A stretch of 64,000 nt of DNA, taken from NCBI GenBank assembly GCA_964187785.1, contig OZ076409.1, positions 28,212,001 through 28,276,000 on the forward strand, in the 5' to 3' direction. The notes under the pieces were generated by a model that was not told where the DNA came from, did no database searches, and worked only from the letters and a program-made list of their open reading frames with translations. The DNA is from Amphiscolops sp. MND2022 (taxonomy: Eukaryota). Positions 1 through 64,000 of this stretch are shown here, in pieces. Each line of letters begins with the position of its first letter. Positions within the stretch are counted from its first letter, which is position 1. The position numbers were made by a program, and so were the translations under genes.

Positions 1-393
1 CGAATATCCCATTCGTGTTAATTCAAAAATTGTTCGTACACTTAACGAAGATCCTCGATACACCGTCTTACCGGCAAGATTTATAAACAACAGTTCACTC
101 TCAACTCAAAGAAAACAAAGAGAATTACGAAGATTACAAGAACCACAACTCACATTAAAATTTGAAGTAGAAGTCACATTCAACTCGTTAGGACCTCATC
201 CATTCTCTCTTTCAACAAGAGTAGCACACAAAACAACCCCATCACCATTCATAGTCACATCCATTTCTTACCTTTGTGACGCAGATTTACCTGAGATTAG
301 AACAGGACATATAAACTTTTTAAATCCCTACTCCGGACTCAATTATAGAACAATATTTTAATTACAGAACAAAATTTTAACTAAATTTTTACC

Positions 394-2967
394 ATGAATC
401 AAATCACCTTTACCCTATATTTAATATACATAATACAAATTGTTAAATACACATATATAATACACATAGTTCACTCTTTAGTTCACCCTTCAACTGTTCC
501 TAAAGTTGACACCACCAATTCTGAAAATCATATTTCAGACCAAGACCCTAACATTTTAAATTTGATGGTATCCCATTATGATTGTGCAAAACAAAACAAG
601 TTAAGACAATTCAGTTTATTAAATGTAGAACAATGTAAACAAGCACCTTCAGATATACAACACACAAAAACCCAAGCAACAGTTTATGTTAGAGCAAAAG
701 CTAAAAGAACAAAAGGCTTTAAATGCGAAGCATATATAAAGACTGAGAAAGTCTGGTGTTCACAAACATTCACATCTAGTAGACGATATGATCGTTTACA
801 ATGGGGACAGAACACATTAGAACTTCCAAAAATATTGGACCCTATTGAGTGCAAAAATATGATCAGATATCTAAACGCGACTGATAGCGAAGAACTAAAC
901 AACTACAATATACAAAGCTCTTTCTCATTGTTCGACGATAGTAACTATCAAAACACAATTGAACGAATTCAGACACCATTTAGAGTAAAAAAGCTAATTA
1001 CATGGCATATTGGAACCTTCGTATTCGATGAAAATTATCCCGACTGGATAGTTAATGTTACACAAAATACATACTCCAGATGTCGGTCAGACCGAGAACA
1101 TTTAATTACCCGACAAAGTTGGAAACTTAGAATTGTTAACACCGCAATAGATTATGACGATAAAAACAATCAATTAATACATGACGGACACATATTACCA
1201 TGCTACCATTCAGACGGATTTTGTAAACCAACGACCAAAACTCCTTATACATTAACATGGTGTGATGAAAAATTTTGCCTCATATTTCAACTTCAAGAAT
1301 TCATTGGTAGAATGACACGAATCAAGGATAGATACTGGATAGAAACCGATACCTTTATTGAAACTTCAAACATCACACAAAAACTTCAAACCGAAGGAAT
1401 ACAAGGAACAAGATATCCCAATGTGAAAACACCACAATCAAAAGTAAGCAATCCAAGCCTTTCTCGATTTGAAATATACCCAATTGCACAAACCTTCTGT
1501 GGAAAACCTGAACCATTATTCTCAACATAATATGAAGACATCTTTGTTACATACTTAGATGGTTTTGATATGAACACAGGATTACCAAAACCACACTCAA
1601 TAATTGACCAAACAATTAGTGGAAATATAAAATATGATGATTCAAATAAAAGGTATATATTCCCTGCATTGAATATATGAAACAATTTCGCCACTTTAGA
1701 TTATGATGCCCATATTAATACAAAAATTGATTTCACAATAAATCATGTATTTAAATCCATGACAGTACAAGAATTAAACACCCTTCAAACAATATGTGAA
1801 CTGGAAAGAACTCAATTGTTAACGATCTTAGCTATGTCAGTTAAAAATCCTCAATTAGCCGGTTTCCTTTTAACTGCAAATCGTAGTAACTTTCTCTAGG
1901 TTGAAGGAGCTACAGCATGGCTGTATGATTGCCCTCATTTTATATCACCATTATACAAGGCAGACAAATGCTTTGATAGAATTCCTATACACTACAGAGA
2001 AACGATAATGTATGTTGATCCTATAACAAGACAAACTTTTAACTATGCAACACCAATTGAATGTGGAAATAACCCACAAAATATAATAGAGTTAGATCCA
2101 GATTCTAACGACGGAGATTTTTATGTGTTAACACCAGAACCACTCAAACGAGAAGCACCACAAATATTTGAACCTACCCAAATTAAAACAACAATCACTC
2201 CCAATACATTTACCGCCCAAGATGCCGGTATATACTCAAATGCAGAATTAGATCAATTCTGGAATAGAGTATTATTTGCTAAACATTCAGACACAACTCT
2301 TCAATTACTTGGAAAATCATTAAGCTATGATTTTATCTCAATGCATAATGATAAACACTCATACTCAGGACATAATCCTTATAATCATTTAAGGATTGGA
2401 GTACATGACCACTTGTTAAAGCTTTTACCACTTTTTAATCCTGACTGGTTCAGTCAAGCTTTCATTAATTTCTTTGGATATCCATGTTATGTTTTAACAC
2501 AATGTGGAATTTATTTTTCAACATTTCTTTTCATTAGAGAAGTTTTAACATTTTTACTCAAATTCTACAGAACAACTAGTATAGAATATAATCTCCAAAG
2601 CAACATTTCCATTTTGAGTTCAATAGCCCATGGATTTTTTAATATAGTTAAATCGGAAATGGTAACCGACTTAAACAATACAGGAAAACGAAAACGGATA
2701 TATACTAAACACAAAATTACAAGTGAAAATGATAATATCCTCTTGCCGGAAAAAGAATTAAACAATAAACGAAGATACTCTGATAGTGGCTCCCCTTATT
2801 TACCTCCTAAATATTCCAGTAAGAATTCAACATTTCAATCACCGCAAAAGACACACCCAACTAATGTCAACGATATTAATTCTCAGGACTATGACCCAAT
2901 ATTATCGAATGTAATAGCTGTGCCGGAAAGTCCTGCTAAAGTCTTTATAAAATTCAATCCCTCCTAG
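394..2967 (+). pseudogene. env-like viral glycoprotein, chuvirus G-like (class III fusogen), three in-frame stops
   Basis: ORFs 394-1530 and 2008-2967 share one frame, which reads through with stops only at 1528 (TAA), 1678 (TGA) and 1897 (TAG). It has a hydrophobic N-terminus, HYDC, a Cys-rich ectodomain, ICELERTQLL..LAGFLL..EG..AWLYDCP..KCFDRIPI..YVDPITRQ..IEC, and a C-terminal hydrophobic/TM region (FFGYPCYVLTQCGIYFSTFLFI). Confidence 0.75.
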
Positions 2968-3407
2968 CTAAAAAGCAATAACTCAAAAAACAAATTAACC
3001 TCAGAAAAGTTCAAAAAATTATCAATAAAAATTCTTCTCAGTTTAACTTTCATTCAAACCCAAATTCTCACTCGGACCAGTCTCTCCTTTTCAACTCAAC
3101 AACATATTCACTTGCCCATCACAACTCAGCTCTCAACCAGAAGACTTCAACTGGATTTTCAGTCCATCTAAAAGACCGAAATTACAGAAGTTTCTATTCC
3201 TGGAATAGATGCCACTGTGATTGTTGATGTTTTCAACCCATCATTGATTCAGTATTCCCATATTGTAAGTACAATTTAAACTTCATTTTTAACAAACAAT
3301 TTAATGGATAGAAACGACATAACGAAATTTTTCCTCATTATTAGGAATAATATAATCAAACGTTATAATCATTATTTTAGCTCTACAAAAACACGCAAGT
3401 TTAAATA

Positions 3408-4626
3408 ATGGAATCCTTGCCTGAAATTGATGTAGTTAATTCTAACCCCTCTGAATTGCTTGCATCCCCTTTGAAAATAACTATTCAACAAAATGTTAAC
3501 GAAGATAACTCTTCCTCAAATTCTCAAGACCCCATAGAAACTATTCCTATTGAACAAGTAGATCATGTTAACGCAAGATCTCAAAAAAGAAAGTACCCAG
3601 ATATAACTGCAGACAAACCTTTTATGGAATCTGGCGCTTGCCCTCCTTTCATAAAACCCATTAAACAAGATGAAGATAGAGATTGTGAATTAGTTCCTAT
3701 TCTCTCGTCAAAACACTTCACCTTTCAATCTCAGTTAACCTCGTTATATATGATTCCAACAAAATACAAATTAATCATCAGAGAATTTAAAAATGATTAT
3801 CATACATCAATTGCTTCAAAATTGATCACCCCATATGATTGGTGGTTAAACAATAAAGTGAAAATTTTCTCACTCCAATACAAGTTTCTCAGACCATCTC
3901 CATATGATCTTCGAACCGAAGAAAATGATGCAAATTTTTTGCCATACCAAATCAAAAAGGCTCACCACATCAGAAGTTTCTTCAATATAAAGAGCCCGAT
4001 AATTACATATTCTTCAACTCCAAATATACATCGCCATTCATTTTCAACTCAGAATATTTAATAGATCATACCAAAACAAAAGGAAAACTTAGAAATTATG
4101 ACCCGCTGAAACAAAGTTTTCTCTTCCTTCCAAATGATAACCCAAAAAGACCAATCATCGTACCACAAGAATACCTCATTCTAAACGACGATTCGTTACT
4201 ACAAGAAGATATACCTCAACATATATCTGATCCTCTTCCTCCACTTCAACATATAGCCTCTCTCAACTGGCTTTGGGAGACTGTGAAAAATCTTATTTTC
4301 ACGCAATGACCAAAAAGGGATATTCGAATAATGAATTAATTTTCATTATTTCTCATCTGCTTTCACTTCTTACAAATGGAAATCACAAAGAACATAAAAA
4401 GGCAAAACAAGAATCGCCAAAGAAAACCAAAAATGATATTCCTCAACCACAAAGTTTTCGCCCAACAGACGAATTACAGAAATATACAGAAATCCTGAAT
4501 ATCATAAAACCGTATCATCATCCGAATCGAGATATTCTTATAACAATCGCTGAAATCGTAAATACCGTTGAACAAGCTCGAAGCATAATACAAAATATCG
4601 TATTTGATACGACAAGAATTAGCTAA
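3408..4626 (+). pseudogene. accessory ORF(s) of unknown function downstream of env, frameshifted
   Basis: ORF 3408-4061, an open segment ~4055-4309 in another frame (YLIDHTKTKGKLRNYDPLKQSFLFLP..PIIVPQEYL) and ORF 4273-4626 are contiguous. The ATG at 3408 overlaps an upstream TAA (TAATG). Confidence 0.5.
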
Positions 4627-5039
4627 TCAGCTTTGTGCATTCGCACATCTTTAGACGAATTCAACTACACTATTGAAAAAATGCACCGATCTTAACTGGT
4701 AATTATGGGATAATCACTTTAAATTGTTAACACTTATCACTTAATCTCTTAACAACCTGTCAAAATTATTTGAGTCTACACGCATATGCCTGCTATGCAC
4801 GATTATAATACATGCTTGATGTTAAAATACTCTTGTAAAATAAAATAACATAAAAAATTTCAAACACGACATAAAAATTTTCAACAAAATTTCTCAATTG
4901 ATCCTCCTTTTAACGGACCGATTTCAACTAATAAGTACTTATATGAAAGATATTTAAATACCCTTCAAAAGACTTCCAAAATACAGCAACTTAATTCTTA
5001 AAATTAAAAAGTTATAACATCACAAATTTCATTTAAAAA

Positions 5040-6700
5040 ATGTCAACTACGAAATTCTATTTTCAAAGGAAATTTATTGTAAACAAACTAATCTATTTTA
5101 GGTGAATATCGTCACAACTGTTTCTTCAGCATTCCTTCCTCCTCTCAAGCCATCCATTCAAGAAGATTTCCAAAGTATCTTCTACAACTTTCAACGAAAT
5201 TTTCCCATTCTTCAATATGACAACTATTCATTCTGGCGACATAGACTGCCCGATAGCTCCTTTTCTTTCAATTTCTTCAGCTCGATTGCGATCCTTGATC
5301 CTGAAGAAGCATTTAACGACATTAAATGCGCAGCTTAGAGCAGATAAAAAGGCAGACCCACATCTTACAAGGATGATATTGCTTAATATATTCCAAATAT
5401 TCCAAATAACAAGAATAAACTTCGACCAATACCTCCATATTCATAAACATCCTGACACTTATTCAACCCAACGAGACGCCACTACGCAAACAGAACATAC
5501 TACCATTAAGCCCAAACGTTTAGTACGAAATCTATCCAATAGAATGCGTTCTGAAATGGAAAAATAATGTCTAAATTCATATCGGCCTTCAGATGATAAC
5601 GATGATACTGACGAAGAACTTCAAAAAGACCCTCCAGAAGCACTTACAGATGATAATTATCCGCACAAAACATATACTTACGTTTCTTTCTAATATCAAC
5701 AGATGCCATCAACAGCACCCGTCCACGCCCATCTTCAAACCCAACATCTTCCACGATTGATCGTCGCAGATCAGCACCCATCTTCAACTTCATCGCCGCC
5801 CAACAGTTGCCCCATCTTCATTCATCTGCTGACCCATCTGCATCTATCTTCCAATCTTCAATCGTCAGCCATCCAATTCTCAGCCAAAGATGATCGATAA
5901 TTAATAAAAAAGAAAACTCAAAGAAAAAACATTGTGCATGATAACATTTAGAAACAGTTTCAAACTCATCTAATATTTAAAAGAATTCAAACTCATACCG
6001 AAAATATTCACAATTTAGTTATTAATTCAAATTTCATCCCCACCCATATTTATTTGCCCTAAAATCCTTTAATTTACACCCGTACCGATATTTATTTGCT
6101 TTATTTTTAAAGAATAATTAAAAATTATTATTATTTTTCGGTGCTATCCTATCCAAAAAGTTAACATATATTACCAACAAATCTTTTCAAATTTCAACTA
6201 AACCAGCTCAAAAATAGATCAAGCACATTGTTCAAATCCAATTCGAATAATGACAGACCCAAATTCTTGAAGTTTTCAACATTTGTTACATAACAAACCC
6301 GCCAAAGTTGATCACAACCTGATATCTTTTCAGACAGATTTCACACTCGATGAAAAAATTTTTTCTTCTCAACGATAATACTTCAATGACTCTTTGACCT
6401 TTAACTCGTATGATGTTTGCTCACGTTTGTTCAATGCGAAGTTCATTCAAAACTTCAACAGAAGCATAAAATTGAGCACCTACCAGTTCAAAAAACAAGC
6501 CGACGAAAGCATAGCGAAAAAGAACACTTTGACGCTTTTTGAACCGTAGTCGCACCTACGAGGTGTCACTCAAAAATTTGACAATTCAAGGTACACAAAT
6601 GAGTCGAACTTACACCACTCTTAAAAAAGACTTATGCCAATCATCCATCAAATGAAAAATGTTAACTAGCTGAAACGCTAAAAACATTTAAACAACATTT
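5040..6700 (+). pseudogene. further decayed accessory ORF remnants of the same element
   Basis: Overlapping short ORFs 5102-5338 and 5217-5567, an acidic segment (DDNDDTDEELQKDPP) near 5590-5690, and an interrupted frame from ATG ~6250. Same strand bias as the env region. Confidence 0.3.
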
Positions 6701-6762
6701 TTTCTTCATTTTAAATAATGATGCTACTTTAAAAGTTTATTTTATTTAAAAACCGGGATGGA

Positions 6763-7079
6763 TGTACTGACCTACATTAATAACCAATAGTATTTAGATG
6801 TTTATAGAATGTTCTAGAATGTACATTTATTTGTTATTAAATGACTGTAAATCTCTACTCCCTCAGAGAGAGAAAACTAATAATCAGTATTCAGTTGACT
6901 TCCTTTTCGTTCTGCTTCTAACACCTCGAACTAGTTGTAATAAAGTAAGCTAGCTAGCCTGTCTCTTAGCCGCTTTTAGTAGTCGTGAATAATACCATCC
7001 AAAGAAGTAACCAACCATTAAAAGCAGCACACTACCTTCTACCTATTGTAGACTGGTACTGAAACAGCGAAGTTTAACA
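6763..7079 (+). repeat. putative 3' LTR (~317 bp)
   Basis: Begins TGTACTGA right after the PPT-like tract, contains AATAAA at 6939-6944 and ends TTTAACA. The partner LTR is not in the window, so the 3' boundary is inferred. Confidence 0.6.
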
Positions 7080-8477
7080 AATATTTTCAGAAACGCCTAC
7101 AGTTAGCTCAATTCACTCAATTCAATTCCGCTGGTAATGAAGAATTTCACTGCAAAACGAGTCAAGAAAATTCTAAGAAACATTTTTGAAATCTACATAA
7201 TAGATAACAAGCAACTATTCAAACTCTTTTTCTAATTTCACAAAAGCTAAAGCCTTTTTGCGAAATTTGTGAACAAGGCTTTTGTTCACAACAATTGGTT
7301 CTGGGCAAAAGCTGAACTACCTGAAAATCTCCTCTTTTGTCCTTTTCTGAGAGATTATTTCAACGAGAGATTGCTATAATTGTTTCAAAGTAAGGATTTC
7401 TTAATAAATAAACTATTCTATTCTGTTGTGTTCTATCAATAATTTTTGAGGCGATCATTCGGTGTACAAGTTTTTGATCCTTCGTTTTCAGGTATTAAAA
7501 AACTAAGAGGGAAATACAAAATTTATTGACTTTGTATACGGTGTTCCCTATAGTGTGCACTGGAAAACTTAAACCGAACAAGCAAAACATCACATTAACA
7601 TAATGTCTCGAAACGTAACATGATTCTGAATTATGCTGTCAATCGAAAGATTAAAAATTGAAAGTATTAAACCTAAACCAAAACAGAACTTTCAAGCTAT
7701 CTGGTATTTTATGTGGTCTGAAATACAGAATCTTGAAAATGTTTTGGGTTGTGAAATTGTTTGCTAGCAAGTAATTAATTCAACGAGCACTCTCCGTTTA
7801 TAAATGCTCAAGTGTGATCACAGTAAATTAGGAAAACTATGATGAATTAGTATAGCAAGATTTTATACAGAGTGATGTAATCCAGAGTATCAAATGATCA
7901 CAACAAACGTATACTTGATAGCATTTGCTGTGATTTTTTCCAATGCGCCCCATGAGCAATTTAATATAACAACTTCGATGCTATAACCCTATGCTAAAAT
8001 GTACCCTTAAAAATTGATTAAACAATTGTTTCTCTCTAGCCACTACGCTACTTTGTTTCAAGCGTAGGCCAGGTTTGCCTTGAATTCCAGTGACCTAACC
8101 TTGGAGGGCGCATTCAGTTCTTTTTGAGAAGCTTTTCTCGAACCATTTTTGCTACTTCCTTGAGAAAAGGTAGGAGAAAGCTAGTTTAATGGTTGGTCTA
8201 GTTCTCATTGATAACTTCGACTTATAAAACCAAATAAATTAGTTAGTATAATATGAAAAATGCTTCCAGGATCTCCGTCATCAAAGAACGACTGGGGTTG
8301 GCTCGTGTGCGCTGGAACTTCTTCTTATATCTCAGAAGTACACACAGAGATGGATAACAGTTTCCAGGTTTGCCATTCTTCTATTAGACATCGAAACCCG
8401 TATCTGAAAATTCAGAGTATGAAAGATGTAAAAATGAATGTAGTCAAAACACATGAAAGTTTTTCGTCGCTCACTTC

Positions 8478-8571
8478 TGTTGTTTTGCTGGTTCCAGAGT
8501 GGTTGTTTCGCCACTCCTACTGTGCACAGTAGGAGTGGCGAAACAACCACTCTGGAACCAGCAAAACAACA
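8478..8571. repeat. perfect 94 bp palindrome (hairpin/foldback element)
   Basis: 47 bp arms are exact reverse complements around the centre TGTG|CACA with no spacer. Outer GTCGCT...AGCGAC extends the symmetry. Confidence 0.95.
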
Positions 8572-8912
8572 AAGCGACAGTTTCATGCCATGTGTGAATT
8601 ACCAAAAAAAATTGTCCTCGGAAATTTAGTCGCCGGTAATTACGTTCTCTAAACGTTGCCGCATTTTAGCTTATCTATTAGGAATCGTCTGTGACTTTTG
8701 AGTCTACTCATCTTTAGGCAAAAAAGTTTTCAAAGCAAAATTTTAATTACTAATGGAAAAAACCTCCCTTTTGGCAGATTTTTTTACACATTACTGCTAC
8801 GCATATTCAAACCTTTGTGCAATGCTTGAACAATGTTTTGAATGTTAGTTGGTAAAATAGCTCAGGGCTGAAAGTATCTCGTTGCTCAATAAGCGTCTTG
8901 ATTGAATGCAAT

Positions 8913-9322
8913 CAGGCGTGTTCAATAAATAATTATGGGTAAGAATATTTACAAATAAACTAAAATAATTTATTTTTACATTCAAATGAATAAAAATAAT
9001 TATTTTTGGACCTGTTAAAAGAAAAATAACTTGTTCTTGAGATAACAAAAACTAAGAGTGTTTAACTTAACATCGTCAGCCAATTTTTAGCAAAGCAAAA
9101 CGTGTCATGGGATATCACCACCAAAAAACTCAGTAAACTTTGAGCCGCATTTTTTAAACTATGATGTTCAGAGCATAATTCAAGTTTTTATTGATCCGTT
9201 TTTCGCTGAGAATAAAAATAATTATTTCAGCAGTCAAATAAAAAAGTTTTTTTTCTACTCTAAAAATAAAATAATTCATTTTAGGCAATAATAATATTCG
9301 AATAAAATATTGAACACCCCTG
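8913..9322. mobile_element. hAT-like MITE (410 bp)
   Basis: TIRs CAGGCGTGTTCAATA / TATTGAACACCCCTG, flanked by an exact 8 bp TSD AATGCAAT (8905-8912 and 9323-9330). Confidence 0.85.
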
Positions 9323-9837
9323 AATGCAATCAACTTTCGGCCTCAAGGTTGGTGTCAAACTGGCCCCAGTTTTATATTAAATAATTGAATGATTAAAATG
9401 GTATTTTCGCGAACACTGTAAATTCTAATCAATACGACGAAATTTCTGCATATGCTAATAATATGACGAAATTTCACACGACCAAATTTCCGCCTCCCAC
9501 ATTTTCATACTCGGGAATTTCAAGATTTTGAACAGAGGAGTAACATTGGCATGAAGAACTATAGATGACAATGAGATTAAAACATGTGGTTTTAAACTAA
9601 CAGTTCATAGAGGTAGAAAACCCGTCGTTTGCAAACATTCTACGACTTTAATTTTCATCTTTCTCCAAAAGTTCTGTCGGACCACGTTTTTTATCCCACC
9701 TGGTTTCGAATCCCCCCAAACACTAATTCACATTTTATTCTTGAGGAAAAATATTTCACTAATAAGAGAATATTATATGAATGTAAATACTTGAAGGACT
9801 GTCTCAGTCTTTTTGACACTTCCAACAAACAATGACT

Positions 9838-10144
9838 TGCGCAACTTTCAACTGGCGGTCAATGTAAAATATAGGATTGCAATTGCTATTTTGGACAATA
9901 ATATCAAAAAATATATATATTTTTTTGATATTATTGTCCAAAATAGCAATTGCAATCCTATATTTTACATTGACCGCCAGTTGAAAGTTGCGCATTAAGT
10001 TTTATGGCGGAGAAAATAATTTAAAAATTCACACTTGGAACAAACTAAGAATCGTATAAAAAGGCCTTATTCCAACGCAAATTTTCTCCGCCATAAAATC
10101 TAATGCGCAACTTTCAACTGGCGGTCAATGTAAAATATAGGATT
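9838..10144. repeat. compound palindrome: three copies of one unit in alternating orientation
   Basis: 9838-9994 is a near-perfect 157 bp palindrome (A6 versus T7 near the centre). Its right arm plus extension (~9955-10018) is inverted again at 10081-10144. Confidence 0.93.
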
Positions 10145-10560
10145 ATGTCGACATAAAGTATTTTATATGACCAAAATAATGCAAAAGATGTCGAAATAAT
10201 GACATTTGAACATTCTTCCTTATCCCCCCGCGGGCGCTTCGGGGATTCAGAAACATGGTCCGTTGTGTCATGACAATTAACAATGGTCAGAGCTCCTTTC
10301 AGGCACTGTCAGCGATCGCCAATATTTCATTCTCACAAATTCAATGCAAAAAGCCTTGTGCCAATCTGGAAGATGCTAACAATTGCGCTAAGGAGTCAGA
10401 TGAAGGCTTCAATCGAAGGCCTGTGATAATATCGTTGTTTGGTCAACGCAATTCAACTGAGGCTGAATTCAAACCTCTCCAGGAAGTGACGTCATCAATC
10501 AAATCACACTCTCACTACTGCGTCTTCAATCATCCAAATATCGGTGAGTACCTAAATTAG

Positions 10561-10926
10561 GGGGGGGGGGGGGACTGTTCAATTCGTCGAACATTCTGTT
10601 AATTTAGCGAGCATGGTATGACGTAATACAATGAATTGATTTTGGCCAATCAAATTCGAGCATTCAAAAATATGATAACGTAGTCAGCTATGTTCACATA
10701 GTCCTAGTGCCCAGGAGCGAAGCGAAGCGGAGCGACGTGCCATATGGCCATGCCTAAAGATTGCTACTTGGCGAAGGGAGCGAAGCAACCGAGCCATACA
10801 ACAAATATGCTAATCGCCACAAAATATAACCAAATAAAAATAATCGCTGATATGGAATTCTTTCGACGCATTGAATAGCTTTTCAATTTTCGACGATTTG
10901 AATGTTCGACGAATTGAAGTTGCACC
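10561..10926. mobile_element. Mutator-like MITE
   Basis: TIR core TTCAATTCGTCGAACATTC / GAATGTTCGACGAATTGAA. Flanking direct repeat CTAAATTAG (10552-10560, 10927-10935). The left terminus is a G-run. Confidence 0.75.
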
Positions 10927-11553
10927 CTAAATTAGTTTTAAATTCAAACATCCAGTCTTTCTCTGGTTTTGTAAGTTTTCATTTCTGAAGACTTACAATT
11001 CAATTCGTTATTTCAAAAAACTCAGAAATGGTCACCATTCGAACCTGATTCTTTATTTCCCGGATTCCTAACACAAGAGGTTTGTGAAAGCTACCACCTT
11101 GCGTCTCTGCTTTTCAGAACATTTCGTGGAATGCTTTTCAACTCCTTCTGGAAAGCAAAGTGGGCTCCAGTTACACCTAGCTTTTCGAGTGTAAATAGTG
11201 AATGATTGGCACCGTGCACAATATGAAAAAGTAAATAATGACCAGCTTCCGCTCCTTATTTAGACTATGCAACTCAATTTCCTAAGTTCTATATGTAAAA
11301 AGATTTATTTGCTAACTTGTCTCGTTTTAGCTGTAAGGCTTCCAAAATTAGACAATGTAAACTAGACCAAATTCCAAGAAACTTTTGTTTCTATCATATT
11401 TTGGAAAATTTCACTATTTTCGAGAAATTCGCAAACTCAATAGGCGTTCCAAACCTAATTACCAAACAGAGGTTCCATTCTTTTATCACAGGACTGTAGC
11501 TTTTAGTGCTGTTACAACCAATATGTTGGAACTTGATTTATTTGAAAAAGTTT

Positions 11554-11691
11554 GCATATTTATTGTATGGCTCGGTCGCTTAGGTCCCTTCACCAAGTAG
11601 CAACATTGAGGCATGGCCATATGGCACGACGTTCCGCTTCGCTCCTGCGTTTAGGGCAGTAGGGGTATGTGAACATAGCTGACTACGTTAT
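11554..11691 (-). repeat. diverged inverted copy of 10675-10810
   Basis: GCATATT..TGTATGGCTCGG..CAAGTAGCAA..GGCATGGCCATATGGCACG..TATGTGAACATAGCTGACTACGTTAT is the reverse complement of the interior of the MITE above. Confidence 0.85.
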
Positions 11692-12081
11692 GATAATAAT
11701 TCCGACGAACTCTGACACGCGTTTTCAGCCTAGTGAATTTAATTCGATTTCTAATTTCAGCCAATTAGATTGCAGCATAAAAATTATTCTGCTGTTTCAA
11801 ACCCTTTTTTCATTTTCTGCTATTTGGGATTTCGGCTGTTTTGGGAAATTATTTTGGCGGTTAAATAAATAATTTGTATATCGAGATTCGAAAATAAGTT
11901 ATTTTATTTCCTTCATCTCAATTATTATTATTATTGACAGACCAGGTCATCTATTTCTCTCCCAGGTACACCGTGTTGGGAATTCCCCCCAAGCACGAAT
12001 ACGGCTTTGTCACGAGAAAGGTTTTTATTCAATGAATAAAACAAGGTGATATGCTTACAATTGTTAACAAAAGCGTTCAAA

Positions 12082-12903
12082 TCAATCTCTCCAAAGAAAT
12101 TCTTGTAAATACCAGTGAAGCATTCTTCGATAGCATCCGAACATTCTTTTGATGGTGATCTTTTTCCGATTCCAGAACGGCTCGATGTGCTGGGTATGCA
12201 CTCCACTCTCAGGTTGCACAAAATTAATCGAATGATTGACGGTTTTGTATTCCAACTCCATCCGCATAATCCCTCTGTAGGCCCGCCATTCGTCGGTATG
12301 AACTACGAATCCTGGCTTCACAACTAAATTGATAACCCGCAATAACGTTTCAGTATCCCTTGTATCGACCGTTTCCTTGTTGTCTAAAGCCGGGCTAGTG
12401 CTCGTATCCACAATTCCGAAAACTCATTGCGTTTTTAGTGGGCCTCGTCAACGATGATTTTTGAGTTTTTCTGAGAAACAACTTTCACCGGCTTGTACAA
12501 TCATGCCCGGGCCCCAACCGGGTAGGGTTTTTTTTGCAAATGACGGTCGCAAATTTCTCTGAGACACGCAAAAGCAATATTGATAGCATACCCGGAGAGG
12601 CCTGTTTGCATTTGAGTCTGTTTGTTTGAAGTTTGTCTTGACCACATGTAAATTGAATGTAGCCATTTTGGTATCTGAATATTGCTTTGGGCGAAAAAAC
12701 TTCCCGTGCGAATGAATTTTTTTGTATTTCGCACAACTTCCATTTTGACACATCCAGCCAAAACCATCGTTGACTTTTTCATATCTTGTCCCAAACAGAA
12801 AATGGGACAATTTGAACTTCGTGGCGAAAAGCCCAACTTTTTGAAATGTTGAATACAAAGTTAGTAGTTTTGCAAGTATGGACGTATGTCCGTTTGGAAG
12901 CAC
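12082..12903 (-). pseudogene. Merlin / IS1595 (ISXO2-like) DDE transposase, frameshifted
   Basis: Motifs split over three frames: WMC..C, RTGSFFAQSNI..WL..IYMWS, GPGMIVQAGESCF (first catalytic D apparently changed to G), PGFVVHTDEWRAY, TVNHSINFVQPESGVHTQHIEPFW, YLQEFLWR. Confidence 0.9.
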
Positions 12904-13131
12904 ATTTCAAAGTATAATGATTGATTTTAACTGTCAATCGATGTAACAAATATGATTATGTCCTTATTGATTTATTGCAGTTATTTTTGTTTAAATAGTT
13001 TTTTTTTGGTAACCCTGGTCAAGCTTCGTTTCTCATTTGACTTAGATGACAGTGGATACGGATAGCAGCAACAAATAAAATCAACTAAACATAAGATATC
13101 TAACTCTCAGTGATAGGTTGTAAAGCCGAAT

Positions 13132-13333
13132 GGGGATCTTCTGTTAATCCCCCCACTGTAAACGCCAAATTTTTAATTCCCCACCACTATCGGTGATGAG
13201 TTTACATTGCAGTTAGAGTTATAAAATACTGCGATTGATTGGTTGTTACAATTAATTGAATGACACTTTCACTTGACTGCTTAACTGGGGGGAATACATC
13301 GGTGGGGGGGTGGTTTGTTAACAAAAGATCCCC
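13132..13333. mobile_element. 202 bp MITE
   Basis: TIRs GGGGATCTTCTGTTAA / TTAACAAAAGATCCCC (15 of 16 match). No clear TSD. Confidence 0.7.
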
Positions 13334-13392
13334 GAGCGGTATTGATGCAGAATAAGGTAACCGTGCAATCGAAAGACCGCTCAGTTAGACGA

Positions 13393-14112
13393 TGTAACGA
13401 TAAGCGCTGGCGCTTGAACCGCAACGTAGAATGGAGGAACTAGAACAGCGAATATAATCTGGGACCTAGATCTCCGCGGCCCTAGCTCATTTTCCCTCCG
13501 AAGAAGCCAGTCCCAAGGTGGGGGAACCGTCTTGTTGGAAACTCTCTGGCCTGGTCCTAGTCTGTAACTGCTAAAAGTAACGGGCATCTTGCATGTCTCA
13601 AGACCACTGCTCAATTAGCCTTTAAAAAGGGGGCTGAAAACAGGAGGATGTTGAGCCATAGTATTGGAGAATCTGATAGAATCGACATCAAAAAGGGGTA
13701 ACCATAGATGTAAATGGGCAGCTCTCGAGCATATCAATCTACTACAACAAGGAAAGCACAACAAGCACAACAATATCGGAAGTTTGAGTTTTTAGTAGGA
13801 GCGAATTGACCATGGCTTCCCAGCGCTAGCGCTCGTCACCGCACAGGACGCCGCAGGATCTTCAGGCGAGCATCTGGAACACCGGTTTCTGTTGCCTATG
13901 TAGTGTAAACGCCATAGACCAAAGATGGGCACTTCACCGTGTTCTAGGGACTGTTTTCTACGTCTTCTCTTCTCGTCGTCTCTCGCGGGGGCGATTTCTG
14001 ATTTCTGATCTGCTTTTTTGACAGGTCTTTCGTCTGGAGCATGTTTGAGTGCCACGTCAGATTTGAACGAATTTTTGCTTCGAAAATTTTGACATGGGCA
14101 GTTGCCGTTACA
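13393..14112 (-). repeat. 3' LTR (720 bp)
   Basis: Matches 31580-32299 except two substitutions seen by eye (GAAGAAGCC/GAAGGAGCC; GATAGAATC/GATAAAATC). Confidence 0.98.
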
Positions 14113-14121
14113 TCACTCCCC
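14113..14121 (-). promoter_or_regulatory. polypurine tract
   Basis: Minus strand GGGGAGTGA directly precedes the TGTAAC of the 3' LTR. Confidence 0.85.
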
Positions 14122-14883
14122 GGGCTTCTGGCTTGTCGTCCCTGGCAAGCGGCATCTGGCCTCGTCTGGAAACGGCATCGCTGAGACTGCTGGGGATCAT
14201 CATCCACACCACAGGGGACAAGGACGAGTCCTTGTTTTTCAGCAACTATTTTCGACAAATTTCGCTGTTTTTTTTCAAAGAAAATTTTACTGCCTAGTAT
14301 TTTTACAAAAAGTGCAAACGAGGTTTTAGCACCAGCTCGAGAGCTAAGGTTTTCAGTCGGTTAAAACTCGTTTGGGCAAGCAGTTTTCGCTAAAAATTCT
14401 TTTGCGACCAAGGTCAGCTAAAATTTCCTTTTCCGTGCAACTTGTCATTTACAGTTTTCGATCAATTTCGGACAACATAAAACTTCTTTTGGGAGGGCGC
14501 CGCTTCGGCTACTCCTTAGACAGTCGATAGAAGGTGCTTGAGCACCAAAACACAAAAAAAACGGCAAAAATCGTAACTAAAAGGCTAAGACTTTTTCTAG
14601 ATCATGGCAACTCAAAAACACCGCGAACGGTGCGCAACAGAAATAACAGTTTTTCTTTGGTAATAGATTCTTTTTTACTTTGTAGGCGAAGCAGCTGGGG
14701 CAGGTGCACTCTATTGACCGTACACCCAGCGCATTACTAACAGTACAATAACTAAGTAATAACTATGAACAAAAATTTGCACCATGTAAGGGTAGCACCG
14801 GCTAAAGCGATAAGTTTGAAGGCACAGTTTCGGTAGAGTTTAGAGTCTATAGGGAGCGCGAACGCTCCCATTGGCGGCAGGGT

Positions 14884-17800
14884 TTATTGGGCTGAGCTGC
14901 GTCGAGCTCGATTCTTTATGGCATCATCGGGAGTTCCTGGATTGCTGGCATCTTCCGACGCAATTGACGCTCTACGTTGAGCAGGAACCACAGTAACTAC
15001 TGTTTCCGAGTCTGACAGGTCCTCTGGGAGCGTTAAATCGGCGATTGGCTGCACCAGGATAGTGCTGGGGGTCAGTTCAGCGTCGTGTTCTCCGGTCTGG
15101 GGTTGCGATGACTGAGGACTGGCCTGTGTCGATGGTGGACTCACAGGCTCTGCCTGCAGAATATGAGTGGGCAAATCCAGAGTCACGGGCCGGTCGATGG
15201 GCTGACTTAGTGACATGGCCATTGTGGGTGCCAGCATGGTAGGCGCGAACGCCTGTTGTCTCTCGAGTTCAGCTCTACTCTCCACGGCCAAGGATATCCG
15301 CTTGGAGACCCAGCCAGGCTGACTCCAGAGCTCGCAAGCTCGCTTCCATTTGGGGAAGCTGGCAATTTTCAGCTCCAAACAATGTCCTTCCCACTCTGCG
15401 CGGGCTTCAGAGCCTAGCACAGAATTAATCTCATCGTGTTGGACGATGGACATATCCCCTGACATCGTCATCTTGGCTTGCGGTCGCCAGGCAGCTTTTC
15501 TTGGGAACGGAGTCACACGGCTCTGCAGGTTCCTCTGACGAGTCTGAGCTGCTCCTTCAATCCAGTTTGGGATTTGAGCCAATTCCATATACTGGATTTG
15601 TCGATTGAAGGCTTCAGGGGCGCGACCAACGGGTTTTGCCCTAGGCCATCCCAGTGGCTCCTTCCAGTAGTGATTTGGGAAAGTGATGCATTTGAAAGCG
15701 TACAGGGGATCTACGGGTGGACCAGCACTAATGCTGGCTCGGATCACCTTGCGTATGAACTCCTGCGACCAGGGGAATCTAAAGGGGACTCCATTCAGGC
15801 TGAGAGGTGCGGAGTACCAGTTGACTGGGCCGTATTCTCGTGGCAAAGGGCACGCTTTTCGTGTGCGGGCACGCAACAGACCCATCAAATTCTCTTCTAG
15901 TTGTTTCTCCGACTTCAAGGTGGTGTACCCGTGCGGCATCTCGCCACTCAATACAGCCTGCACGATTCGCTGATAGGTCAGTGGGGGCCGTCCTTGGAGA
16001 TAGGTGCAGAAGGAGACCATATGCACCTGTACTGTTCTCGCCAGTGGTTTGGTGGGATACCGGCACACACCGACCGCACCGAAGATTGGAGCCAGGACGG
16101 AAGCCATAACGGCCACGAAGTCCTCCACTTCGACCAGAGTCAAATCGGCGATTTGCTGGGGCATGGGGAATCCCGCCGTTTCCGCAGGGAGTTGACGCTC
16201 GGAATGGTGGAGGGGTTGCGATTGATCCACGCCTACGAACAAGCCAGAGGCGAACACTAGGGTGGAGTACAACCAATGTTGGAGGGACGCACGCATGCGT
16301 TCCAGCTGGGCGACATAATCTTGCTGGTCCTTGGAATTTAGGAGGTGGCCCCATCGAGTTAGGCTGCGTAGTTGTCCCTGCGCGAGGATCAGGTAGCTGT
16401 AGAAAGTGACTAGATCACTGGACACTACCAACTCGACTAACATAGCAAGGGGACCTGCCACAAACTTCGTCGGGCCCATTGCTAGCGCGAGCGCTAACAT
16501 CTCTCCTACAGTAGCTTCGCCGATGGTTTCCAACAATTTGTCGGTCTGCACATTGGTGAGCAAGTACTCAGAGGCTATTACGTCGATGTTCCAGCCTAGT
16601 CCGAGACTGGTACAAAAGGCTTCCAAGGGACAGTTAAGCTCTTGAGCTACCTCGGCCAGGGTCCTGTCCACGAATCTGGACTGATACCATTCGGCATACG
16701 TTATTCCGGCGGCATCTACTTCAGCCTTCAAGTTGGTCGCCTCTATAGCCACGACGTACCTCATGCCCACGGGCAACTTGACGGGTTCTATTCCCGCGGC
16801 AAACCGAATCTGGGGAATGGTCCTTTCGACCGTGCGTGTGGCAGGCCAGGTTTCAATTTCCTTCACGAGCTCTGCCAGCTCTGCTCGTACGGGAATTTCT
16901 TTGTCCTTCCGCACCAGCCAGTTGTATCGTCGGACGGCCTCTCGTTCACTCATGTTGGATGCTCGCATGACGCGATTCCCGTCCAAGTCGAAGGCCATTC
17001 GCCCCATACACATTCCATGATCGAACAGTATGGCGTCGTCGATAGTCAGTTGTGCATTTCCTGATCGTTCCACAGCGATTAGTACTCTTGACACGGCAGC
17101 AAAGAAGGCGGGGTATGACAATGCGTCGGGGCGTAGGTCTCCTCGATCAACTCGCAGATTTGGCGCGCAAATAGCAAACTCGATTCGGCGCGCTTTGCAT
17201 ACCTCAGACAGGATGTACACAAATTGCTGCAAGCTTCGTTGCCAATACATGAATCCCGGCGGGGATGCGAAGAGCGCGAGCGCTCCCAGACGACCCCGAA
17301 GGATCCCTGCTGCACGCTCCATTGCGTCTGCAACCACGTTCACTAAGGACGCCACACTCCCAGGTCTGCGGGTATCTGCCATGAGGGCATCCAGGTTGCG
17401 TAGCACCCCTTCACAAGCCATGTGGTCGATCAGATTTGTGAAGACTACACGTCGCGGGGGCGGCTCTCTTAGAGACCCTCTCAGGTTAGGGTCGTACATG
17501 ACCGCGACCATCTCGGCAACCTCAGCGAAGCGGGAGAGTGGCATTGTTAATACCAACACATCGGGCAGAAGGTTGTCGATGGGGAGATCACTCCTAAGTG
17601 TCGAGTCTACTGCCACACAATAGCGCGCACGCTGCAGGGCCGCTTTCAGAAGGGGCTTCATTGATTTGATGTTGCGAGCATAGCGGGCGTTGGCTTCCCA
17701 GGTTTCCCCTTCGTGCAACATGTACCTAGCAGGAAATTGCTCGGTGAGGTCATGCTGCAGGCGAGCCATATAATTGTTGGGTGTCGCGGGCAGTTGCTCT

Positions 17801-19164
17801 CGAGCACGCTGTTCCCAGGCTTGCTCACTCATGTCCGCATCACGGGCACGTAGCGACCGAGTTATCTGAGCCGCAATGGTGATTCTGCTCACTTCTTTCT
17901 GGTCGGCGTCAGACGGCGGTGCCCTCCTTCTGATCGCACACGTGTTCGGGTACAAACACTCTGCCGCCATCCAGATGCGTTTGCTATCGCCAGTCACCAC
18001 TGTGCCGGATACGTCATCGGACGGGGGAAGAAAGGCGGGAGGATTGTTCTCATCGATTGTCTCGGACACCTCCAAGGACATGTTGGCAGAGCCTGTGCCC
18101 GAGGGCACAGGACTCGTTTCAGGATTCGCCTCCACACTGCCGTAGCGGTTGATGGCCTCTTCCAGGGACATCTGAGGCGCGCCTACGCCTAGGTGGCCGA
18201 CGCGATATGGAGGCCTCACGACCACCACACTTTTCATCTGCGACTGGTGGGGTACATCTGCTCGCTTGTCCGGAGGGGGACGACTGGTCGGACTGTCGGT
18301 CACGGAATCATGGCGTGTAGCGACGATATTTTCCTCAGTAAGTCGCTTCCGGCCAGTTTCCTCACGGGGATAGATCATGGCGCTGGTGCTTGGTCCAGCC
18401 GTAGTTTCTGCTTCCATAGACACAGTTTCGGCTAGGGTGGTGGGTGGGGTGACGCAGCCCGAGGGCTGAGCGGCAGCTTGCAAGTAATGTGTCAATCCGG
18501 GAATCCTTTGCTCAACGGCACGAACGAAGTCAGAGGAGTTGGGGTAGTTGGCGACAGCCTGCAGGGCCACAATCACCGCTTGCTCGCTGGGACTCCGTCC
18601 AATCAGATTTAGATTAGGCACTGATGGCGGTTGGGACCCCGAGGGCTCCCGACTTGAGGCAGGTTGATTGGTAATGTTCTGCGTCGTCGTTGCCCGGGTT
18701 CCATATGGTGCCCCACAAGCAATCGAGCTAGAATGCGGCGTCGTCTGCACTGGATTTGGTGCCGGAATGGAAGGCAGCGATGGGACGTTGACGGGCATCA
18801 TACGCAGTGATGTTTCTTGTTCGAATCTGGTGCCCTGGCTGGGACCATGCACTGCGATTGATCTTTCGTCCAAGAACTGGTGAGTCAGGTCGTGCCCATC
18901 CCAGGCATTGTTGGTGCACGTCAAGGTGCGACGATAGCTTGCCACCTCCGTGGTGATTGACAAAGATGCATTTGGCAGCATTTGCATCGATTCAAGCTGG
19001 GTCAGTAGGGCGGCCACCCCAGCTACGGCTACTGGCGAAAGACCGTCCCGCAGCCTTTCTTCGACATATTGGGCCTGATTGACCCTCTGCGCTCGCGCAG
19101 ATTCCTGGGGCCTTGCACTATTAGACCCGGTTGCAGGCGCTGAATTGTTTGGGCAATGGGCCAT
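14884..19164 (-). CDS. ORF2 of the giant element, 1426 aa, with a degenerate SGNH/GDSL-hydrolase-like domain; function unknown
   Basis: Intact long ORF between pol and the PPT. Low-complexity N- and C-termini. Central YCVAVDSTLR..VLVLTMP..RRVVFTNLIDH..ALFASPPG..DLRPDALSYPAFF resembles SGNH blocks I, II, III and V. No signal peptide. Confidence 0.88.
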   Translation of the reverse strand: MAHCPNNSAPATGSNSARPQESARAQRVNQAQYVEERLRDGLSPVAVAGVAALLTQLESMQMLPNASLSITTEVASYRRTLTCTNNAWDGHDLTHQFLDERSIAVHGPSQGTRFEQETSLRMMPVNVPSLPSIPAPNPVQTTPHSSSIACGAPYGTRATTTQNITNQPASSREPSGSQPPSVPNLNLIGRSPSEQAVIVALQAVANYPNSSDFVRAVEQRIPGLTHYLQAAAQPSGCVTPPTTLAETVSMEAETTAGPSTSAMIYPREETGRKRLTEENIVATRHDSVTDSPTSRPPPDKRADVPHQSQMKSVVVVRPPYRVGHLGVGAPQMSLEEAINRYGSVEANPETSPVPSGTGSANMSLEVSETIDENNPPAFLPPSDDVSGTVVTGDSKRIWMAAECLYPNTCAIRRRAPPSDADQKEVSRITIAAQITRSLRARDADMSEQAWEQRAREQLPATPNNYMARLQHDLTEQFPARYMLHEGETWEANARYARNIKSMKPLLKAALQRARYCVAVDSTLRSDLPIDNLLPDVLVLTMPLSRFAEVAEMVAVMYDPNLRGSLREPPPRRVVFTNLIDHMACEGVLRNLDALMADTRRPGSVASLVNVVADAMERAAGILRGRLGALALFASPPGFMYWQRSLQQFVYILSEVCKARRIEFAICAPNLRVDRGDLRPDALSYPAFFAAVSRVLIAVERSGNAQLTIDDAILFDHGMCMGRMAFDLDGNRVMRASNMSEREAVRRYNWLVRKDKEIPVRAELAELVKEIETWPATRTVERTIPQIRFAAGIEPVKLPVGMRYVVAIEATNLKAEVDAAGITYAEWYQSRFVDRTLAEVAQELNCPLEAFCTSLGLGWNIDVIASEYLLTNVQTDKLLETIGEATVGEMLALALAMGPTKFVAGPLAMLVELVVSSDLVTFYSYLILAQGQLRSLTRWGHLLNSKDQQDYVAQLERMRASLQHWLYSTLVFASGLFVGVDQSQPLHHSERQLPAETAGFPMPQQIADLTLVEVEDFVAVMASVLAPIFGAVGVCRYPTKPLARTVQVHMVSFCTYLQGRPPLTYQRIVQAVLSGEMPHGYTTLKSEKQLEENLMGLLRARTRKACPLPREYGPVNWYSAPLSLNGVPFRFPWSQEFIRKVIRASISAGPPVDPLYAFKCITFPNHYWKEPLGWPRAKPVGRAPEAFNRQIQYMELAQIPNWIEGAAQTRQRNLQSRVTPFPRKAAWRPQAKMTMSGDMSIVQHDEINSVLGSEARAEWEGHCLELKIASFPKWKRACELWSQPGWVSKRISLAVESRAELERQQAFAPTMLAPTMAMSLSQPIDRPVTLDLPTHILQAEPVSPPSTQASPQSSQPQTGEHDAELTPSTILVQPIADLTLPEDLSDSETVVTVVPAQRRASIASEDASNPGTPDDAIKNRARRSSAQ

Positions 19165-19176
19165 TAATGCATAGGT

Positions 19177-19200
19177 CTAAAAAGGACCACTGTTAAACTC
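19177..19200 (-). promoter_or_regulatory. putative splice acceptor for ORF2
   Basis: Minus strand GAGTTTAACAGTGGTCCTTTTTAG|ACCTATGCATTAATG has a branch-like TTTAAC, a pyrimidine tract and AG. The ORF2 frame opens exactly after this AG. Confidence 0.55.
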
Positions 19201-19458
19201 ACAGGGACAAGTTCTCTCTGGAACGAGCCGTGAGTCGGTTCGTCCTTCAATTGCAGCCAGGCAACGCCGGCTCCATAAAGGGGCCACTACAAACTTAAAA
19301 TCTAACTCTAACTAACTAATGAACTAGAACAAAACCTTGAGTGAAGAACATGACAAATTAACATCTCGAGAGCATTTCAAGGCTCTTCCAAGGTTGTTAC
19401 AAAAACTGTTACAAGAACTGAGGGCAAAGGAAAAATGGGGACAACTAAAATGAAAAGG

Positions 19459-22400
19459 CTACTTCAGCCCTATAGTTAATATTGATACATATACGCGGCT
19501 ATGCAAAACCACGTGAATACCAGTACCCTCGAACATGCTCGTTAGAGTATGGTACAGGTTAACCAACGAGAAAGCCGGTCTCTTGGGATCCAGAATCGGT
19601 AGGTGGACCCGTGTGGATCCTTTATCTATCAGGCGCTGTGTCAAGTGCGTCATGCAACGCAAGTAGTCGTCTGTCAGCAGCGGTGCGCGCTGGTTAGCAC
19701 GGACTATCAACAGGTGAATACTTTGGTTGGGGTTGGGGTTCACATCGGGCGGGATAGTGAGAATCTCGCCCACTTTAGGTCGTAAGGCAAATACATCTTC
19801 CATGCCGCACTCCCGCAGCACATATCGCAGGGCGGCAGAGTTGGTCTTTAGGTCAGCAGGGCATGCTAACACTATGTCGCCCTCGGCCTGCAAGAAATCG
19901 GACTCATCGTAAGAGACGTGTTCGGCTGAGTTCGGATACAGGGCTCCCGGGTAAACAATCTCTCGTCCGGGGCCATTATCGGGGGGCAGACACACGCGAG
20001 GGGTACGCCCTTGGACTGCAGCCAGGTCTTGCCACACTGAGCGGGGCATCGCTCGATTGTCGCTGCCGGCCTTTACCCACGCATCTAAAGTTCCCAGGGC
20101 GGCTTTGGGGAACAAGGGGATCTCGAAAGTGTGAGTCCACTCATCTAATAGTCGAATTCTGGGATGGGTGGCGAAACATGTGATTATTAGTTCCAGCCAC
20201 CACGCGAACTTCATCTTGCCTCGGTACCAGTCTATGATATGGAAGCAAAGTATTAAGTCCACAGTGGTGAGGGTCCTCAGACTCTCCAGACAGGATAACA
20301 GATTCAACGGTTCCACCAGCGCCTCCACTCGTGGAGCTGTTACCAGCAGCCACCAGTGAGGAGCCGGGCTGTATACCCCTCCTGGTTCCACCTGGACTCC
20401 ATACTTGTCGCATAACAAGTCAGCAGTGATGCATCGGACCATCTGCACAGGTTCCCTTTCAAAATTGAATGGTCCAAACGCAATATTACTAGGCACGGGG
20501 GGCAACACCGTGGGCAGGGTAAACTCCAGGCCCTTTCCATCGCTAGTCCACTCCTTAAACCTAGGACAAGGGGCCTTCGCTACCCCAGGCAGTGACAACT
20601 TCTCCAGGATAGTGTCCACAGGGTAGTCTCCGGACCGCTCTACAGCTGAGTAGGTTTTTTCGGCCCGCACCGTGAGGCGGTATACCAAGTTTTCTCTCTC
20701 TTCCGGAGGAACTCCCCGGGCTCCAATGGGAACCCTCCGGTTCTCATTCACAGCAAATAAGCAGACACAATCTCGCAGCCCGCAGGTTCCACACTTGTAG
20801 CGCGGCTGTCGCTTACTCCTTAGTTGATACCTAAGAGCAGTTGCAGATGCTTCTGTTAGCGTCTCTGCAGTTCTGGGAGCTTCCGTTTCGGCCTGGATCG
20901 CAGTTTCAGTTTCAGCTTTTCTCGGTGTTTCTTTCTTCCTCGTTCTTGCCTTCGCTCGAATCAGCCGTTTCTTCTGTGCCTTAGGTGGTCTCCCCCTCCC
21001 CCTTTTAAAAGAAGGAGCGGTCCCCGCTCCTGGCGAGGTCTCGGGAGCATCAGGCAGATCGGGCTGAACGTCGCTGTCGCTGCTGGCAGATTTGAGGGGA
21101 ATCGGAGGGGCGGTCGGCCATATGGGATAGTTACTAAGAAAGTTGGTTAGCGAGGGATTCGTCAACAAGGATGCTGAGGTTCCTGGTAACGATGTCTCTT
21201 CTTCAGAGGATATCTGCGGAGACGGTGAGCGCACGCGCTCATGGTCAGAGAACAGTTGGGGTAGTACACGGGCAGGGGATATCGACTGATCCAATGTAGT
21301 CGGAGGAGCCGCAGGCTCCACCCTATCCTCGTCAACGGGATTAGGAGGTATTGGCAACATGGCATCGGATAGTTCGTCGTCTGTACCCGAGGTGGAATAG
21401 TCAAATTGCTGATAATGCGGGCGGGAGCCGCCTGCGCGAAGCTTCGTGCGTAGTCGAGTGTCCATCCAGTGACGTCGACGTGAGGGCAAAGATGCATCGG
21501 ACGCCTCTGAAAGTAGTTGTTCGGGTTTATACGACGAGAAAGACTGGTCGTCATCAACTACGTCGACGGAACGTTCAGGTTCGGGGTCCATGAGGACCAC
21601 CACCTCACCACTGTCCGAGTGTGCAGTAGCAAGTTCAAGTGGGCCACTGTGGTGCGGTTTGAGACGCTCAAAATGAACCTTTTGACCTGTGTCTAGTACA
21701 TAGACACGACCGTCCTGAAAAACTTGTACCACTTTGTGCGGGCCTCGCCAGGCACGCATCAATTTCGGGGAACCCTTTTGCGGTACGTAGCGGCAAAAAA
21801 CCCAGACGAGCTCGCCTACTTGGTAAGCTCGCGCTTGTATAGCACGGTCGTACTTTAATTTTTGACGCAATTGGGCTTGGTGCGTATTACGCCGTACCAG
21901 GTCATGTATTTCCTGTTGGCGAGCCAGTACATGATCGACATACGCCTCATGCGACTCGAATGATTTGGCAGCAAACTCGGGATACAAGAACGTGAGAGGG
22001 ATGGCCTTCTCTACGCCACGGGTCAGCATATAGGGTGAGAAGCCAGTGGTAGCGTGCCTCGTAGAGTTGTAGGCACCCATGACCTCATCAAGACATTGGT
22101 CCCAATCGCGCATACGGCGGGAACAAAAAACTCGCAGTAGGGTCAGCAGCGTCCGATTTTGGCGCTCGACCAAGCCTTGGGTTCTCGGATGGCTAGCTGT
22201 AGAGGTTACTTTGGTAACGTGGGCTGCTTTTAGGAATTCGTTGGACACCTCGGCAGTCAAATTAGGGGCATTGTCAGACTGCATCCTAGTGGGTGTGCCA
22301 TGACGGGCGAACCACTTTTGTAACAGCAACCGAGAGGTAGTCACAGCGTCGTAGTCATGATGACTACAGGGCACTGCTTCCGCGAACTTGGAGAAATGGT

Positions 22401-25400
22401 CAATTATGACCAAGATGCCAGTGTTATTACTGTCTGAGGGGCAGATTTTCAGATGATCATATTGAACCAATTCGTTGAAGTATCCGCTTTGGATGTTCTT
22501 TAGATGGAATCGGACGTCACCAGGCTTATCCCGCACTTGTTGACAGGTGAGGCATTGGCCAACGTAACGGCCCACGCTGCGCCGAATACCAGGCCATGTG
22601 TGACGTTCTTGAATCCTAGCCACCACTTTGGAGATACCTTGATGTCCCATGGCGTCATGCGCGCGGAATAAAATCTCATGCTGGTACAGTTGTGGCATGA
22701 CGATCATGCACGGACGTTCGTGCAGGGGACGTTGGTTGGGAGGGTATTGTACGCAAAGTACACCATTCTTGTTGATAAACAGGAGGGTTTTCTTCTGGCG
22801 GTAGTAGTTGCGTGCGAACTCACGCACGTTCTCGGGAAACACGTCGTGATCAATAGATTCGTTCAGCACCAACTTTTTGAGTGCTAGCACATGAACATCA
22901 CGGTTTTGGGCTAGAACCAAATCTTTGATACCATGCACGGTGTGAGCATGTTCGTGAAGTTCAGTGTTGATATCTTTAAGAGCCATAATTGAGTCGCGCA
23001 CACCCGAGGGAGTACCTTGCAACGCCACAGGATTCGCCCCGGCAATAGCATAGACGGTACGCGAGGGAACATTTACGGCATGCGTTGGCAATAGATAATC
23101 TTCGCGTGCTTCATCAGTCACATCAATCCAATCCTCAGGGTAGTCTGGATAGGCATCCTCGTGCGGTTGCAGAGCAAGGGCAGGCGGAGGTGGCAAAGGG
23201 GCTGCGAATGCTTTCGCTTGTCTGTCCCTCCTGCTCGCTCGTTTGGTGCGGCGAAGCACGCGTAGCAATTGGTCGGGAGCCTTAGGCTCCAAGTTCTGCA
23301 GGTGCGCAGGTAACTCGGGATGGTTCGGGATGACTCGACCCTGAAGGTCGAACCATGGGGCAACAGGTAGCTTATCAAATTCGTCAGCTGAAAGAAAGTT
23401 CCAGCGTTCGCCCGCAGCTGGCTGCTGTGCAAGCTGTTTTTCGCGGCATCGGTACTCGTTGGTTCGTTTGCTCAAGCCATCGGCGTTTCGATGTTGGGTC
23501 CTTGGGCGGTGTTCCACGCGAAAGTGATATTTCTCCAGGGTCATGATCCATCGGCCGATTAATGCTTGATCCGTGGAGTAGGTTTTCAACCAGGACAAAG
23601 CTTGGTTGTCCACCCGCAGGGTGAATTTTCGGGGACATAGATAGCTGTGGTTCTTCACTATGAAATAGTAAGCGGCGAACATTTCAAGTTTGGGGGCTCC
23701 GTATTTGGCTTGTGTGGTGGTGAGCTTCTTGCTACCGTAAACTATCGGTCTCAGGCGTCGTTCACCCGGAGGACCTTGCCACTGGTGCAGGATACCCGAA
23801 ATGGCGACAGCACTAGCGTCAGTGTCCAACACAAACTCTCCTTCGGAATCAGGCTGCGCGAGCGCAGTTGCCTCGATTAGGGCTTTTTTGATCTCATTGA
23901 ATGCGGTTTGTTGCTCAGGACCCCAGGCGAAGGTGGCATTCAGTCCAGTGACGGCGTGCAGGGGTGCAACCAGCTTAGCGTGCCAAGGAATGAATTCGCG
24001 ATAATAGTTGGCAAATCCAAGGAAACTCTGCATCTCCGTCTTGTTACGGGGAATTTCCCAATCACGCAACTTGACGACGGCTTTTGGGTCGGGCTTCACT
24101 CCTTCTGCGGACACCACTCGTCCCAAATACTTGATTTCCGATTTCATGAAATCGCATTTGGCCACGCGCATTTTGAAACCGGCTTCACGGAGACATTCAA
24201 AGACTTCACGTAGACGTACCATATGGTCTTCCACAGTCTCCGTGGCAATCACGATATCATCAATGTAGGCCATGACCATGCTGCCCTCACGATTGACAAT
24301 ATTCCTTAGCGCACGCGCTATTGACCGTTGAAACGTGGCAGATGCATTGCACATACCAAATGGCATTCGCCGCCACTCAAAAAGTCCTAATTCGCAAGCA
24401 AAAGCGGTTTTGTGGCGATCCGCTTTGCGCACGGGAATTTGCCAAAAGGCCCAAGCAAGGTCTATGCTGGTATAGATCTTTGCTTTGCCTAGCCGTGCCA
24501 GGCTTTCATCGATGCGGGGCAAGGGATAAGCATCCTTAATGGTTACCTCATTTAACGGGCGGAAGTCGCAGCAAAAGCGCAACTCCCCGTTTTTCTTTTT
24601 CACCATTACAATGCCGCTCGCCCAGGGGGACAGCGAGGGCTGTATCATTCCCAGAGCTAATAGGTTCCGTACCTCCTGATTGGCACGTTCGGCCTTCTCA
24701 GGGGACATCCGGCGAGCACCTTCGCGATGCGGTACAGCCCCTGGTTCCACCTCCACGGTGTGCTTAGAGATAGTGCACCGACCGATGTCTGCTTTGTGTT
24801 TCATGAACAGCTCATCAAATTCATCGAGGAGGTTACGGAGAGACTCGCAGGCGCTAGCGCCCCACAAATCCTTGACCGCCTTGAGCTGAGATTCCGGCCC
24901 AGGAATCGGAGCCATTAGCTCTGGGTCCGTTCGTTTGCGAATCTCGCGCTCCGATAGTCCTGCCTCGCTAGGGTCAGTAGAGGACAAAAACTCAAATTCG
25001 GAAGAAGAGGTTAACTCAGAAGCAGTGGATAGATTCACTTCACTATAAATTTTATGAACAAAATTTGCACGACTGTCGTCGGCGTCAGTTTTTGTGCGGG
25101 TTGTAGTGGGAGAGTCCAAACATTGAGGTACTGCTTGGTATACTACCGTTACGGGTACTACGGTGCCCAGTTGTACACCACACCGCATGCGTTGAGGGTT
25201 GCTGGTGAGATTTATCAGGCTCACAAAGAGTGTTCCTGTCTCACTGACAGTGGCCACGCTGTCCTCTAAAAAGACGACATTGTGCAACGTAGTGTCAGAC
25301 AAAGAGGCATTGAGCGCTACGCTTTGAAATATCAGCGGCTCTAGTGTGTTGGTGACGAGCTTGGCTCTAGCCACCGCTCGTTCAAAAGGTTGCAGGACCA

Positions 25401-28400
25401 AGTCACTGTCCAAAACGACTGGAGTAGCTATTGAAGTGTCACCTACCTGTGCGTGAGCATGATGCCACACAGGCTTCACTGGTGCTCGCACCACAATCTT
25501 CATAGATGTTAGATCCACTAACACCTGGTAGGAGCGAAGAAAGTTCCGGCCAAGTAGGAAGTCTTCCACACCCATTGCGTCATCTACCACCACAAAGTTC
25601 GTTTCAAGTTCGTATCCTCCCAGCTGGAAATGGATGTGTTCTGCGAGGCCGTAGGTTTTTATTGTCTTCCCGTTGGCTGCGTATAGGTCAACTTGGTAGG
25701 GTTTAAGTACCGTTCCAGTTCGAGCTGCCACTCTGTTGAAGGCGGAAAACGTCAGTATGGAGACGCCCGAGCCAGTGTCCACCAGCCCTCGCAGCGGAAT
25801 AGGTGCTGCATGAGGCACCACGAAAGAGACCACGAGCGACGCACGCTCATCTATACGCGCTTCGCCGGTGGGCTCCTGGTGATTGATGTTATAGCATTTG
25901 AGCTCCTGGGGACCCAGACAAATGCCAGTGGGAAATACATCCACCACCACACAGGCTTCGAATTTCATGTCCACTCCATCCATTGAAGCGCAGACTGGCA
26001 CTGGGGAATACGTTGTCAGAGTCGCAGACTCTCCCGGAGCGTACCATTCTTTCGGTCGAGGCAACTCGTTTCGTTTGTAGAGGATAGATAATTCGACCCA
26101 TAGCTTCGCCAGAGTTAGCGTCGGCCTATGTGTTTGCTCAGCTGCCAGCAACAGGTGAATGGAAATCAGCGTACGTCCTTGCGGATCGAACGTTGTGGGT
26201 TCCAAGCAGGTTTGAACTTGCTTAGCACCACAAGTGAATGTCATCGGAGTGTGGAACGCAGGCGGTTCCGCTGGATGTAGCATCAACACACGGTCATCTT
26301 CCAAAGGTACGGTGTGCGCGGCGATGCCAGCTGATTCGACCTCAGCCCACCGATTGTAGGCCAACTCTTCATTGGGTTTCGGCGCATGGGAGTGCTCTCC
26401 ACATTGCACTTCCGCCTGATCAAAAAGGCCACAGCTCGCGCATTGATAGATCCCTGGATGACCTTCAAGGATACCATCGGTCGTGTCTTCCGTGGTCACC
26501 TTCACGCCCTCTGGTTCGGAGGCAGTCATCGGTTTTCGAGCCTGGTCACGATTGGGGCACTCGCGAGCAAAATGTCCGTTTTGCCCACAGTGAAAACAAG
26601 CACCTACTGGCGCTCGGACGGGAGCTGGGACAGCCGGAGCTGGGACATTTTGGGGGGGCGCCGGAGGTGGCAAGACGCCCTGCGGCATAACCATCTTGTT
26701 CGGCGGTAGTGGTGCGAAAGGATGAGGTCTAGACCTCATGGCTAATCGGGGATCATAGGGTTGTTGAGGTTGGGTAGGCCTGGGACGATTGCGTTGCAGC
26801 TGACGTGTGGTGAATCGCAAGGACTCCACGGTAGGGGGTTCGGTAAGAAAAGTTTCCGAGGCGTATACTATAGCAAGTTCACGCCTCAACACTGGATCTC
26901 GCACACCTTCCATGAAGCGTTGCAAGATTTCATAGCGTTTCGTAGTGATACTTTCTTGCGGGAACCCTTGGCTCCTGAGACCCTCTAAAGCGTCTAAGTA
27001 CTGCATCCAGTCTTCTTTTTCTTGTTGGACGCGGCTTTGGAAAGTCTGCCGCACCTGCATGCGATTTCCTCCCGCGCCAAATCGACTAGATAGCAACTCG
27101 AACACCTTCTCGGGGGTGTCACGTTCAGACTCTGCCTTGTTGATGATGTAGTTGCGAGCCTCACCTTCGAGGTGACCGATAATACTCCAGGCCCGATCTT
27201 CGGCCGAGATTTTGGTTTGGGTTCTCTTTAAGTATCGCTGCATCACTAGGATCCAGCCATCAATAGACCCGTCCTTAGAGCCTCGATACACACTGGGTTT
27301 GGTCTGAGCCAGGTCACGTCCCGCAAGTAACGGTGCTAGTTCTTTGGACATTGCTTTGGAAATGGCGGCAGTGAACCTCAATTGCTCAGGAGAAATGACT
27401 TCAGCCTCTCCTTCTTTAGGCGCCACATCATCAGTGCCGTCGTCACTGCCATGCGTAGCTCGCACTGAGAGGTTCGTCACGTCTTCTTTCCTGCGAGTGC
27501 TGCTCGCGCAAGGAGCGCCCGAGGGCATCCCGTCCTCAGCTGGCCAGTCGGCGGTCAGATACATGGAGTCCGTTCCAGAAACCATGGTAGGGGCCGTCAC
27601 ATACGCAGCTCCATCAGTCTGGGACCCTAGTGTGGCCTTAGTACAGGATAAATCAACTTCGGTAGAAGTATCTAGATAGATAGGTGACATCGGGTCCACA
27701 CCTTGGTCTCGGGTGGCACTTCGAACTATGGAGGATGTCATTTGGCTCATCGACGAGGAGTCGTGGGGCCCTCTTACCTGCACCCGTGCAGGTTTGCGCT
27801 CCACAGCAGCCATGATGGGCACAGGATCCCTGGTTCGGGTTTCAGGCGTTGTCGACTTGGAGGTGCTGGGCTTCAATACGCTCGCCAACTCGGGTTTTGT
27901 TGCCTGACTCCGGTGCGATGATTCCGTGGCCTTCATTGAATCCGCGATCGGCACACCTTCAGTGGCACCAGCTTGTCGTGGGAGGGACCTTTCGCGCCTC
28001 ATGATGTTGATAGCATTGAGCACAGTGTGCATTTGGTTACTCAAATCATTGATCTGGGTTTCCACACGAAGTTCACGGGCCATCAGAAGGTCATTCATCT
28101 CACCCATCCTGTAGCCTAGTGCATCTACGCGAGCGCTCTGCGTGTTCTGCGCGGTTCGCAGTTGATCACTGACCTGCAGACCTTCTCGCATCGTTGTCTG
28201 CAATGTTCTCATATTTTCTGCGATGGCACGGTGTTGGTCATTGCATCCAGCACGAGTGCTAGCCAGTTCAGCTAAGGCACGTTGGGTCTCGGCTTGGGCT
28301 TCCAATATTGCTGCTTTGTACACCGAAGATCGTTGGGATGATGCCACTGAACCTGCCACGCTCCTCTTACGAGGCACCTCAACTTGACGTTCACCTACAT

Positions 28401-29013
28401 TTATCATGGGTGGTCGCACTTTCTTGTGTTTGCCATAAGCACAAACTCTAGTGTTACTTCGAGTGACTCCAGTCCCTTGCGGTCTCGCACCACTCGTGTT
28501 TTCCGAGTAGGTAAGATCCTCATCCACCGTGATTTGTAGGCGAGAGCTCATTTGTTCCCTTAGGGGTGCGCGAGAGCACCCTTCCTCAGCTGCAAGTTCG
28601 TTGGTCACGTTTGAGTTGGGCCACTCTTCTTCTGCTTCATTGGCTCTTTCACGACAGGTTTCTTCGACCCATTGTTCGGTTCGACGAGAGCTTCCAGATG
28701 CAACGGAACCCTCGGAGGGAGGGACCATGGCGGCCAGTTCCTCCTTTCGTTGTTGCTCGATAGTGACTTCGTCAGACATTTCGTCTGAAAAATGCGAACC
28801 ATCCATTGTGGATCCTATGGTCACCCATGACTGCGAACTCATGTCAAGCTTTTCCAGGCCTGGTAGGACCATTACACACAATGCCAATGGCAGAGCAGGT
28901 GTCAACGATTCGGACGTAGCCTTTGAAGAAGCCTCGAAAAACGCGGGATTTGTCGAGTCGCTGTTAGCTTTAGGCTCGTCTCGGTGTGGACTTAAGAAAT
29001 TTGACTGTTTCAC
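19459..29013 (-). CDS. Gag-Pol polyprotein (first ATG at 28872, 3137 aa): capsid, CCHC, pseudo-protease + protease, dUTPase-like, RT, RNase H, integrase, AT-hook, two macrodomains
   Basis: CFHCGQNGHFAREC (~26557-26598); LVDTGSG (DTG 25771-25779) with LLGRNFL; RT YIDD (24256-24267); RNase H LDTDAS..LE..VDNQAL; integrase HDAMGH..CLTC, SDNA, VERQN, WRGPH; KRGRGRPPK (~20980-21006); TARG1-like C-terminus. Confidence 0.98.
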   Translation of the reverse strand: MKQSNFLSPHRDEPKANSDSTNPAFFEASSKATSESLTPALPLALCVMVLPGLEKLDMSSQSWVTIGSTMDGSHFSDEMSDEVTIEQQRKEELAAMVPPSEGSVASGSSRRTEQWVEETCRERANEAEEEWPNSNVTNELAAEEGCSRAPLREQMSSRLQITVDEDLTYSENTSGARPQGTGVTRSNTRVCAYGKHKKVRPPMINVGERQVEVPRKRSVAGSVASSQRSSVYKAAILEAQAETQRALAELASTRAGCNDQHRAIAENMRTLQTTMREGLQVSDQLRTAQNTQSARVDALGYRMGEMNDLLMARELRVETQINDLSNQMHTVLNAINIMRRERSLPRQAGATEGVPIADSMKATESSHRSQATKPELASVLKPSTSKSTTPETRTRDPVPIMAAVERKPARVQVRGPHDSSSMSQMTSSIVRSATRDQGVDPMSPIYLDTSTEVDLSCTKATLGSQTDGAAYVTAPTMVSGTDSMYLTADWPAEDGMPSGAPCASSTRRKEDVTNLSVRATHGSDDGTDDVAPKEGEAEVISPEQLRFTAAISKAMSKELAPLLAGRDLAQTKPSVYRGSKDGSIDGWILVMQRYLKRTQTKISAEDRAWSIIGHLEGEARNYIINKAESERDTPEKVFELLSSRFGAGGNRMQVRQTFQSRVQQEKEDWMQYLDALEGLRSQGFPQESITTKRYEILQRFMEGVRDPVLRRELAIVYASETFLTEPPTVESLRFTTRQLQRNRPRPTQPQQPYDPRLAMRSRPHPFAPLPPNKMVMPQGVLPPPAPPQNVPAPAVPAPVRAPVGACFHCGQNGHFARECPNRDQARKPMTASEPEGVKVTTEDTTDGILEGHPGIYQCASCGLFDQAEVQCGEHSHAPKPNEELAYNRWAEVESAGIAAHTVPLEDDRVLMLHPAEPPAFHTPMTFTCGAKQVQTCLEPTTFDPQGRTLISIHLLLAAEQTHRPTLTLAKLWVELSILYKRNELPRPKEWYAPGESATLTTYSPVPVCASMDGVDMKFEACVVVDVFPTGICLGPQELKCYNINHQEPTGEARIDERASLVVSFVVPHAAPIPLRGLVDTGSGVSILTFSAFNRVAARTGTVLKPYQVDLYAANGKTIKTYGLAEHIHFQLGGYELETNFVVVDDAMGVEDFLLGRNFLRSYQVLVDLTSMKIVVRAPVKPVWHHAHAQVGDTSIATPVVLDSDLVLQPFERAVARAKLVTNTLEPLIFQSVALNASLSDTTLHNVVFLEDSVATVSETGTLFVSLINLTSNPQRMRCGVQLGTVVPVTVVYQAVPQCLDSPTTTRTKTDADDSRANFVHKIYSEVNLSTASELTSSSEFEFLSSTDPSEAGLSEREIRKRTDPELMAPIPGPESQLKAVKDLWGASACESLRNLLDEFDELFMKHKADIGRCTISKHTVEVEPGAVPHREGARRMSPEKAERANQEVRNLLALGMIQPSLSPWASGIVMVKKKNGELRFCCDFRPLNEVTIKDAYPLPRIDESLARLGKAKIYTSIDLAWAFWQIPVRKADRHKTAFACELGLFEWRRMPFGMCNASATFQRSIARALRNIVNREGSMVMAYIDDIVIATETVEDHMVRLREVFECLREAGFKMRVAKCDFMKSEIKYLGRVVSAEGVKPDPKAVVKLRDWEIPRNKTEMQSFLGFANYYREFIPWHAKLVAPLHAVTGLNATFAWGPEQQTAFNEIKKALIEATALAQPDSEGEFVLDTDASAVAISGILHQWQGPPGERRLRPIVYGSKKLTTTQAKYGAPKLEMFAAYYFIVKNHSYLCPRKFTLRVDNQALSWLKTYSTDQALIGRWIMTLEKYHFRVEHRPRTQHRNADGLSKRTNEYRCREKQLAQQPAAGERWNFLSADEFDKLPVAPWFDLQGRVIPNHPELPAHLQNLEPKAPDQLLRVLRRTKRASRRDRQAKAFAAPLPPPPALALQPHEDAYPDYPEDWIDVTDEAREDYLLPTHAVNVPSRTVYAIAGANPVALQGTPSGVRDSIMALKDINTELHEHAHTVHGIKDLVLAQNRDVHVLALKKLVLNESIDHDVFPENVREFARNYYRQKKTLLFINKNGVLCVQYPPNQRPLHERPCMIVMPQLYQHEILFRAHDAMGHQGISKVVARIQERHTWPGIRRSVGRYVGQCLTCQQVRDKPGDVRFHLKNIQSGYFNELVQYDHLKICPSDSNNTGILVIIDHFSKFAEAVPCSHHDYDAVTTSRLLLQKWFARHGTPTRMQSDNAPNLTAEVSNEFLKAAHVTKVTSTASHPRTQGLVERQNRTLLTLLRVFCSRRMRDWDQCLDEVMGAYNSTRHATTGFSPYMLTRGVEKAIPLTFLYPEFAAKSFESHEAYVDHVLARQQEIHDLVRRNTHQAQLRQKLKYDRAIQARAYQVGELVWVFCRYVPQKGSPKLMRAWRGPHKVVQVFQDGRVYVLDTGQKVHFERLKPHHSGPLELATAHSDSGEVVVLMDPEPERSVDVVDDDQSFSSYKPEQLLSEASDASLPSRRRHWMDTRLRTKLRAGGSRPHYQQFDYSTSGTDDELSDAMLPIPPNPVDEDRVEPAAPPTTLDQSISPARVLPQLFSDHERVRSPSPQISSEEETSLPGTSASLLTNPSLTNFLSNYPIWPTAPPIPLKSASSDSDVQPDLPDAPETSPGAGTAPSFKRGRGRPPKAQKKRLIRAKARTRKKETPRKAETETAIQAETEAPRTAETLTEASATALRYQLRSKRQPRYKCGTCGLRDCVCLFAVNENRRVPIGARGVPPEERENLVYRLTVRAEKTYSAVERSGDYPVDTILEKLSLPGVAKAPCPRFKEWTSDGKGLEFTLPTVLPPVPSNIAFGPFNFEREPVQMVRCITADLLCDKYGVQVEPGGVYSPAPHWWLLVTAPRVEALVEPLNLLSCLESLRTLTTVDLILCFHIIDWYRGKMKFAWWLELIITCFATHPRIRLLDEWTHTFEIPLFPKAALGTLDAWVKAGSDNRAMPRSVWQDLAAVQGRTPRVCLPPDNGPGREIVYPGALYPNSAEHVSYDESDFLQAEGDIVLACPADLKTNSAALRYVLRECGMEDVFALRPKVGEILTIPPDVNPNPNQSIHLLIVRANQRAPLLTDDYLRCMTHLTQRLIDKGSTRVHLPILDPKRPAFSLVNLYHTLTSMFEGTGIHVVLHSRVYVSILTIGLK

Positions 29014-30099
29014 AACGTCCCAAATTTCTCGAAATACGTTTTAAGGCTCGTAGGCTGTTCAAATTTACACAGCGCTTTTCCACAAGCACACTGGGCCAGA
29101 AAATCAACCTGGTTCGGGGCAAAACGTCTCCGGTCACTCACAGGAAGAATTTCAAAGATTTTTTGGGTTTTCCAAAATTTGCACTACAACACTCAAGAGG
29201 CTCGTGTGTGCGCTGGAGGCGTTGTATCAAGCCCAAAATTGACCAGCAGATCTTAGGTACGTGTAGGTTTACGAAAATAAACACAGTTTTGAGCTGCGCC
29301 CCTTCTACACAGTTTCGCCTAGGTACAGACGTGCGGTACCACTATGTACCAAAATACACTGTTTTTTCACGTCTTTTTCAAGATTGCGGTCCACTGAAAA
29401 AAGCTAGCAAGCTCAAATTCTCTGCAACGACGTAGGAACTAGCACAGGTTACGATGATGGGCTGCAATATGGCCCCACCCGTCGGCTAAGGTGCCCGGGT
29501 TACTTGGAAAAATTAAGAAAAAACTGCCTTTTTGCACGCCTTTTTGGGTGCCACGTTTTTCCTATTTTCTCAACAAGTATCACACAGATCGGCACCAAAC
29601 TTGGTAGTTCATGCCAGTGGGCACCTACAATGCCGCTGATATGGTCGAATTGAAGCGCAAGCGCTTATTTGAAGTCCCGACCCACTATGTACGTTGTACA
29701 CGAAAAAACACTGTTTTTGACGACTTTTTTCACAAATTGACCAAGAGGATCACCTCAGAAAGTAATACGGCGGGCAAAATGGGACCAACGTGTCGCCCCA
29801 CTATCCGTAGCACTGGGATAAACCCTCAATTGGTTGTGCCCGTTAGGTATAAGGCACTGACAGTCTTGCAGTTTTGGATTTTTTCGGCTTTTTCAGCTTC
29901 TCTGGAGTCAAAACGTCAGAGAGCTTTTCTCGACTTTGGGGAACGATACGCCCACCAAAATTTCGGCACTAACGTTACTTTTTGTGGTGGTTACGAAAAT
30001 GCAACCACTTTTTGGCTAGGGTTCAGGAATCGATGACCCGACCCTAGCTCAGAGACAGTCCGGTTTTGTGGAAAATTGATCAGATTCAGTGCGTTTTTC

Positions 30100-30369
30100 C
30101 ACTTTTCTCAGCACTGAATGGGAGTTTTTGCATGCGGTTTTCACCACAATGCGTAAATTTTATTGTAAAAACAGAAAATGAGAGCGCGAAAGCTCCTAGC
30201 TAACAAAAAGACAGAGTGCCCAAGGGGTTTTAATTGCGTACTCAGACACTCCTGAAGCTGACTAAAATTCAAGGTTTTTCAACTTTTCTCAACACTGAAA
30301 AGGAGTTTTTGCACGCGGCTTTCACCACAATGCACTATCTTTATTGCCAGAACGGAAAATAAGAGCGTT
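30100..30369. repeat. diverged ~90 bp direct repeat in the 5' leader of the giant element
   Basis: ACTTTTCTCA.CACTGAA..GGAGTTTTTGCA.GCGG.TTTCACCACAATGC occurs at ~30101 and ~30282. Confidence 0.85.
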
Positions 30370-31547
30370 CAAACTCGCTCTGGTCCACTAAGCTTCACCC
30401 TCAAGACTTTCAGACAATGCACTTTCTATGCCTAAAAACACCTTAAATTACCGTTTTTTTGCACCGTGTCAGCCCCAGGCTGCCTGAATCCGCTGTAAAA
30501 GTTACAGTTAGTGTCCTGTGGGTCTACTACGCTTGACAAAACACCGTACACTGCTTTTTCATACTTCTACACCAGTGTACGCCTGTATTTCTGGGTGCCA
30601 TTTTGGTCAAAATTCCACTTTTTTGCAATTTTCTGGTGCTAGACCGGCACTTTTATCACAACCAAAGGCAAAATTACGGCCTTCTGTGCCTCGTACTAGC
30701 TTTCTCGAGCCTTGCAGCTGCTTTTTACAACACTTTTCACGAAGTTTTCCTGGCTCCGTTGAGCACAAGTGCTCAAAACCACGAAAAACACGAAAAAAAC
30801 GCAAAATCAGGGTTTTTTCACGCAAGTGCTATCTTTTTTGCAGAAAAGCACTTCGTAGGGTGTCGTTACATCTACAACAAAACATTACTGACCTGCACCA
30901 ACGATTCCCCGTCGAAAAAGGTGCATTTTCAAAATTTTCACCGACCATGAGCCATTTGAGCGACGCGTCCGGTCACAGGGGGTGCACCTTCACCACGCTT
31001 TTTATCCACATCCAGACCAGATAGAGACACGCGGGTTGGACCATTAGCATCGTCTGCAATTGCACTTGCTGTCCACCAAAAACCATACCTCTAGGACGTC
31101 TCCACGAGAAATGGGAGTAGGAAGTAGGCAACACACAATTTGACTTCCCCTTCGCCTCGCTGGTTCATGGTCAGCCATCCACCAGTCACCCTCTTGCATG
31201 GCATAAAATGGCTGAAAATAGCTTGCAAAACCTGTTAAACACCCGTAGCCACGTGCTACGGTCTTCAGCACCTGCAAAAAGATACCCGCTGATGGGCACA
31301 CAACACATCACACAAAAATATCGATTTCCTTCCAAAACACCTAAAAATACCATTTTCGCACCTGAAAACGTGATTTTTTCGGGTTTTCTCTGGTTCAACG
31401 CTCCTCCCAGTTCCAGTAGAATGTCACACGACTAAAAAAGGGCAAAACTCTGCTTCTCTCTCCTTCTTCAGAGTCGAAACGGGCTTGGCGCTGATTACCA
31501 GGGGGCCAGATCTTTTAAAAACCGCTAGGGAAAGCTTCCCAAGACGA

Positions 31548-31564
31548 TCCCTCTGTGGTCGCCA
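31548..31564 (-). promoter_or_regulatory. primer binding site, tRNA-Arg-like
   Basis: Minus strand TGGCGACCACAGAGGGA is complementary to a tRNA 3' end (..TCCCTCTGTGGTCGCCA) and lies 15 nt inside the 5' LTR boundary. Confidence 0.8.
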
Positions 31565-31579
31565 AAAAATGAGGTTCTA

Positions 31580-32299
31580 TGTAACGATAAGCGCTGGCGC
31601 TTGAACCGCAACGTAGAATGGAGGAACTAGAACAGCGAATATAATCTGGGACCTAGATCTCCGCGGCCCTAGCTCATTTTCCCTCCGAAGGAGCCAGTCC
31701 CAAGGTGGGGGAACCGTCTTGTTGGAAACTCTCTGGCCTGGTCCTAGTCTGTAACTGCTAAAAGTAACGGGCATCTTGCATGTCTCAAGACCACTGCTCA
31801 ATTAGCCTTTAAAAAGGGGGCTGAAAACAGGAGGATGTTGAGCCATAGTATTGGAGAATCTGATAAAATCGACATCAAAAAGGGGTAACCATAGATGTAA
31901 ATGGGCAGCTCTCGAGCATATCAATCTACTACAACAAGGAAAGCACAACAAGCACAACAATATCGGAAGTTTGAGTTTTTAGTAGGAGCGAATTGACCAT
32001 GGCTTCCCAGCGCTAGCGCTCGTCACCGCACAGGACGCCGCAGGATCTTCAGGCGAGCATCTGGAACACCGGTTTCTGTTGCCTATGTAGTGTAAACGCC
32101 ATAGACCAAAGATGGGCACTTCACCGTGTTCTAGGGACTGTTTTCTACGTCTTCTCTTCTCGTCGTCTCTCGCGGGGGCGATTTCTGATTTCTGATCTGC
32201 TTTTTTGACAGGTCTTTCGTCTGGAGCATGTTTGAGTGCCACGTCAGATTTGAACGAATTTTTGCTTCGAAAATTTTGACATGGGCAGTTGCCGTTACA
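31580..32299 (-). repeat. 5' LTR (720 bp)
   Basis: TGTAAC...GTTACA, near-identical to 13393-14112, adjacent to the PBS. Confidence 0.98.
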
Positions 32300-33336
32300 C
32301 GACAGTGTAAGTGATCGATTTTGCATGCATTCCTATTTCAGTTCCTCTCACAACTGGTAATGATTTCGTAATCGGAGAATATTTCAACTAATCTGAGTGA
32401 ACATTGATAATTTAGGAACAGCGAATAGTCTTCCAATTGATCAATCGGCCAGTTGAGTGTTTGTCCAATTGAGCTAGACACGGAAGAAGGGAGGATCGCA
32501 TAATCGTACCATTACAATTTTTTAAGAGCTTATGTTGATCATAGTCTTTTTGCTTCAGAAACCTGGGCTATCCATGAATCGAAATCGATGTCTACAGAGA
32601 TAATCTTGCAATGTCTGGGCCGCCAAAGAGGCACAGATTACTACAAAAACTTCGAGAGAAACCAACAGCTTGTTTCAAAAGGTCACGTGTTCACCAGAGA
32701 CAAGTATTGGCTGCAAGCGATTTTTGGTAATTCCAAGTTTTCGATCATTGCATTGAAATAAATTTTCACTACCTCGTTTTGGTTGAAAACTTCTGAGAAA
32801 TCGGGATTTTTTATCAGTTCAATGAATGCATCTCTTTAAGGTGTACTCCTTCCAACTTTAGTGACTCCCAAAAAATTGAATCGTGACGATGGGACCACAC
32901 GATTATATTTTTTACAGGTTCCTGATGTGTTCCTATCATGTTGTTGAAGTACCAAATCAATGCGATTCAATTAGTTATGAGACCATCTTGATGTGTACCG
33001 TGCCGTTCAAAAATATGTAATTATCTGAACTTTGCTCTTGTCGAAAAATCATGGAATTAGATTTCTTTGGATATTCATCTGAAAAAAGTATGATGAACCA
33101 AACTTCCACCAAACATTATGGTCTTTTATTTGAAACTTTAATTGAGGTTTCAAAAGTTTTATAAATTCTTGTTTTCAGGAGTTTTGGCTATTTTGAACCT
33201 ACTAAAACAATATTTCGAAAACAACTAATTCTCTTCGTTTTTCAAAGAAGGTCAAATAATTATCATAATTTTAAGATCAATATGAGACAAAGCAGTCTGT
33301 TTAAAGAAAAAAATATAGGTATTTTGACTTTTTAAG

Positions 33337-36300
33337 GTCTAAACCAAATCGAAGAGAACAAGCAAAAGAAGGTTTTGAAGAAACAGCTGGAGGAAATCTG
33401 TTTCGGCAAGTTCGAATCCATTCTGACTTTGGATAATCAGAAGTTACTGATTCAAAAAGGTATGGCGACTTGATTTTCTCCTAGAATTTTTTTCGCAGTT
33501 TCATTGATAAACTGAACCCTACAATATATTTTTAGAGGGGTATGCAGAAAACTCGTCGAAAACAACGCGTCAAATGTGAAGGACGGAAAACTCTTCGAAA
33601 ATCAACTCGGCGAATGATAATTGAGTGCAAACTCGTCGAATAATAACAGATAAGCAACAGGGATTATCCAGTGATAATTATGAATTAAGTTTCATTAATT
33701 GATGCGTGAAATCATCAGTTCTACGCATAATGTAGCGTTTTTAAGTTATATATGTCGTGTGCAACTCTTGGAAAATAAAAAAAGAAACTAACTGAGAAAA
33801 ACCAAAAAAGACTTTGTATAACTTTGTTTTAAAACTTCATCCATTTAATTTTATAACAAGCCAGTTTAAATTATACTCTTTTATTCTCTCCTCAAGCGCT
33901 GAACTCTGAACACGCTCGAACGTGTTCATCCCTCATTGTTTTGAGACACTGCACATATTCCATATTTGGTCATCCAATATGACGTCAAATGACGTTATTT
34001 TCTCGTGGACGCTTCGTCTACGAAATACACACGCGAAATGATCTCGTTGGTCAGATCATATGACTTGACGTCATATTACGTCATGCTCGTCAACCAATCA
34101 CGGCTGTGAATGAATTTTATTGGTTGACGAAGCGAGTGAAATTAGTATGAATACGAACCAAATTTTCAACTCTCAGAGATCTTTCTTTAGCGAAATACAA
34201 ACTTGATAAAACATTCAACTACTTCTCAATCTTCATTCACGGGTTCAATCCCCGTCAGCAGCGCTGCGCAACATTTGTTAGTTGAAATTTTTCAATTTTC
34301 TTTTTAAAGCTCTCCTATATCTAAGACCTTTTCTTATTTTTACCTTTAACCTTAACTTATTTTGTCTAAGTGCTTTTTGCCTTAGTTTAAATTTTTCATT
34401 AAGCATTTTTCTTAACTTTAAGTTTTTACAAGTCTTGGCTCAGTCTCATCTTAGATGATTTTCAAGCTTGCTTTCAAGTTAAAGCAATTTTATCTTAGAG
34501 GATTTGTCAAGCCTGATTTCCAGTTAAAGCAAGTTTATCTTAGACGATTTTCAACCTGCATTCAAGCCAAAGCAATTTTATCTTAAACTATTTTCAATCA
34601 TTTCTTTCGAGCCAAAACAAACGAAGTCTTAAGCTTTTCAGCCCTGCTTTCAATTAAAAGCAATTTTAAACTATTCTCTCACTGCTTTCAAGGAAAAGCA
34701 AATTAAGCCTTAGTCTATCTTTAATCTAAAAGAAAACCAAGCCTGTTCTCAAGTTACAGCAATTCCTCTCTAACGTTGGAGTTTCAATTGATTTTTGACT
34801 TCGGACAGAAGCTACTATACTGTCTTTGTTTAACGAAGATTGAATAGTCCTTACTTTATAGTGGACTCTAAACCAAAGTCCGGTGATACTCACTGACTCT
34901 AAACTAAGAACCACAGCCTCAGCTGGGTTACAAGAAAACTAAATAACTTAGCTTTTGTTTGACTCTTCAAGTCGAACTGTTCTCAATTTGAGACAAAGAG
35001 TAGCCGTATAGCACTCTATAAAACCAGTACAACAATCTGTTGTCCTTCAATCAAAGAATAGCGAGTCGCCATCTTTTCCAGTCCGTGACAATCGGTGGGC
35101 TATAAACATCGTGCTAGCTATTTGCTGCACCTAAAAAAGAGGCCTAACCTCTGACTTGGTACAAACATAAAAACAACTTAATTAACCTAATAACTCAATT
35201 CTTAGTAAGTTAACTCGTATTATTCAAAGATAGATTTTGAGTTTAATTTAATTATATTTTTTCCATTCATGCTGATTTATGCAATTTGCTTTCTTTGAGT
35301 GACATTTATTATAACTTTAATATAAAAAAGAACGGTTCAATTTACATGTTCTTGTACCAACAACTCTTTTCTCCCGGGCCGTAGAATTAAAGTCCCTCCA
35401 TACAAACTCACACCTGAGACGACCAATTTGAGACTTATTATTTTTCTTATCAACTCTCACCCTTCACAACATTTCACATATACTCTCTTGAAATGTTTCA
35501 CTTTTATAGTTTACAGTGTAATACTTCGTTGTACTTCAGAACTTCGTAATAGTGCGATCACAAAGTTTGCATTATATTTGTCTGAGATTTTTTTGTTCTT
35601 GCGACAAGCTTTCCGCCCGAGACATTTCGGCGAGTTGCTTTTCGACGAGTTTCCCACCTAGTATTTTCGACCACTTGTTGTCGGCGAGTTGTTTTCGGTG
35701 TTTTGTTTCCGACGAGTTGTTTTCGACGAGTTTTCCTAGATTCTTTTAGAGTATTAAAAACTCGTGACAGTTTGTCTAAATAGAACAATACCGATCTTTG
35801 GAATTATTCACACAAAAAAATCAAATAATTTTTCTTTTTTTTCTTACAATGTTATGATACGTATCAAAATACTCCAACGTCCTCAAACGTTCAAAATGTT
35901 TCAACACATTTGGTTCCCAATATGACATGGTTAATAAAATAACAAAATGGGCGGAAAAAAAGTTACCCTTTTTAGAACCTTTCTCCAAAATGAAATTTTC
36001 TACTCAAACATTTTGCTGATGACTTCGTACAATTGATGCATCAAAAGTATGTTTGTAGCATGAGTGTAAACACGGAGAATTCAAACGTTCTTTCAGAAAA
36101 CAGAATCTTTCATTCCAAGAACTTTTTCGGAACACCGGATCAAAAATAGCCGGTTTTAGCGAATAGAGAGGCAGTGAACATTGCTGTAAAGTGGTACAGA
36201 TTGCTGTAAAAGTTCAAGTTTAAAGAATACGATGGTAAACTTATGTTGGAAAAAACAAGAAACTATTTTTGGTCAACTCTTTTCCTTAAAAACACTGAGG

Positions 36301-36555
36301 AACCAAAACTTTAACAAGCTGGAATTATTATTAACAAGTGATACCTAGGAAATGGCTCTACCAGAGGTGAAACCATTTTTCAGTGCAATCATCTGCCCTC
36401 AGTTTTGCGATATATTTCGGTTTATAAAGAACTTCAAACAAAAAAACTATTTTCTCTTTAATTTCTCAAAGTTTTTTTTGCTAATAAAAGCAAAAAAACG
36501 GAATGTTTCAAAACTATTTTCATCTCAAATGCTGCCCAATAATCTAGCGTCTTGA

Positions 36556-36606
<51 letters not shown>

Positions 36607-39600
36607 GTTGCTGCCATTGGCCCGGAGAAGTTGAAAATGGAAAAGAATATATTAAAGTTATTTCGACATTTTAACCGGATGACCAGAAGAACTGCAAAGA
36701 AAAAATTGAAGAATTGTAAAGGATGCACAATGTTGCTTAGGGTAAATGTGGAACTATTGTATTCTGCTTGAATAACGGATATGAAAACGATATTTAAAAT
36801 AACAATGTTTTCTTCAGCTCTCAGCGTACAATATAGATAGCGAGCTATTTCTACAGAACTAAATACTTGTTAGTCAACAAAACTGAAAATCGCAACGGAT
36901 TGCTTATCAACAGTTTTTATACTGATGTCTGTTGCTCTTCATTTCCCCCTCTGCGATTGGATGAGAGATATCCAATGGGGTTACGTTGCCGTCCAGATTG
37001 CTGTTGTGATCAGTGTGCCGTCCACGTTCTGTTGATGGTTGATAATGTATCCGGACTTCCAAGATCTGGGTGACGAGCTTCCGTGTAATGGCTCTTCAGG
37101 TGATGTTAGCAGTTTCCTGTATTCCGTTTGGTTGATTGGATAATTTATTCTAATAATTGGGTTGGTTTTCGTTAGAAGTTTTTGCACGCTCTTTACTACA
37201 AGATAGTTTACCCAGTTGATGGTTGGTACTTCTAGTACCGACGGTACCAATTCCTTGTCGCTCGAAATTTCTCCCTCCCCCATGGGTGTTTCGTCCAGAG
37301 TATAGTTTGTAGTTGGACGTGTTCTTGAAGTGCTTGGTTGGTTTTCATCTTGGGGAATGAATCCCCCTTCGAAGTTCCGCGCTTCGGTAAATTGCCTGTC
37401 TGGAAAACAATCGGCTGGTTGCTGTTTCTGGTTTGAGCGATTTCTAATCTCTACAGCCGGGCTTTCTAATTTTCGGATTATTTCCGATTCTCTCTCCTCG
37501 ATTTTTCTCCTCTCGCTGCTGAGGAGTTTCGGTTCGTGGTGTTTTTTTCTCTTGCCATTTGAAATTTGGTAAACTCCCGGCTATACGATAGTTCGCCATC
37601 TTTCAATTAAGAAAGATTTTGAGGCTGTCAATGGTTTGACCAATATTTGTTCGCTTTTGTCAAGTTTATTGGTTCGTTGTCGGAATGTGATTGATTGAAA
37701 TGGTGGCTAAGCGAATAGAATTTTGAAACAATTCCGTAGCCGGTGCTATTCTGTTGATGACGTACCCTTCTTCGTCTGCTTCATCCTTTTGCGCCGGTGC
37801 GAATGGATTTTTACTCAAGTTATCCGTCAGCGCTAAGTCTTTATTGTGAAATGTGCTAATCGGTCGAGCCAGCGTGATAAGGGTGCTGTACGTTTTAATT
37901 GGGCAATTGCGTTTTATCAGCGGTTCTAAAGGGTGACGATCCGTCAATAATTTGACGGGCTTTCCATAGATGTACAGGAGGAAATGTCATAACCACCAGA
38001 CTACCGCTCCAGCTCATCCATTGCGTATTTTTTCTCTGAGTCCGATTAAAAACCACTTGAAAATGCTACCGATTTTGATCTCTGTTATCTTGTTCTTGCC
38101 AAAGAATTGCGCCTAACCTTTTTGTACTGGCGTCGTTTGTTAATGTATTCAGTCAAAAGGAGCTATAGTCTGCCAAACACGGTATTTCCGTGATTTTGTT
38201 TTTTAATTGGTTCAATGCTTCGGAGTGCTCCCTTGTCCAGTTCCAGTTGTTTGTCTATTTGAACAAATTTCCTAATAGGTCTGTCTGTGCCGACAGATTT
38301 TCAATTGACGTTGACAGATAATGAATTGCCCCGAAAATAATTTTATTTTTTTTCTCTCTTTTTGGTTCTTTTAGTCCTTGTATTGCTTTCAGTTTCTCTT
38401 GTACCGGTCTGATAACGTTTGGGTCACTTTTATGGCCTACCCACTCTGTTTTGGTTTTGAAAAGTTTCGTCTAGTTTTTGCTCAGTCTGTACCCTGTGTT
38501 TTCTAATTTTGTTAATACTTCAAACAATTCACGATGGTTCTGTTCCTTCGATCGTTTTGTGACTAGTATTATGTCATATATTCTCGCCGGATGTTTATTT
38601 TCCAATGCTCGGTCAATCTTTTCTTGAAATATGGTCGGAATGTCCGCCAAACCATAAAACCCCTTCACGAATCTTCAATATCCGATGAAATTGCCTCCGG
38701 TTATTGCAAATATGCAAAGGTCCATTGCGGGTTTTGATAACTAGTTGTCCATATGCATAATCCAGATAGTACTTTGACACCCAGATTTGGTCGGTTGCTC
38801 CGTGTGCAATTTTTCTTGATATCCATATTATCAACTTCTCCATATTAGGCATTTTTGCTTCTCTTTTCACGTTTATTTCTTTTAGTTTCCGTGAATCTAC
38901 AGCGATTTTAGCCGTTTTATCTTTTTTCACGGTGATTACTGCTGGGCTGATGAAGCAGTTTTCATTGATGTTCGTTGCGCTTTCTATGTGGCCGTTTTTC
39001 TTTAGTTTTTCTATCTCTTGACCGACCACTGGTTGTAGGTGTTTTGGTATCGGACGGCCTTTTTTTGTATTAGTTTTGCGTCCGGTTTTAGTTCGTTTTC
39101 TACTTCCATTCCTTTTTCCGTTTTATTTTCGTGGAAAAGATTTGTAAACTTTTATTTCAACTCGATTACCTGTGGATCTTTTTGGACGCTCTGGATTTTC
39201 GGGTTAGTTTTCTTGGTTTGTAGTTTGATTCCCAAGTGTTTCTCAAGGGTTTTGTGTCCATTTGTGTTTTGTGTCCATTGAATTCGACTTTAGCCATTCT
39301 TTTTCCTTCAAATTTGATTTTGTTATTGTTCACATCTCTATATTCCGTATGCAGTGGTATATATTTGTGTAATTTGGCCGAGCATTTGTTTGGGTATCAA
39401 AGTGATCGGTGACCCGCTGTCAATTATGAATTTCATTGGACGGTTGTTGACCAATGCCGTTGTAGCGAAGAATGGTTGTCCGTCTTTGGTTATTTGTTTC
39501 CTTGAATAGACCGCTCTTGTTATGAAGTGTACTTTGTTCGGTGACCAATCGTCCTCTTTTGCACTTGTTGCTTCTGAAACCGGACAGATGTGTTTTACCT

Positions 39601-42600
39601 TCCTGTCCTATCTTTGTTTGGTTCGGAACAGTTTCTCAGAGTGACCGATGTTTCCGCAATTTAGGCACTTTGTTTTAACCGGGCAGTCATGTTCTTTGTT
39701 CCAGTTCAGTGCTCCGCATCTGATTCAAACGACCTTCTTAACTTTGTTCAACAAAATTGTTTTTTTTCGGGTTTCTGGTAGTTTATGTTTCTATCCACAT
39801 GTTTGATTTTTGTTTCTTCTTCTGAGTGTCTAGCCTCAGTCATCTTTTCGTACATGGACTCGTTGATTGTGCCGGTTATCGCTTGTACCGACATATCTCT
39901 TTTTTAAATTTTTTCTTTAGGTCGTTTTCTCCAGTCGTTTTTGCGATTACTAAACGAAATTTTGACGCTAGCAGTTCTGCTGCTGGTATTTTTTCAAATT
40001 CACAAATTTTCTCAATCTCTAGGATTCGTTTCCAGGTGTCTGCTGCCGATTCCCCGGGTTCTCTCTTTAAAGAAATCTGCCCTGCTATGTTGTTTATTCC
40101 GTTTTGAAAAAAAGTGTAGTTTGAGTAATGCGTAAAGACGGTGTGATGTTAAGGAATTTGGTTCCCTCTCTCTTACCGTCTTCGCCATCTCCGTGAGCGC
40201 TGATTGACCAATTCCCCAGATGAAAACGTCTTTTATTTCCTTTTCCAATTGGTTTCTATTGGGGGAGCATGTCTTTGGAGTTGGTCATCTTCGATATGTC
40301 TCTTTCACTGGTCATTTTAATGTACTGGGTGAACTGTCTCCACCAGAGCTTAGCACTGGTGTGGTTGTTCTTTTCTAAGATCGGAATGGGCAGATTTTGT
40401 GTAGTTGTCCGTTCAACCGATTTCTCGGTTGTGTTGTTCGGGAGCGAGCGGTTGCTTGTTTCTCCCGTGGAGTCGTTTTGGTCATCTTCCATTTTCACAG
40501 GAGTTTTGTTGACTGGAAGTTCAAATTGTTGGCTGCGCCATATTGTATTCTGCTTGAATAACTGATATGAAAACGATATTGAAAATAACAATGTTTTCTG
40601 AAGCTCTCAACGTACAAAAATGATAGCGAGCTATTTCTTCAGAACTAAATACTTGTTAGTCAACAAAACTAAAAATGGCAACGGATTGTTTATCAACAGT
40701 TTTTATACTGATGTTTGTTGCTCTTCAGGAACCAATTCCGATGTGTCTATCTACAGTTTTGATATAAAATACTTTAAAATAGAATGAAATTTGTTATCTG
40801 TTTTTTCATACTATTACGCCAAAAAACATGAGGCTAAATGTACTTGTTAACTAAGAAATTTTGTGACAAGAAAAATTTGAGTCTTGTTGAATTTTTTGAT
40901 GAGAACAAACGCGTATCTTTCATAGGTTACGATTAACGAAGGTTTAACTTCAAAAGAGCCTCAAAACGAACATGCGCGATCGGAGTAAAATAATGGAATT
41001 TCCTCAATGACAAAATGCTGGCCAATAAACTTCGCTTCAATCGCCTGAAAAAGAGGACCTACTGTTTCATACAGCTCTGTAATTCATGTAAAATGCAAAA
41101 TATTCTAAACACCTTTTGACTCCAAAATACGTTTCGGATCTTTGGAGTACACTTTAGATCTCAGGCGGAAAGTCTGTTGAAACATGGACCGTTCAACATG
41201 AGCTCCGTCTTCCGGAGAAAAAACAAGACGAGAGTGGATCAAGCCAGCACTCCTTTTAAGGCTTAAGAAAGCTCGTATATGCTCATAATGTCTCCTATAT
41301 GCTCAGGGTACCTTTAGAAATTTCGAATTGTATTTATTAGAAGTTAAACTTCAGATATCGCAAAAAACTGCGTTTGTTAACAAGGCGTGTTTCCTAGATA
41401 AAGCTAAAAAAAAACAGTTGGGATGTGTGTTGTTTTTGTCTCGAGCAAAAGTGACCCCTACACCAGTGTTTGTTTTTCTGCACAGGGTTTTTTACGTATT
41501 CGGTTCAATGGTATGACCCAACTTCTGTTTCCAAAAATGGTTCTCAATTTTGTAAAATATTGTGACGTAGTGTATTATGGGGTCGTTTCATATTCGATTG
41601 CTTCGATGTTGAAAATTATTTCTAAATCATCATTTTTTCGTTTTCAGAAAAAAATTGCAATGCCACTGCGCTTGTTGCCGGTACCTTTCTATCAGCAAAT
41701 TTCGATAACATAGACGTTTCTCATTTTAGGTGAAATCTTTTGGGTCGTTGACGAGAAGTTTAACATCGTTGGCTATCAGTCAATTTACAATGTTATCAAT
41801 TGGATCGAACTTGATGTCATTTCTGGTCGAATTATTAACTTTGTCCAGAAAAACACGACCTACGTTTTAAAAGTAAGTTGAACTTCACAGTAAATTAACA
41901 GGCACGGGAAACTGAGAATGCACATTGACTATGGCTGAGTTTGGAAATCTGTTTGTTGGAATCCATTTAAACATTGAAATCTAAATTCGCGGAGTTATTT
42001 TGCGAAGAGAAAGTTACCCTGCTGCAAAATAGTTTAATAATTTATCAGTCCTTTTTCAGCTAAAGCTGTAACAATTCTTGAAAGAAGATTGAAAAACTAG
42101 GCAAAATAAACACTTCTTTGATTCGAAATAGAATTGAACTGTGAAATAATCAAAAATTTGACATTTGTTTCTTCCAGGATCACGAATTATATTCTGTTGA
42201 TGAAGTGCAGGAATGTGTACGCACAGAGGACGTGTGGGACAAATACTCCGTGGATGCCCCCTATGACGCAATCATGGAGTTCGACGGAAACACTATCCTC
42301 TTTCAAGGTAGAGCACTCACTATCTTCATCTGCTTAATACATCTTTCGTCTTAGAGTGGCTTGTCTGAGCATTCTGAGTCAAACTATTTTAAAGAGAAGT
42401 ACCATCCAGTATCGAACGTTATCAATTCAAAAAAGAACAAACGAACAATTGATTAAATGACTCGGCCTTATGGCTTTTTCCATTACTTGACTCCGATCAA
42501 TTTGCGGCACGTCACCTGGCTCCTGAATTAAGACACTAGCTTTTATAGGAAGTTTATATTCGTTACTTTTTTTTCAAAAGTTCACAGGGCAGCAGAAATG

Positions 42601-43247
42601 GTAAAATGTCTGAATTTAGTGTAACAGTTTTTTTCGTTTTTTCGACATATTGTTCTGAAACTTCCAATACAATTCCTAGTCTCCCCAAAGGTCTCCCGGT
42701 TGAAAAAATTTCTTTCCATTCTTCCTTAAGTGCGTTGTTCAGAAATGTATGAGCGTTTTTTACCCAAGTGGCTGGGAAATGCTCATCCAAAATATTATTT
42801 TGAGGAATTCGATTTGTTGAGATATTATCTCCCGGGTTTGCAATCGATTACACTCCACCGATACTCCACCGGTTTAAATAGTGTTGTTTTTAAGTCCGGA
42901 TTTAGTGGGATCTGAAGTTTCAACTTGTTGTTTCCTAATAATGGTTCAGCTGGATCTGTGATTTCACAGCGGCACACTCAAGCTACTTCGTTTTTCAAGG
43001 TCACTCGTTCTATGTTATCTCTGGCGAAAGAGGCATGTCCGAGGAGTACCCGAAGAAGAGTCGGCTCTGGTCCGAGTCGATCAACTTCCCCATTTCGGCG
43101 GCTGTCACCCTCAACAACAGCTCCCTCATTCTGTATTTCAAGGGCCCCTACGTGTGGATAATCAACAGTGCGCACATTCTCACTGTTGAGACCAAACTGG
43201 CTTTCGACTTCTTCCGCAATTGTGACAAGATTTCAATGCTCAACTGA
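33337..43247 (+). CDS. spliced host gene with hemopexin-like repeats (MMP/vitronectin-type propeller), partial model
   Basis: AG/GT-bounded, phase-compatible exons: 33337-33459 (EICFGKFESILTLDNQKLLIQKG), 41486-41510, 41730-41872 (GEIFWVVDE), 42178-42307 (APYDAIMEFDGNTILFQ) and ~42970-43247 (YFVFQGHSFY..YPK..ISAAV..LYFKGPYVW..FFRNC, stop). Intervening and upstream exons are unresolved, and no HExxH was seen. Confidence 0.65.
33539..35743. mobile_element. non-autonomous Mutator-like element, copy 1, with a nested unclassified insert
   Basis: Termini GGTATGCAGAAAACTCG / CGAGTTTTCCTAGATTC, subterminal AACTCGTCGAA arrays, TSD TTTTAGAG(G/T). Confidence 0.8.
36557..36602. repeat. (TG)23 microsatellite
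   Basis: Uninterrupted TG run. Confidence 0.98.
36755..40727 (-). mobile_element. decayed, internally deleted Gypsy LTR retrotransposon (3,973 bp)
   Basis: 187 bp LTRs (36755-36941, 40541-40727; about 13 differences by eye), TSD GGAAC, PBS TGGCGCAGCCAAC (tRNA-Ser-like) and PPT AGAGGGGGAAA. Fragmented gag, protease, RT (FISPAVITVKKD, AYGQ, GFYGLADIPTIFQ) and RNase H. No integrase core seen. Confidence 0.92.
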
Positions 43248-43377
43248 GTGAGCTGAGTTGAAAATTGATGTACAGAAAGTTTGCGAATAAGAATAATGAA
43301 TTGAAAATTTTTGTATTAAACTTTGCACGAAAAGAGAAGCGATTTGATGAACAAGTCTTGTTAGCAGTGTTAAATCT

Positions 43378-43563
43378 TTATTATTTTCCGATCCCACATT
43401 TTCAATGGGGGAGGAAAATCATGGTTCGTGATGCGTTTTTTTATTTTCCAACCCCACATTTTCAATGGGGAAGGAAAATCATGGTTCGATGCGTTTCTTT
43501 TAATTTTCCGACCCCACATTTTTAATGGGGGAGGAAAATCATGGTTCGTGATGCGTTTTTTTT
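43378..43563. repeat. three ~60 bp tandem repeats with internal hairpin
   Basis: Unit TTTTCC.A.CCCACATTTT.AATGGGG.AGGAAAATCATGGTTCG..ATGCGTTT repeated three times. Confidence 0.95.
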
Positions 43564-43819
43564 TCAAATTTTGCCAAATTTTTATAATCTCCTGGTGCTT
43601 ATAAAAGCTGCATCCGAACTTGTATTCGATTAGGCTGTATCCGAACTTGTATTCAAATTGACGGGTGTCACCCACAGAAATCAACTCACATAAATTTAGC
43701 TTCGTGCGATATGTATTTGTAGAGATTTTTGGACTTTTTTGGGAATGACGAAAATGACCCCGGAAATGAGAAAAATTCCAAAATTTTCCGATTCTTAACG
43801 TTTTTATGCAGTTTTGGTC

Positions 43820-44530
43820 AATTTTTCGATAGACATCGTGGATTAGAATGTTGAAAACGTTCAACAAGGCAAGAAATCGTTGTTCAATAGTCTTTAAGGA
43901 AGAGATAAATGCGGTTATTGGAAAAGAAAATGACCCAAAAGATCACAAAAAATCCAAAATTTCTTGATTTTTAAATTTTGTGAAATTTTCGATAGAAGTC
44001 AAATTTTCGATGGAGGTCGAGCCATTAGGATGTTGAAAACATTCAACAAGCCAAAAACTCGTTGTCCGGTAGGCTTTTCCGAAGAGATAATTGCGGTTTT
44101 CTCTTTGCAAAATATCTCAATTTGACAACGAAAATGACAAAAAATATAAAATTTTTCAACTTTCAAAGTCTTCATGCAATTTTTGTCCGTTTTTTTTGAC
44201 AGAAATTGTTGTGGATTGAAATGTTGAAAAGGGTCAACAAGGAAAGACGTTGTTGTCCAGTAGGCTTAAAGAGAGATAAATGCATTTTTTTTAAAATGAA
44301 AATGTCTCGGAGAGACGCCGAAGAAGACAAATTTTTCAAAATTGCCCGATTTTCATCATTTCTTTTCACTTTTTGTCCAATTTTCGATAGAGTTCGTGGA
44401 TTAGAATGTTCAAAACGTTCAACAAGGCAAGAATTCGTTGTCCAATAGTCTTTAAAGAAGAGATAAATGCGGTTTTTTGAAAAGAAATAGACCCAAAAAA
44501 TCACAAAAAATCCAAAACTTCTTGATTTTT
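43820..44530. repeat. four diverged ~185 bp tandem units (non-autonomous element interior)
   Basis: GGATTAGAATGTTGAAAACGTTCAACAAGG..TCGTTGT.CAATAG..GAGATAAATGCG-like motif near 43840, 44025, 44213 and 44398. Confidence 0.8.
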
Positions 44531-44577
44531 AAAATTTCATTTCAATTTTTGACATATGAAGTGAATTGAAGCTGCCA

Positions 44578-44916
44578 AGGAATAAGATCTGAAATTTCAG
44601 GACGGGAATAAGATCTAAAGGGTATAAGATCTAAAATTTCAGGACAGTAATTAGATCTAAAGGGAATAAGATCTAAAATTTCAGGATGGGAATAAGAACT
44701 AAAGAGAATAAGGTCTAAAGGGAATAAGATATAAAAGGAATAAGATCTAAAAGGAATAAGATCTAAAGCTAAAGGGAATAAGATCCAAATTTGCAGGACC
44801 GGAATAAGATCCAATGGGAATAACATCTAAAGGGAATAAGATCTAAAATTTCAGGAAGTGAATCAGATCTAAAGGTAATATTCTTTTAGATCTTATTCTT
44901 TAGATCCTATTTCCCC
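44578..44916. repeat. GGAATAAGATCTAA minisatellite with inverted terminal copies (foldback/MITE-like)
   Basis: More than a dozen forward units, followed by TTTAGATCTTATTC..TTTAGATCCTATTTCCCC in inverse orientation. Confidence 0.88.
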
Positions 44917-47900
44917 CTCCCAAAATAGCTATGGGTCAGTTGATGAAGGTAAAGAGCGAGGAAAATATCCGGGTGCTTAGCGGGCGTCTTGTATAAAATA
45001 TTAGATTGTGAAAAACGAAATCTTTCAGAAACGATTTAAACTAGCGAAATGAAAACTGTCTCATGAAGAACTAGACTGCCAAGAACTAGACCAGAACTGG
45101 CGAGGATTTCAACGAAAAATTCTCAAGGCTGCCGAGGACTGGGCCCGTACTGATGAGACAAAGTTTTGAAAACTGGAGTTACCTTTGGCAGTCCTTGCAA
45201 TTCTTGAATTATCCTGTCCAGAACGTTGAGTCCTTGAGTTATCATGTTAAGTCCACAGGATAGTTAGGTCGGGCAATTTTTACAGTAGGGTACAAAAAAG
45301 CTATGGACACTCGATTCGGCTAACAATTATTTCAAAACGCATAATATTTGAACATATTGATTTTACAAAAAGGTTTCAGGTGTAAATGTCTCTCAAATTT
45401 CGATCAGACTAACAAAGGTATTTTTGCTAGAGTCGAAGCAACATTTCAAAATATTTATCACCACATTTTGAGAAATGATGGAATTTCTTCCACTTTAATA
45501 CGCAATATCTCAAAAAATTACTGATCAGAAGAAACACTTCTAATCAGTTGTGTAGTCTTGACCCCGTTCGTTAACTTCACCAAAACGTTTTCTGAAAATG
45601 CGTTCGTTAATCTCCAAAACGTTTTCTGAAAAGGCTTTCTTGAGGAATGAACAAGTGATAAATAGCTGTAATTCCGTCGTTTTACGGTGAAAATTTAAAG
45701 AATTCGCATTTAGGGATGAGTTTGCAGTGCTAACACTTGAAGAGGGCGTTTTCACTTAAAAAAGTTAAAGTCGAAAGTTATAGATCTCAGTTAAAGGTAG
45801 AACGTTTGTCATGTTAGTTTTTGCTACGACCAGTGGTTTTTGAGGTTTTGCATGATCAATTACAAAAAATGCCACCAGAAGTGAAAAATAAGCTAAGTGT
45901 TTTACGTTTTGTATTTATTGATCAATTTCGAAACAAAAAATACCGCTGTATTTTTTGAATAAAATTTGAGAAAGTTTTGCACGCGGGACTTTTGTGTCAA
46001 TTGAATATTTATAAATTCATTGTGGTGTGACATTTCTTGTCAGAGAAATCAAGTGTCTTTAGTTTTTGGGTACCTTAATCTAGCATGGCAACAACTTGAA
46101 GTAAACAAGACGGGAACGACCAAAGTTGGCGCTATAAATAAGGCTCAAAAGCGCAGTTTTTAAATATGCGTAGGACGTTTTCATGAGAAACTCGTTTTCA
46201 AACCTTCGCCTCCCCTTAGTAAAACGCAATATAGTTCGGATATACCCTAGTCGAACCTGTCGGAACGTTTTCCATGTTGCATCTATGCATTCATTCTAAA
46301 TTTTTGATGATCATAGAAAATACTGAAAGCACTTATGGAGAAATTTTGTAGGATTACAATGCAGCTTCCATTTTTTCAAATAAAACTGAAATCATTTCCA
46401 CTTCTTCATCGCCGTGATCACTTTTTCACGCGTAAGTTTCTCAAAGTAAGCACCTTATGTAGTCACCGTTATTCAAATAGCACGCTGAATATGACGCTAC
46501 TTTGAAACTTATAATGTGACTGAAGTTTATGTGCATTGAAATTGCGGTAAAATTATTGAGCTTACAGCTACTTTCAAAGTTAGAATTGTTTCTTAGGGAA
46601 ACCTGCAAAACATCGCGGCTCGCAATTGCCGCCAAATTTAGGATGCATCTTATAGGCAGCTTAATGAAATTAAATTGAATAAATTTTATTGCATGAAAGT
46701 TTCCTTGAGAGTTTTATAAAATTATGAAAAAAGCTTGGCAACTTACAAAAACTTGTGAAAAGTTCAAGCAGTTTCAACCAGGGTAACGTCAAAAATTCGG
46801 ATAGTATTGAAAAAATTATTTGTGGGCATATATTGAGAAAAGCTCATTTCAGACGGGAAATGAGAATTTTGAAACAGTCTAATGGTGCCGTAAAATGTAA
46901 AAGGAGATCCACTTTGGGCTTTTTGAAATTGCAGTTTGTTGGAAAATATCAAAGAAATTGAAGTGGGACCCTTGGGTGACATGAAAAAATTTTCGAATCA
47001 AAATCTAACAGTGCCAAAAAATTGAAAGGGCGTAAAATGCGCGAAAAAGTTTCTGGCTGAAGCAGGGACCGCTGGGTTCCCCCTAAACCGATTAAGGTCT
47101 GTTCGAAAAAGTTGCACATGGTCTGTAGTCTGACGAAAAAAGACTAACCACTGTAATAGTCGTGTATTTTTCTCAAGAAAAGCGTCGACTAAAAACTTGA
47201 AGTCTTCAAAGTAATTTCTGTAAGCAACGCACTAAAGTTGTCACATTTTTCAGTCACGGCAACCATTTTTTTGCCGCTGCAACTATTCAAGTCGGAGCTC
47301 TCATTACGTTATTATATTTTCAACTAGTGATGGTTGGAAATATCGGAAGTTTAGATGATTTTACCAGTGAGAGTTATTTCGCTTCGAAGAAAAGATGTCA
47401 GTTTGAATTGAATGATTGACAAGTTGAATTGCGGTGTTTAAAGTTGTTTTGAAAAGTTTAATGACAAAAGTATCTGAATTTTTGAGTGCTCGAAAATTTT
47501 CATTACTTCCGTTTTTTTTCGTTCACTTAGTACCAGTCTGTCCGTCATCGCTTTCTCCGCGTGAAAGTTCTCTCGCTTCTGCTGTTGCCAAAATTACTGC
47601 CAAAATGGTAAACAACTTGCATCAATTATTCATTTTTATGCAATATAATTTATCAGCACAAAAAACTGAATCCGGGATTAAAACCTCGATCTCTGTGCTA
47701 CTTGAATACATTTAGGTTGAATAATTGTTTTTAGCTGCCCTTACATCTTATTTGTAATCAATATATTTTTTGTATTCAGTTGAATAAACATTCCTTCTTT
47801 TCCTTCACACACGGACATGAGCTCAAAAAACTAGTATAATGTTTCTATTAAATTCTTACATTTCAAAGATACAAATTTCACAATAATTGCACTCCCGTTT

Positions 47901-47964
47901 TCAACTGAACTTTTGATAAGAACAATATATTAGTTGTCCGCTGCACTGGAAATCTACGCCGTTC

Positions 47965-50900
47965 TCATTCTTCATAACCAAGATCTTTGACGACAGATTT
48001 GCAAATGTCCTGCAATTTGATGTCACTATCTTCCCACTGTCTCACCAGAGAACTCGCATTCCTGTGCCGTGTGTCGTAGGGGTTGTTCAGTTCCTTGTTC
48101 GAAGCTGGTTCTCCCCCCTTCATGTTGAGTTTGATCCATTCCTATAAACAATGGTCACTTCAAAACATGGAATCTCCTTTTCAGGTCTCCGCTGCCTGCA
48201 ATTGATTATTTTCCCCATATATTTCATGTTGGGACAGTGAAACGTTATTTTATCACTCAGCTGTGTTTCTTCTGAAGTAACTTCGCTTTCATCTAGTTTT
48301 TTACTCAAAATATAGTTCATTTCGATGTGTTACCATAACTTGTCACAAGATCACCTTTTTTATCCTGAATCTGTGCGACAAAACTTGCATACCGATAACT
48401 CATGATCATTATAAGACTTCGAAAATCCATTGAAAGTTTGCAAAATATCTATTTCGAGCAAATTGCAAATCTGAACAAATCAGTCAGTTTAAATTTGGAA
48501 TCTAGGAAAACTCGTCGAAAAGCAACTTGCCGAAAATTCTCTGGTGGAAAACTCGTCTCCGACGAATATAGCGCTAACTTTGAGATCGTACTGTGTCATA
48601 AAGGTCTTTAGAAAGAGAAATGTTTCACTTTTATACTCACAGTGTAATACTTCATAAAAAGTAAGTAAGTAAGTAAGTTGATTTATTTGGATGGAATGAT
48701 ACAAAGATACGAATTAATAATGCATAGCATACAATTAGTTATCAATCTAGAACATCCAAAAAGGACAAGGAATGAGCATATATGCTCTTCGAGTCCTTGC
48801 CCCTAGAACCAATTATGGCGTATTAAATAGATTTCACTTTAATGCTTAGAAAAAAAATTGAGTAGAGGTGTTTGTTATCAACAATATAAAGATCAGTGAG
48901 ATTTTTTGTATATTTACGAAGTTGAACCTTACTGAAACACTCAATATTTTCAGGGATTAAGTCCATCCATTTCAACCAATTGAATGCTTTTTGCAAAGTG
49001 TTTTCTAATGACTTCCTTTTTCCTGCAGTTCTGCAATAGGTTGAACAAAAAAGCCCTTTTTGGCCCCAGCGGGTTGTCGGTTTGTCCTTTTCTAAAATTT
49101 TCTCAGGGAAAAATTTTTGTGGTGTCTCATTACGTAGTTGTTTGAACAGCTCCTTGACAAGCTCTCTAATAACAAGTTTGCAATGGATTCGAAGCGCTTT
49201 TTGAAAAAAATAGCTCGGATAATTCTTCGCTGTGCGTTTTCAATTTTTTCAAACTCGTTTTAGCTGCTGAGCCATACACTAAAATACCGTAGGAAATGGT
49301 TGACCTGGCAAACGAATCATAGAACACGAGAAGACATTTTCTCGGATACAAGTCTCTGACACGGTAAACCAAACCACAAAATTTATTGAGTTTCTTCACA
49401 ACGTAGTTTTTGTGTTCCCTGAACCTGATACATCCATATAGATGTAGCCCTAAGTATTTACATGAAGATTTGTACCTTAGTTCTTCATTTAGAATAGTTA
49501 TTTTTTCTGGCAATCCACAGCCATATGATATTGCTTCGCATTTACCTATATTGACTGTAAGTTCACTAACTGTGAACCAATCAGTGATTCTACGGAGATC
49601 TTCATTGATTTTCCGTTCAGTATTTTTTCCTGACTTTACAATAGTTGTATCATCTGCAAACATTACTATTTGACTGTCCTTCACAACTTTTTCTAGGTCA
49701 TTGATGTAAAGGAGGAAAAGAAAGGGGCCTAGTACACTGCCCTGGGGAACGCCAGTTTTAACACAGAGCTTTTTGGAATGATTTCCGTTTTCACAAACAA
49801 ATTGATACCGGTCACTGAGATAAATCCGCAGATTTCTGAAATCGTTACTCTGAAGCCATATTTCTCCAATTTTATCATTAGAATTTCATAGTCAAGTGTA
49901 TCGAACGCTTTCTGTAAGTCAATAAAGCAAGCTTGTCCTTTATTCTTTCGTTCAATTTCATTTCTCATGAATTCAGTCACAGAGTTTATAGTGTCAATGC
50001 ATGATCTTTTCTCTCTGAATCCATTTTGAGTATTTCTTAAAATGTTCTCTTTGCAAAATTTGACCATACGTTCATGAAAGAGTTTCTCGAAGACCTTCCC
50101 TAATGAACTTAAAAGGCTTATTGGTCGGTAATTGGATGGATCTGTTTTATCGCCTTTTTTGTGTAGAGGAATGACTTTTGCAGTTTCGAAACACTTTGGA
50201 TATGTTTTTTCGTGAATGCATTTATTGAAGGCGATTGCAATATAATTTTCAACAATGGGAGAGCAGCATTTGATTATTTCATTGGTGATGTCACCTTCGC
50301 TAACTTTTTTTTTGCATTTCATTTGGCGTATTACTTTAGTTACCTCTGAGCATTTGTTTTATAAACAAACATTGTTTTCTCTGACCTGTCAATATCCGAT
50401 TTAGCTCGGATTTCAGGCAATTCAGATGATAACTTCGAGCCAATATTTGCAACGTATTCATTCATCACTTCAAGGTCAGGAAAATTTGAATTTTGTTGTT
50501 GCCGTTTCTTCATGCCTAACGTTTTATAAATGGTTTTGGAATCCGGAGTCTGAAGTAATATGGATTACGGATTATAATGTATTATGACACTAGTAATTAG
50601 TATTAAACTGTAACAATAAAAGTGAAACATTTCAAGTAATTGTATAACTAAAAAGCTAAAGCTATAATATGCGTAAAACTGAAAATTTCACGCACCAATT
50701 AAGGAAATTTAATCCATAATTAGCACTGGATAAACCCTGAGGGTAATCTGTACTTATTCGACGAGCTCGCGCTCAATTATTATTCGACGAGTTAATTTTC
50801 AACTAGTTTTCCGTCCTTTAATTTCGACGAGTTGCATTCGGCGAGTTGTTTCCGAGGAGTTTTCCACATACCTTAAATTTGACTGCGAAAAACCTTACTA

Positions 50901-53900
50901 CTAATCAAATTTTTCAATACTTTATGAGTTAAACTTATGATGCAATGGACAGGGTGTTTGATCAATACAATTTACACAATTTCTTTACAAATACGCTTCA
51001 GAATCCAGCCAAAAATGTATCCACACTTCCATTGGATGAACTTTTTTCATTACGAAAAACTGATACACAGCTCCGGTTTTGTTAATTCAACTTTATTCGT
51101 GCAAACTGCAAATTCAAGCACTCAAATTAAATCTTTTGCCTAACAACGAAAAGCTACCTATCAAACTTCATTGCCTCCATAAAAGCAATTCCCAAGTCAG
51201 ACGCAAATACATTAGAAAACATGCTTCCAAAAGTGATAGCAAAGTTTTTCTCCTGACCTGGCAAAACTATTAAAACCCGAACACAGCCACAACCCAAATT
51301 ATTGAACCTGCATTATCCACAAATGCCATTTTTGATGCAATTGCCAGTGGAAACTATATAAATTAGTTTAGGTCGAAATTGCAAACGGTTGAAAATGCAA
51401 TAGTTTGAAATTGCGAGCGGTTGAAACTGCGAGCGGTTGAAACTGCGAGCGGTTGAAACTGCGAGCGGTTGAAACTGCGAGCGCTTAAAATTGCATATTT
51501 TGAAAGTGTATTGGACGAAATGTCCTGACACCGCAAAAGACAGGTGTTACTTAAAGATGAGGTTTTACCGTTATCCGAAAATTGCCGCAGTTTTTAGTCA
51601 TCGCTTTGGTAGAAAGAGCAGACTATAGTAGTGACTTTTTTGTTTTTAAGACGAACGAACTGACAGAATAAGTTCTACCAAATGTTATTCAGTTTTGGCA
51701 GTCCCTTTTGGCCAACTAGATTTGAGTTGCAAAAGAGTCCCTTTCGACAATACCGCAACCCATACCGGATTTAATGCAAACCGGATTTAACGAATTCAGG
51801 ATATAACGTATACCGGATATAACGTCCTTGGAGAATTTTTAACTTTTAGAAAGGGTCCCCCCTTTCAATTTTAAGAATGTTTGGAGTTGATACAAAATCA
51901 TTTGAAGCCAAAGGGTCCCACCTTTGGATTTTTTCGGTATTGATCTTATTTTTTCAACTTAACCGAACAGCTGTTTTATTATCATTACTGAAACTTGTTT
52001 TTGGACCGAAACTTTTTCTCAATACCAAAACCGTTTTTTCCCGAAACTTTCATTTAGTCAAAGGGTACCCTCCCGCTTTCATAGCTGATTTCGGCTTGAG
52101 AAAAGGTCGTTTCCGACATGAAAATTCCTTTTTCAGTATTATGAGACTTCTCCAAAAAAATCACAATGTACTAACAGTCTTGCATTGGTTATCGGGTGAA
52201 ATTCATGAACCGTATCATTAGTCGCAATACTTCAATGCGGTTGCCACATCAAAGTTTGGATTTGCATCCAATTGATCTTTTACTGTGGGCACTTTCGGCA
52301 GCTCTAGTATATGTCAAGCGTCCACAGAGCATTATTGTCATCAAAGAAACTGTTAGTTTTTTGAATTCTGCGGAATCGCAAACAGTAGCAGAAGTTGTTG
52401 AAAGATTTTTAAACGTGCAAATTTTTGCTAGGAGATGGCCGTTCAGCATTTTCAGCAAAATATCCAGACTGGTCAAAGTTCATCGGTTTATCTGAGCGCT
52501 ATTCAAATGGGACTTTTTTAAAGATGAATTGAGGTTTATTTTTCTACGCTTTTGCTCGAACACCTTACCTGAGTTCTAGATGAGACTTCCATTTTCATGA
52601 AATCAGCGATGGATCGGATGCAAGTCTCTGGGTTGAGGGCTATGTCTTCGTACTTCAACAGCTTGACTTGATCACCCCAACCTCGTTCAATCAATTCACG
52701 ACCTAGTAAATTGACAGAAGAATACCAACAACAACGACAAAAAACCTTTCGGAGCAGAGGGTACAATTTGAATACGTATTTTGAACCTGTGCCTAAAAAG
52801 ATCAAAGAACTCGCTTCAAAACGTTAGCGAGTAGCTTTTTCTGGAAGTTTGTAACTTGGTGCTGGTAAATATTGATCCTTTTTTATTTCTTGTCAACTCG
52901 AAGGTGTAACCTGTCATATAAAGTCTTCTTTCTTCGACGCAGAATGCTTGTGACTCGGTTGCGTTCCAGAAAACTTTCTTCATTCTGAAAAAGGTCATTT
53001 CTCAATAGAAAACTATTGAGAAAAGTGTTAAAATTACTCTGACATGCGATGAGCTACCATGAGCTGTCATTATTTTCTCATTCTGTTCGTAGTGAAGATA
53101 AAAGTGGAAGTTTCGTTGGTGTAAATGTCATTTCAATATATAACTTTCCAGACATAGACATGTCCATACCTATTAACATACGTATTAACGTGATTTAACA
53201 CAGCTTCCAACTATAATATTGGAGCCAAATAACTAAAGGGCAACCATAATGAATACCAATGTTTCATACTGATGATATTTCTTGTTGAAAACAGGTCTGA
53301 AATTTGTGGTTTCAGCGCTTATATTCATTCCTCAGAGGAAATTCCGATCATTTCTCGAGTTTGAATCAGTCGATTTGCTCTGAAGAAAATAAGAGAGTGT
53401 CACCTGCTGTATAAAGCTGCCCTAGGATCTCGGACGAGGAAAAAGATGACGAGGTTCTCGAACTCTATCAGCAGTTCCTCCAACAACTCTACCTGCTGAT
53501 CAATTGGCAACAGTGACAGTCTGATCACTTTGATGACCTTGAAATTCACTGTGGGGCAGTATCTTTGTAATTCCTTAAAAATGAACATCGCTGAACGTTT
53601 TACAATGACTTTTCAAGAAAACCAATGAGAACCCAAAAACAGGTAAACACATTGGACGTTCTTCGGAAATTCAATTGTTAGTAGAACAAAATACAGAAAT
53701 ACAGAAGATTTCAGGTGAAATGCATGCAAGTCTGATTGTCATTTGAAAATATCAGAATGCTTTGAAAACAAACGGTAAAAAATGATTCAGTTACATCAAA
53801 AACGTAGTTTTTGACAACTTGTCGTAGTTTACGACCAAAGCATGATAACAATGCCGACAATTGAAGACATCTTCTATGATAAACGAGTACATTTTCGGAT

Positions 53901-55878
53901 CCACTTTATGTTGAAAATTTTACCAGTTTGCGTTTCTCGCAAAGTGTTTCTCGATAGAAAATGAAGGATCTGGCTTTGAGATTGGGCTCCAACTTGAATG
54001 TTCTATCCGAGTGAGGCCATTTCTTGAAGTAGGGACCTGTCGACGATCTGAAACAAAAACATTTTATGGCTTCTTTTCCTAGATTTCATCTTTTTAGAAA
54101 CTGCTCCCGATTGAGGGCTTTAGAAAACAGAAGGTCAACGAAAAAGAGATGTTTCAAATTATGAAAAATCTCGGAATCGCAAAACGTATCAATAGTATGC
54201 ATTGAATATACGACACTACATTGAAAACAACCTAGCGAACTCGGGGTGGAAATTGTTCACAACAAGACATCCGTTGAGCACCAGCATACTTTCTGGTCCG
54301 AAGAATTGTAGCGAAGACACAGTCTGAAGGCTAAAGCGTAGCCAATAAACTACTATTTAGCAAAAAAATAGAAAACTTGAAAATTTTGACACAAAAAATT
54401 TTTTTTAGATAATTTGAATTTTTTGCGAAACTATCTTTTTCTTTACAAATAGTTTATTTTATGGTTATTGAATCATCCATACAAACAGGAACAAGCAGGA
54501 AACGACGCAAGTTGGTACGCCGCTCAAGACTCAAAAAGTGCATTCTTTTAAATATGTTCCAGGACAATCAATGAGAAAACTAATACAATCTTACAGACCT
54601 GAAAACCAACCGAAATGGCCTCCTTGAGACCCGCGAAACATTTTTTCCTCTGAAAGCATAAAAACACCCAACTTTGTTTTCATACTTATTCTCGCCGTGC
54701 CAAAAAATTGAAAAAAGGAAATTTTTAGCATCGCAAAACGCATTTTTATTGAGTTTGAAAACACCAAAAACTCAAAGAGGAAATTATACAGTGCACTATA
54801 TAACAACGTTATATCCAAAAACCTTATGCCTCGAATTCTATTTGAATAACTCATTTCCATATGTGGAAACATTGTATGAATTGAAGTCAGATCAACTTGT
54901 GATAATGATTGTAATAGCTCCGTGAATTCCAGCTGATTGAATTGAAAACAGTAACGGGATGTAAATGACGCTTCAAGTGAATGCGTCTATATTTCTGATT
55001 TTGCCACTTTGGCTTACTTTGGCAGGTTGTTAGTAATTAACAATTTTCTCACAACTGTATTTACATGTAGCGCTCTACCACAATGATCCCCTGGAATACA
55101 TATCATGGCATTTGAATTATGAAATTGGTTTTCGGCAGACATGCAAACCAATGACATACTTGTTGAATATGCAGTTGAAGCTGTCCTTCAACATGTTGAG
55201 GCTCAAGTTAGGGTCCAGAAACTTGCCCATCTGAGCAGCCCATAGAGGCTCGAACACATAGAACGGGCTTGGAGAGAAAGTGGAGATTATCTCCCCAAAC
55301 ATGGAAGATCCACTTCTCCCGATGCTGTTGATGAGCACGTGACGAGTTTCCCCGCCGTCAAAATTTTTGTTGATGGGAGATACGTATCTGAACAAGAACA
55401 AAACAGTTTCAATAAATAAGTCGATATTCGTTTTGATTCTTCACTAGGCATTATCCGAAAAGAATCAAAAGAGTAGGTTCTATCGAAAGAGTTTCTAAGA
55501 GTTTTTCTGTGAATGTTTTTTGAAACGTTCAAATTTACTGAATTCGAGAATTATGAAAATATGAAAACATGAAAAGAAGTCTATGTTGCATTTTAAATAC
55601 ATTAATACTCAATTTTGTATCAAATACAAGTGATGCTAATTGGCTAACTTTTGTTTAATTGATTCCTTGTTTTTGGCAGCATCTACAGCAGTGGCAAATT
55701 TGAGTTTGATTTTGTATCCTTCGACTGTAGTCTCGTATTTGTACACTTCAGGTAAGTAGATCACTCTGTTAGTCGGGTGAAAAACAACCATCGTAACAAT
55801 CCAAACAGAGAAAACTGCCAAAATGACGAAAATGAAAGACTTTTTAGATAACACTTTCGCCGCTAATGAATTTACCAT
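47965..55878 (-). CDS. spliced host gene: Golgi carbohydrate sulfotransferase (CHST1-7-like, Gal/GlcNAc-6-O)
   Basis: Exons 55878-55649 (type II TM), 55387-55160 (5'PSB GRSGSSMFGE, YVFEPLW), probable ~54048-53925, 53590-53404 (VIKVIRL, 3'PB LVRDPRA..SR), 52984-52911, 52702-52569 (KYEDIALNP) and 48141-47965 (EWIKLN..RNA..QW..QDICK..LGY, stop). One junction phase (exon 3/4) is unresolved. Confidence 0.9.
48498..50872. mobile_element. non-autonomous Mutator-like element, copy 2 (opposite orientation to copy 1)
   Basis: Termini GAATCTAGGAAAACTCG / GAGTTTTCCACATACC with exact 9 bp TSD TTAAATTTG (48489-48497, 50873-50881). Confidence 0.88.
48659..50550 (-). mobile_element. 5'-truncated LINE (CR1/L2-group-like) RT pseudogene nested in the Mutator-like element
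   Basis: NYRPISLLS, FIDLQKAFDT, GVPQGSVLGP, MFADDT and KYLGL over shifted frames. The 3' end has AATAAA followed by an (ACTT)n tail. Confidence 0.9.
51405..51484. repeat. five 16 bp tandem units, TTGAAACTGCGAGCGG
   Basis: Seen directly. Probably the subterminal array of a small DNA element ending ~51532. Confidence 0.92.
52150..52495 (+). pseudogene. Tc1/mariner transposase C-terminal relic
   Basis: VLHWL..KFMNRIISR..LPHQSLDLHPIDLLLW..VY..RPQSI..IKE resembles the WPxxSPDLNPxD..W..LK..VY consensus. Confidence 0.7.
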
Positions 55879-57629
55879 TACTGAATCGTTCTGTAGAAAG
55901 AATGGGTTTTCATTACGTTTGAAGGCATGGAACCTTGACCAAGATCATTGAATCCATACCTTAGCATTCCTTCGAAGGTCATGCTTGGCACAGTGCTACA
56001 TGAGAACAAGTGGCAGTGAGAAGTTACTTAGAAAATTGAAAAACTTTTGGTAGAAGTATTTTGGCTAGTTCAAGTGTATCGAAAAAAACTGACAAAAAAC
56101 CACGACTGTAGTCGTTCTTTTCTTAAAAAAATAGCCGACTAAAAATAGCCGTTCCAAGACAGAGAATTTTCACCGATCGAGGCATCATTTCCATGTCTTC
56201 AAACGCTGTGTTGATGATGAAATTGATGAGATTTGCAGCAATAAGTATTTGTCAAAGAATAAAATGAGTAACTATCGATACTCGTACGAACATGGGGAAA
56301 CTGCTGATAAAAATAATCGGATGAAATTAATTTTCACTTTTCAACCTATATAATTATCAGAAGACAAGGGGTTTTTTCCACGTTGAAAACGTAAATCTTT
56401 GACAATTGGCTTTTTTTGTTTCACGCTGCTGGCCAAAATTTCAGCTGTGTTTGGATAAACGTAAATGTTGAGACATTCAAAATTTTGAGATCGTGTAGAC
56501 CTTTTTGTGGATCCGGTAGGTTGAGCAGGCCTGATTGACAATTACTTTTTGAGCCATAGAACATGAGATGTTAGTTGTGACTTTTGAAGTTTCGATCCAT
56601 TTATTCGCTTCTTCTCATTGAATTTTTGAGGGCGTACTGAAACATTGAACAACGAGAGCTTTTTTAAAATAGAGCTTCATAACACTTCAATGTAATAATG
56701 CTGGATGATGAATTTGTGAGAGTTGAGTTGTTTCATTGTGTCGAGAACAAAGTCAATGAAGAGGAACTTGCACACGTTTTCATCGTTTTAAAATTGGGAT
56801 AACACTCATGACACTAAAAGCATGCATTCACTCAGGCGGGACAATTCACACTGGTTAGAAAGTGAACTCGCTTTGAGTAGAGATGGTATTCACAACAGAA
56901 GTACGGATAAAATAAAATGCCAAAAAGTTTGCGCGGAAGATATATTTTTCCTCGAATAAATATTTATCACTTCAAGAATGAACCTTCAATGTAAAAAATA
57001 TCAGCATGCTCAATAATTGCAATTATATTGTTTTTAGATTTTCATTGCAATGAATAAAATAGTGCTTTTAAAGATTAAAATTAAATTTAAAAAGTTTGGA
57101 GCCATGGCTTCCCATGCATGATTCATCCATGATTCATGGGTTCGTCATGCCGAGAATCATTCTATGATCATGGAAAGATATCCACGGTTCATTGATGATT
57201 ATGGATGAAAAGTCATAAAGCCATGGATGATCATGGATGAAAACGCATAAGGTTAATCATGAAAAGGCCACAATCTTCATCTACTTTGTACTAGCGATGC
57301 TTTTAAACACCACTAATATCGGACAATTGGTGAACTGAAATTAGTATTTCTTCGTCTAAAAAAGACGTAATGTGAATTCATACCAAACTTTGTTTTACAT
57401 ATTTATAACGCTATGAATATGAATCAACAAGCTGACTTCAAAGTGCTTTTTGAAAGTTCTATAGATTTTTTATTTTGATATGTTCCCCATATTTTTGCAA
57501 GAAACCTTCTGGAAAAAGAAAATCGTTTCATTCGGAAGTTTCTAATTGGTGTTTGATGATAGCTTTTCATTGATGCCGAAACATGTAGCTTTCCGTCATG
57601 GATCTTCATTGATGAATCATTTGTTCTCA

Positions 57630-57960
57630 TCAGCAGTGATCATTGATGGTTAGCCACGATTCGAATGTGATGAAAATCACCAAGAACGATTAGCCATGAT
57701 TCGAATGTAATGCGAAAATCGCCAGCGATGATTACCATGATTCGAATGTAATGAAAATGAACATGGACGATAAGCCATGATTCGAATGTAATGAAAATGA
57801 ACATGGATGATGAGCCATGATTGGAATGTAATGCGAAAATTGCCATGGATGATTAGTCACAATACAAAATTAATCAAAGTCACCATGGTTGACAATCTAT
57901 GATTCGAATGTACTGTCATGTAACAACCATGATCGCGGATGAAAAACCATGAATGAGCTA
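57630..57960. repeat. ~41 bp tandem array (AGCCATGATTCGAATGTAATGAAAAT core)
   Basis: About 6-7 diverged units. Related CATG-rich sequence at 57100-57260 suggests one non-autonomous element. Confidence 0.85.
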
Positions 57961-58977
57961 TGTTCGTGAACCTCGGTAAGATTTAATATTTTACCGTTTT
58001 GAAGACAAATTTGAAAATTAAACCCGCCAGAGCTGAACTTTGAATGCTCAAATGTTTGTTTTTAAAAAAACACAAGTGGTATTCTGTACAATTCAACGGT
58101 TGTTTGTAAATCGAATGCATGTCGAAATCAAATTTTTCCGAAATTATTTTTCACTACTAGAATTAGAACTAAATTTTAAATTACATTGAAAACTTGACGA
58201 GACTTTGTTCCTTTTACTTCCACTTTTATAATCAATTATTGACTTTTATATGGTCTTTTGGTCTAGCTGACAGGGGCCTGAAAAGCAGGAGTACAGGTGT
58301 TCGAGGCCGCACTAAGCTAAAATTTTCTTACGCTTGCAAAGGTAGAGGAAAGACCGATGTGTCCCCTTTTTTAAGGTACTCCGCAACGTTCTCTCCAATT
58401 TTCTATTGCAGCCCCTTTCGAATTTCACCAAACATGAATCCTTTTGCGAGCAGAGGGCCCTTTTAGGTTTTTTGGCACTATGCGACTTTTCGAAAAAAGT
58501 GGGAAAATTTGTTTTTCCAAAGTGTTCAATTGAGGGAAACTGTTCTCTTGTTAAAGGGTAATAGAAAGAAAAGCCCACTATGTCTGAATTTTTGCGACAA
58601 AACTATTATTTCCGGTGAAAATAAAAGCAAAAACCTTTTAGGCCCAAAAATGTTTTCTCTGATTTCTTTTGGTACTGTGAAATTGAGAATTTATTCAAAA
58701 TATACTTGACGCACTGAAGTACTTTTGCTTCTTCGAGCTTTAAGCATGGTGCCGGCTTATGCCATTCGCGGCTTGTTATCATTACGGGAACAATGAGGTT
58801 AGTTTTGAGAAACACGAAAGATTGGAGCTGGTTATATTCCAATTCTCTTCCTGAAAACACGTGACATCGTCCGGATGTCTTTTCAGTAAATCGAGCTCAT
58901 TGTCGATCGTTCTCACAAAGTAAAAGTTGTTTGAAATTACCTTTTGAAATTACAAGGCATACGTACTTCAATTTAGG

Positions 58978-61900
58978 AGTAGAATAAATTAGGCCTTGCC
59001 CTAGTTAGTAAGATTAACGAACAGGGGTGTTGAATGTGATCAGTTATATTCAAAAGAGGTAAGAAGGAATGTAATACTGAATTGTAACTGTATCTAATAA
59101 TTTGTGTTTTGTTAAGATATACAGTAATCTTCAGTACTATGTTAGCAGGTACATTATGTAATATGGTCATAGACAGGATGATATCAAGTTATGTGATCTT
59201 ACATGACATTGTGACCTTTAGGTTTACCATGCTCGATTCTACATTCCCCCCTTTACGAGCCAGATTGTACAATCTGCTAACAATAACTCACAGGCTAATA
59301 CAGCATAAGTTTAAACAAAATAAAGTTATCGCACATACACTGATACATGAAAACGTTTTAGCTTTCATCACTTGAAAGTGTGATAAATAAACATAAAGTT
59401 CCAGGTAATACTTCTGGATCATCGCTCCTCCTCCGCTGTACTTGTCACCGGGTGTGACTTCGCGTGTTCTGCTTCTCCGTCCGGTCCTTTCTTATTCACT
59501 CTGTGGCTGGGTGAACTTCTCTTTGATTTTGTCAACGGTGTTTCCTGTAAACGTTAATGAGTTAACGGGTTTCCTAACCTTACTATTGGGTTATTTGTTC
59601 TTAGTCTTGAAGATCTTCTAATTGGTTGGTTATTATTACTATTTGTTTAGCTTGTGTTTGGAATTTCATTTATTTCTGTTTTTATATAACTTTCGTTACC
59701 ATTATTGTCAATGATTGTGGTGGTTGTTGAGTTCTCATTGATTGTCTCAAGAGCTTGTTTCAGTTGTTGTTCATTCGTGTTTTCCACATGAAGCTTCAGG
59801 TTGCCTGCTCCTGGTGACTTCGGTCCGCCCCTTCCGATCGGGGTTGGTGGTGTGAATTCGAACTCTTCGTCCATCTGCTCTGTCGATGTTTCTGCTACCG
59901 GTGTGCTTTCTTTTTCCCCCTCTTCTGATTGGGTTTTTTCTTCGTCAGTATCTTCCGTTTCCAGTGATGGTAGGGACATCTGAATGAATCGCCCGTCTAT
60001 TCCTCTCCTGTTATCCCCGCGGCGAGAGAGTGGGTTCTGAAATGAATTCGGTAGGGGTTTGCATACTAATTTTCGGTGTATTACTTTGTTTGTATCGGTT
60101 GTTATGGTAGGTTTTGTTCCAGCTACCGCTGTTTGTGGTTTTGTTTGGTATTCACTCTCGAATTTCTCTTTTGTTTGTCTTTTTTCCAAAAATTTGTATG
60201 GAAAGTTATTACTCACATCACATTTGAGTTTTCTGGGCGTCTTCATGATCACTTGGTCGTAGCCTCCTTTTCCATTATTAAAGGAGTATACTTGGAGGGT
60301 CTCCGGTTGGGCTGAAATAGATTCATTATTACCCGTTGGTAAGTTTAGATAGTTAGTAAGTTCCGTTCTTGGCTTTCTGCCGTAGTGTCTTTCAAATGGT
60401 GATTCTTTTGTTTTTGAATGGACGGTCATTCGCATCACCTTTAGTGATTGGTATAGTGCCTCGTTCAGATTACAATTATCTTGTAAGTTTGTTCGCATCA
60501 AATCTTTTAGGGTTTTTTAAACCTCTTTCGACTAGTCCTGTCGCTGTATGGATATATGGCGTACCATTTATTAGTTTTATATTTAAATTTTCACATGTTT
60601 GTCTAAATTCCTTTCCGGTAAAGGCAGTTCCTTTATCCGTTCTTATTGTCTGCGGGATCCCGTTTACTACAATGTATTGTTCTAAGAAGTTTTTTGCTGT
60701 TTTGCTATTAGGAGCTTCGCATATACATGCGGCCGGCCATCTACAATATCGGTCAATTTGTATCGGTCAGTATCATTTCGGTCAGTATCTTCCGTTTCCA
60801 GTGATGGTAGGGACATCTGAATGAATCGCCCGTCTATTCCTCTCCTGTTATCCCCGCGGCGAGAGAGTGGGTTCTGAAATGAATTCGGTAGGGGTTTGCA
60901 TACTAATTTTCGGTGTATTACTTTGTTTGTATCGGTTGTTATGGTAGGTTTTGTTCCAGCTACCGCTGTTTGTGGTTTTGTTTGGTATTCACTCTCGAAT
61001 TTGTCTTTTGTTTGTCTTTTTTCCAAAAATTTGTATGGAAAGTTATTACTCACATCACATTTGAGTTTTCTGGGCGTCTTCATGATCACTTGGTCGTAGC
61101 CTCCTTTTCCATTATTAAAGGAGTATACTTGGAGGGTCTCCGGTTGGGCTGAAATAGATTCATTATTACCCGTTGGTAAGTTTAGATAGTTAGTAAGTTC
61201 CGTTCTTGGCTTTCTGCCGTAGTGTCTTTCAAATGGTGATTCTTTTGTTTTTGAATGGACGGTCATTCGCATCACCTTTAGTGATTGGTATAGTGCCTCG
61301 TTCAGATTACAATTATCTTGTAAGTTTGTTCGCATCAAATCTTTTAGGGTTTTTTAAACCTCTTTCGACTAGTCCTGTCGCTGTATGGATATATGGCGTA
61401 CCATTTATTAGTTTTATATTTAAATTTTCACATGTTTGTCTAAATTCCTTTCCGGTAAAGGCAGTTCCTTTATCCGTTCTTATTGTCTGCGGGATCCCGT
61501 TTACTACAATGTATTGTTCTAAGAAGTTTTTTGCTGTTTTGCTATTAGGAGCTTCGCATATACATGCGGCCGGCCATCTACAATATCGGTCAATTGATAT
61601 GAGAAAATAGAATCTCCGGTGCTTAAATCTTATTGGTCCGACAAAGTCCAATTGAATTTCCTGAATTGGTTTTTCTGCCGGTGGTAAGTAGTTAATTTCG
61701 GTCATGGGTAATTGTGGTTTAATACTCTTACCTGACATCTTGCAGGGAATGCAATCATTGCATTTTGTTTGGATGTCCTTTGTCAGTTTAGGCCACCAGA
61801 ATGGGCGGGCATCGTGGCTCATTTTGTTGATTTCAGGGTGTTCTTTATGCAATAACATAATGACGGTTTTTCTAAGTGGTTTTGGTATTACTATTTTGTC

Positions 61901-64000
61901 GTCGTAAAAAACGACTCCAAATCGTGTCGAGAGGTTGTTTTTGTATTGTTTGTTTTCTTCAGGGATTTGTTCAAAATTTCTTCTCTCAAGGCAAACCAGT
62001 GTCTTTAGTAGCTTTTCATCATTGGTAGTTTCGTCTGCGATTGTTCGCAGGTCCGTTGAAAATTTTTCTTCAACTTGTCGTACAGTTTCTTCTAAATCCC
62101 ACTTGTCTTCATACTGTACTTTGCTCGCGGTTCCCATTTGTATGTATCTCAGACTGGTTGCGCCCAGATATCTTTTAAAGTTTATAGCCGGTACGGCTAT
62201 TGTTTGGTCTGAATCTGAAGACATTGTTTCCGTTTCGTCTCACTGGTCTACGTTTACGTTCTCTTCTTCGTACTGCGGTTGTTGTTGCTGCTGTGTAATG
62301 CTGCTGCTCGGGCCTGCTTCGTCTCGTTTAGGTAGATTTCTGATCCTCTCAATTACTCTGTGGAACTCTATTTTTCGTGCTGCTTCTTCCAGTGCTTCTT
62401 TATTATTCTTCTCCATTTTCTGCCAAATTAGTCTATTTCTCTTTTGCCATAAGTCTACTTCGATTCTCTTTAACTCAGCTCTCAATGTTCTCGGGGGTGC
62501 GTATTTTCTCCACTGTCCTTTGGTAAATCGATAATCGCCCGGTTCAGTAATTTCTCTCCATCTGCTGGTAAGTCGGAGTGTGTCTTCTGATGGATCATCT
62601 TTCTCGATGCTTTCAATTGTTTTAATGTCCATATTGATTGAACGGTGATCGAATTTGCGGTATGAATTGTTTGGTTCGCTCGTTTGCAAAGTTTGGAATG
62701 GCTTGCGTTCGTTTATCTGATTTATGGTGAGTGGTTGTTTGTTCACGCTTCTTGTCTGTGTTTTGCTTCGCGGTGTTGTTGTGCTTCGCGGTGTTGTTCT
62801 CCGTTTGCATCGTCGCTTTCTTTTCATCCGAGATGCTGCAATTCGTGTTAATGAACTCCAGTAGAGGTATTATGCAATTGATTACGTATTCTTCGTCGTA
62901 ATTCTCAATTGGTACCGGCTTTGCTACTGGGTTTCTACTTAAACAATCCGTCAAAGTCAAGTGTTTTCCAGCGATATGCTTCATGTTGATATCAAAGTGT
63001 GCCAATCTATCCAACCATCTTGTTAATGTTGCACTATAAGTTTTATTTGATGTATTCCTTTTAATTAGCGGCTCCAGTGCTTGGTGATCGGGAAGTATTT
63101 CAATTGGTTTTCCGTATATGTATAGGCGAAATTGTTCCCGTCCCCATACTACAGCTAACAATTCTAGTTCGTTTATTGCGTACTTTTCCTCCGTGTCCGA
63201 TAAAAATCTACTAGCGAATCCGATCGGCTTTATATTTCCATCTTTTTGTTTTTGCGATAATGTTGCCCCCAATCTTTTTGTACTGGCGTCCGTTGTTAGG
63301 ATATTTTCGTTATCGGCGTTAAACTCTGCTAGGCATGGCAGGTGTGTTATTAACTTTTTTAAGTTGTTAAACGCCTCCGTATGTTCTTGTGTCCAATTCC
63401 ATTCATTTTGTTTTTTCAGTAATTTTCTGAGGATATCTGTTTGTGCTGACAAGTTTTCTATGTATTTTGCCAGGTATTGGATTGCGTCCAAGAATGATTT
63501 TAGTTCTTTTCCGTTCTTTGGTTTTTCTATCTTTGTGATTGCTTCCAATTTGTCTTGTAGAGGTCTGATTCCGTTTTCGTCTATTCTATGTCCAATCCAT
63601 TCTGCCTCCTGTTTGAAGAATTCGCATTTGTTTGGGTGTAGTCTGTACCCGGCTTTTTCTAGCTTTTCCATTGTTTCTTTTACCTCCGCTTCATGTTTAT
63701 CTAATGTTCTTTTGGTTACGATTATGATATCGTGCAACCAAGCGTGCTGTTTGAATTCTAGTGTTTTGTCTATCCGTTCCTGGAAAATGGTTGGTATGTC
63801 TGCCAGTCCGTAGAATCCTTTGAGGAAACGGTAGTATCCCGTGAATTCTCCTCTTGTAATGGTGAATATGCAGAGATATTTTGTTTCAGCGTCAAGTTTG
63901 ATTTGTCCATATGCGTAATCAAAATCTAGTTTTGTTAGCCATATTTCGCCTTCTTTTTCTTCAGATATTTTTCGTGATATTCTCGATATCAGTTCTTCCA
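58978..64000 (-). mobile_element. Gypsy LTR retrotransposon, 3' part (RT-RH-IN, frameshifted), 3' LTR 58978-59243
   Basis: RT (GFYGLADIPTIFQ, WLHDII), RNase H (TTDAS..ELELLAVVW), integrase (H..H..CIPC, LDFVGP, RTDKG, GLVER), PPT AAAGGGGGGAA, LTR TGTAGAAT...ATTCTACT. Confidence 0.92.
59944..61595. repeat. 815 bp tandem duplication inside the integrase region with 22 bp filler
   Basis: 59944-60758 matches 60781-61595 (period 837, one substitution seen). Confidence 0.96.

Follow-up and report, generated by a model that had tools for sequence, protein, structure and literature searches.

At the left edge of the 64,000-nucleotide stretch analysed here (hereafter, the window), 393 nucleotides from its start, lies a long and interrupted frame that resembles a viral envelope gene. 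The locus raises the question of which kind of element carried this env, and of whether the gene was acquired from a virus by this lineage separately or was inherited with the element. Judging from sequence comparisons, we consider it quite probable that the left edge of the window holds the 3' portion of one decayed copy of a high-copy Ty3/gypsy LTR retrotransposon whose env is of the gB type, that is, an "errantivirus" in the operational sense of a recent catalogue (Chary and Hayashi, eLife 2026; PMC13524379). The features on which the discussion is built are the following, all on the plus strand.

2..361, +: ORF X, its C-terminal 119 codons, lying between pol and env; an open frame rich in Ser, Pro and Thr
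356..367, +: candidate splice-acceptor-like site, 26 nt upstream of the env ATG (motif picked after the sequence was seen)
394..2967, +: env, 857 codons and a terminal stop in a single frame
415..471, +: hydrophobic core of the predicted signal peptide (residues 8-26, Kyte-Doolittle peak 1.63)
2503..2559, +: predicted transmembrane segment (residues 704-722, Kyte-Doolittle peak 1.59; modelled as a long helix)
2803..2814, +: PPxY motif in the env cytoplasmic tail (residues 804-807)
3408..4695 (end approximate), +: ORF Y, about 430 codons, placed by similarity to P0069, with frameshifts and a stop in the window copy
5217..5693, +: ORF Z, 158 codons with one internal stop in the window copy; cluster of 502 members
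6748..6762, +: polypurine tract, 12 of 15 bases purine
6763..7101, +: 3' LTR, with a TGTA start at 6763 (TGTACT) and its 3' end TACA at 7101 or at about 7438

Reading frame and predicted fold of env

Retranslation of 394-2967 gives 857 codons, interrupted by stops at codons 379, 429 and 502, as the sequence-only reading of this DNA had it. The five remaining frames over the same interval carry 42-92 stops each, where about 58 per frame would be expected at the same composition, and the chance of finding three stops or fewer in the env frame is P ~1e-21; the frame is therefore real. The signal-like N-terminus and the transmembrane segment described in that reading correspond to the two hydropathy peaks listed above and, on hydropathy only, bound the ectodomain. 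The conserved cysteine pattern is likewise present, with a YDC motif at residues 62-64 and a CE..L..G..Y.C..C..DP.TR..C block at residues 468-557, in a product that counts 17 cysteines and seven N-glycosylation sequons. A furin site (R-x-K/R-R) is absent from the four env family proteins examined. This copy is dead, and full-length Env cannot be made from it.

All 10 family proteins compared carry the PPxY motif in their tail, whereas shuffled tails would be expected to give 0.68; the count was taken over related sequences that stand for four subfamilies at most. Among 23 distant relatives, the tail could be placed in ten and not in 13, and one of the ten carries the motif.

For the Pfam and structure comparisons, env was translated with X at the stops. 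The protein matches PF24664 (Monjiviricetes_fusion) at E 3.5e-24, with 85 bits for a cut-off of 27, and the same family is matched by all 41 aligned env relatives as well as by env in the protein atlas (score 0.95). The structure model of residues 57-756 is of middling quality (pLDDT 68, pTM 0.43). When it was compared with solved structures, all 35 PDB matches listed were herpesvirus gB (best E 5.5e-13), with whole-chain TM-scores of only 0.20-0.25, while neither a sequence nor a profile search of the PDB with env produced a meaningful match. VIA comparisons returned HSV-2 gB at Z 11.0 (rmsd 16.8, 399 aligned), gB domain IV at Z 8.5 (rmsd 3.7, 153 aligned) and Mokola virus G at Z 7.9 (rmsd 3.7, 119 aligned). 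In BFVD, which contains viral proteins only and in which a closer retroelement env would not be visible, chu-like, xinmo- and qin-related glycoproteins lead the named entries (E 7e-27 to 3e-24); the first ten hits share 12-16% identity with env, and herpes gB enters the ranking at rank 28 (E 1.9e-13). Altogether, the PF24664 match, the gB and chu-like fold matches and the atlas lead to the conclusion that env encodes a class III fusion glycoprotein of the chuvirus-G/gB type, and the earlier proposal of a chuvirus-G-like fusogen serving as the env of an LTR element is thus borne out.

Copies, relatives and origin of env

A protein search with env returned 72 matches among 3,117 candidates, 68 of them at 49-96% identity and four at 27-28%. 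Four sister env clusters hold 1,585, 1,758, 603 and 424 members (ENA records), more than 4,000 in total, record counts that overstate copy number, as the members include fragments and possibly several assemblies. Among the 15 members listed per cluster, 2, 3, 9 and 7, respectively, are full length; in the cluster of P0005, the nine full-length members are 97.7-99.7% alike (at the protein level only). The four subfamilies are 52-80% identical to each other, each has full-length members, and an open frame of 857-923 aa with signal, transmembrane segment and tail motif is kept across them. The env of the window is 94.5-95.0% identical to the two full-length members among the 15 listed in its own cluster. 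Given these close full-length kin, and full-length env across diverged subfamilies, the sequence comparisons identify the copy at 394-2967 as an insertion that has decayed, in a family that kept its env open as its subfamilies diverged. A natural record of 1,323 aa from the P0002 cluster, P0078, carries an in-frame tandem duplication of most of env, and P0423 shows a similar duplication within pol.

With a wider search at E <= 0.001, the number of representatives rose to 2,026; many were family fragments, and there were also long proteins 22-34% identical to env. In a FastTree tree of 38 rows, the ten env rows of the family form one branch (support 100) with a stem of 0.91 changes per column, placed inside a deep radiation of the 22-34% relatives; the tree carries long-branch warnings and unlabelled rows, so that depth can be read from it and the donor cannot. 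DNA-locus scans of viral and metagenome contigs with exact peptide patterns yielded nothing usable, which leaves room for viral relatives. The genome-contig scan gave one match, an env-type piece 40% identical (L001:212-700) on a 704-bp contig filed in a bacterial MAG, which is probably eukaryotic carry-over. Concerning sequencing runs, one had a 0.07 share, its contigs covering 14 of 30 bins, and none of those listed was an RNA run.

The sequence-only reading considered env as an independent capture. In that explanation, the gene would have been taken by this lineage separately from a chu-like or another negative-strand RNA virus, and would not descend from the ancient gB-type pool. The rank of the chu-like, xinmo- and qin-related glycoproteins in BFVD, far ahead of herpes gB, could be read in this sense, as could the single, well-supported branch with its long stem. 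Moreover, none of five family motifs occurs in the gB-type alignment file of PMC13524379, where a sixth matched one unrelated row, and several separate endogenisations of Jingchuvirales glycoproteins are reported in PMC10084718. Nevertheless, BFVD, being viral-only, is blind to a closer retroelement env, and the named viral glycoproteins are 12-16% identical to env, compared with 22-34% for the relatives in the deep radiation that surrounds the family. Furthermore, the order of the eight domain I-II cysteines agrees, by eye, with the Insecta_C1 rows of PMC13524379 and resembles, less clearly, the Platyhelminthes_C1a rows. That catalogue reports gB-type env in many phyla, argues for an ancient origin in Ty3/gypsy elements, and finds the chuvirus-like glycoprotein of mosquito BEL/Pao elements also beside gypsy pol, in 114 arthropod elements. 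In view of these data, a separate capture seems unlikely to us, and the data do not call for this part of the earlier reading.

It is rather unlikely, too, that env no longer serves for entry, the family spreading by intracellular retrotransposition or as non-autonomous passengers, with env and the accessory ORFs riding along or acting inside the cell. The scarcity of full-length env in the subfamily of the window copy (2 of 15 listed) and the several deletion derivatives (P0325, P0068, P0069) would fit such a history. Against it stand the subfamilies that, at 52-80% identity, keep the open 857-923 aa frame with signal, transmembrane segment and tail motif, as well as the nearly identical full-length members of the P0005 cluster. 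An env kept open across subfamilies requires selection on the protein during replication.

LTR, linked pol and accessory frames

The sequence-only reading also located env upstream of a polypurine tract and an LTR. Both exist downstream of env; they are not adjacent to it, as the tract begins 3.8 kb past the env stop and the intervening DNA is partly coding. Contigs of run X1 branch exactly at 6763, overlapping by 30 bases, and have a loose end behind 7436, one contig diverging at about 7438; a branch at 6763 is what one would expect if a single LTR 5' edge is reached from differing upstream sequences. Within the 64,000 nucleotides, there is no second copy of the 6763 LTR, no 5' LTR and no pol of the env element, the window starting 393 nt before env.

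The connection with pol is made through other copies. P0325 is a natural deletion product in which an integrase tail (SH3_Tf2-1 and Integrase_p58_C, both below the Pfam cut-off) is joined to ORF X, the ORF X part being 97% identical to window 2-358, and P0068 in turn joins ORF X to env. A search with the integrase part of P0325 found eight pol proteins among 391 candidates. P0427, 94% identical to that part, has Retrotrans_gag and rve domains; the other linked pol proteins have RVT_1, RT_RNaseH and rve, with SH3_Tf2-1 in three. The full gag-pol members, which belong to sister families and are 56-64% identical to the P0325 integrase part, are single ORFs of 2637-2691 aa. The best PDB sequence match of the linked gag-pol is Ty3 Gag-Pol (E 4e-48), a match that discriminates weakly, since the PDB may hold no Pao reverse transcriptase. 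Peptidase_A17, DUF1759 and DUF5641 are the Pfam families specific to Pao. None of them was detected at E <= 0.01 in the eight linked pol proteins, nor at E <= 1 in the two full gag-pol proteins, all of these being relatives of the window locus. A Ty3/gypsy-type gag-pol is thus carried at the level of the family, by way of the chimeric ORF P0325 and the related gag-pol proteins, and as gypsy domains and no Pao ones occur in both, the element is most likely Ty3/gypsy.

A BEL/Pao element had been suggested by the parallel with insects, and the mosquito element Anakin (PMC7642597) does hold, as described there, a chuvirus-like class III glycoprotein inside its LTRs; but Anakin has a Pao pol, and even with the pol of the window locus lying beyond the window edge, the integrase tail joined to ORF X and the gypsy-type domains of all eight related pol proteins, with no Pao-specific family, make this assignment highly improbable. 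A non-retroviral endogenous chuvirus element was rejected as well, env being 12-16% identical to viral glycoproteins and standing among shared element ORFs with a polypurine tract and an LTR.

The frames flanking env are shared by many copies. ORF X, which is likely separate from pol, has homologs in 103 of 304 candidates (73-100% identical) and belongs to the cluster of P0328, with 488 members, of which 12 of the 15 listed are 370-371 aa long; in other copies its length is 370-500 aa, with longer forms of up to 504 aa. ORF Y was recognised through P0069, a deletion copy of a sister family that joins env to ORF Y: three successive pieces of the window copy match its uninterrupted 322-aa C-terminal part at 55%, 56% and 28% identity, the last at E 1e-7. 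In the cluster of ORF Z, 10 of the 15 listed members have 158 aa and are 90-94% identical to the window. Selection on ORF Z would be less certain than on ORF Y, because ORF Z is seen in close copies only. No Pfam family was found for ORF X, Y or Z. Considered as a captured viral matrix protein or phosphoprotein, ORF X gave a model of pLDDT 56, no BFVD match at E <= 0.001 and a best VIA Z of 4.9, values that speak neither for nor against the idea; the best score of ORF Y in the protein atlas (0.84) is inside the chance range. Two further stretches inside the element, at 6250-6670 and 2968-3280 on the plus strand, look like decayed ORFs, with few stops.

Acceptor-like sites of the form TT[TA][CT]AG precede the ATGs of env, ORF Y and ORF Z by 26, 27 and 115 nt, respectively. 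They are found at three of four candidate ORF starts (none at 6250), compared with 7 of 110 ATGs in 1-6762. As the motif was chosen after the sequence had been seen, these candidate sites are a lead to splicing.

Proposed life cycle, known relatives and neighbouring elements

The complete element would be arranged as LTR, a single gag-pol ORF of about 2,600-2,700 aa, ORF X, env, ORF Y, ORF Z, polypurine tract and LTR, and its full length would probably reach 16 kb or more. Spliced subgenomic RNAs would serve for the expression of env and of the downstream ORFs. What is established for class III fusogens and retroviral late domains suggests how Env could then act: it would enter the ER, trimerise without furin cleavage and become anchored in the membrane of budding Gag particles, where the PPxY of its tail may recruit Nedd4-type ligases and ESCRT, and it would fuse membranes through the domain I fusion loops, probably at low pH. 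Drosophila errantiviruses pass between host cells and into the germline, and by analogy the particles of the present family might do the same. In its discussion of entry, PMC13524379 gives the mechanism of gB-type elements as unknown and leaves open how they are triggered without gD or gH/gL.

A more elaborate version of this scheme can be formulated, which we hold to be tentative and unlikely to be right in full. The family would constitute a "complex" enveloped Ty3/gypsy lineage, with env, ORF Y and ORF Z each on its own spliced RNA and with the orphan ORFs serving, in the manner of complex retroviruses, as an entry partner or in RNA export or the suppression of silencing. A late domain in the Env tail would drive its budding, few known enveloped retroelements would be as amplified, its hosts would be an animal group that the survey of PMC13524379 does not cover, and its class III env would come from a separate capture, the donor being a negative-strand RNA virus not yet sampled.

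A gB-type env on a Ty3/gypsy element is already known and in itself no longer surprising. Indeed, 1,512 env-carrying Ty3/gypsy elements have been catalogued (PMC13524379), and the present family resembles the gB-type errantiviruses described there in its Ty3/gypsy pol, its separate downstream env with a class III gB-like fold, its signal peptide and transmembrane segment, the absence of a furin site and its many near-identical copies. Beyond the usual layout are the three accessory ORFs, the very long single gag-pol, the scale of amplification and the conserved PPxY. Unlike the elements of the catalogue, as far as their description there goes, the family has a 370-500 aa ORF between pol and env, 3.8 kb with at least two ORFs after env, and a gag-pol that is a single ORF of about 2,650 aa. 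It amounts to thousands of records, whereas the catalogued elements have from one to hundreds of intact copies, two measures that differ. According to the procedure given in PMC13524379, the first filter admitted a pol-env gap of up to 1 kb and a region of up to 10 kb, later manual steps reaching 3-5 kb downstream; this first size filter likely misses an element of the present layout.

Among viruses, the glycoproteins of Jingchuvirales, Xinmoviridae and the qin-related group share with env the PF24664 family, the cysteine block and the best BFVD folds; they differ from it by an identity of 12-16%, and the present env has a longer tail, with PPxY. No match to an N or L gene was found among the window ORFs scanned. 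Among LTR elements, additional ORFs, whether placed between pol and env or behind env, are described as occasional captures (PMC6431247, PMC5408684). The planarian Burro, as presented in PMC6431247, is likewise a giant gypsy element with thousands of copies and mononegavirus-like env homology, but its env lies in frame inside the polyprotein, while that of the present family is separate. The plant Ogre, in the same source, is another LTR element with extra ORFs; in the present family env is separate and is flanked by three ORFs, none of them with a Pfam match. The bdelloid ORF3 types reported in PMC5408684 are recognisable enzymes, in contrast to ORFs X, Y and Z. Relative to Anakin, the present family differs by its Ty3/gypsy-type pol. 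A literature search with a coverage that did not extend to subscription journals and Repbase found no description of the present family.

It is the accessory genes that could matter. Shared beside env, they are candidate partners for the triggering of a gB-type Env without gD or gH/gL. In addition, the large size of the family and its young uninterrupted members would make selection on env and on the accessory genes measurable from sequence. The family size also suggests that a class of long elements with env escapes surveys that are limited by length.

The window contains other elements. A second, unrelated Ty3/gypsy element of 18.9 kb occupies 13393-32299 on the minus strand, with LTRs of about 720 bp that are 99.7% identical; no matching target-site duplication was seen flanking it. 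Its gag-pol frame (19459-29040, minus strand) is open from stop to stop over 3,193 codons, and its second ORF (14884-19164, minus strand), of 1,426 aa and with no Pfam match, belongs to a cluster of 581 members, 7 of the 15 listed being full length; this ORF is a large orphan gene on a young element. A degraded third gypsy pol, with RT, RNase H and integrase, is present at 59647-64000 on the minus strand and includes an 815-bp duplication that is 99.9% identical. On the same strand, 37849-38671 and 49166-50358 hold a gypsy RT-RNase H remnant and LINE-type reverse transcriptase-like frames, the latter identified by eye. Finally, the palindromes at 8478-8571 and 9838-9994, perfect or nearly so, have arms of 47 and 74 nt and would be either foldback elements or assembly artefacts.

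Follow-up and report, generated by a model that had tools for sequence, protein, structure and literature searches.

The DNA between positions 13393 and 32299 of the window (the whole stretch of 64,000 nt that was analysed) is a complete LTR retrotransposon of 18,907 bp on the minus strand of an acoel genome, and we consider it likely that it represents a hitherto undescribed lineage of Ty3/Gypsy (Metaviridae) elements of very large size, recently amplified in this host and probably still active. What sets it apart most strongly from Gypsy elements known so far is the combination of a 3-bp target-site duplication (TSD) with TG..CA ends. Neither this short TSD nor the displacement of the primer-binding site from the LTR featured in the initial annotation of this DNA; both were found here.

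Boundaries, copies and age of the element

The 5′ LTR (31580–32299, minus strand, as are all features of the element listed below) and the 3′ LTR (13393–14112) each measure 720 bp. Comparison of the two gave the termini TGTAAC..GTTACA, with TG..CA ends and a 7-bp terminal inverted repeat, and recomputing their identity returned the 718 of 720 positions that the initial annotation had counted by eye, with mismatches at two positions. The leader (28873–31546), previously put at about 2.7 kb and measured here as 2,707 nt between the LTR and the first ATG, has no ORF of >170 aa and contains a 103-nt direct repeat (30093–30195 and 30274–30376). At the other end, a polypurine tract (PPT) plus three bases precedes the 3′ LTR (14113–14124). 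The two long ORFs described earlier as free of stops are indeed each open, at 3,137 aa (ORF1) and 1,426 aa (ORF2). The earlier label 'giant' holds in that an intact element of 18.9 kb is real, but the internal region of 17.5 kb falls under the cut-off of >20 kb given in one review. The same window also contains one unrelated LTR element, with a 5-bp TSD and a primer site adjoining its LTR.

Exact 5′ junctions of the element's own family numbered 432, setting the copy number at 432 or more. Eleven of 16 LTR pairs were fully identical, and of 10 other copies that aligned over both ORFs, all of which were examined, five were free of stops and frameshifts in both. The earlier description of the element as young is thus borne out, and these sequences point to a family that has recently amplified and is probably still active. 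Sister families of 18.9–19.7 kb have the same layout, and TG..CA ends were present in all LTRs parsed. Tandem and rearranged copies also occur in the genome, as might be expected if the 18.9-kb unit were a chimera, a nested insertion or an assembly artefact, and its 3-bp match a boundary error. We regard this as exceedingly improbable, as LTR pairs with a spacing of ∼18.19 kb are found repeatedly, on many chromosomes, ten copies align over both ORFs and the sister families share the layout; boundary error is further disfavoured because the PPT and the spacer next to the 5′ LTR fix the boundaries from within.

The element and its relatives formed a clade with a support of 1.0 in a tree that took in unnamed or database-named homologues only, with no curated Gypsy references. 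Other marine assemblies contain relatives of similar layout, whilst a scan of viral contigs returned none, and the family of one relative (P0098) is absent from this genome (best match 49 %). In the SGNH, helical, macro and pseudo-protease regions, dN/dS came to 0.03–0.09, rough figures because dS is near saturation; all accessory domains are under purifying selection.

Target-site duplication and primer-binding site

The element is flanked by the trinucleotide CGA on its 5′ side (32300–32302) and its 3′ side (13390–13392). Amongst the best-scoring, and hence youngest, copies of three families in this one genome, 30 of 32 LTR pairs had a 3-bp TSD (14/16, 7/7 and 9/9) and two failed; a 4-bp TSD was seen in 1/32 and one of 5–6 bp in 0/32. 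By chance, a 3-bp match arose in 37 of 992 mismatched pairs (3.7 %). All three solo LTRs likewise had a 3-bp TSD, and at one locus (L078) no TSD was found. As the metagenome loci of relatives contained no LTR pair, the TSD length is known from this genome alone, and the comparison outside the clade consists of the single unrelated element in the window (5 bp). The usual Gypsy TSD, a trait outside the ICTV profile, is 4–6 bp, and a 2025 Repbase-based paper on Troyka elements ascribes 3-bp TSDs to Troyka only, with 4–6 bp for other LTR retrotransposons. A 3-bp TSD in a Gypsy element with TG..CA ends thus breaks a printed classification rule, in which this length serves as the Troyka marker.

The primer-binding site (31547–31564), 18 nt in length and perfectly complementary to the 3′ end of host tRNA-Arg(TCG) plus CCA, is separated from the LTR by a 15-nt spacer ending in a T tract (31565–31579). 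Across the clade this spacer measured 11–18 nt (30 loci), and exact 5′ junctions in the whole clade numbered 2,984, against 0 in the control. With priming beginning 15 nt inward of the LTR boundary, the linear cDNA would carry a 15-nt extension past the U5 CA, a long overhang that integrase would have to trim. We think it reasonably probable that the cDNA bears this extension and that it is removed ahead of strand transfer; the displaced primer site, in other words, predicts an unusual end-processing step. At a single locus, L245, an LTR preceded by a PPT retains the whole 16-nt spacer and folds back exactly at the primer boundary; a tandem array that had broken could produce this too, and arrays of that kind are present in the genome. 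A second locus, L247, with the layout LTR–spacer–partial primer site–TGA–LTR, was left uncounted because it could represent a circle junction or else a deletion through microhomology. Folding of the U5–primer site RNA was not significant (z −1.66).

The short TSD raises the question of whether the element is a large, aberrant Troyka (Kuafuortervirus) that has its TSD by descent. Common to both are the 3-bp TSD, the order of Pol domains, aquatic animal hosts and an absence of env that is apparent here (PMC12440569, PMC11673190), and the primer site here starts with TGGCG, the pentanucleotide with which most Troyka LTRs end. Five features nevertheless speak against membership: Troyka LTRs end in CG..CG rather than TG..CA; their zinc finger is CX2CX8-10HX4C rather than CX2CX4HX4C; they have no GPF/Y motif, whereas a GPY/F module is present here; their reverse transcriptase (RT) motif is IADD, VADD or LADD in place of YIDD; and their LTRs of 100–400 bp and internal regions of ≤7.7 kb contrast with 720 bp and 17.5 kb. 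Troyka elements, placed phylogenetically outside Metaviridae, also lack a second ORF and have not been reported from any acoel (PMC12440569, PMC11673190). Troyka membership is consequently very improbable. We find it highly likely that the element moves by ordinary retrotransposition, using a single Gag-Pol polyprotein, and that its integrase staggers the target cuts by 3 bp, a trait convergent with Troyka. Amongst 24 parsed sequences, an Ala in the integrase DNA motif is found in no families other than the three with 3-bp TSDs and one sister family that is unplaced; since Ty3 too is without Gly at that position, this is no more than a weak lead. The clade would provide a second, independent case in which to study how integrases set stagger length.

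Coding regions and predicted domains

ORF1 (19459–28872) specifies a single Gag-Pol polyprotein of 3,137 aa with no frameshift; the frame is open over 19459–29040 (3,193 aa from stop to stop), with its first ATG at 28872. From the N terminus we recognized a capsid-like region (26869–27267; weak match to PNMA, E 0.005), a CX2CX4HX4C zinc knuckle (26551–26601), a putative pseudo-protease (25885–26259), an aspartic protease with a DTG motif (25534–25797), a conserved domain that, from its position between protease and RT, may be dUTPase-like (25135–25443), the RT core with YIDD (24121–24603), RNase H (23527–23925) and an integrase with HHCC, D-D-E and a GPY/F-type module (21661–22695; GPH here, GPF in relatives). 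Downstream of these lie an AT-hook-like GRP motif retained in three other families (20977–21003), a conserved four-cysteine motif (20761–20793) and two macrodomain-like regions, the first degenerate (20116–20523) and the second C-terminal (19486–19923).

For the macro, pseudo-protease and dUTPase-like regions of the element itself, no Pfam or PDB sequence match was obtained. The pseudo-protease of the initial annotation stands in so far as a retropepsin-like layout lacking DTG is conserved in alignment across the clade (dN/dS ∼0.07), with weak support from comparison with a protease profile (hhalign P 28 %, E 6e-4); a predicted complex of it with the protease scored 0.00 in a run where the alignment was not used, and carries no weight either way. 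Similarly, the last of the macrodomains proposed earlier is supported through relatives, as the homologous region of P0094–P0096 and P0099 matches Pfam Macro (E 6e-5 to 1e-3, near or below the cut-off) and is linked to the C-terminal domain here by profile comparison, whilst the first is supported by its profile likeness to the last (hhalign P 87.9 %, E 3e-6). In relative P0098, the domain between protease and RT gave a weak match to Herpes_ORF11 (E 0.033). The macrodomains and AT-hook could tether integrase to chromatin or to ADP-ribosylated host proteins, and the pseudo-protease could regulate polyprotein processing, a joint proposal to which we give somewhat less than an even chance.

ORF2 (14884–19164; open over 14884–19176 with the ATG at 19164) specifies 1,426 aa and is directly preceded by a pyrimidine-AG acceptor-like site. 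Its SGNH-like character, noted in the initial annotation, was supported by structure comparison, in which SGNH/GDSL proteins made up nearly all of the best 50 matches to the domain at 17053–17622 (Z 5.6–8.2, a range that the comparison tool rates as middling). With the S, G, N and H blocks assigned by eye, the block I Ser is kept and the block III (oxyanion) Asn and block V His are replaced, the latter by Arg in almost every acoel-type homologue. In distant relatives, the downstream ORFs have intact S-G-N-H motifs; acoel ORF2 scored no better than shuffles against these ORFs by HMM, and hhalign gave P 40 % and E 3e-4. Across hosts, these domains may form an enzyme-to-pseudoenzyme series. A second, helical domain, which has a conserved FxxGP motif and leads into an HTH-like stretch (16057–16779), was predicted with pLDDT of 90+ over ∼150 aa, after 29 misplaced rows of the 109 in the alignment had been left out of the ORF2 folding. 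It had no structural match among 48,161 chains (best Z 4.1) and none to viral folds at E ≤ 0.001, so that ORF2 offers a conserved, confidently predicted domain without a structural match; this may reflect a new fold, but does not prove one. Foldseek with the whole ORF2 model returned nothing at E ≤ 0.001, the ESM Atlas gave no usable match for either the SGNH region of ORF2 or the helical region of a relative, and PDB sequence searches with the macro region and the distant SGNH profile gave nothing relevant.

As ORF2 occupies the position of env, it might be an envelope substitute, i.e. a lipid-acting esterase, active or differently wired, that aids membrane crossing and cell-to-cell transmission, much as has been proposed for membrane passage by the GDSL ORF3s of bdelloid elements (PMC5408684). 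The S-G-N-H motifs kept in distant relatives and one hydrophobic 19-mer (KD 2.28) would fit such a role, and since both the block I Ser and an NxxDH motif show strong conservation, another His could complete the triad. Set against this are the loss of the block V His and oxyanion Asn, and a hydrophobic stretch that is weaker in a sister family (1.73) and lies inside the region matching small HTH folds. Nor does the protein itself appear env-like: no Pfam env or fusion match was found, and the reliably folded helical domain, as distinct from the less reliably folded N- and C-terminal parts, lacks a viral counterpart. An envelope role is therefore rather unlikely. A different parallel is provided by the OSK domain of Drosophila Oskar, which is catalytically dead and binds RNA. 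It aligned with the ORF2 SGNH domain at Z 6.8 (rmsd 4.0, 161 aligned residues, 6 % identity), a rank shared with many ordinary esterases among the matches, and is compared here as a structural analogue. We see the chances as about even that a spliced or trans-spliced subgenomic RNA gives rise to ORF2 as an intracellular accessory protein, whose SGNH domain would derive from an active esterase, would now be a non-catalytic binding module like OSK and, together with the HTH-like helical region, would bind nucleic acid or host silencing factors.

Relationship to known elements

The closest solved relative of the RT is Ty3 RT/RNase H (E 7e-68; next entry 1e-47, MLV-type 5e-37), and that of the integrase is again Ty3, with the GPY/F module aligned. 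Structural traits of Metaviridae are present, namely two LTRs flanking an internal region within the range of 3 to >15 kb, an 18-nt tRNA primer site (15 nt inside the LTR here) with a PPT, gag (capsid, by its weak match, and CCHC knuckle) followed by PR-RT-RH-IN, and a GPY/F module after the integrase core; the LTRs, primer site, PPT, domain order, knuckle and module are shared with Ty3. Relative to Ty3/Gypsy, the element is peculiar in its 3-bp TSD, a primer site 11–18 nt inside, an internal region of 17.5 kb, protease-like domains in tandem, macrodomain-like regions after the integrase and an apparently non-env ORF2 of 1,426 aa.

Acoel genomes are known to be rich in LTR elements (half of the genome in S. 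roscoffensis; 28 % Gypsy in P. naikaiensis) and repeat libraries were built for them, so the family may already be catalogued, for instance under a numbered Gypsy consensus of Repbase or Dfam that records its TSD and ORF2, leaving only its annotation new. However, searches of papers found no description, no protein of the clade carries a name, and the 2025 Troyka paper, besides its 4–6-bp TSDs for other LTR elements, lists no xenacoelomorph host; we judge prior cataloguing unlikely. Structure-based LTR finders commonly demand by default a TSD of ≥4 bp and elements of less than ∼15 kb. Because such defaults exclude 3-bp TSDs and ∼19-kb elements, this abundant clade may escape detection or be trimmed wrongly in acoel genomes, in which LTR elements are reported to account for as much as half the DNA. 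A broader reading is possible but doubtful: a widespread new marine Metaviridae clade, amounting to a few percent of the genome, with its own 3-bp stagger independent of Troyka and an integrase that removes an 11–18-nt U5 overhang (versus ∼2 nt), in which an esterase captured once at the base became, in acoels, an Oskar-like RNA-binding protein that handles host silencing together with a new-fold helical domain.

The initial annotation did not recognize the combination of domains from any described clade, and literature searches, which did not extend to Repbase, Dfam, GyDB or paper supplements, likewise found no description of the set; its parts, however, have separate precedents. In the available extract of their description, the bdelloid Vesta and Juno elements share TG..CA LTRs, a GDSL/SGNH ORF3 replacing env and a domain, there dUTPase, between protease and RT (PMC5408684). 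Compared by that description, they differ in their intact GDSL residues and LTRs of 159–551 bp, and the extract mentions no macrodomain, pseudo-protease or long helical domain (PMC5408684). Planarian Burro (GYPSM1), from the portion of its account available, is larger (internal region up to 25 kb) and has MATH, BIR, BCL2, ankyrin and env-like domains (PMC6431247), none of which was found in this element by Pfam search. It is nonetheless similar in being a very large Gypsy element of high copy number with a huge multi-domain polyprotein and, as possibly here, a dUTPase-like domain between PR and RT (PMC6431247, same portion).

Structure, host and copies of the element

The Ty3/Gypsy element on the minus strand (window 13393–32299; 18,907 bp) is real and matches its initial annotation: the LTRs described as near-identical are direct repeats of 720 bp each (13393–14112 and 31580–32299) with only two mismatches, the leader estimated at ~2.7 kb measures 2,707 nt, and the two long reading frames reported as stop-free, ORF1 (Gag-Pol; 3,137 aa) and ORF2 (in the env position; 1,426 aa), are both open. 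The minus-strand order is LTR, leader, ORF1, a 295-nt gap, ORF2, a 771-nt 3′ region and LTR, and all four enzymes keep their catalytic motifs.

The named proteins nearest to the host mitochondrial COX1 were those of the acoels Symsagittifera roscoffensis (75 %; 888 bits) and Baltalimania ylvae (73 %; 815 bits), compared with ≤ 727 bits for other named animals; this makes the host an acoel, but not S. roscoffensis. Searching its 1.07 Gb genome with the LTR yielded 2,356 candidates, and the 40 that were scored had at least 99 % identity and were mostly paired at ~18.19 kb spacing. In agreement with the proposed young family, the exact LTR–spacer–primer site junction occurred 432 times, and LTRs were identical in 11 of 16 pairs. 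A relaxed junction pattern for the wider clade, comprising this family and its relatives, occurred 2,984 times genome-wide (control 0); as a 10–20-kb stretch fetched for each of 20 such loci held ORF2 in only seven cases and a partner LTR in five, not all are full-length copies. Both ORFs lacked stops or frameshifts in five of ten other copies, and synonymous differences outnumbered replacements in ORF1 and ORF2 alike in all ten, a best-scoring set in which young copies are therefore over-represented. Clade 5′ junctions also recur at ~14.05-kb steps at G000:C1:34,035,026–34,099,401, forming a head-to-tail array, and at two loci (L070 and L118) a polypurine tract (PPT) precedes the 5′ LTR too.

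Other retroelement remains lie in the window. Broken ORFs at 385–5567 (+), one matching the Pfam Monjiviricetes fusion glycoprotein (E 1.6e-12), apparently derive from another element with an envelope, either a retroelement or an endogenous viral element. Decayed retroelement fragments occur at 48823–50358 (−; RT, E 4e-18) and 59647–64000 (−; integrase, E 1e-13), the latter with 1,204 candidate relatives in the host genome and a repeat whose copies start 837 bp from each other (59944 and 60781) and share the 222 bases from there on. Perfect inverted repeats of 47 and 74 nt at 8478–8571 and 9838–9994 are MITE- or foldback-like.

Accessory domains, the second gene and the wider clade

The region annotated as a pseudo-protease (125 aa, preceding the protease) is conserved in all aligned clade members and resembles a retropepsin in layout but lacks the DTG motif, although its alignment to the protease profile was weak (P 28 %, E 6e-4; controls P ≤ 1 %). 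As two proteins from outside the clade, P0134 and P0136, also carry two protease-like domains each, this tandem arrangement is not unique to the clade. Downstream of the integrase lie one AT-hook-like and one four-cysteine motif, followed by two mutually related repeats (profile P 87.9 %). The last is homologous to the Pfam Macro-matching regions of relatives P0094–P0096 and P0099, in support of the post-integrase macrodomains first noticed; from the appearance of its motifs this putative macrodomain may be OARD1/TARG1-like. A dUTPase-like domain in ORF1 is a weak candidate. Clade members P0102 and P0104, with a Pol of 3,700–3,900 aa, bear superfamily-1 helicase Pfam domains, a further large accessory capture in the element's lineage.

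ORF2 had 22 relatives by word search and 442 by HMMER (mostly fragments among the 150 listed), with no named protein among the 22 and the 150 of 442 listed. An AlphaFold model of residues 481–1300 (83 sequences; mean pLDDT 65) contained one confident alpha/beta domain, for which nearly every top structural match was an SGNH/GDSL protein, upholding the SGNH-like assignment. Homologues keep the block I Ser, whilst the block V His is replaced by Arg and GxND by NxxDH. In the relative P0091, by comparison, an SGNH domain joined to a truncated integrase has apparently intact catalytic motifs (Pfam GDSL E 9e-7). The helical domain that follows, folded alone, reached pLDDT 77 (core 90+); structural search gave nothing above Z 4.1, and its last 75 residues had small HTH-type matches (Z ~3). 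Against family E, dN/dS was ~0.04 for SGNH and helical domains alike. In the element's family and in four of the five others inspected, a pyrimidine-AG precedes the ORF2 ATG at a short distance, the exception being family C, which has none close to it; SL trans-splicing is reported for S. roscoffensis. ORF2 would be a separately expressed, non-envelope helper whose esterase domain may have turned into a binding module. The main rival reading, that ORF2 is a membrane-acting envelope substitute, draws on the same role having been proposed for bdelloid GDSL ORFs in the accessible portions of PMC5408684 and PMC6431247.

In an RT-RH-IN tree of 57 sequences the element fell in a clade (support 1.0) of unnamed proteins only, with the three named homologues outside. 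The family of relative P0098 was not found in the host genome; an ORF2 homologue (P0517, E 1e-13) is part of a protein clustered with P0107, a relative of P0098, and locus L199 also holds one (E 1e-23). In five metagenome contigs (L166, L170, L171, L183 and L193), Pol is followed by an ORF of 1,300–1,800 aa, with gag in its own frame in four. These downstream ORFs keep the S, G, N and H motifs, with FxxGP 370–392 residues downstream (382 in the element's ORF2), and this shared layout suggests homology to acoel ORF2. Pfam GDSL matched two of the five, at E 0.01 and 0.22 only; HMM scores against acoel ORF2 were not above shuffles, and no LTR pair was found within these loci. The downstream ORFs of L166 and L171 additionally show an IBR/RING-like similarity, a weak one (E 7e-4 and 6e-3), which acoel ORF2 lacks.

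Primer site and target-site duplication

The primer site (PBS; 31547–31564) is an exact 18-base match to host tRNA-Arg(TCG) genes (3′ end with CCA added), and starts 15 nt past the CA of the LTR. Across 30 clade loci this spacer, ending in a T tract, measured 15 nt in 13, 16 nt in 14, and 11, 14 and 18 nt in one each. The gene pattern of this tRNA, the clade's primer, matched 258 times genome-wide, including a tandem array of ~174-bp spacing at G000:C9 ~57.54–57.58 Mb and beyond (L032–L034).

In the standard model of reverse transcription, the end of the linear cDNA is set by that of the tRNA primer. The element's cDNA would accordingly extend past CA by the whole spacer; in retroviruses and Ty3 this extension is ~2 nt. 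Looking for LTRs joined end to end, we obtained five matches against three in the control, making the count itself uninformative. Two came from one locus, L245, where an LTR preceded by a PPT retains precisely the 16-nt spacer, with a fold-back at the primer boundary; this fits an unprocessed cDNA end, but could also have arisen from a broken tandem array. Of the others, L247 has an ambiguous junction, and L248 and L249 are ordinary insertions.

The element is flanked by CGA on either side. Without the tandem array L118/L117 and loci for which no partner had been retrieved, target-site duplications (TSDs) of 3 bp flanked 14 of 16 LTR pairs in its family, 7/7 in family B (RT-IN ~81 % identical) and 9/9 in family C (~63 %), compared with 37 of 992 mismatched flank pairs. 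Across the three families, 4 bp was seen in one of 32 pairs (a T run) and 5–6 bp in none. Of the two failures, L002/L006 is a single mismatch short, and L025/L012, whose LTRs have diverged furthest, is probably recombinant. Solo LTRs (3/3) likewise gave 3 bp, as did L084, a copy from a fourth family; L078 had no TSD at its flanks and is also missing the 5′ TG. As an unrelated LTR element in the window (36755–40727, −) has a 5-bp TSD, the 3-bp length is not host-imposed, as far as this single control tells. That element is small and degenerate, with 187-nt LTRs 93 % alike, a PPT, a PBS abutting the LTR end and a terminus of ATA rather than CA. Target preference was weak and symmetric: of 30 insertions, 21 had A at the sixth base upstream, and 26 had A or T at its downstream counterpart. 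Most likely, the element transposes as Gypsy elements ordinarily do, except that two integrase steps are altered: a putative long U5 trim and a 3-bp stagger, the latter read off the TSDs.

Comparison with known elements

Full-text literature searches, which covered few subscription papers and lay outside Repbase, Dfam, GyDB and supplements, turned up neither a Gypsy element with macrodomains nor, Troyka apart, one with a 3-bp TSD, and no account of acoel Gypsy elements at family level; those databases or supplements could hold this family. PMC13524379 does not mention acoel, TSD, macro or SGNH, and the accessible parts of PMC3601003 and PMC6451197 add nothing on prior description of such elements.

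According to the available portion of Kojima 2025 (PMC12440569), Troyka has a 3-bp TSD and other LTR retrotransposons 4–6 bp. We rejected an assignment to Troyka, however, as the element has neither its CG..CG termini nor its long zinc finger, is not small and has not lost GPF/Y; the RT motif I/V/LADD described in the part available of PMC11673190 is absent too. Set against the ICTV profile of Metaviridae (PMC7879559), the element works like a member of that family and, by most tested features, is one.

Follow-up and report, generated by a model that had tools for sequence, protein, structure and literature searches.

A Ty3/Gypsy retrotransposon whose polyprotein very probably ends in a tandem pair of remodelled TARG1-type macrodomains

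The window, by which we mean the whole 64,000-nucleotide stretch of DNA that was analysed, contains a full-length Ty3/Gypsy LTR retrotransposon (Table 1) whose Gag-Pol polyprotein very probably ends in a pair of TARG1-type macrodomains. The captured domain probably now serves in binding and no longer as an enzyme, and the explanation that we favor, at somewhat less than even chances when taken whole, is that this pseudo-macrodomain pair serves as a protein-binding, ADP-ribose-independent chromatin tether. The pair would no longer bind or cleave ADP-ribose; as a folded module on the product that bears the integrase, it would bind protein and, together with AT-hook-like, RYxLR and cysteine motifs, would anchor the integration complex either on chromatin itself or on a chromatin factor of the host. 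The tail would then do the job that the chromodomain does in chromoviruses (Gypsy elements with a chromodomain after the integrase), without reading ADP-ribose. That tethering the integration complex is the tail's actual job is put forward tentatively.

Table 1. Positions of the element and its parts in the window
Feature	Position	Strand	Basis or remark
Full-length Ty3/Gypsy LTR retrotransposon, 18,907 bp	13393..32299	-	LTR pair, TG...CA ends and domain order gag-PR-RT-RH-IN
5′ LTR, 720 bp	31580..32299	-	
Primer-binding site, 18 nt	31547..31564	-	Complementary to the 3′ end of host tRNA-Arg(TCG), including CCA
ORF1, Gag-Pol polyprotein frame, 3,193 codons stop to stop	19459..29040	-	
Reverse transcriptase	24121..24603	-	Pfam RVT_1, E 1.3e-34
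Integrase, zinc-binding and core	22186..22695	-	Integrase_H2C2, E 4.3e-15; rve, E 3.5e-7
AT-hook-like motif GRGRP, inside a basic patch	20980..21006	-	Kept in both young subfamilies
RYxLR motif, then conserved cysteine cluster CxxC-x4-CxC	20761..20832	-	
Proximal shortened macro-like paralogue, ~104 aa	20143..20454	-	
Distal TARG1-type (ALC1-like class) macrodomain, remodelled pocket	19495..19926	-	
ORF2, 1,430 codons	14884..19176	-	Second subfamily keeps ORF2 (1,403 codons)
3′ LTR, 720 bp	13393..14112	-	Short purine-rich tract precedes it on the minus strand
Target-site duplication, 3 bp	left copy 13390..13392, right copy 32300-32302		

The assignment to Ty3/Gypsy follows from the TG...CA ends of the LTRs, which are 99.7% identical to each other, from the tRNA primer site, and from the gag-PR-RT-RH-IN order, Pfam having matched a zinc knuckle, protease, reverse transcriptase (RT), RNase H, and integrase in ORF1. 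ORF2 gave no Pfam match and no credible PDB match; by eye, its core is alpha/beta and SGNH-like, with an added hydrophobic stretch (window ORF2; L047:5415-9623). The element is young and abundant. The last 160 aa of the tail yielded 3,484 candidates in the genome, and all 150 that were scored matched at 96-100%; these scored matches lie on all 13 large contigs and, counted by hand, 39 of them sit in a 3,193-codon frame containing the tail. Besides the window subfamily, three more were found, so that there are at least four, three of them with >100 matches. The second subfamily has intact frames of ~3,240-3,330 codons and its own ORF2, and its RT is 81% identical to that of the window subfamily.

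A sequence-only reading of the window had placed two tandem TARG1-like macrodomains at the C-terminus of the polyprotein, and both the fold and the duplication were borne out. The window's own tail sequence has no Pfam match, and the tail folds with high confidence. The distal domain is predicted to adopt a minimal macro fold, with TARG1 as the closest known fold and DarG next. Its profile matches TARG1 at E 1.4e-5 and 2.6e-5, and intact transposon TARG1-like domains (see below) at 96.5% probability, while its identity to TARG1 is 12-13%; we regard it as almost certainly a TARG1-type macrodomain. The proximal copy, in which the first strand and the greater part of loop 1 are missing, matches the distal domain at 92% and 91% probability, higher than all 40 shuffles. 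It matches the intact domains at only 12% probability, and its homology to macrodomains is transitive, via the distal domain; that it is macrodomain-derived is likely, with good confidence. We class the tail with the TARG1 fold but not with the TARG1 enzymes, and we do not class the element as a chromovirus.

For the pocket survey, TARG1 was numbered with an offset of six from the printed chain, which reproduces G43, I44, K84, G123, and D125 as published, and 47 distal rows were left from 92 after an 80% identity filter, their register being that of the sequence alignment only. The K84 position holds R in 42 rows and K in one, and D125 is not retained in any of 34 non-gap rows. Glycine is absent from the G43 position in all 41 rows (S in 33), and G121 is replaced by D in 29/36, with G in 3/36. 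Among 37 non-gap rows, G123 is E in 21, K in 4 (window included), and G in 4. The D20-equivalent is retained in 28/35. Distal rows thus lack the Lys84/Asp125 dyad and the glycine loops (G43/I44, G121/G123) of the TARG1 glycohydrolase, just as had been proposed before. These pocket substitutions are fixed across the family, and the remodelled loop is itself conserved. The proximal copy carries the same new loop Asp (33/39) and Arg (28/39) as the distal one, indicating that the loop change is older than the duplication.

The sequence-only reading went on to call the domains catalytically dead. With the dyad and loops gone they are likely to be so, as judged from the alignment, but SCO6735 is described as active despite missing the equivalents of both Lys84 and Asp125, and DarG as retaining the lysine only (PMC9411070, PMC7050489). 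These precedents, and the intact domains of other Gypsy lineages, from which it follows that the activity is useful to such elements, favor a hydrolase with a new mechanism that would strip ADP-ribose from proteins of the element or from the ends of DNA or RNA. However, both glycine loops are replaced and the equivalent single mutants of TARG1 are inactive (PMC5928194), so that we consider a surviving hydrolase very unlikely.

Would the pair still read ADP-ribose? The earlier proposal was that dead macrodomains target integration to ADP-ribosylated or damaged chromatin, or act as a decoy for PARP-based defence, and this did not hold up well. A non-catalytic ADP-ribose or PAR reader that steers integration in this way, or soaks up PARP signals, is unlikely given a G123 position occupied by E or K in 25/37 rows and the losses at G121 and G43. 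In TARG1, G123E abolishes both ADP-ribose binding and recruitment to damage (PMC5928194). The domains have also lost the basic character on which PAR and RNA binding relies (median net charge -2 in distal domains vs +6 in intact domains; pI in the window 6.4 distal and 6.8 proximal), and the proximal copy has the truncation noted above. The fixed pocket changes and the charge shift are the main evidence against the earlier functional proposal, and the remodelled pocket probably cannot bind ADP-ribose.

Both domains are under purifying selection by pairwise rates. Compared with four subfamily C copies, pS is 0.71-0.88 and dN is 0.12-0.14 for the proximal and 0.26-0.27 for the distal domain; across the two-domain region of 29 young copies, shared changes comprise 29 synonymous vs 9 non-synonymous. 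The strength of this selection largely refutes the idea of a functionless relic at the end of the frame, as the low identity to TARG1 and the missing Pfam match might suggest. The tail, moreover, is ~40% identical between subfamilies vs 20-35% for several other ORF1 stretches, and it folds confidently; we regard a relic as extremely improbable.

Another possibility is a nucleic-acid-binding module acting in packaging, in reverse transcription or at unusual DNA ends, in the manner of coronavirus Mac2/Mac3 or of the pocket-independent RNA binding of TARG1. Mac2 and Mac3 are reported to be without hydrolase activity and to bind nucleic acids or host proteins (PMC9087173), TARG1-G123E is still capable of RNA binding (PMC5928194), and the ends of this clade are indeed odd, in that the duplication is 3 bp long and the primer site lies 15-16 nt from the LTR. 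Against it, RNA binding by TARG1 is attributed to basic patches, whereas the domains described here are neutral to acidic, although a local basic patch may be compatible with such a net charge. We think nucleic-acid binding improbable as the main role.

The target-site duplication was exactly 3 bp at 22/22 scored sites in two subfamilies (the window; L051-L078; L105-L122), comprising 12 pairs and the window from this subfamily and nine of ten fetched copies of the second; the tenth, with a damaged LTR end, and six unpaired loci of 30 fetched were excluded from scoring. The element thereby departs from the usual 4-6 bp given for LTR retrotransposons (PMC2253517), a range that is typical of Ty3/Gypsy elements rather than strictly defining. 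A literature search of incomplete coverage found no description of 3-bp duplications in LTR elements. For an integrase of the retroviral type, a strict 3-bp duplication would mean a new geometry, and LTR finders set to a minimum of 4 bp, a setting tabulated in PMC2253517, would miss elements that have it. In 30/44 strand readings an A occurs four bases to the left of the site centre, a weak A/T preference at that distance. The primer site begins 15 nt after the 5′ LTR in the window (31547-31579) and 16 nt after it in the second subfamily (L105-L123), an offset that poses a question about the processing of that DNA end. We also observed a large tandem tRNA-Arg array with ~174-bp spacing that matches the primer site (G000:C9 from ~57.54 Mb; L102-L104); the tRNA-Arg pattern has 255 genome matches, and 99 of the first 100 listed fall in this array.

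The integrase C-terminal region ends in FERLKP at aa 2457, and the domains begin ~400 aa later, behind a long low-complexity spacer. The chromodomain-like position claimed in the sequence-only reading is therefore only loosely supported: the pair does lie after the integrase and at the polyprotein end, but at this distance from it. In chromoviruses, Pol likewise ends in a folded domain of host origin that is related to chromatin, whereas the window element has a different fold in two copies, and the ten Pfam families matched at E <= 1 do not include a chromodomain. Upstream of the pair are a GRP motif (GRGRP in the window element), which we take to be AT-hook-like, the RYxLR motif and the cysteine cluster, all kept across subfamilies. 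The Y..R spacing of RYxLR is identical to that of Y537/R540, the nucleosome anchor of foamy-virus Gag (PMC12125541), a likeness only; RYxLR and the cysteine cluster are possibly a nucleosome anchor and a zinc site.

Tethering to a special target is opposed by the 44 insertion flanks, which are of ordinary composition and contain no tRNA genes, and the check for insertion-site bias suggested earlier showed no target bias in these flanks. The same lack of bias fits a role in counter-defence or in the particle, independent of target choice, in which the tail would block a host silencing factor or scaffold the particle, possibly with ORF2. So do the unusual success of the clade, the retention of ORF2 together with the tail, and the report that ADP-ribosylation can silence retrotransposons, as SIRT6-KAP1 does on L1 (PMC4695847). 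Yet the tail is fused behind the integrase and adjoins DNA- and nucleosome-type motifs, and its domains are conserved rather than fast-evolving (by pairwise, not site-wise, rates), which makes such a role quite unlikely.

Versions with intact catalytic residues, for which a survey had been suggested, were found in other Gypsy lineages. A Macro search of the genome gave six matches among 150 scored, three of which lie after the integrase of another Gypsy family (L034-L036/L048) and match TARG1 at E 1e-27. Searching with that intact domain returned 20 proteins (Pfam was run on nine), 12 of the after-integrase type and eight with the domain after RNase H, before the integrase (P0217-P0223, P0216). 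K84 and D125 are retained in 21/21 aligned intact rows. These domains are of the same class and in the same kind of polyprotein as those of the window, and that of L048 is in a like position, but they keep K84, D125, AGI, and mostly GxGLD, and are single copies. RT identity to the window's is 24% for L048 and 33% for P0217. The sequences would suit either separate captures or a very old split between intact and remodelled domains.

A 43-row tree contains 24 remodelled rows, which a branch with full support sets apart from the rest, and P0186 and P0180 branch first among them (midpoint root, no outgroup; order inferred); both retain G123, and no proximal copy is seen in what is available of their sequences. 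An ancestral element would have captured a TARG1-like eraser, and loop 2 would have been altered first (I-G-C-G-L-D in TARG1 vs I-D-P-G-R in the early-branching, single-domain P0180 and P0186). Duplication would have come next, with the new Asp and Arg in both copies, after which the distal copy would have acquired its large charged residue at G123.

Compared with human TARG1 (OARD1/C6orf130; ALC1-like class; PDB 4J5R, 4J5S), the element domains have R for K84, no D125, and both glycine loops replaced, and they are acidic rather than basic, tandem, and fused to a retrotransposon polyprotein. The nearest working analogy, and an analogy only, is Mac2/Mac3 of coronavirus nsp3 (the SARS-unique domain; PMC9087173), from which the present case differs in its TARG1-type source, its LTR-retrotransposon carrier, and the lack of an active macrodomain in the same protein. 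Macrodomains have also been captured by fish epsilon-like endogenous retroviruses, where they are reported as additional ORFs (Basta et al., 2009, as cited in PMC4977317); those are separate ORFs in vertebrate retroviruses. Our literature search, of incomplete coverage, found no earlier account of a TARG1-type domain in Gypsy Pol.

It is a doubtful but conceivable proposition that the element represents a Gypsy clade not described before, in which a 3-bp-stagger integrase copes with an end offset of 15-16 nt and takes its guidance from the tandem pseudo-macrodomain, the pair recognising either a chromatin protein of the host or a non-ADP-ribose ligand. If it were true, then, with intact domains at two positions in other Gypsy lineages, LTR retrotransposons would have captured ADP-ribose erasers repeatedly, and the eraser would have turned into a pseudoenzyme by graded steps. 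The landing sites of LTR elements are set by their integrase tails, for which few modules are known; a pseudoenzyme pair derived from TARG1 would add to these and would offer a natural test of what a macrodomain with a closed pocket can bind. Because the domains form a graded series, from intact (after integrase, or between RNase H and integrase) through remodelled and single to remodelled and in tandem, it can be tested whether ADP-ribosylation acts on the LTR retrotransposons of animals.

Several further observations were made along the way. The Gypsy family of L048:2840-9813 and L049:513-4667 has a gag, and a pol with a weak dUTPase-like match in addition to its intact domain after the integrase; it also has two further ORFs, one env-like and 783 codons long, the other antisense, 382 codons long and JmjC-like in pattern by eye, and for both a credible Pfam match is lacking. 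The Pol proteins P0216-P0223 represent a second insertion site for the domain class. Other host Macro matches include L031 and L032, and L033:136-1956 is, by eye, a macroH2A-like gene (histone H2A exon plus macro exon). Within the window, positions 385-5567 hold broken ORFs of another retroelement-like insert, whose first pieces look envelope-glycoprotein-like by eye; 49166-50358 appears by eye to be a frameshifted non-LTR (LINE-like) RT fragment; and 59647-62869 contains pieces of the integrase region of another Gypsy element, among them a tandem duplication of 819 bp (59941-61595) that is 99.8% identical.
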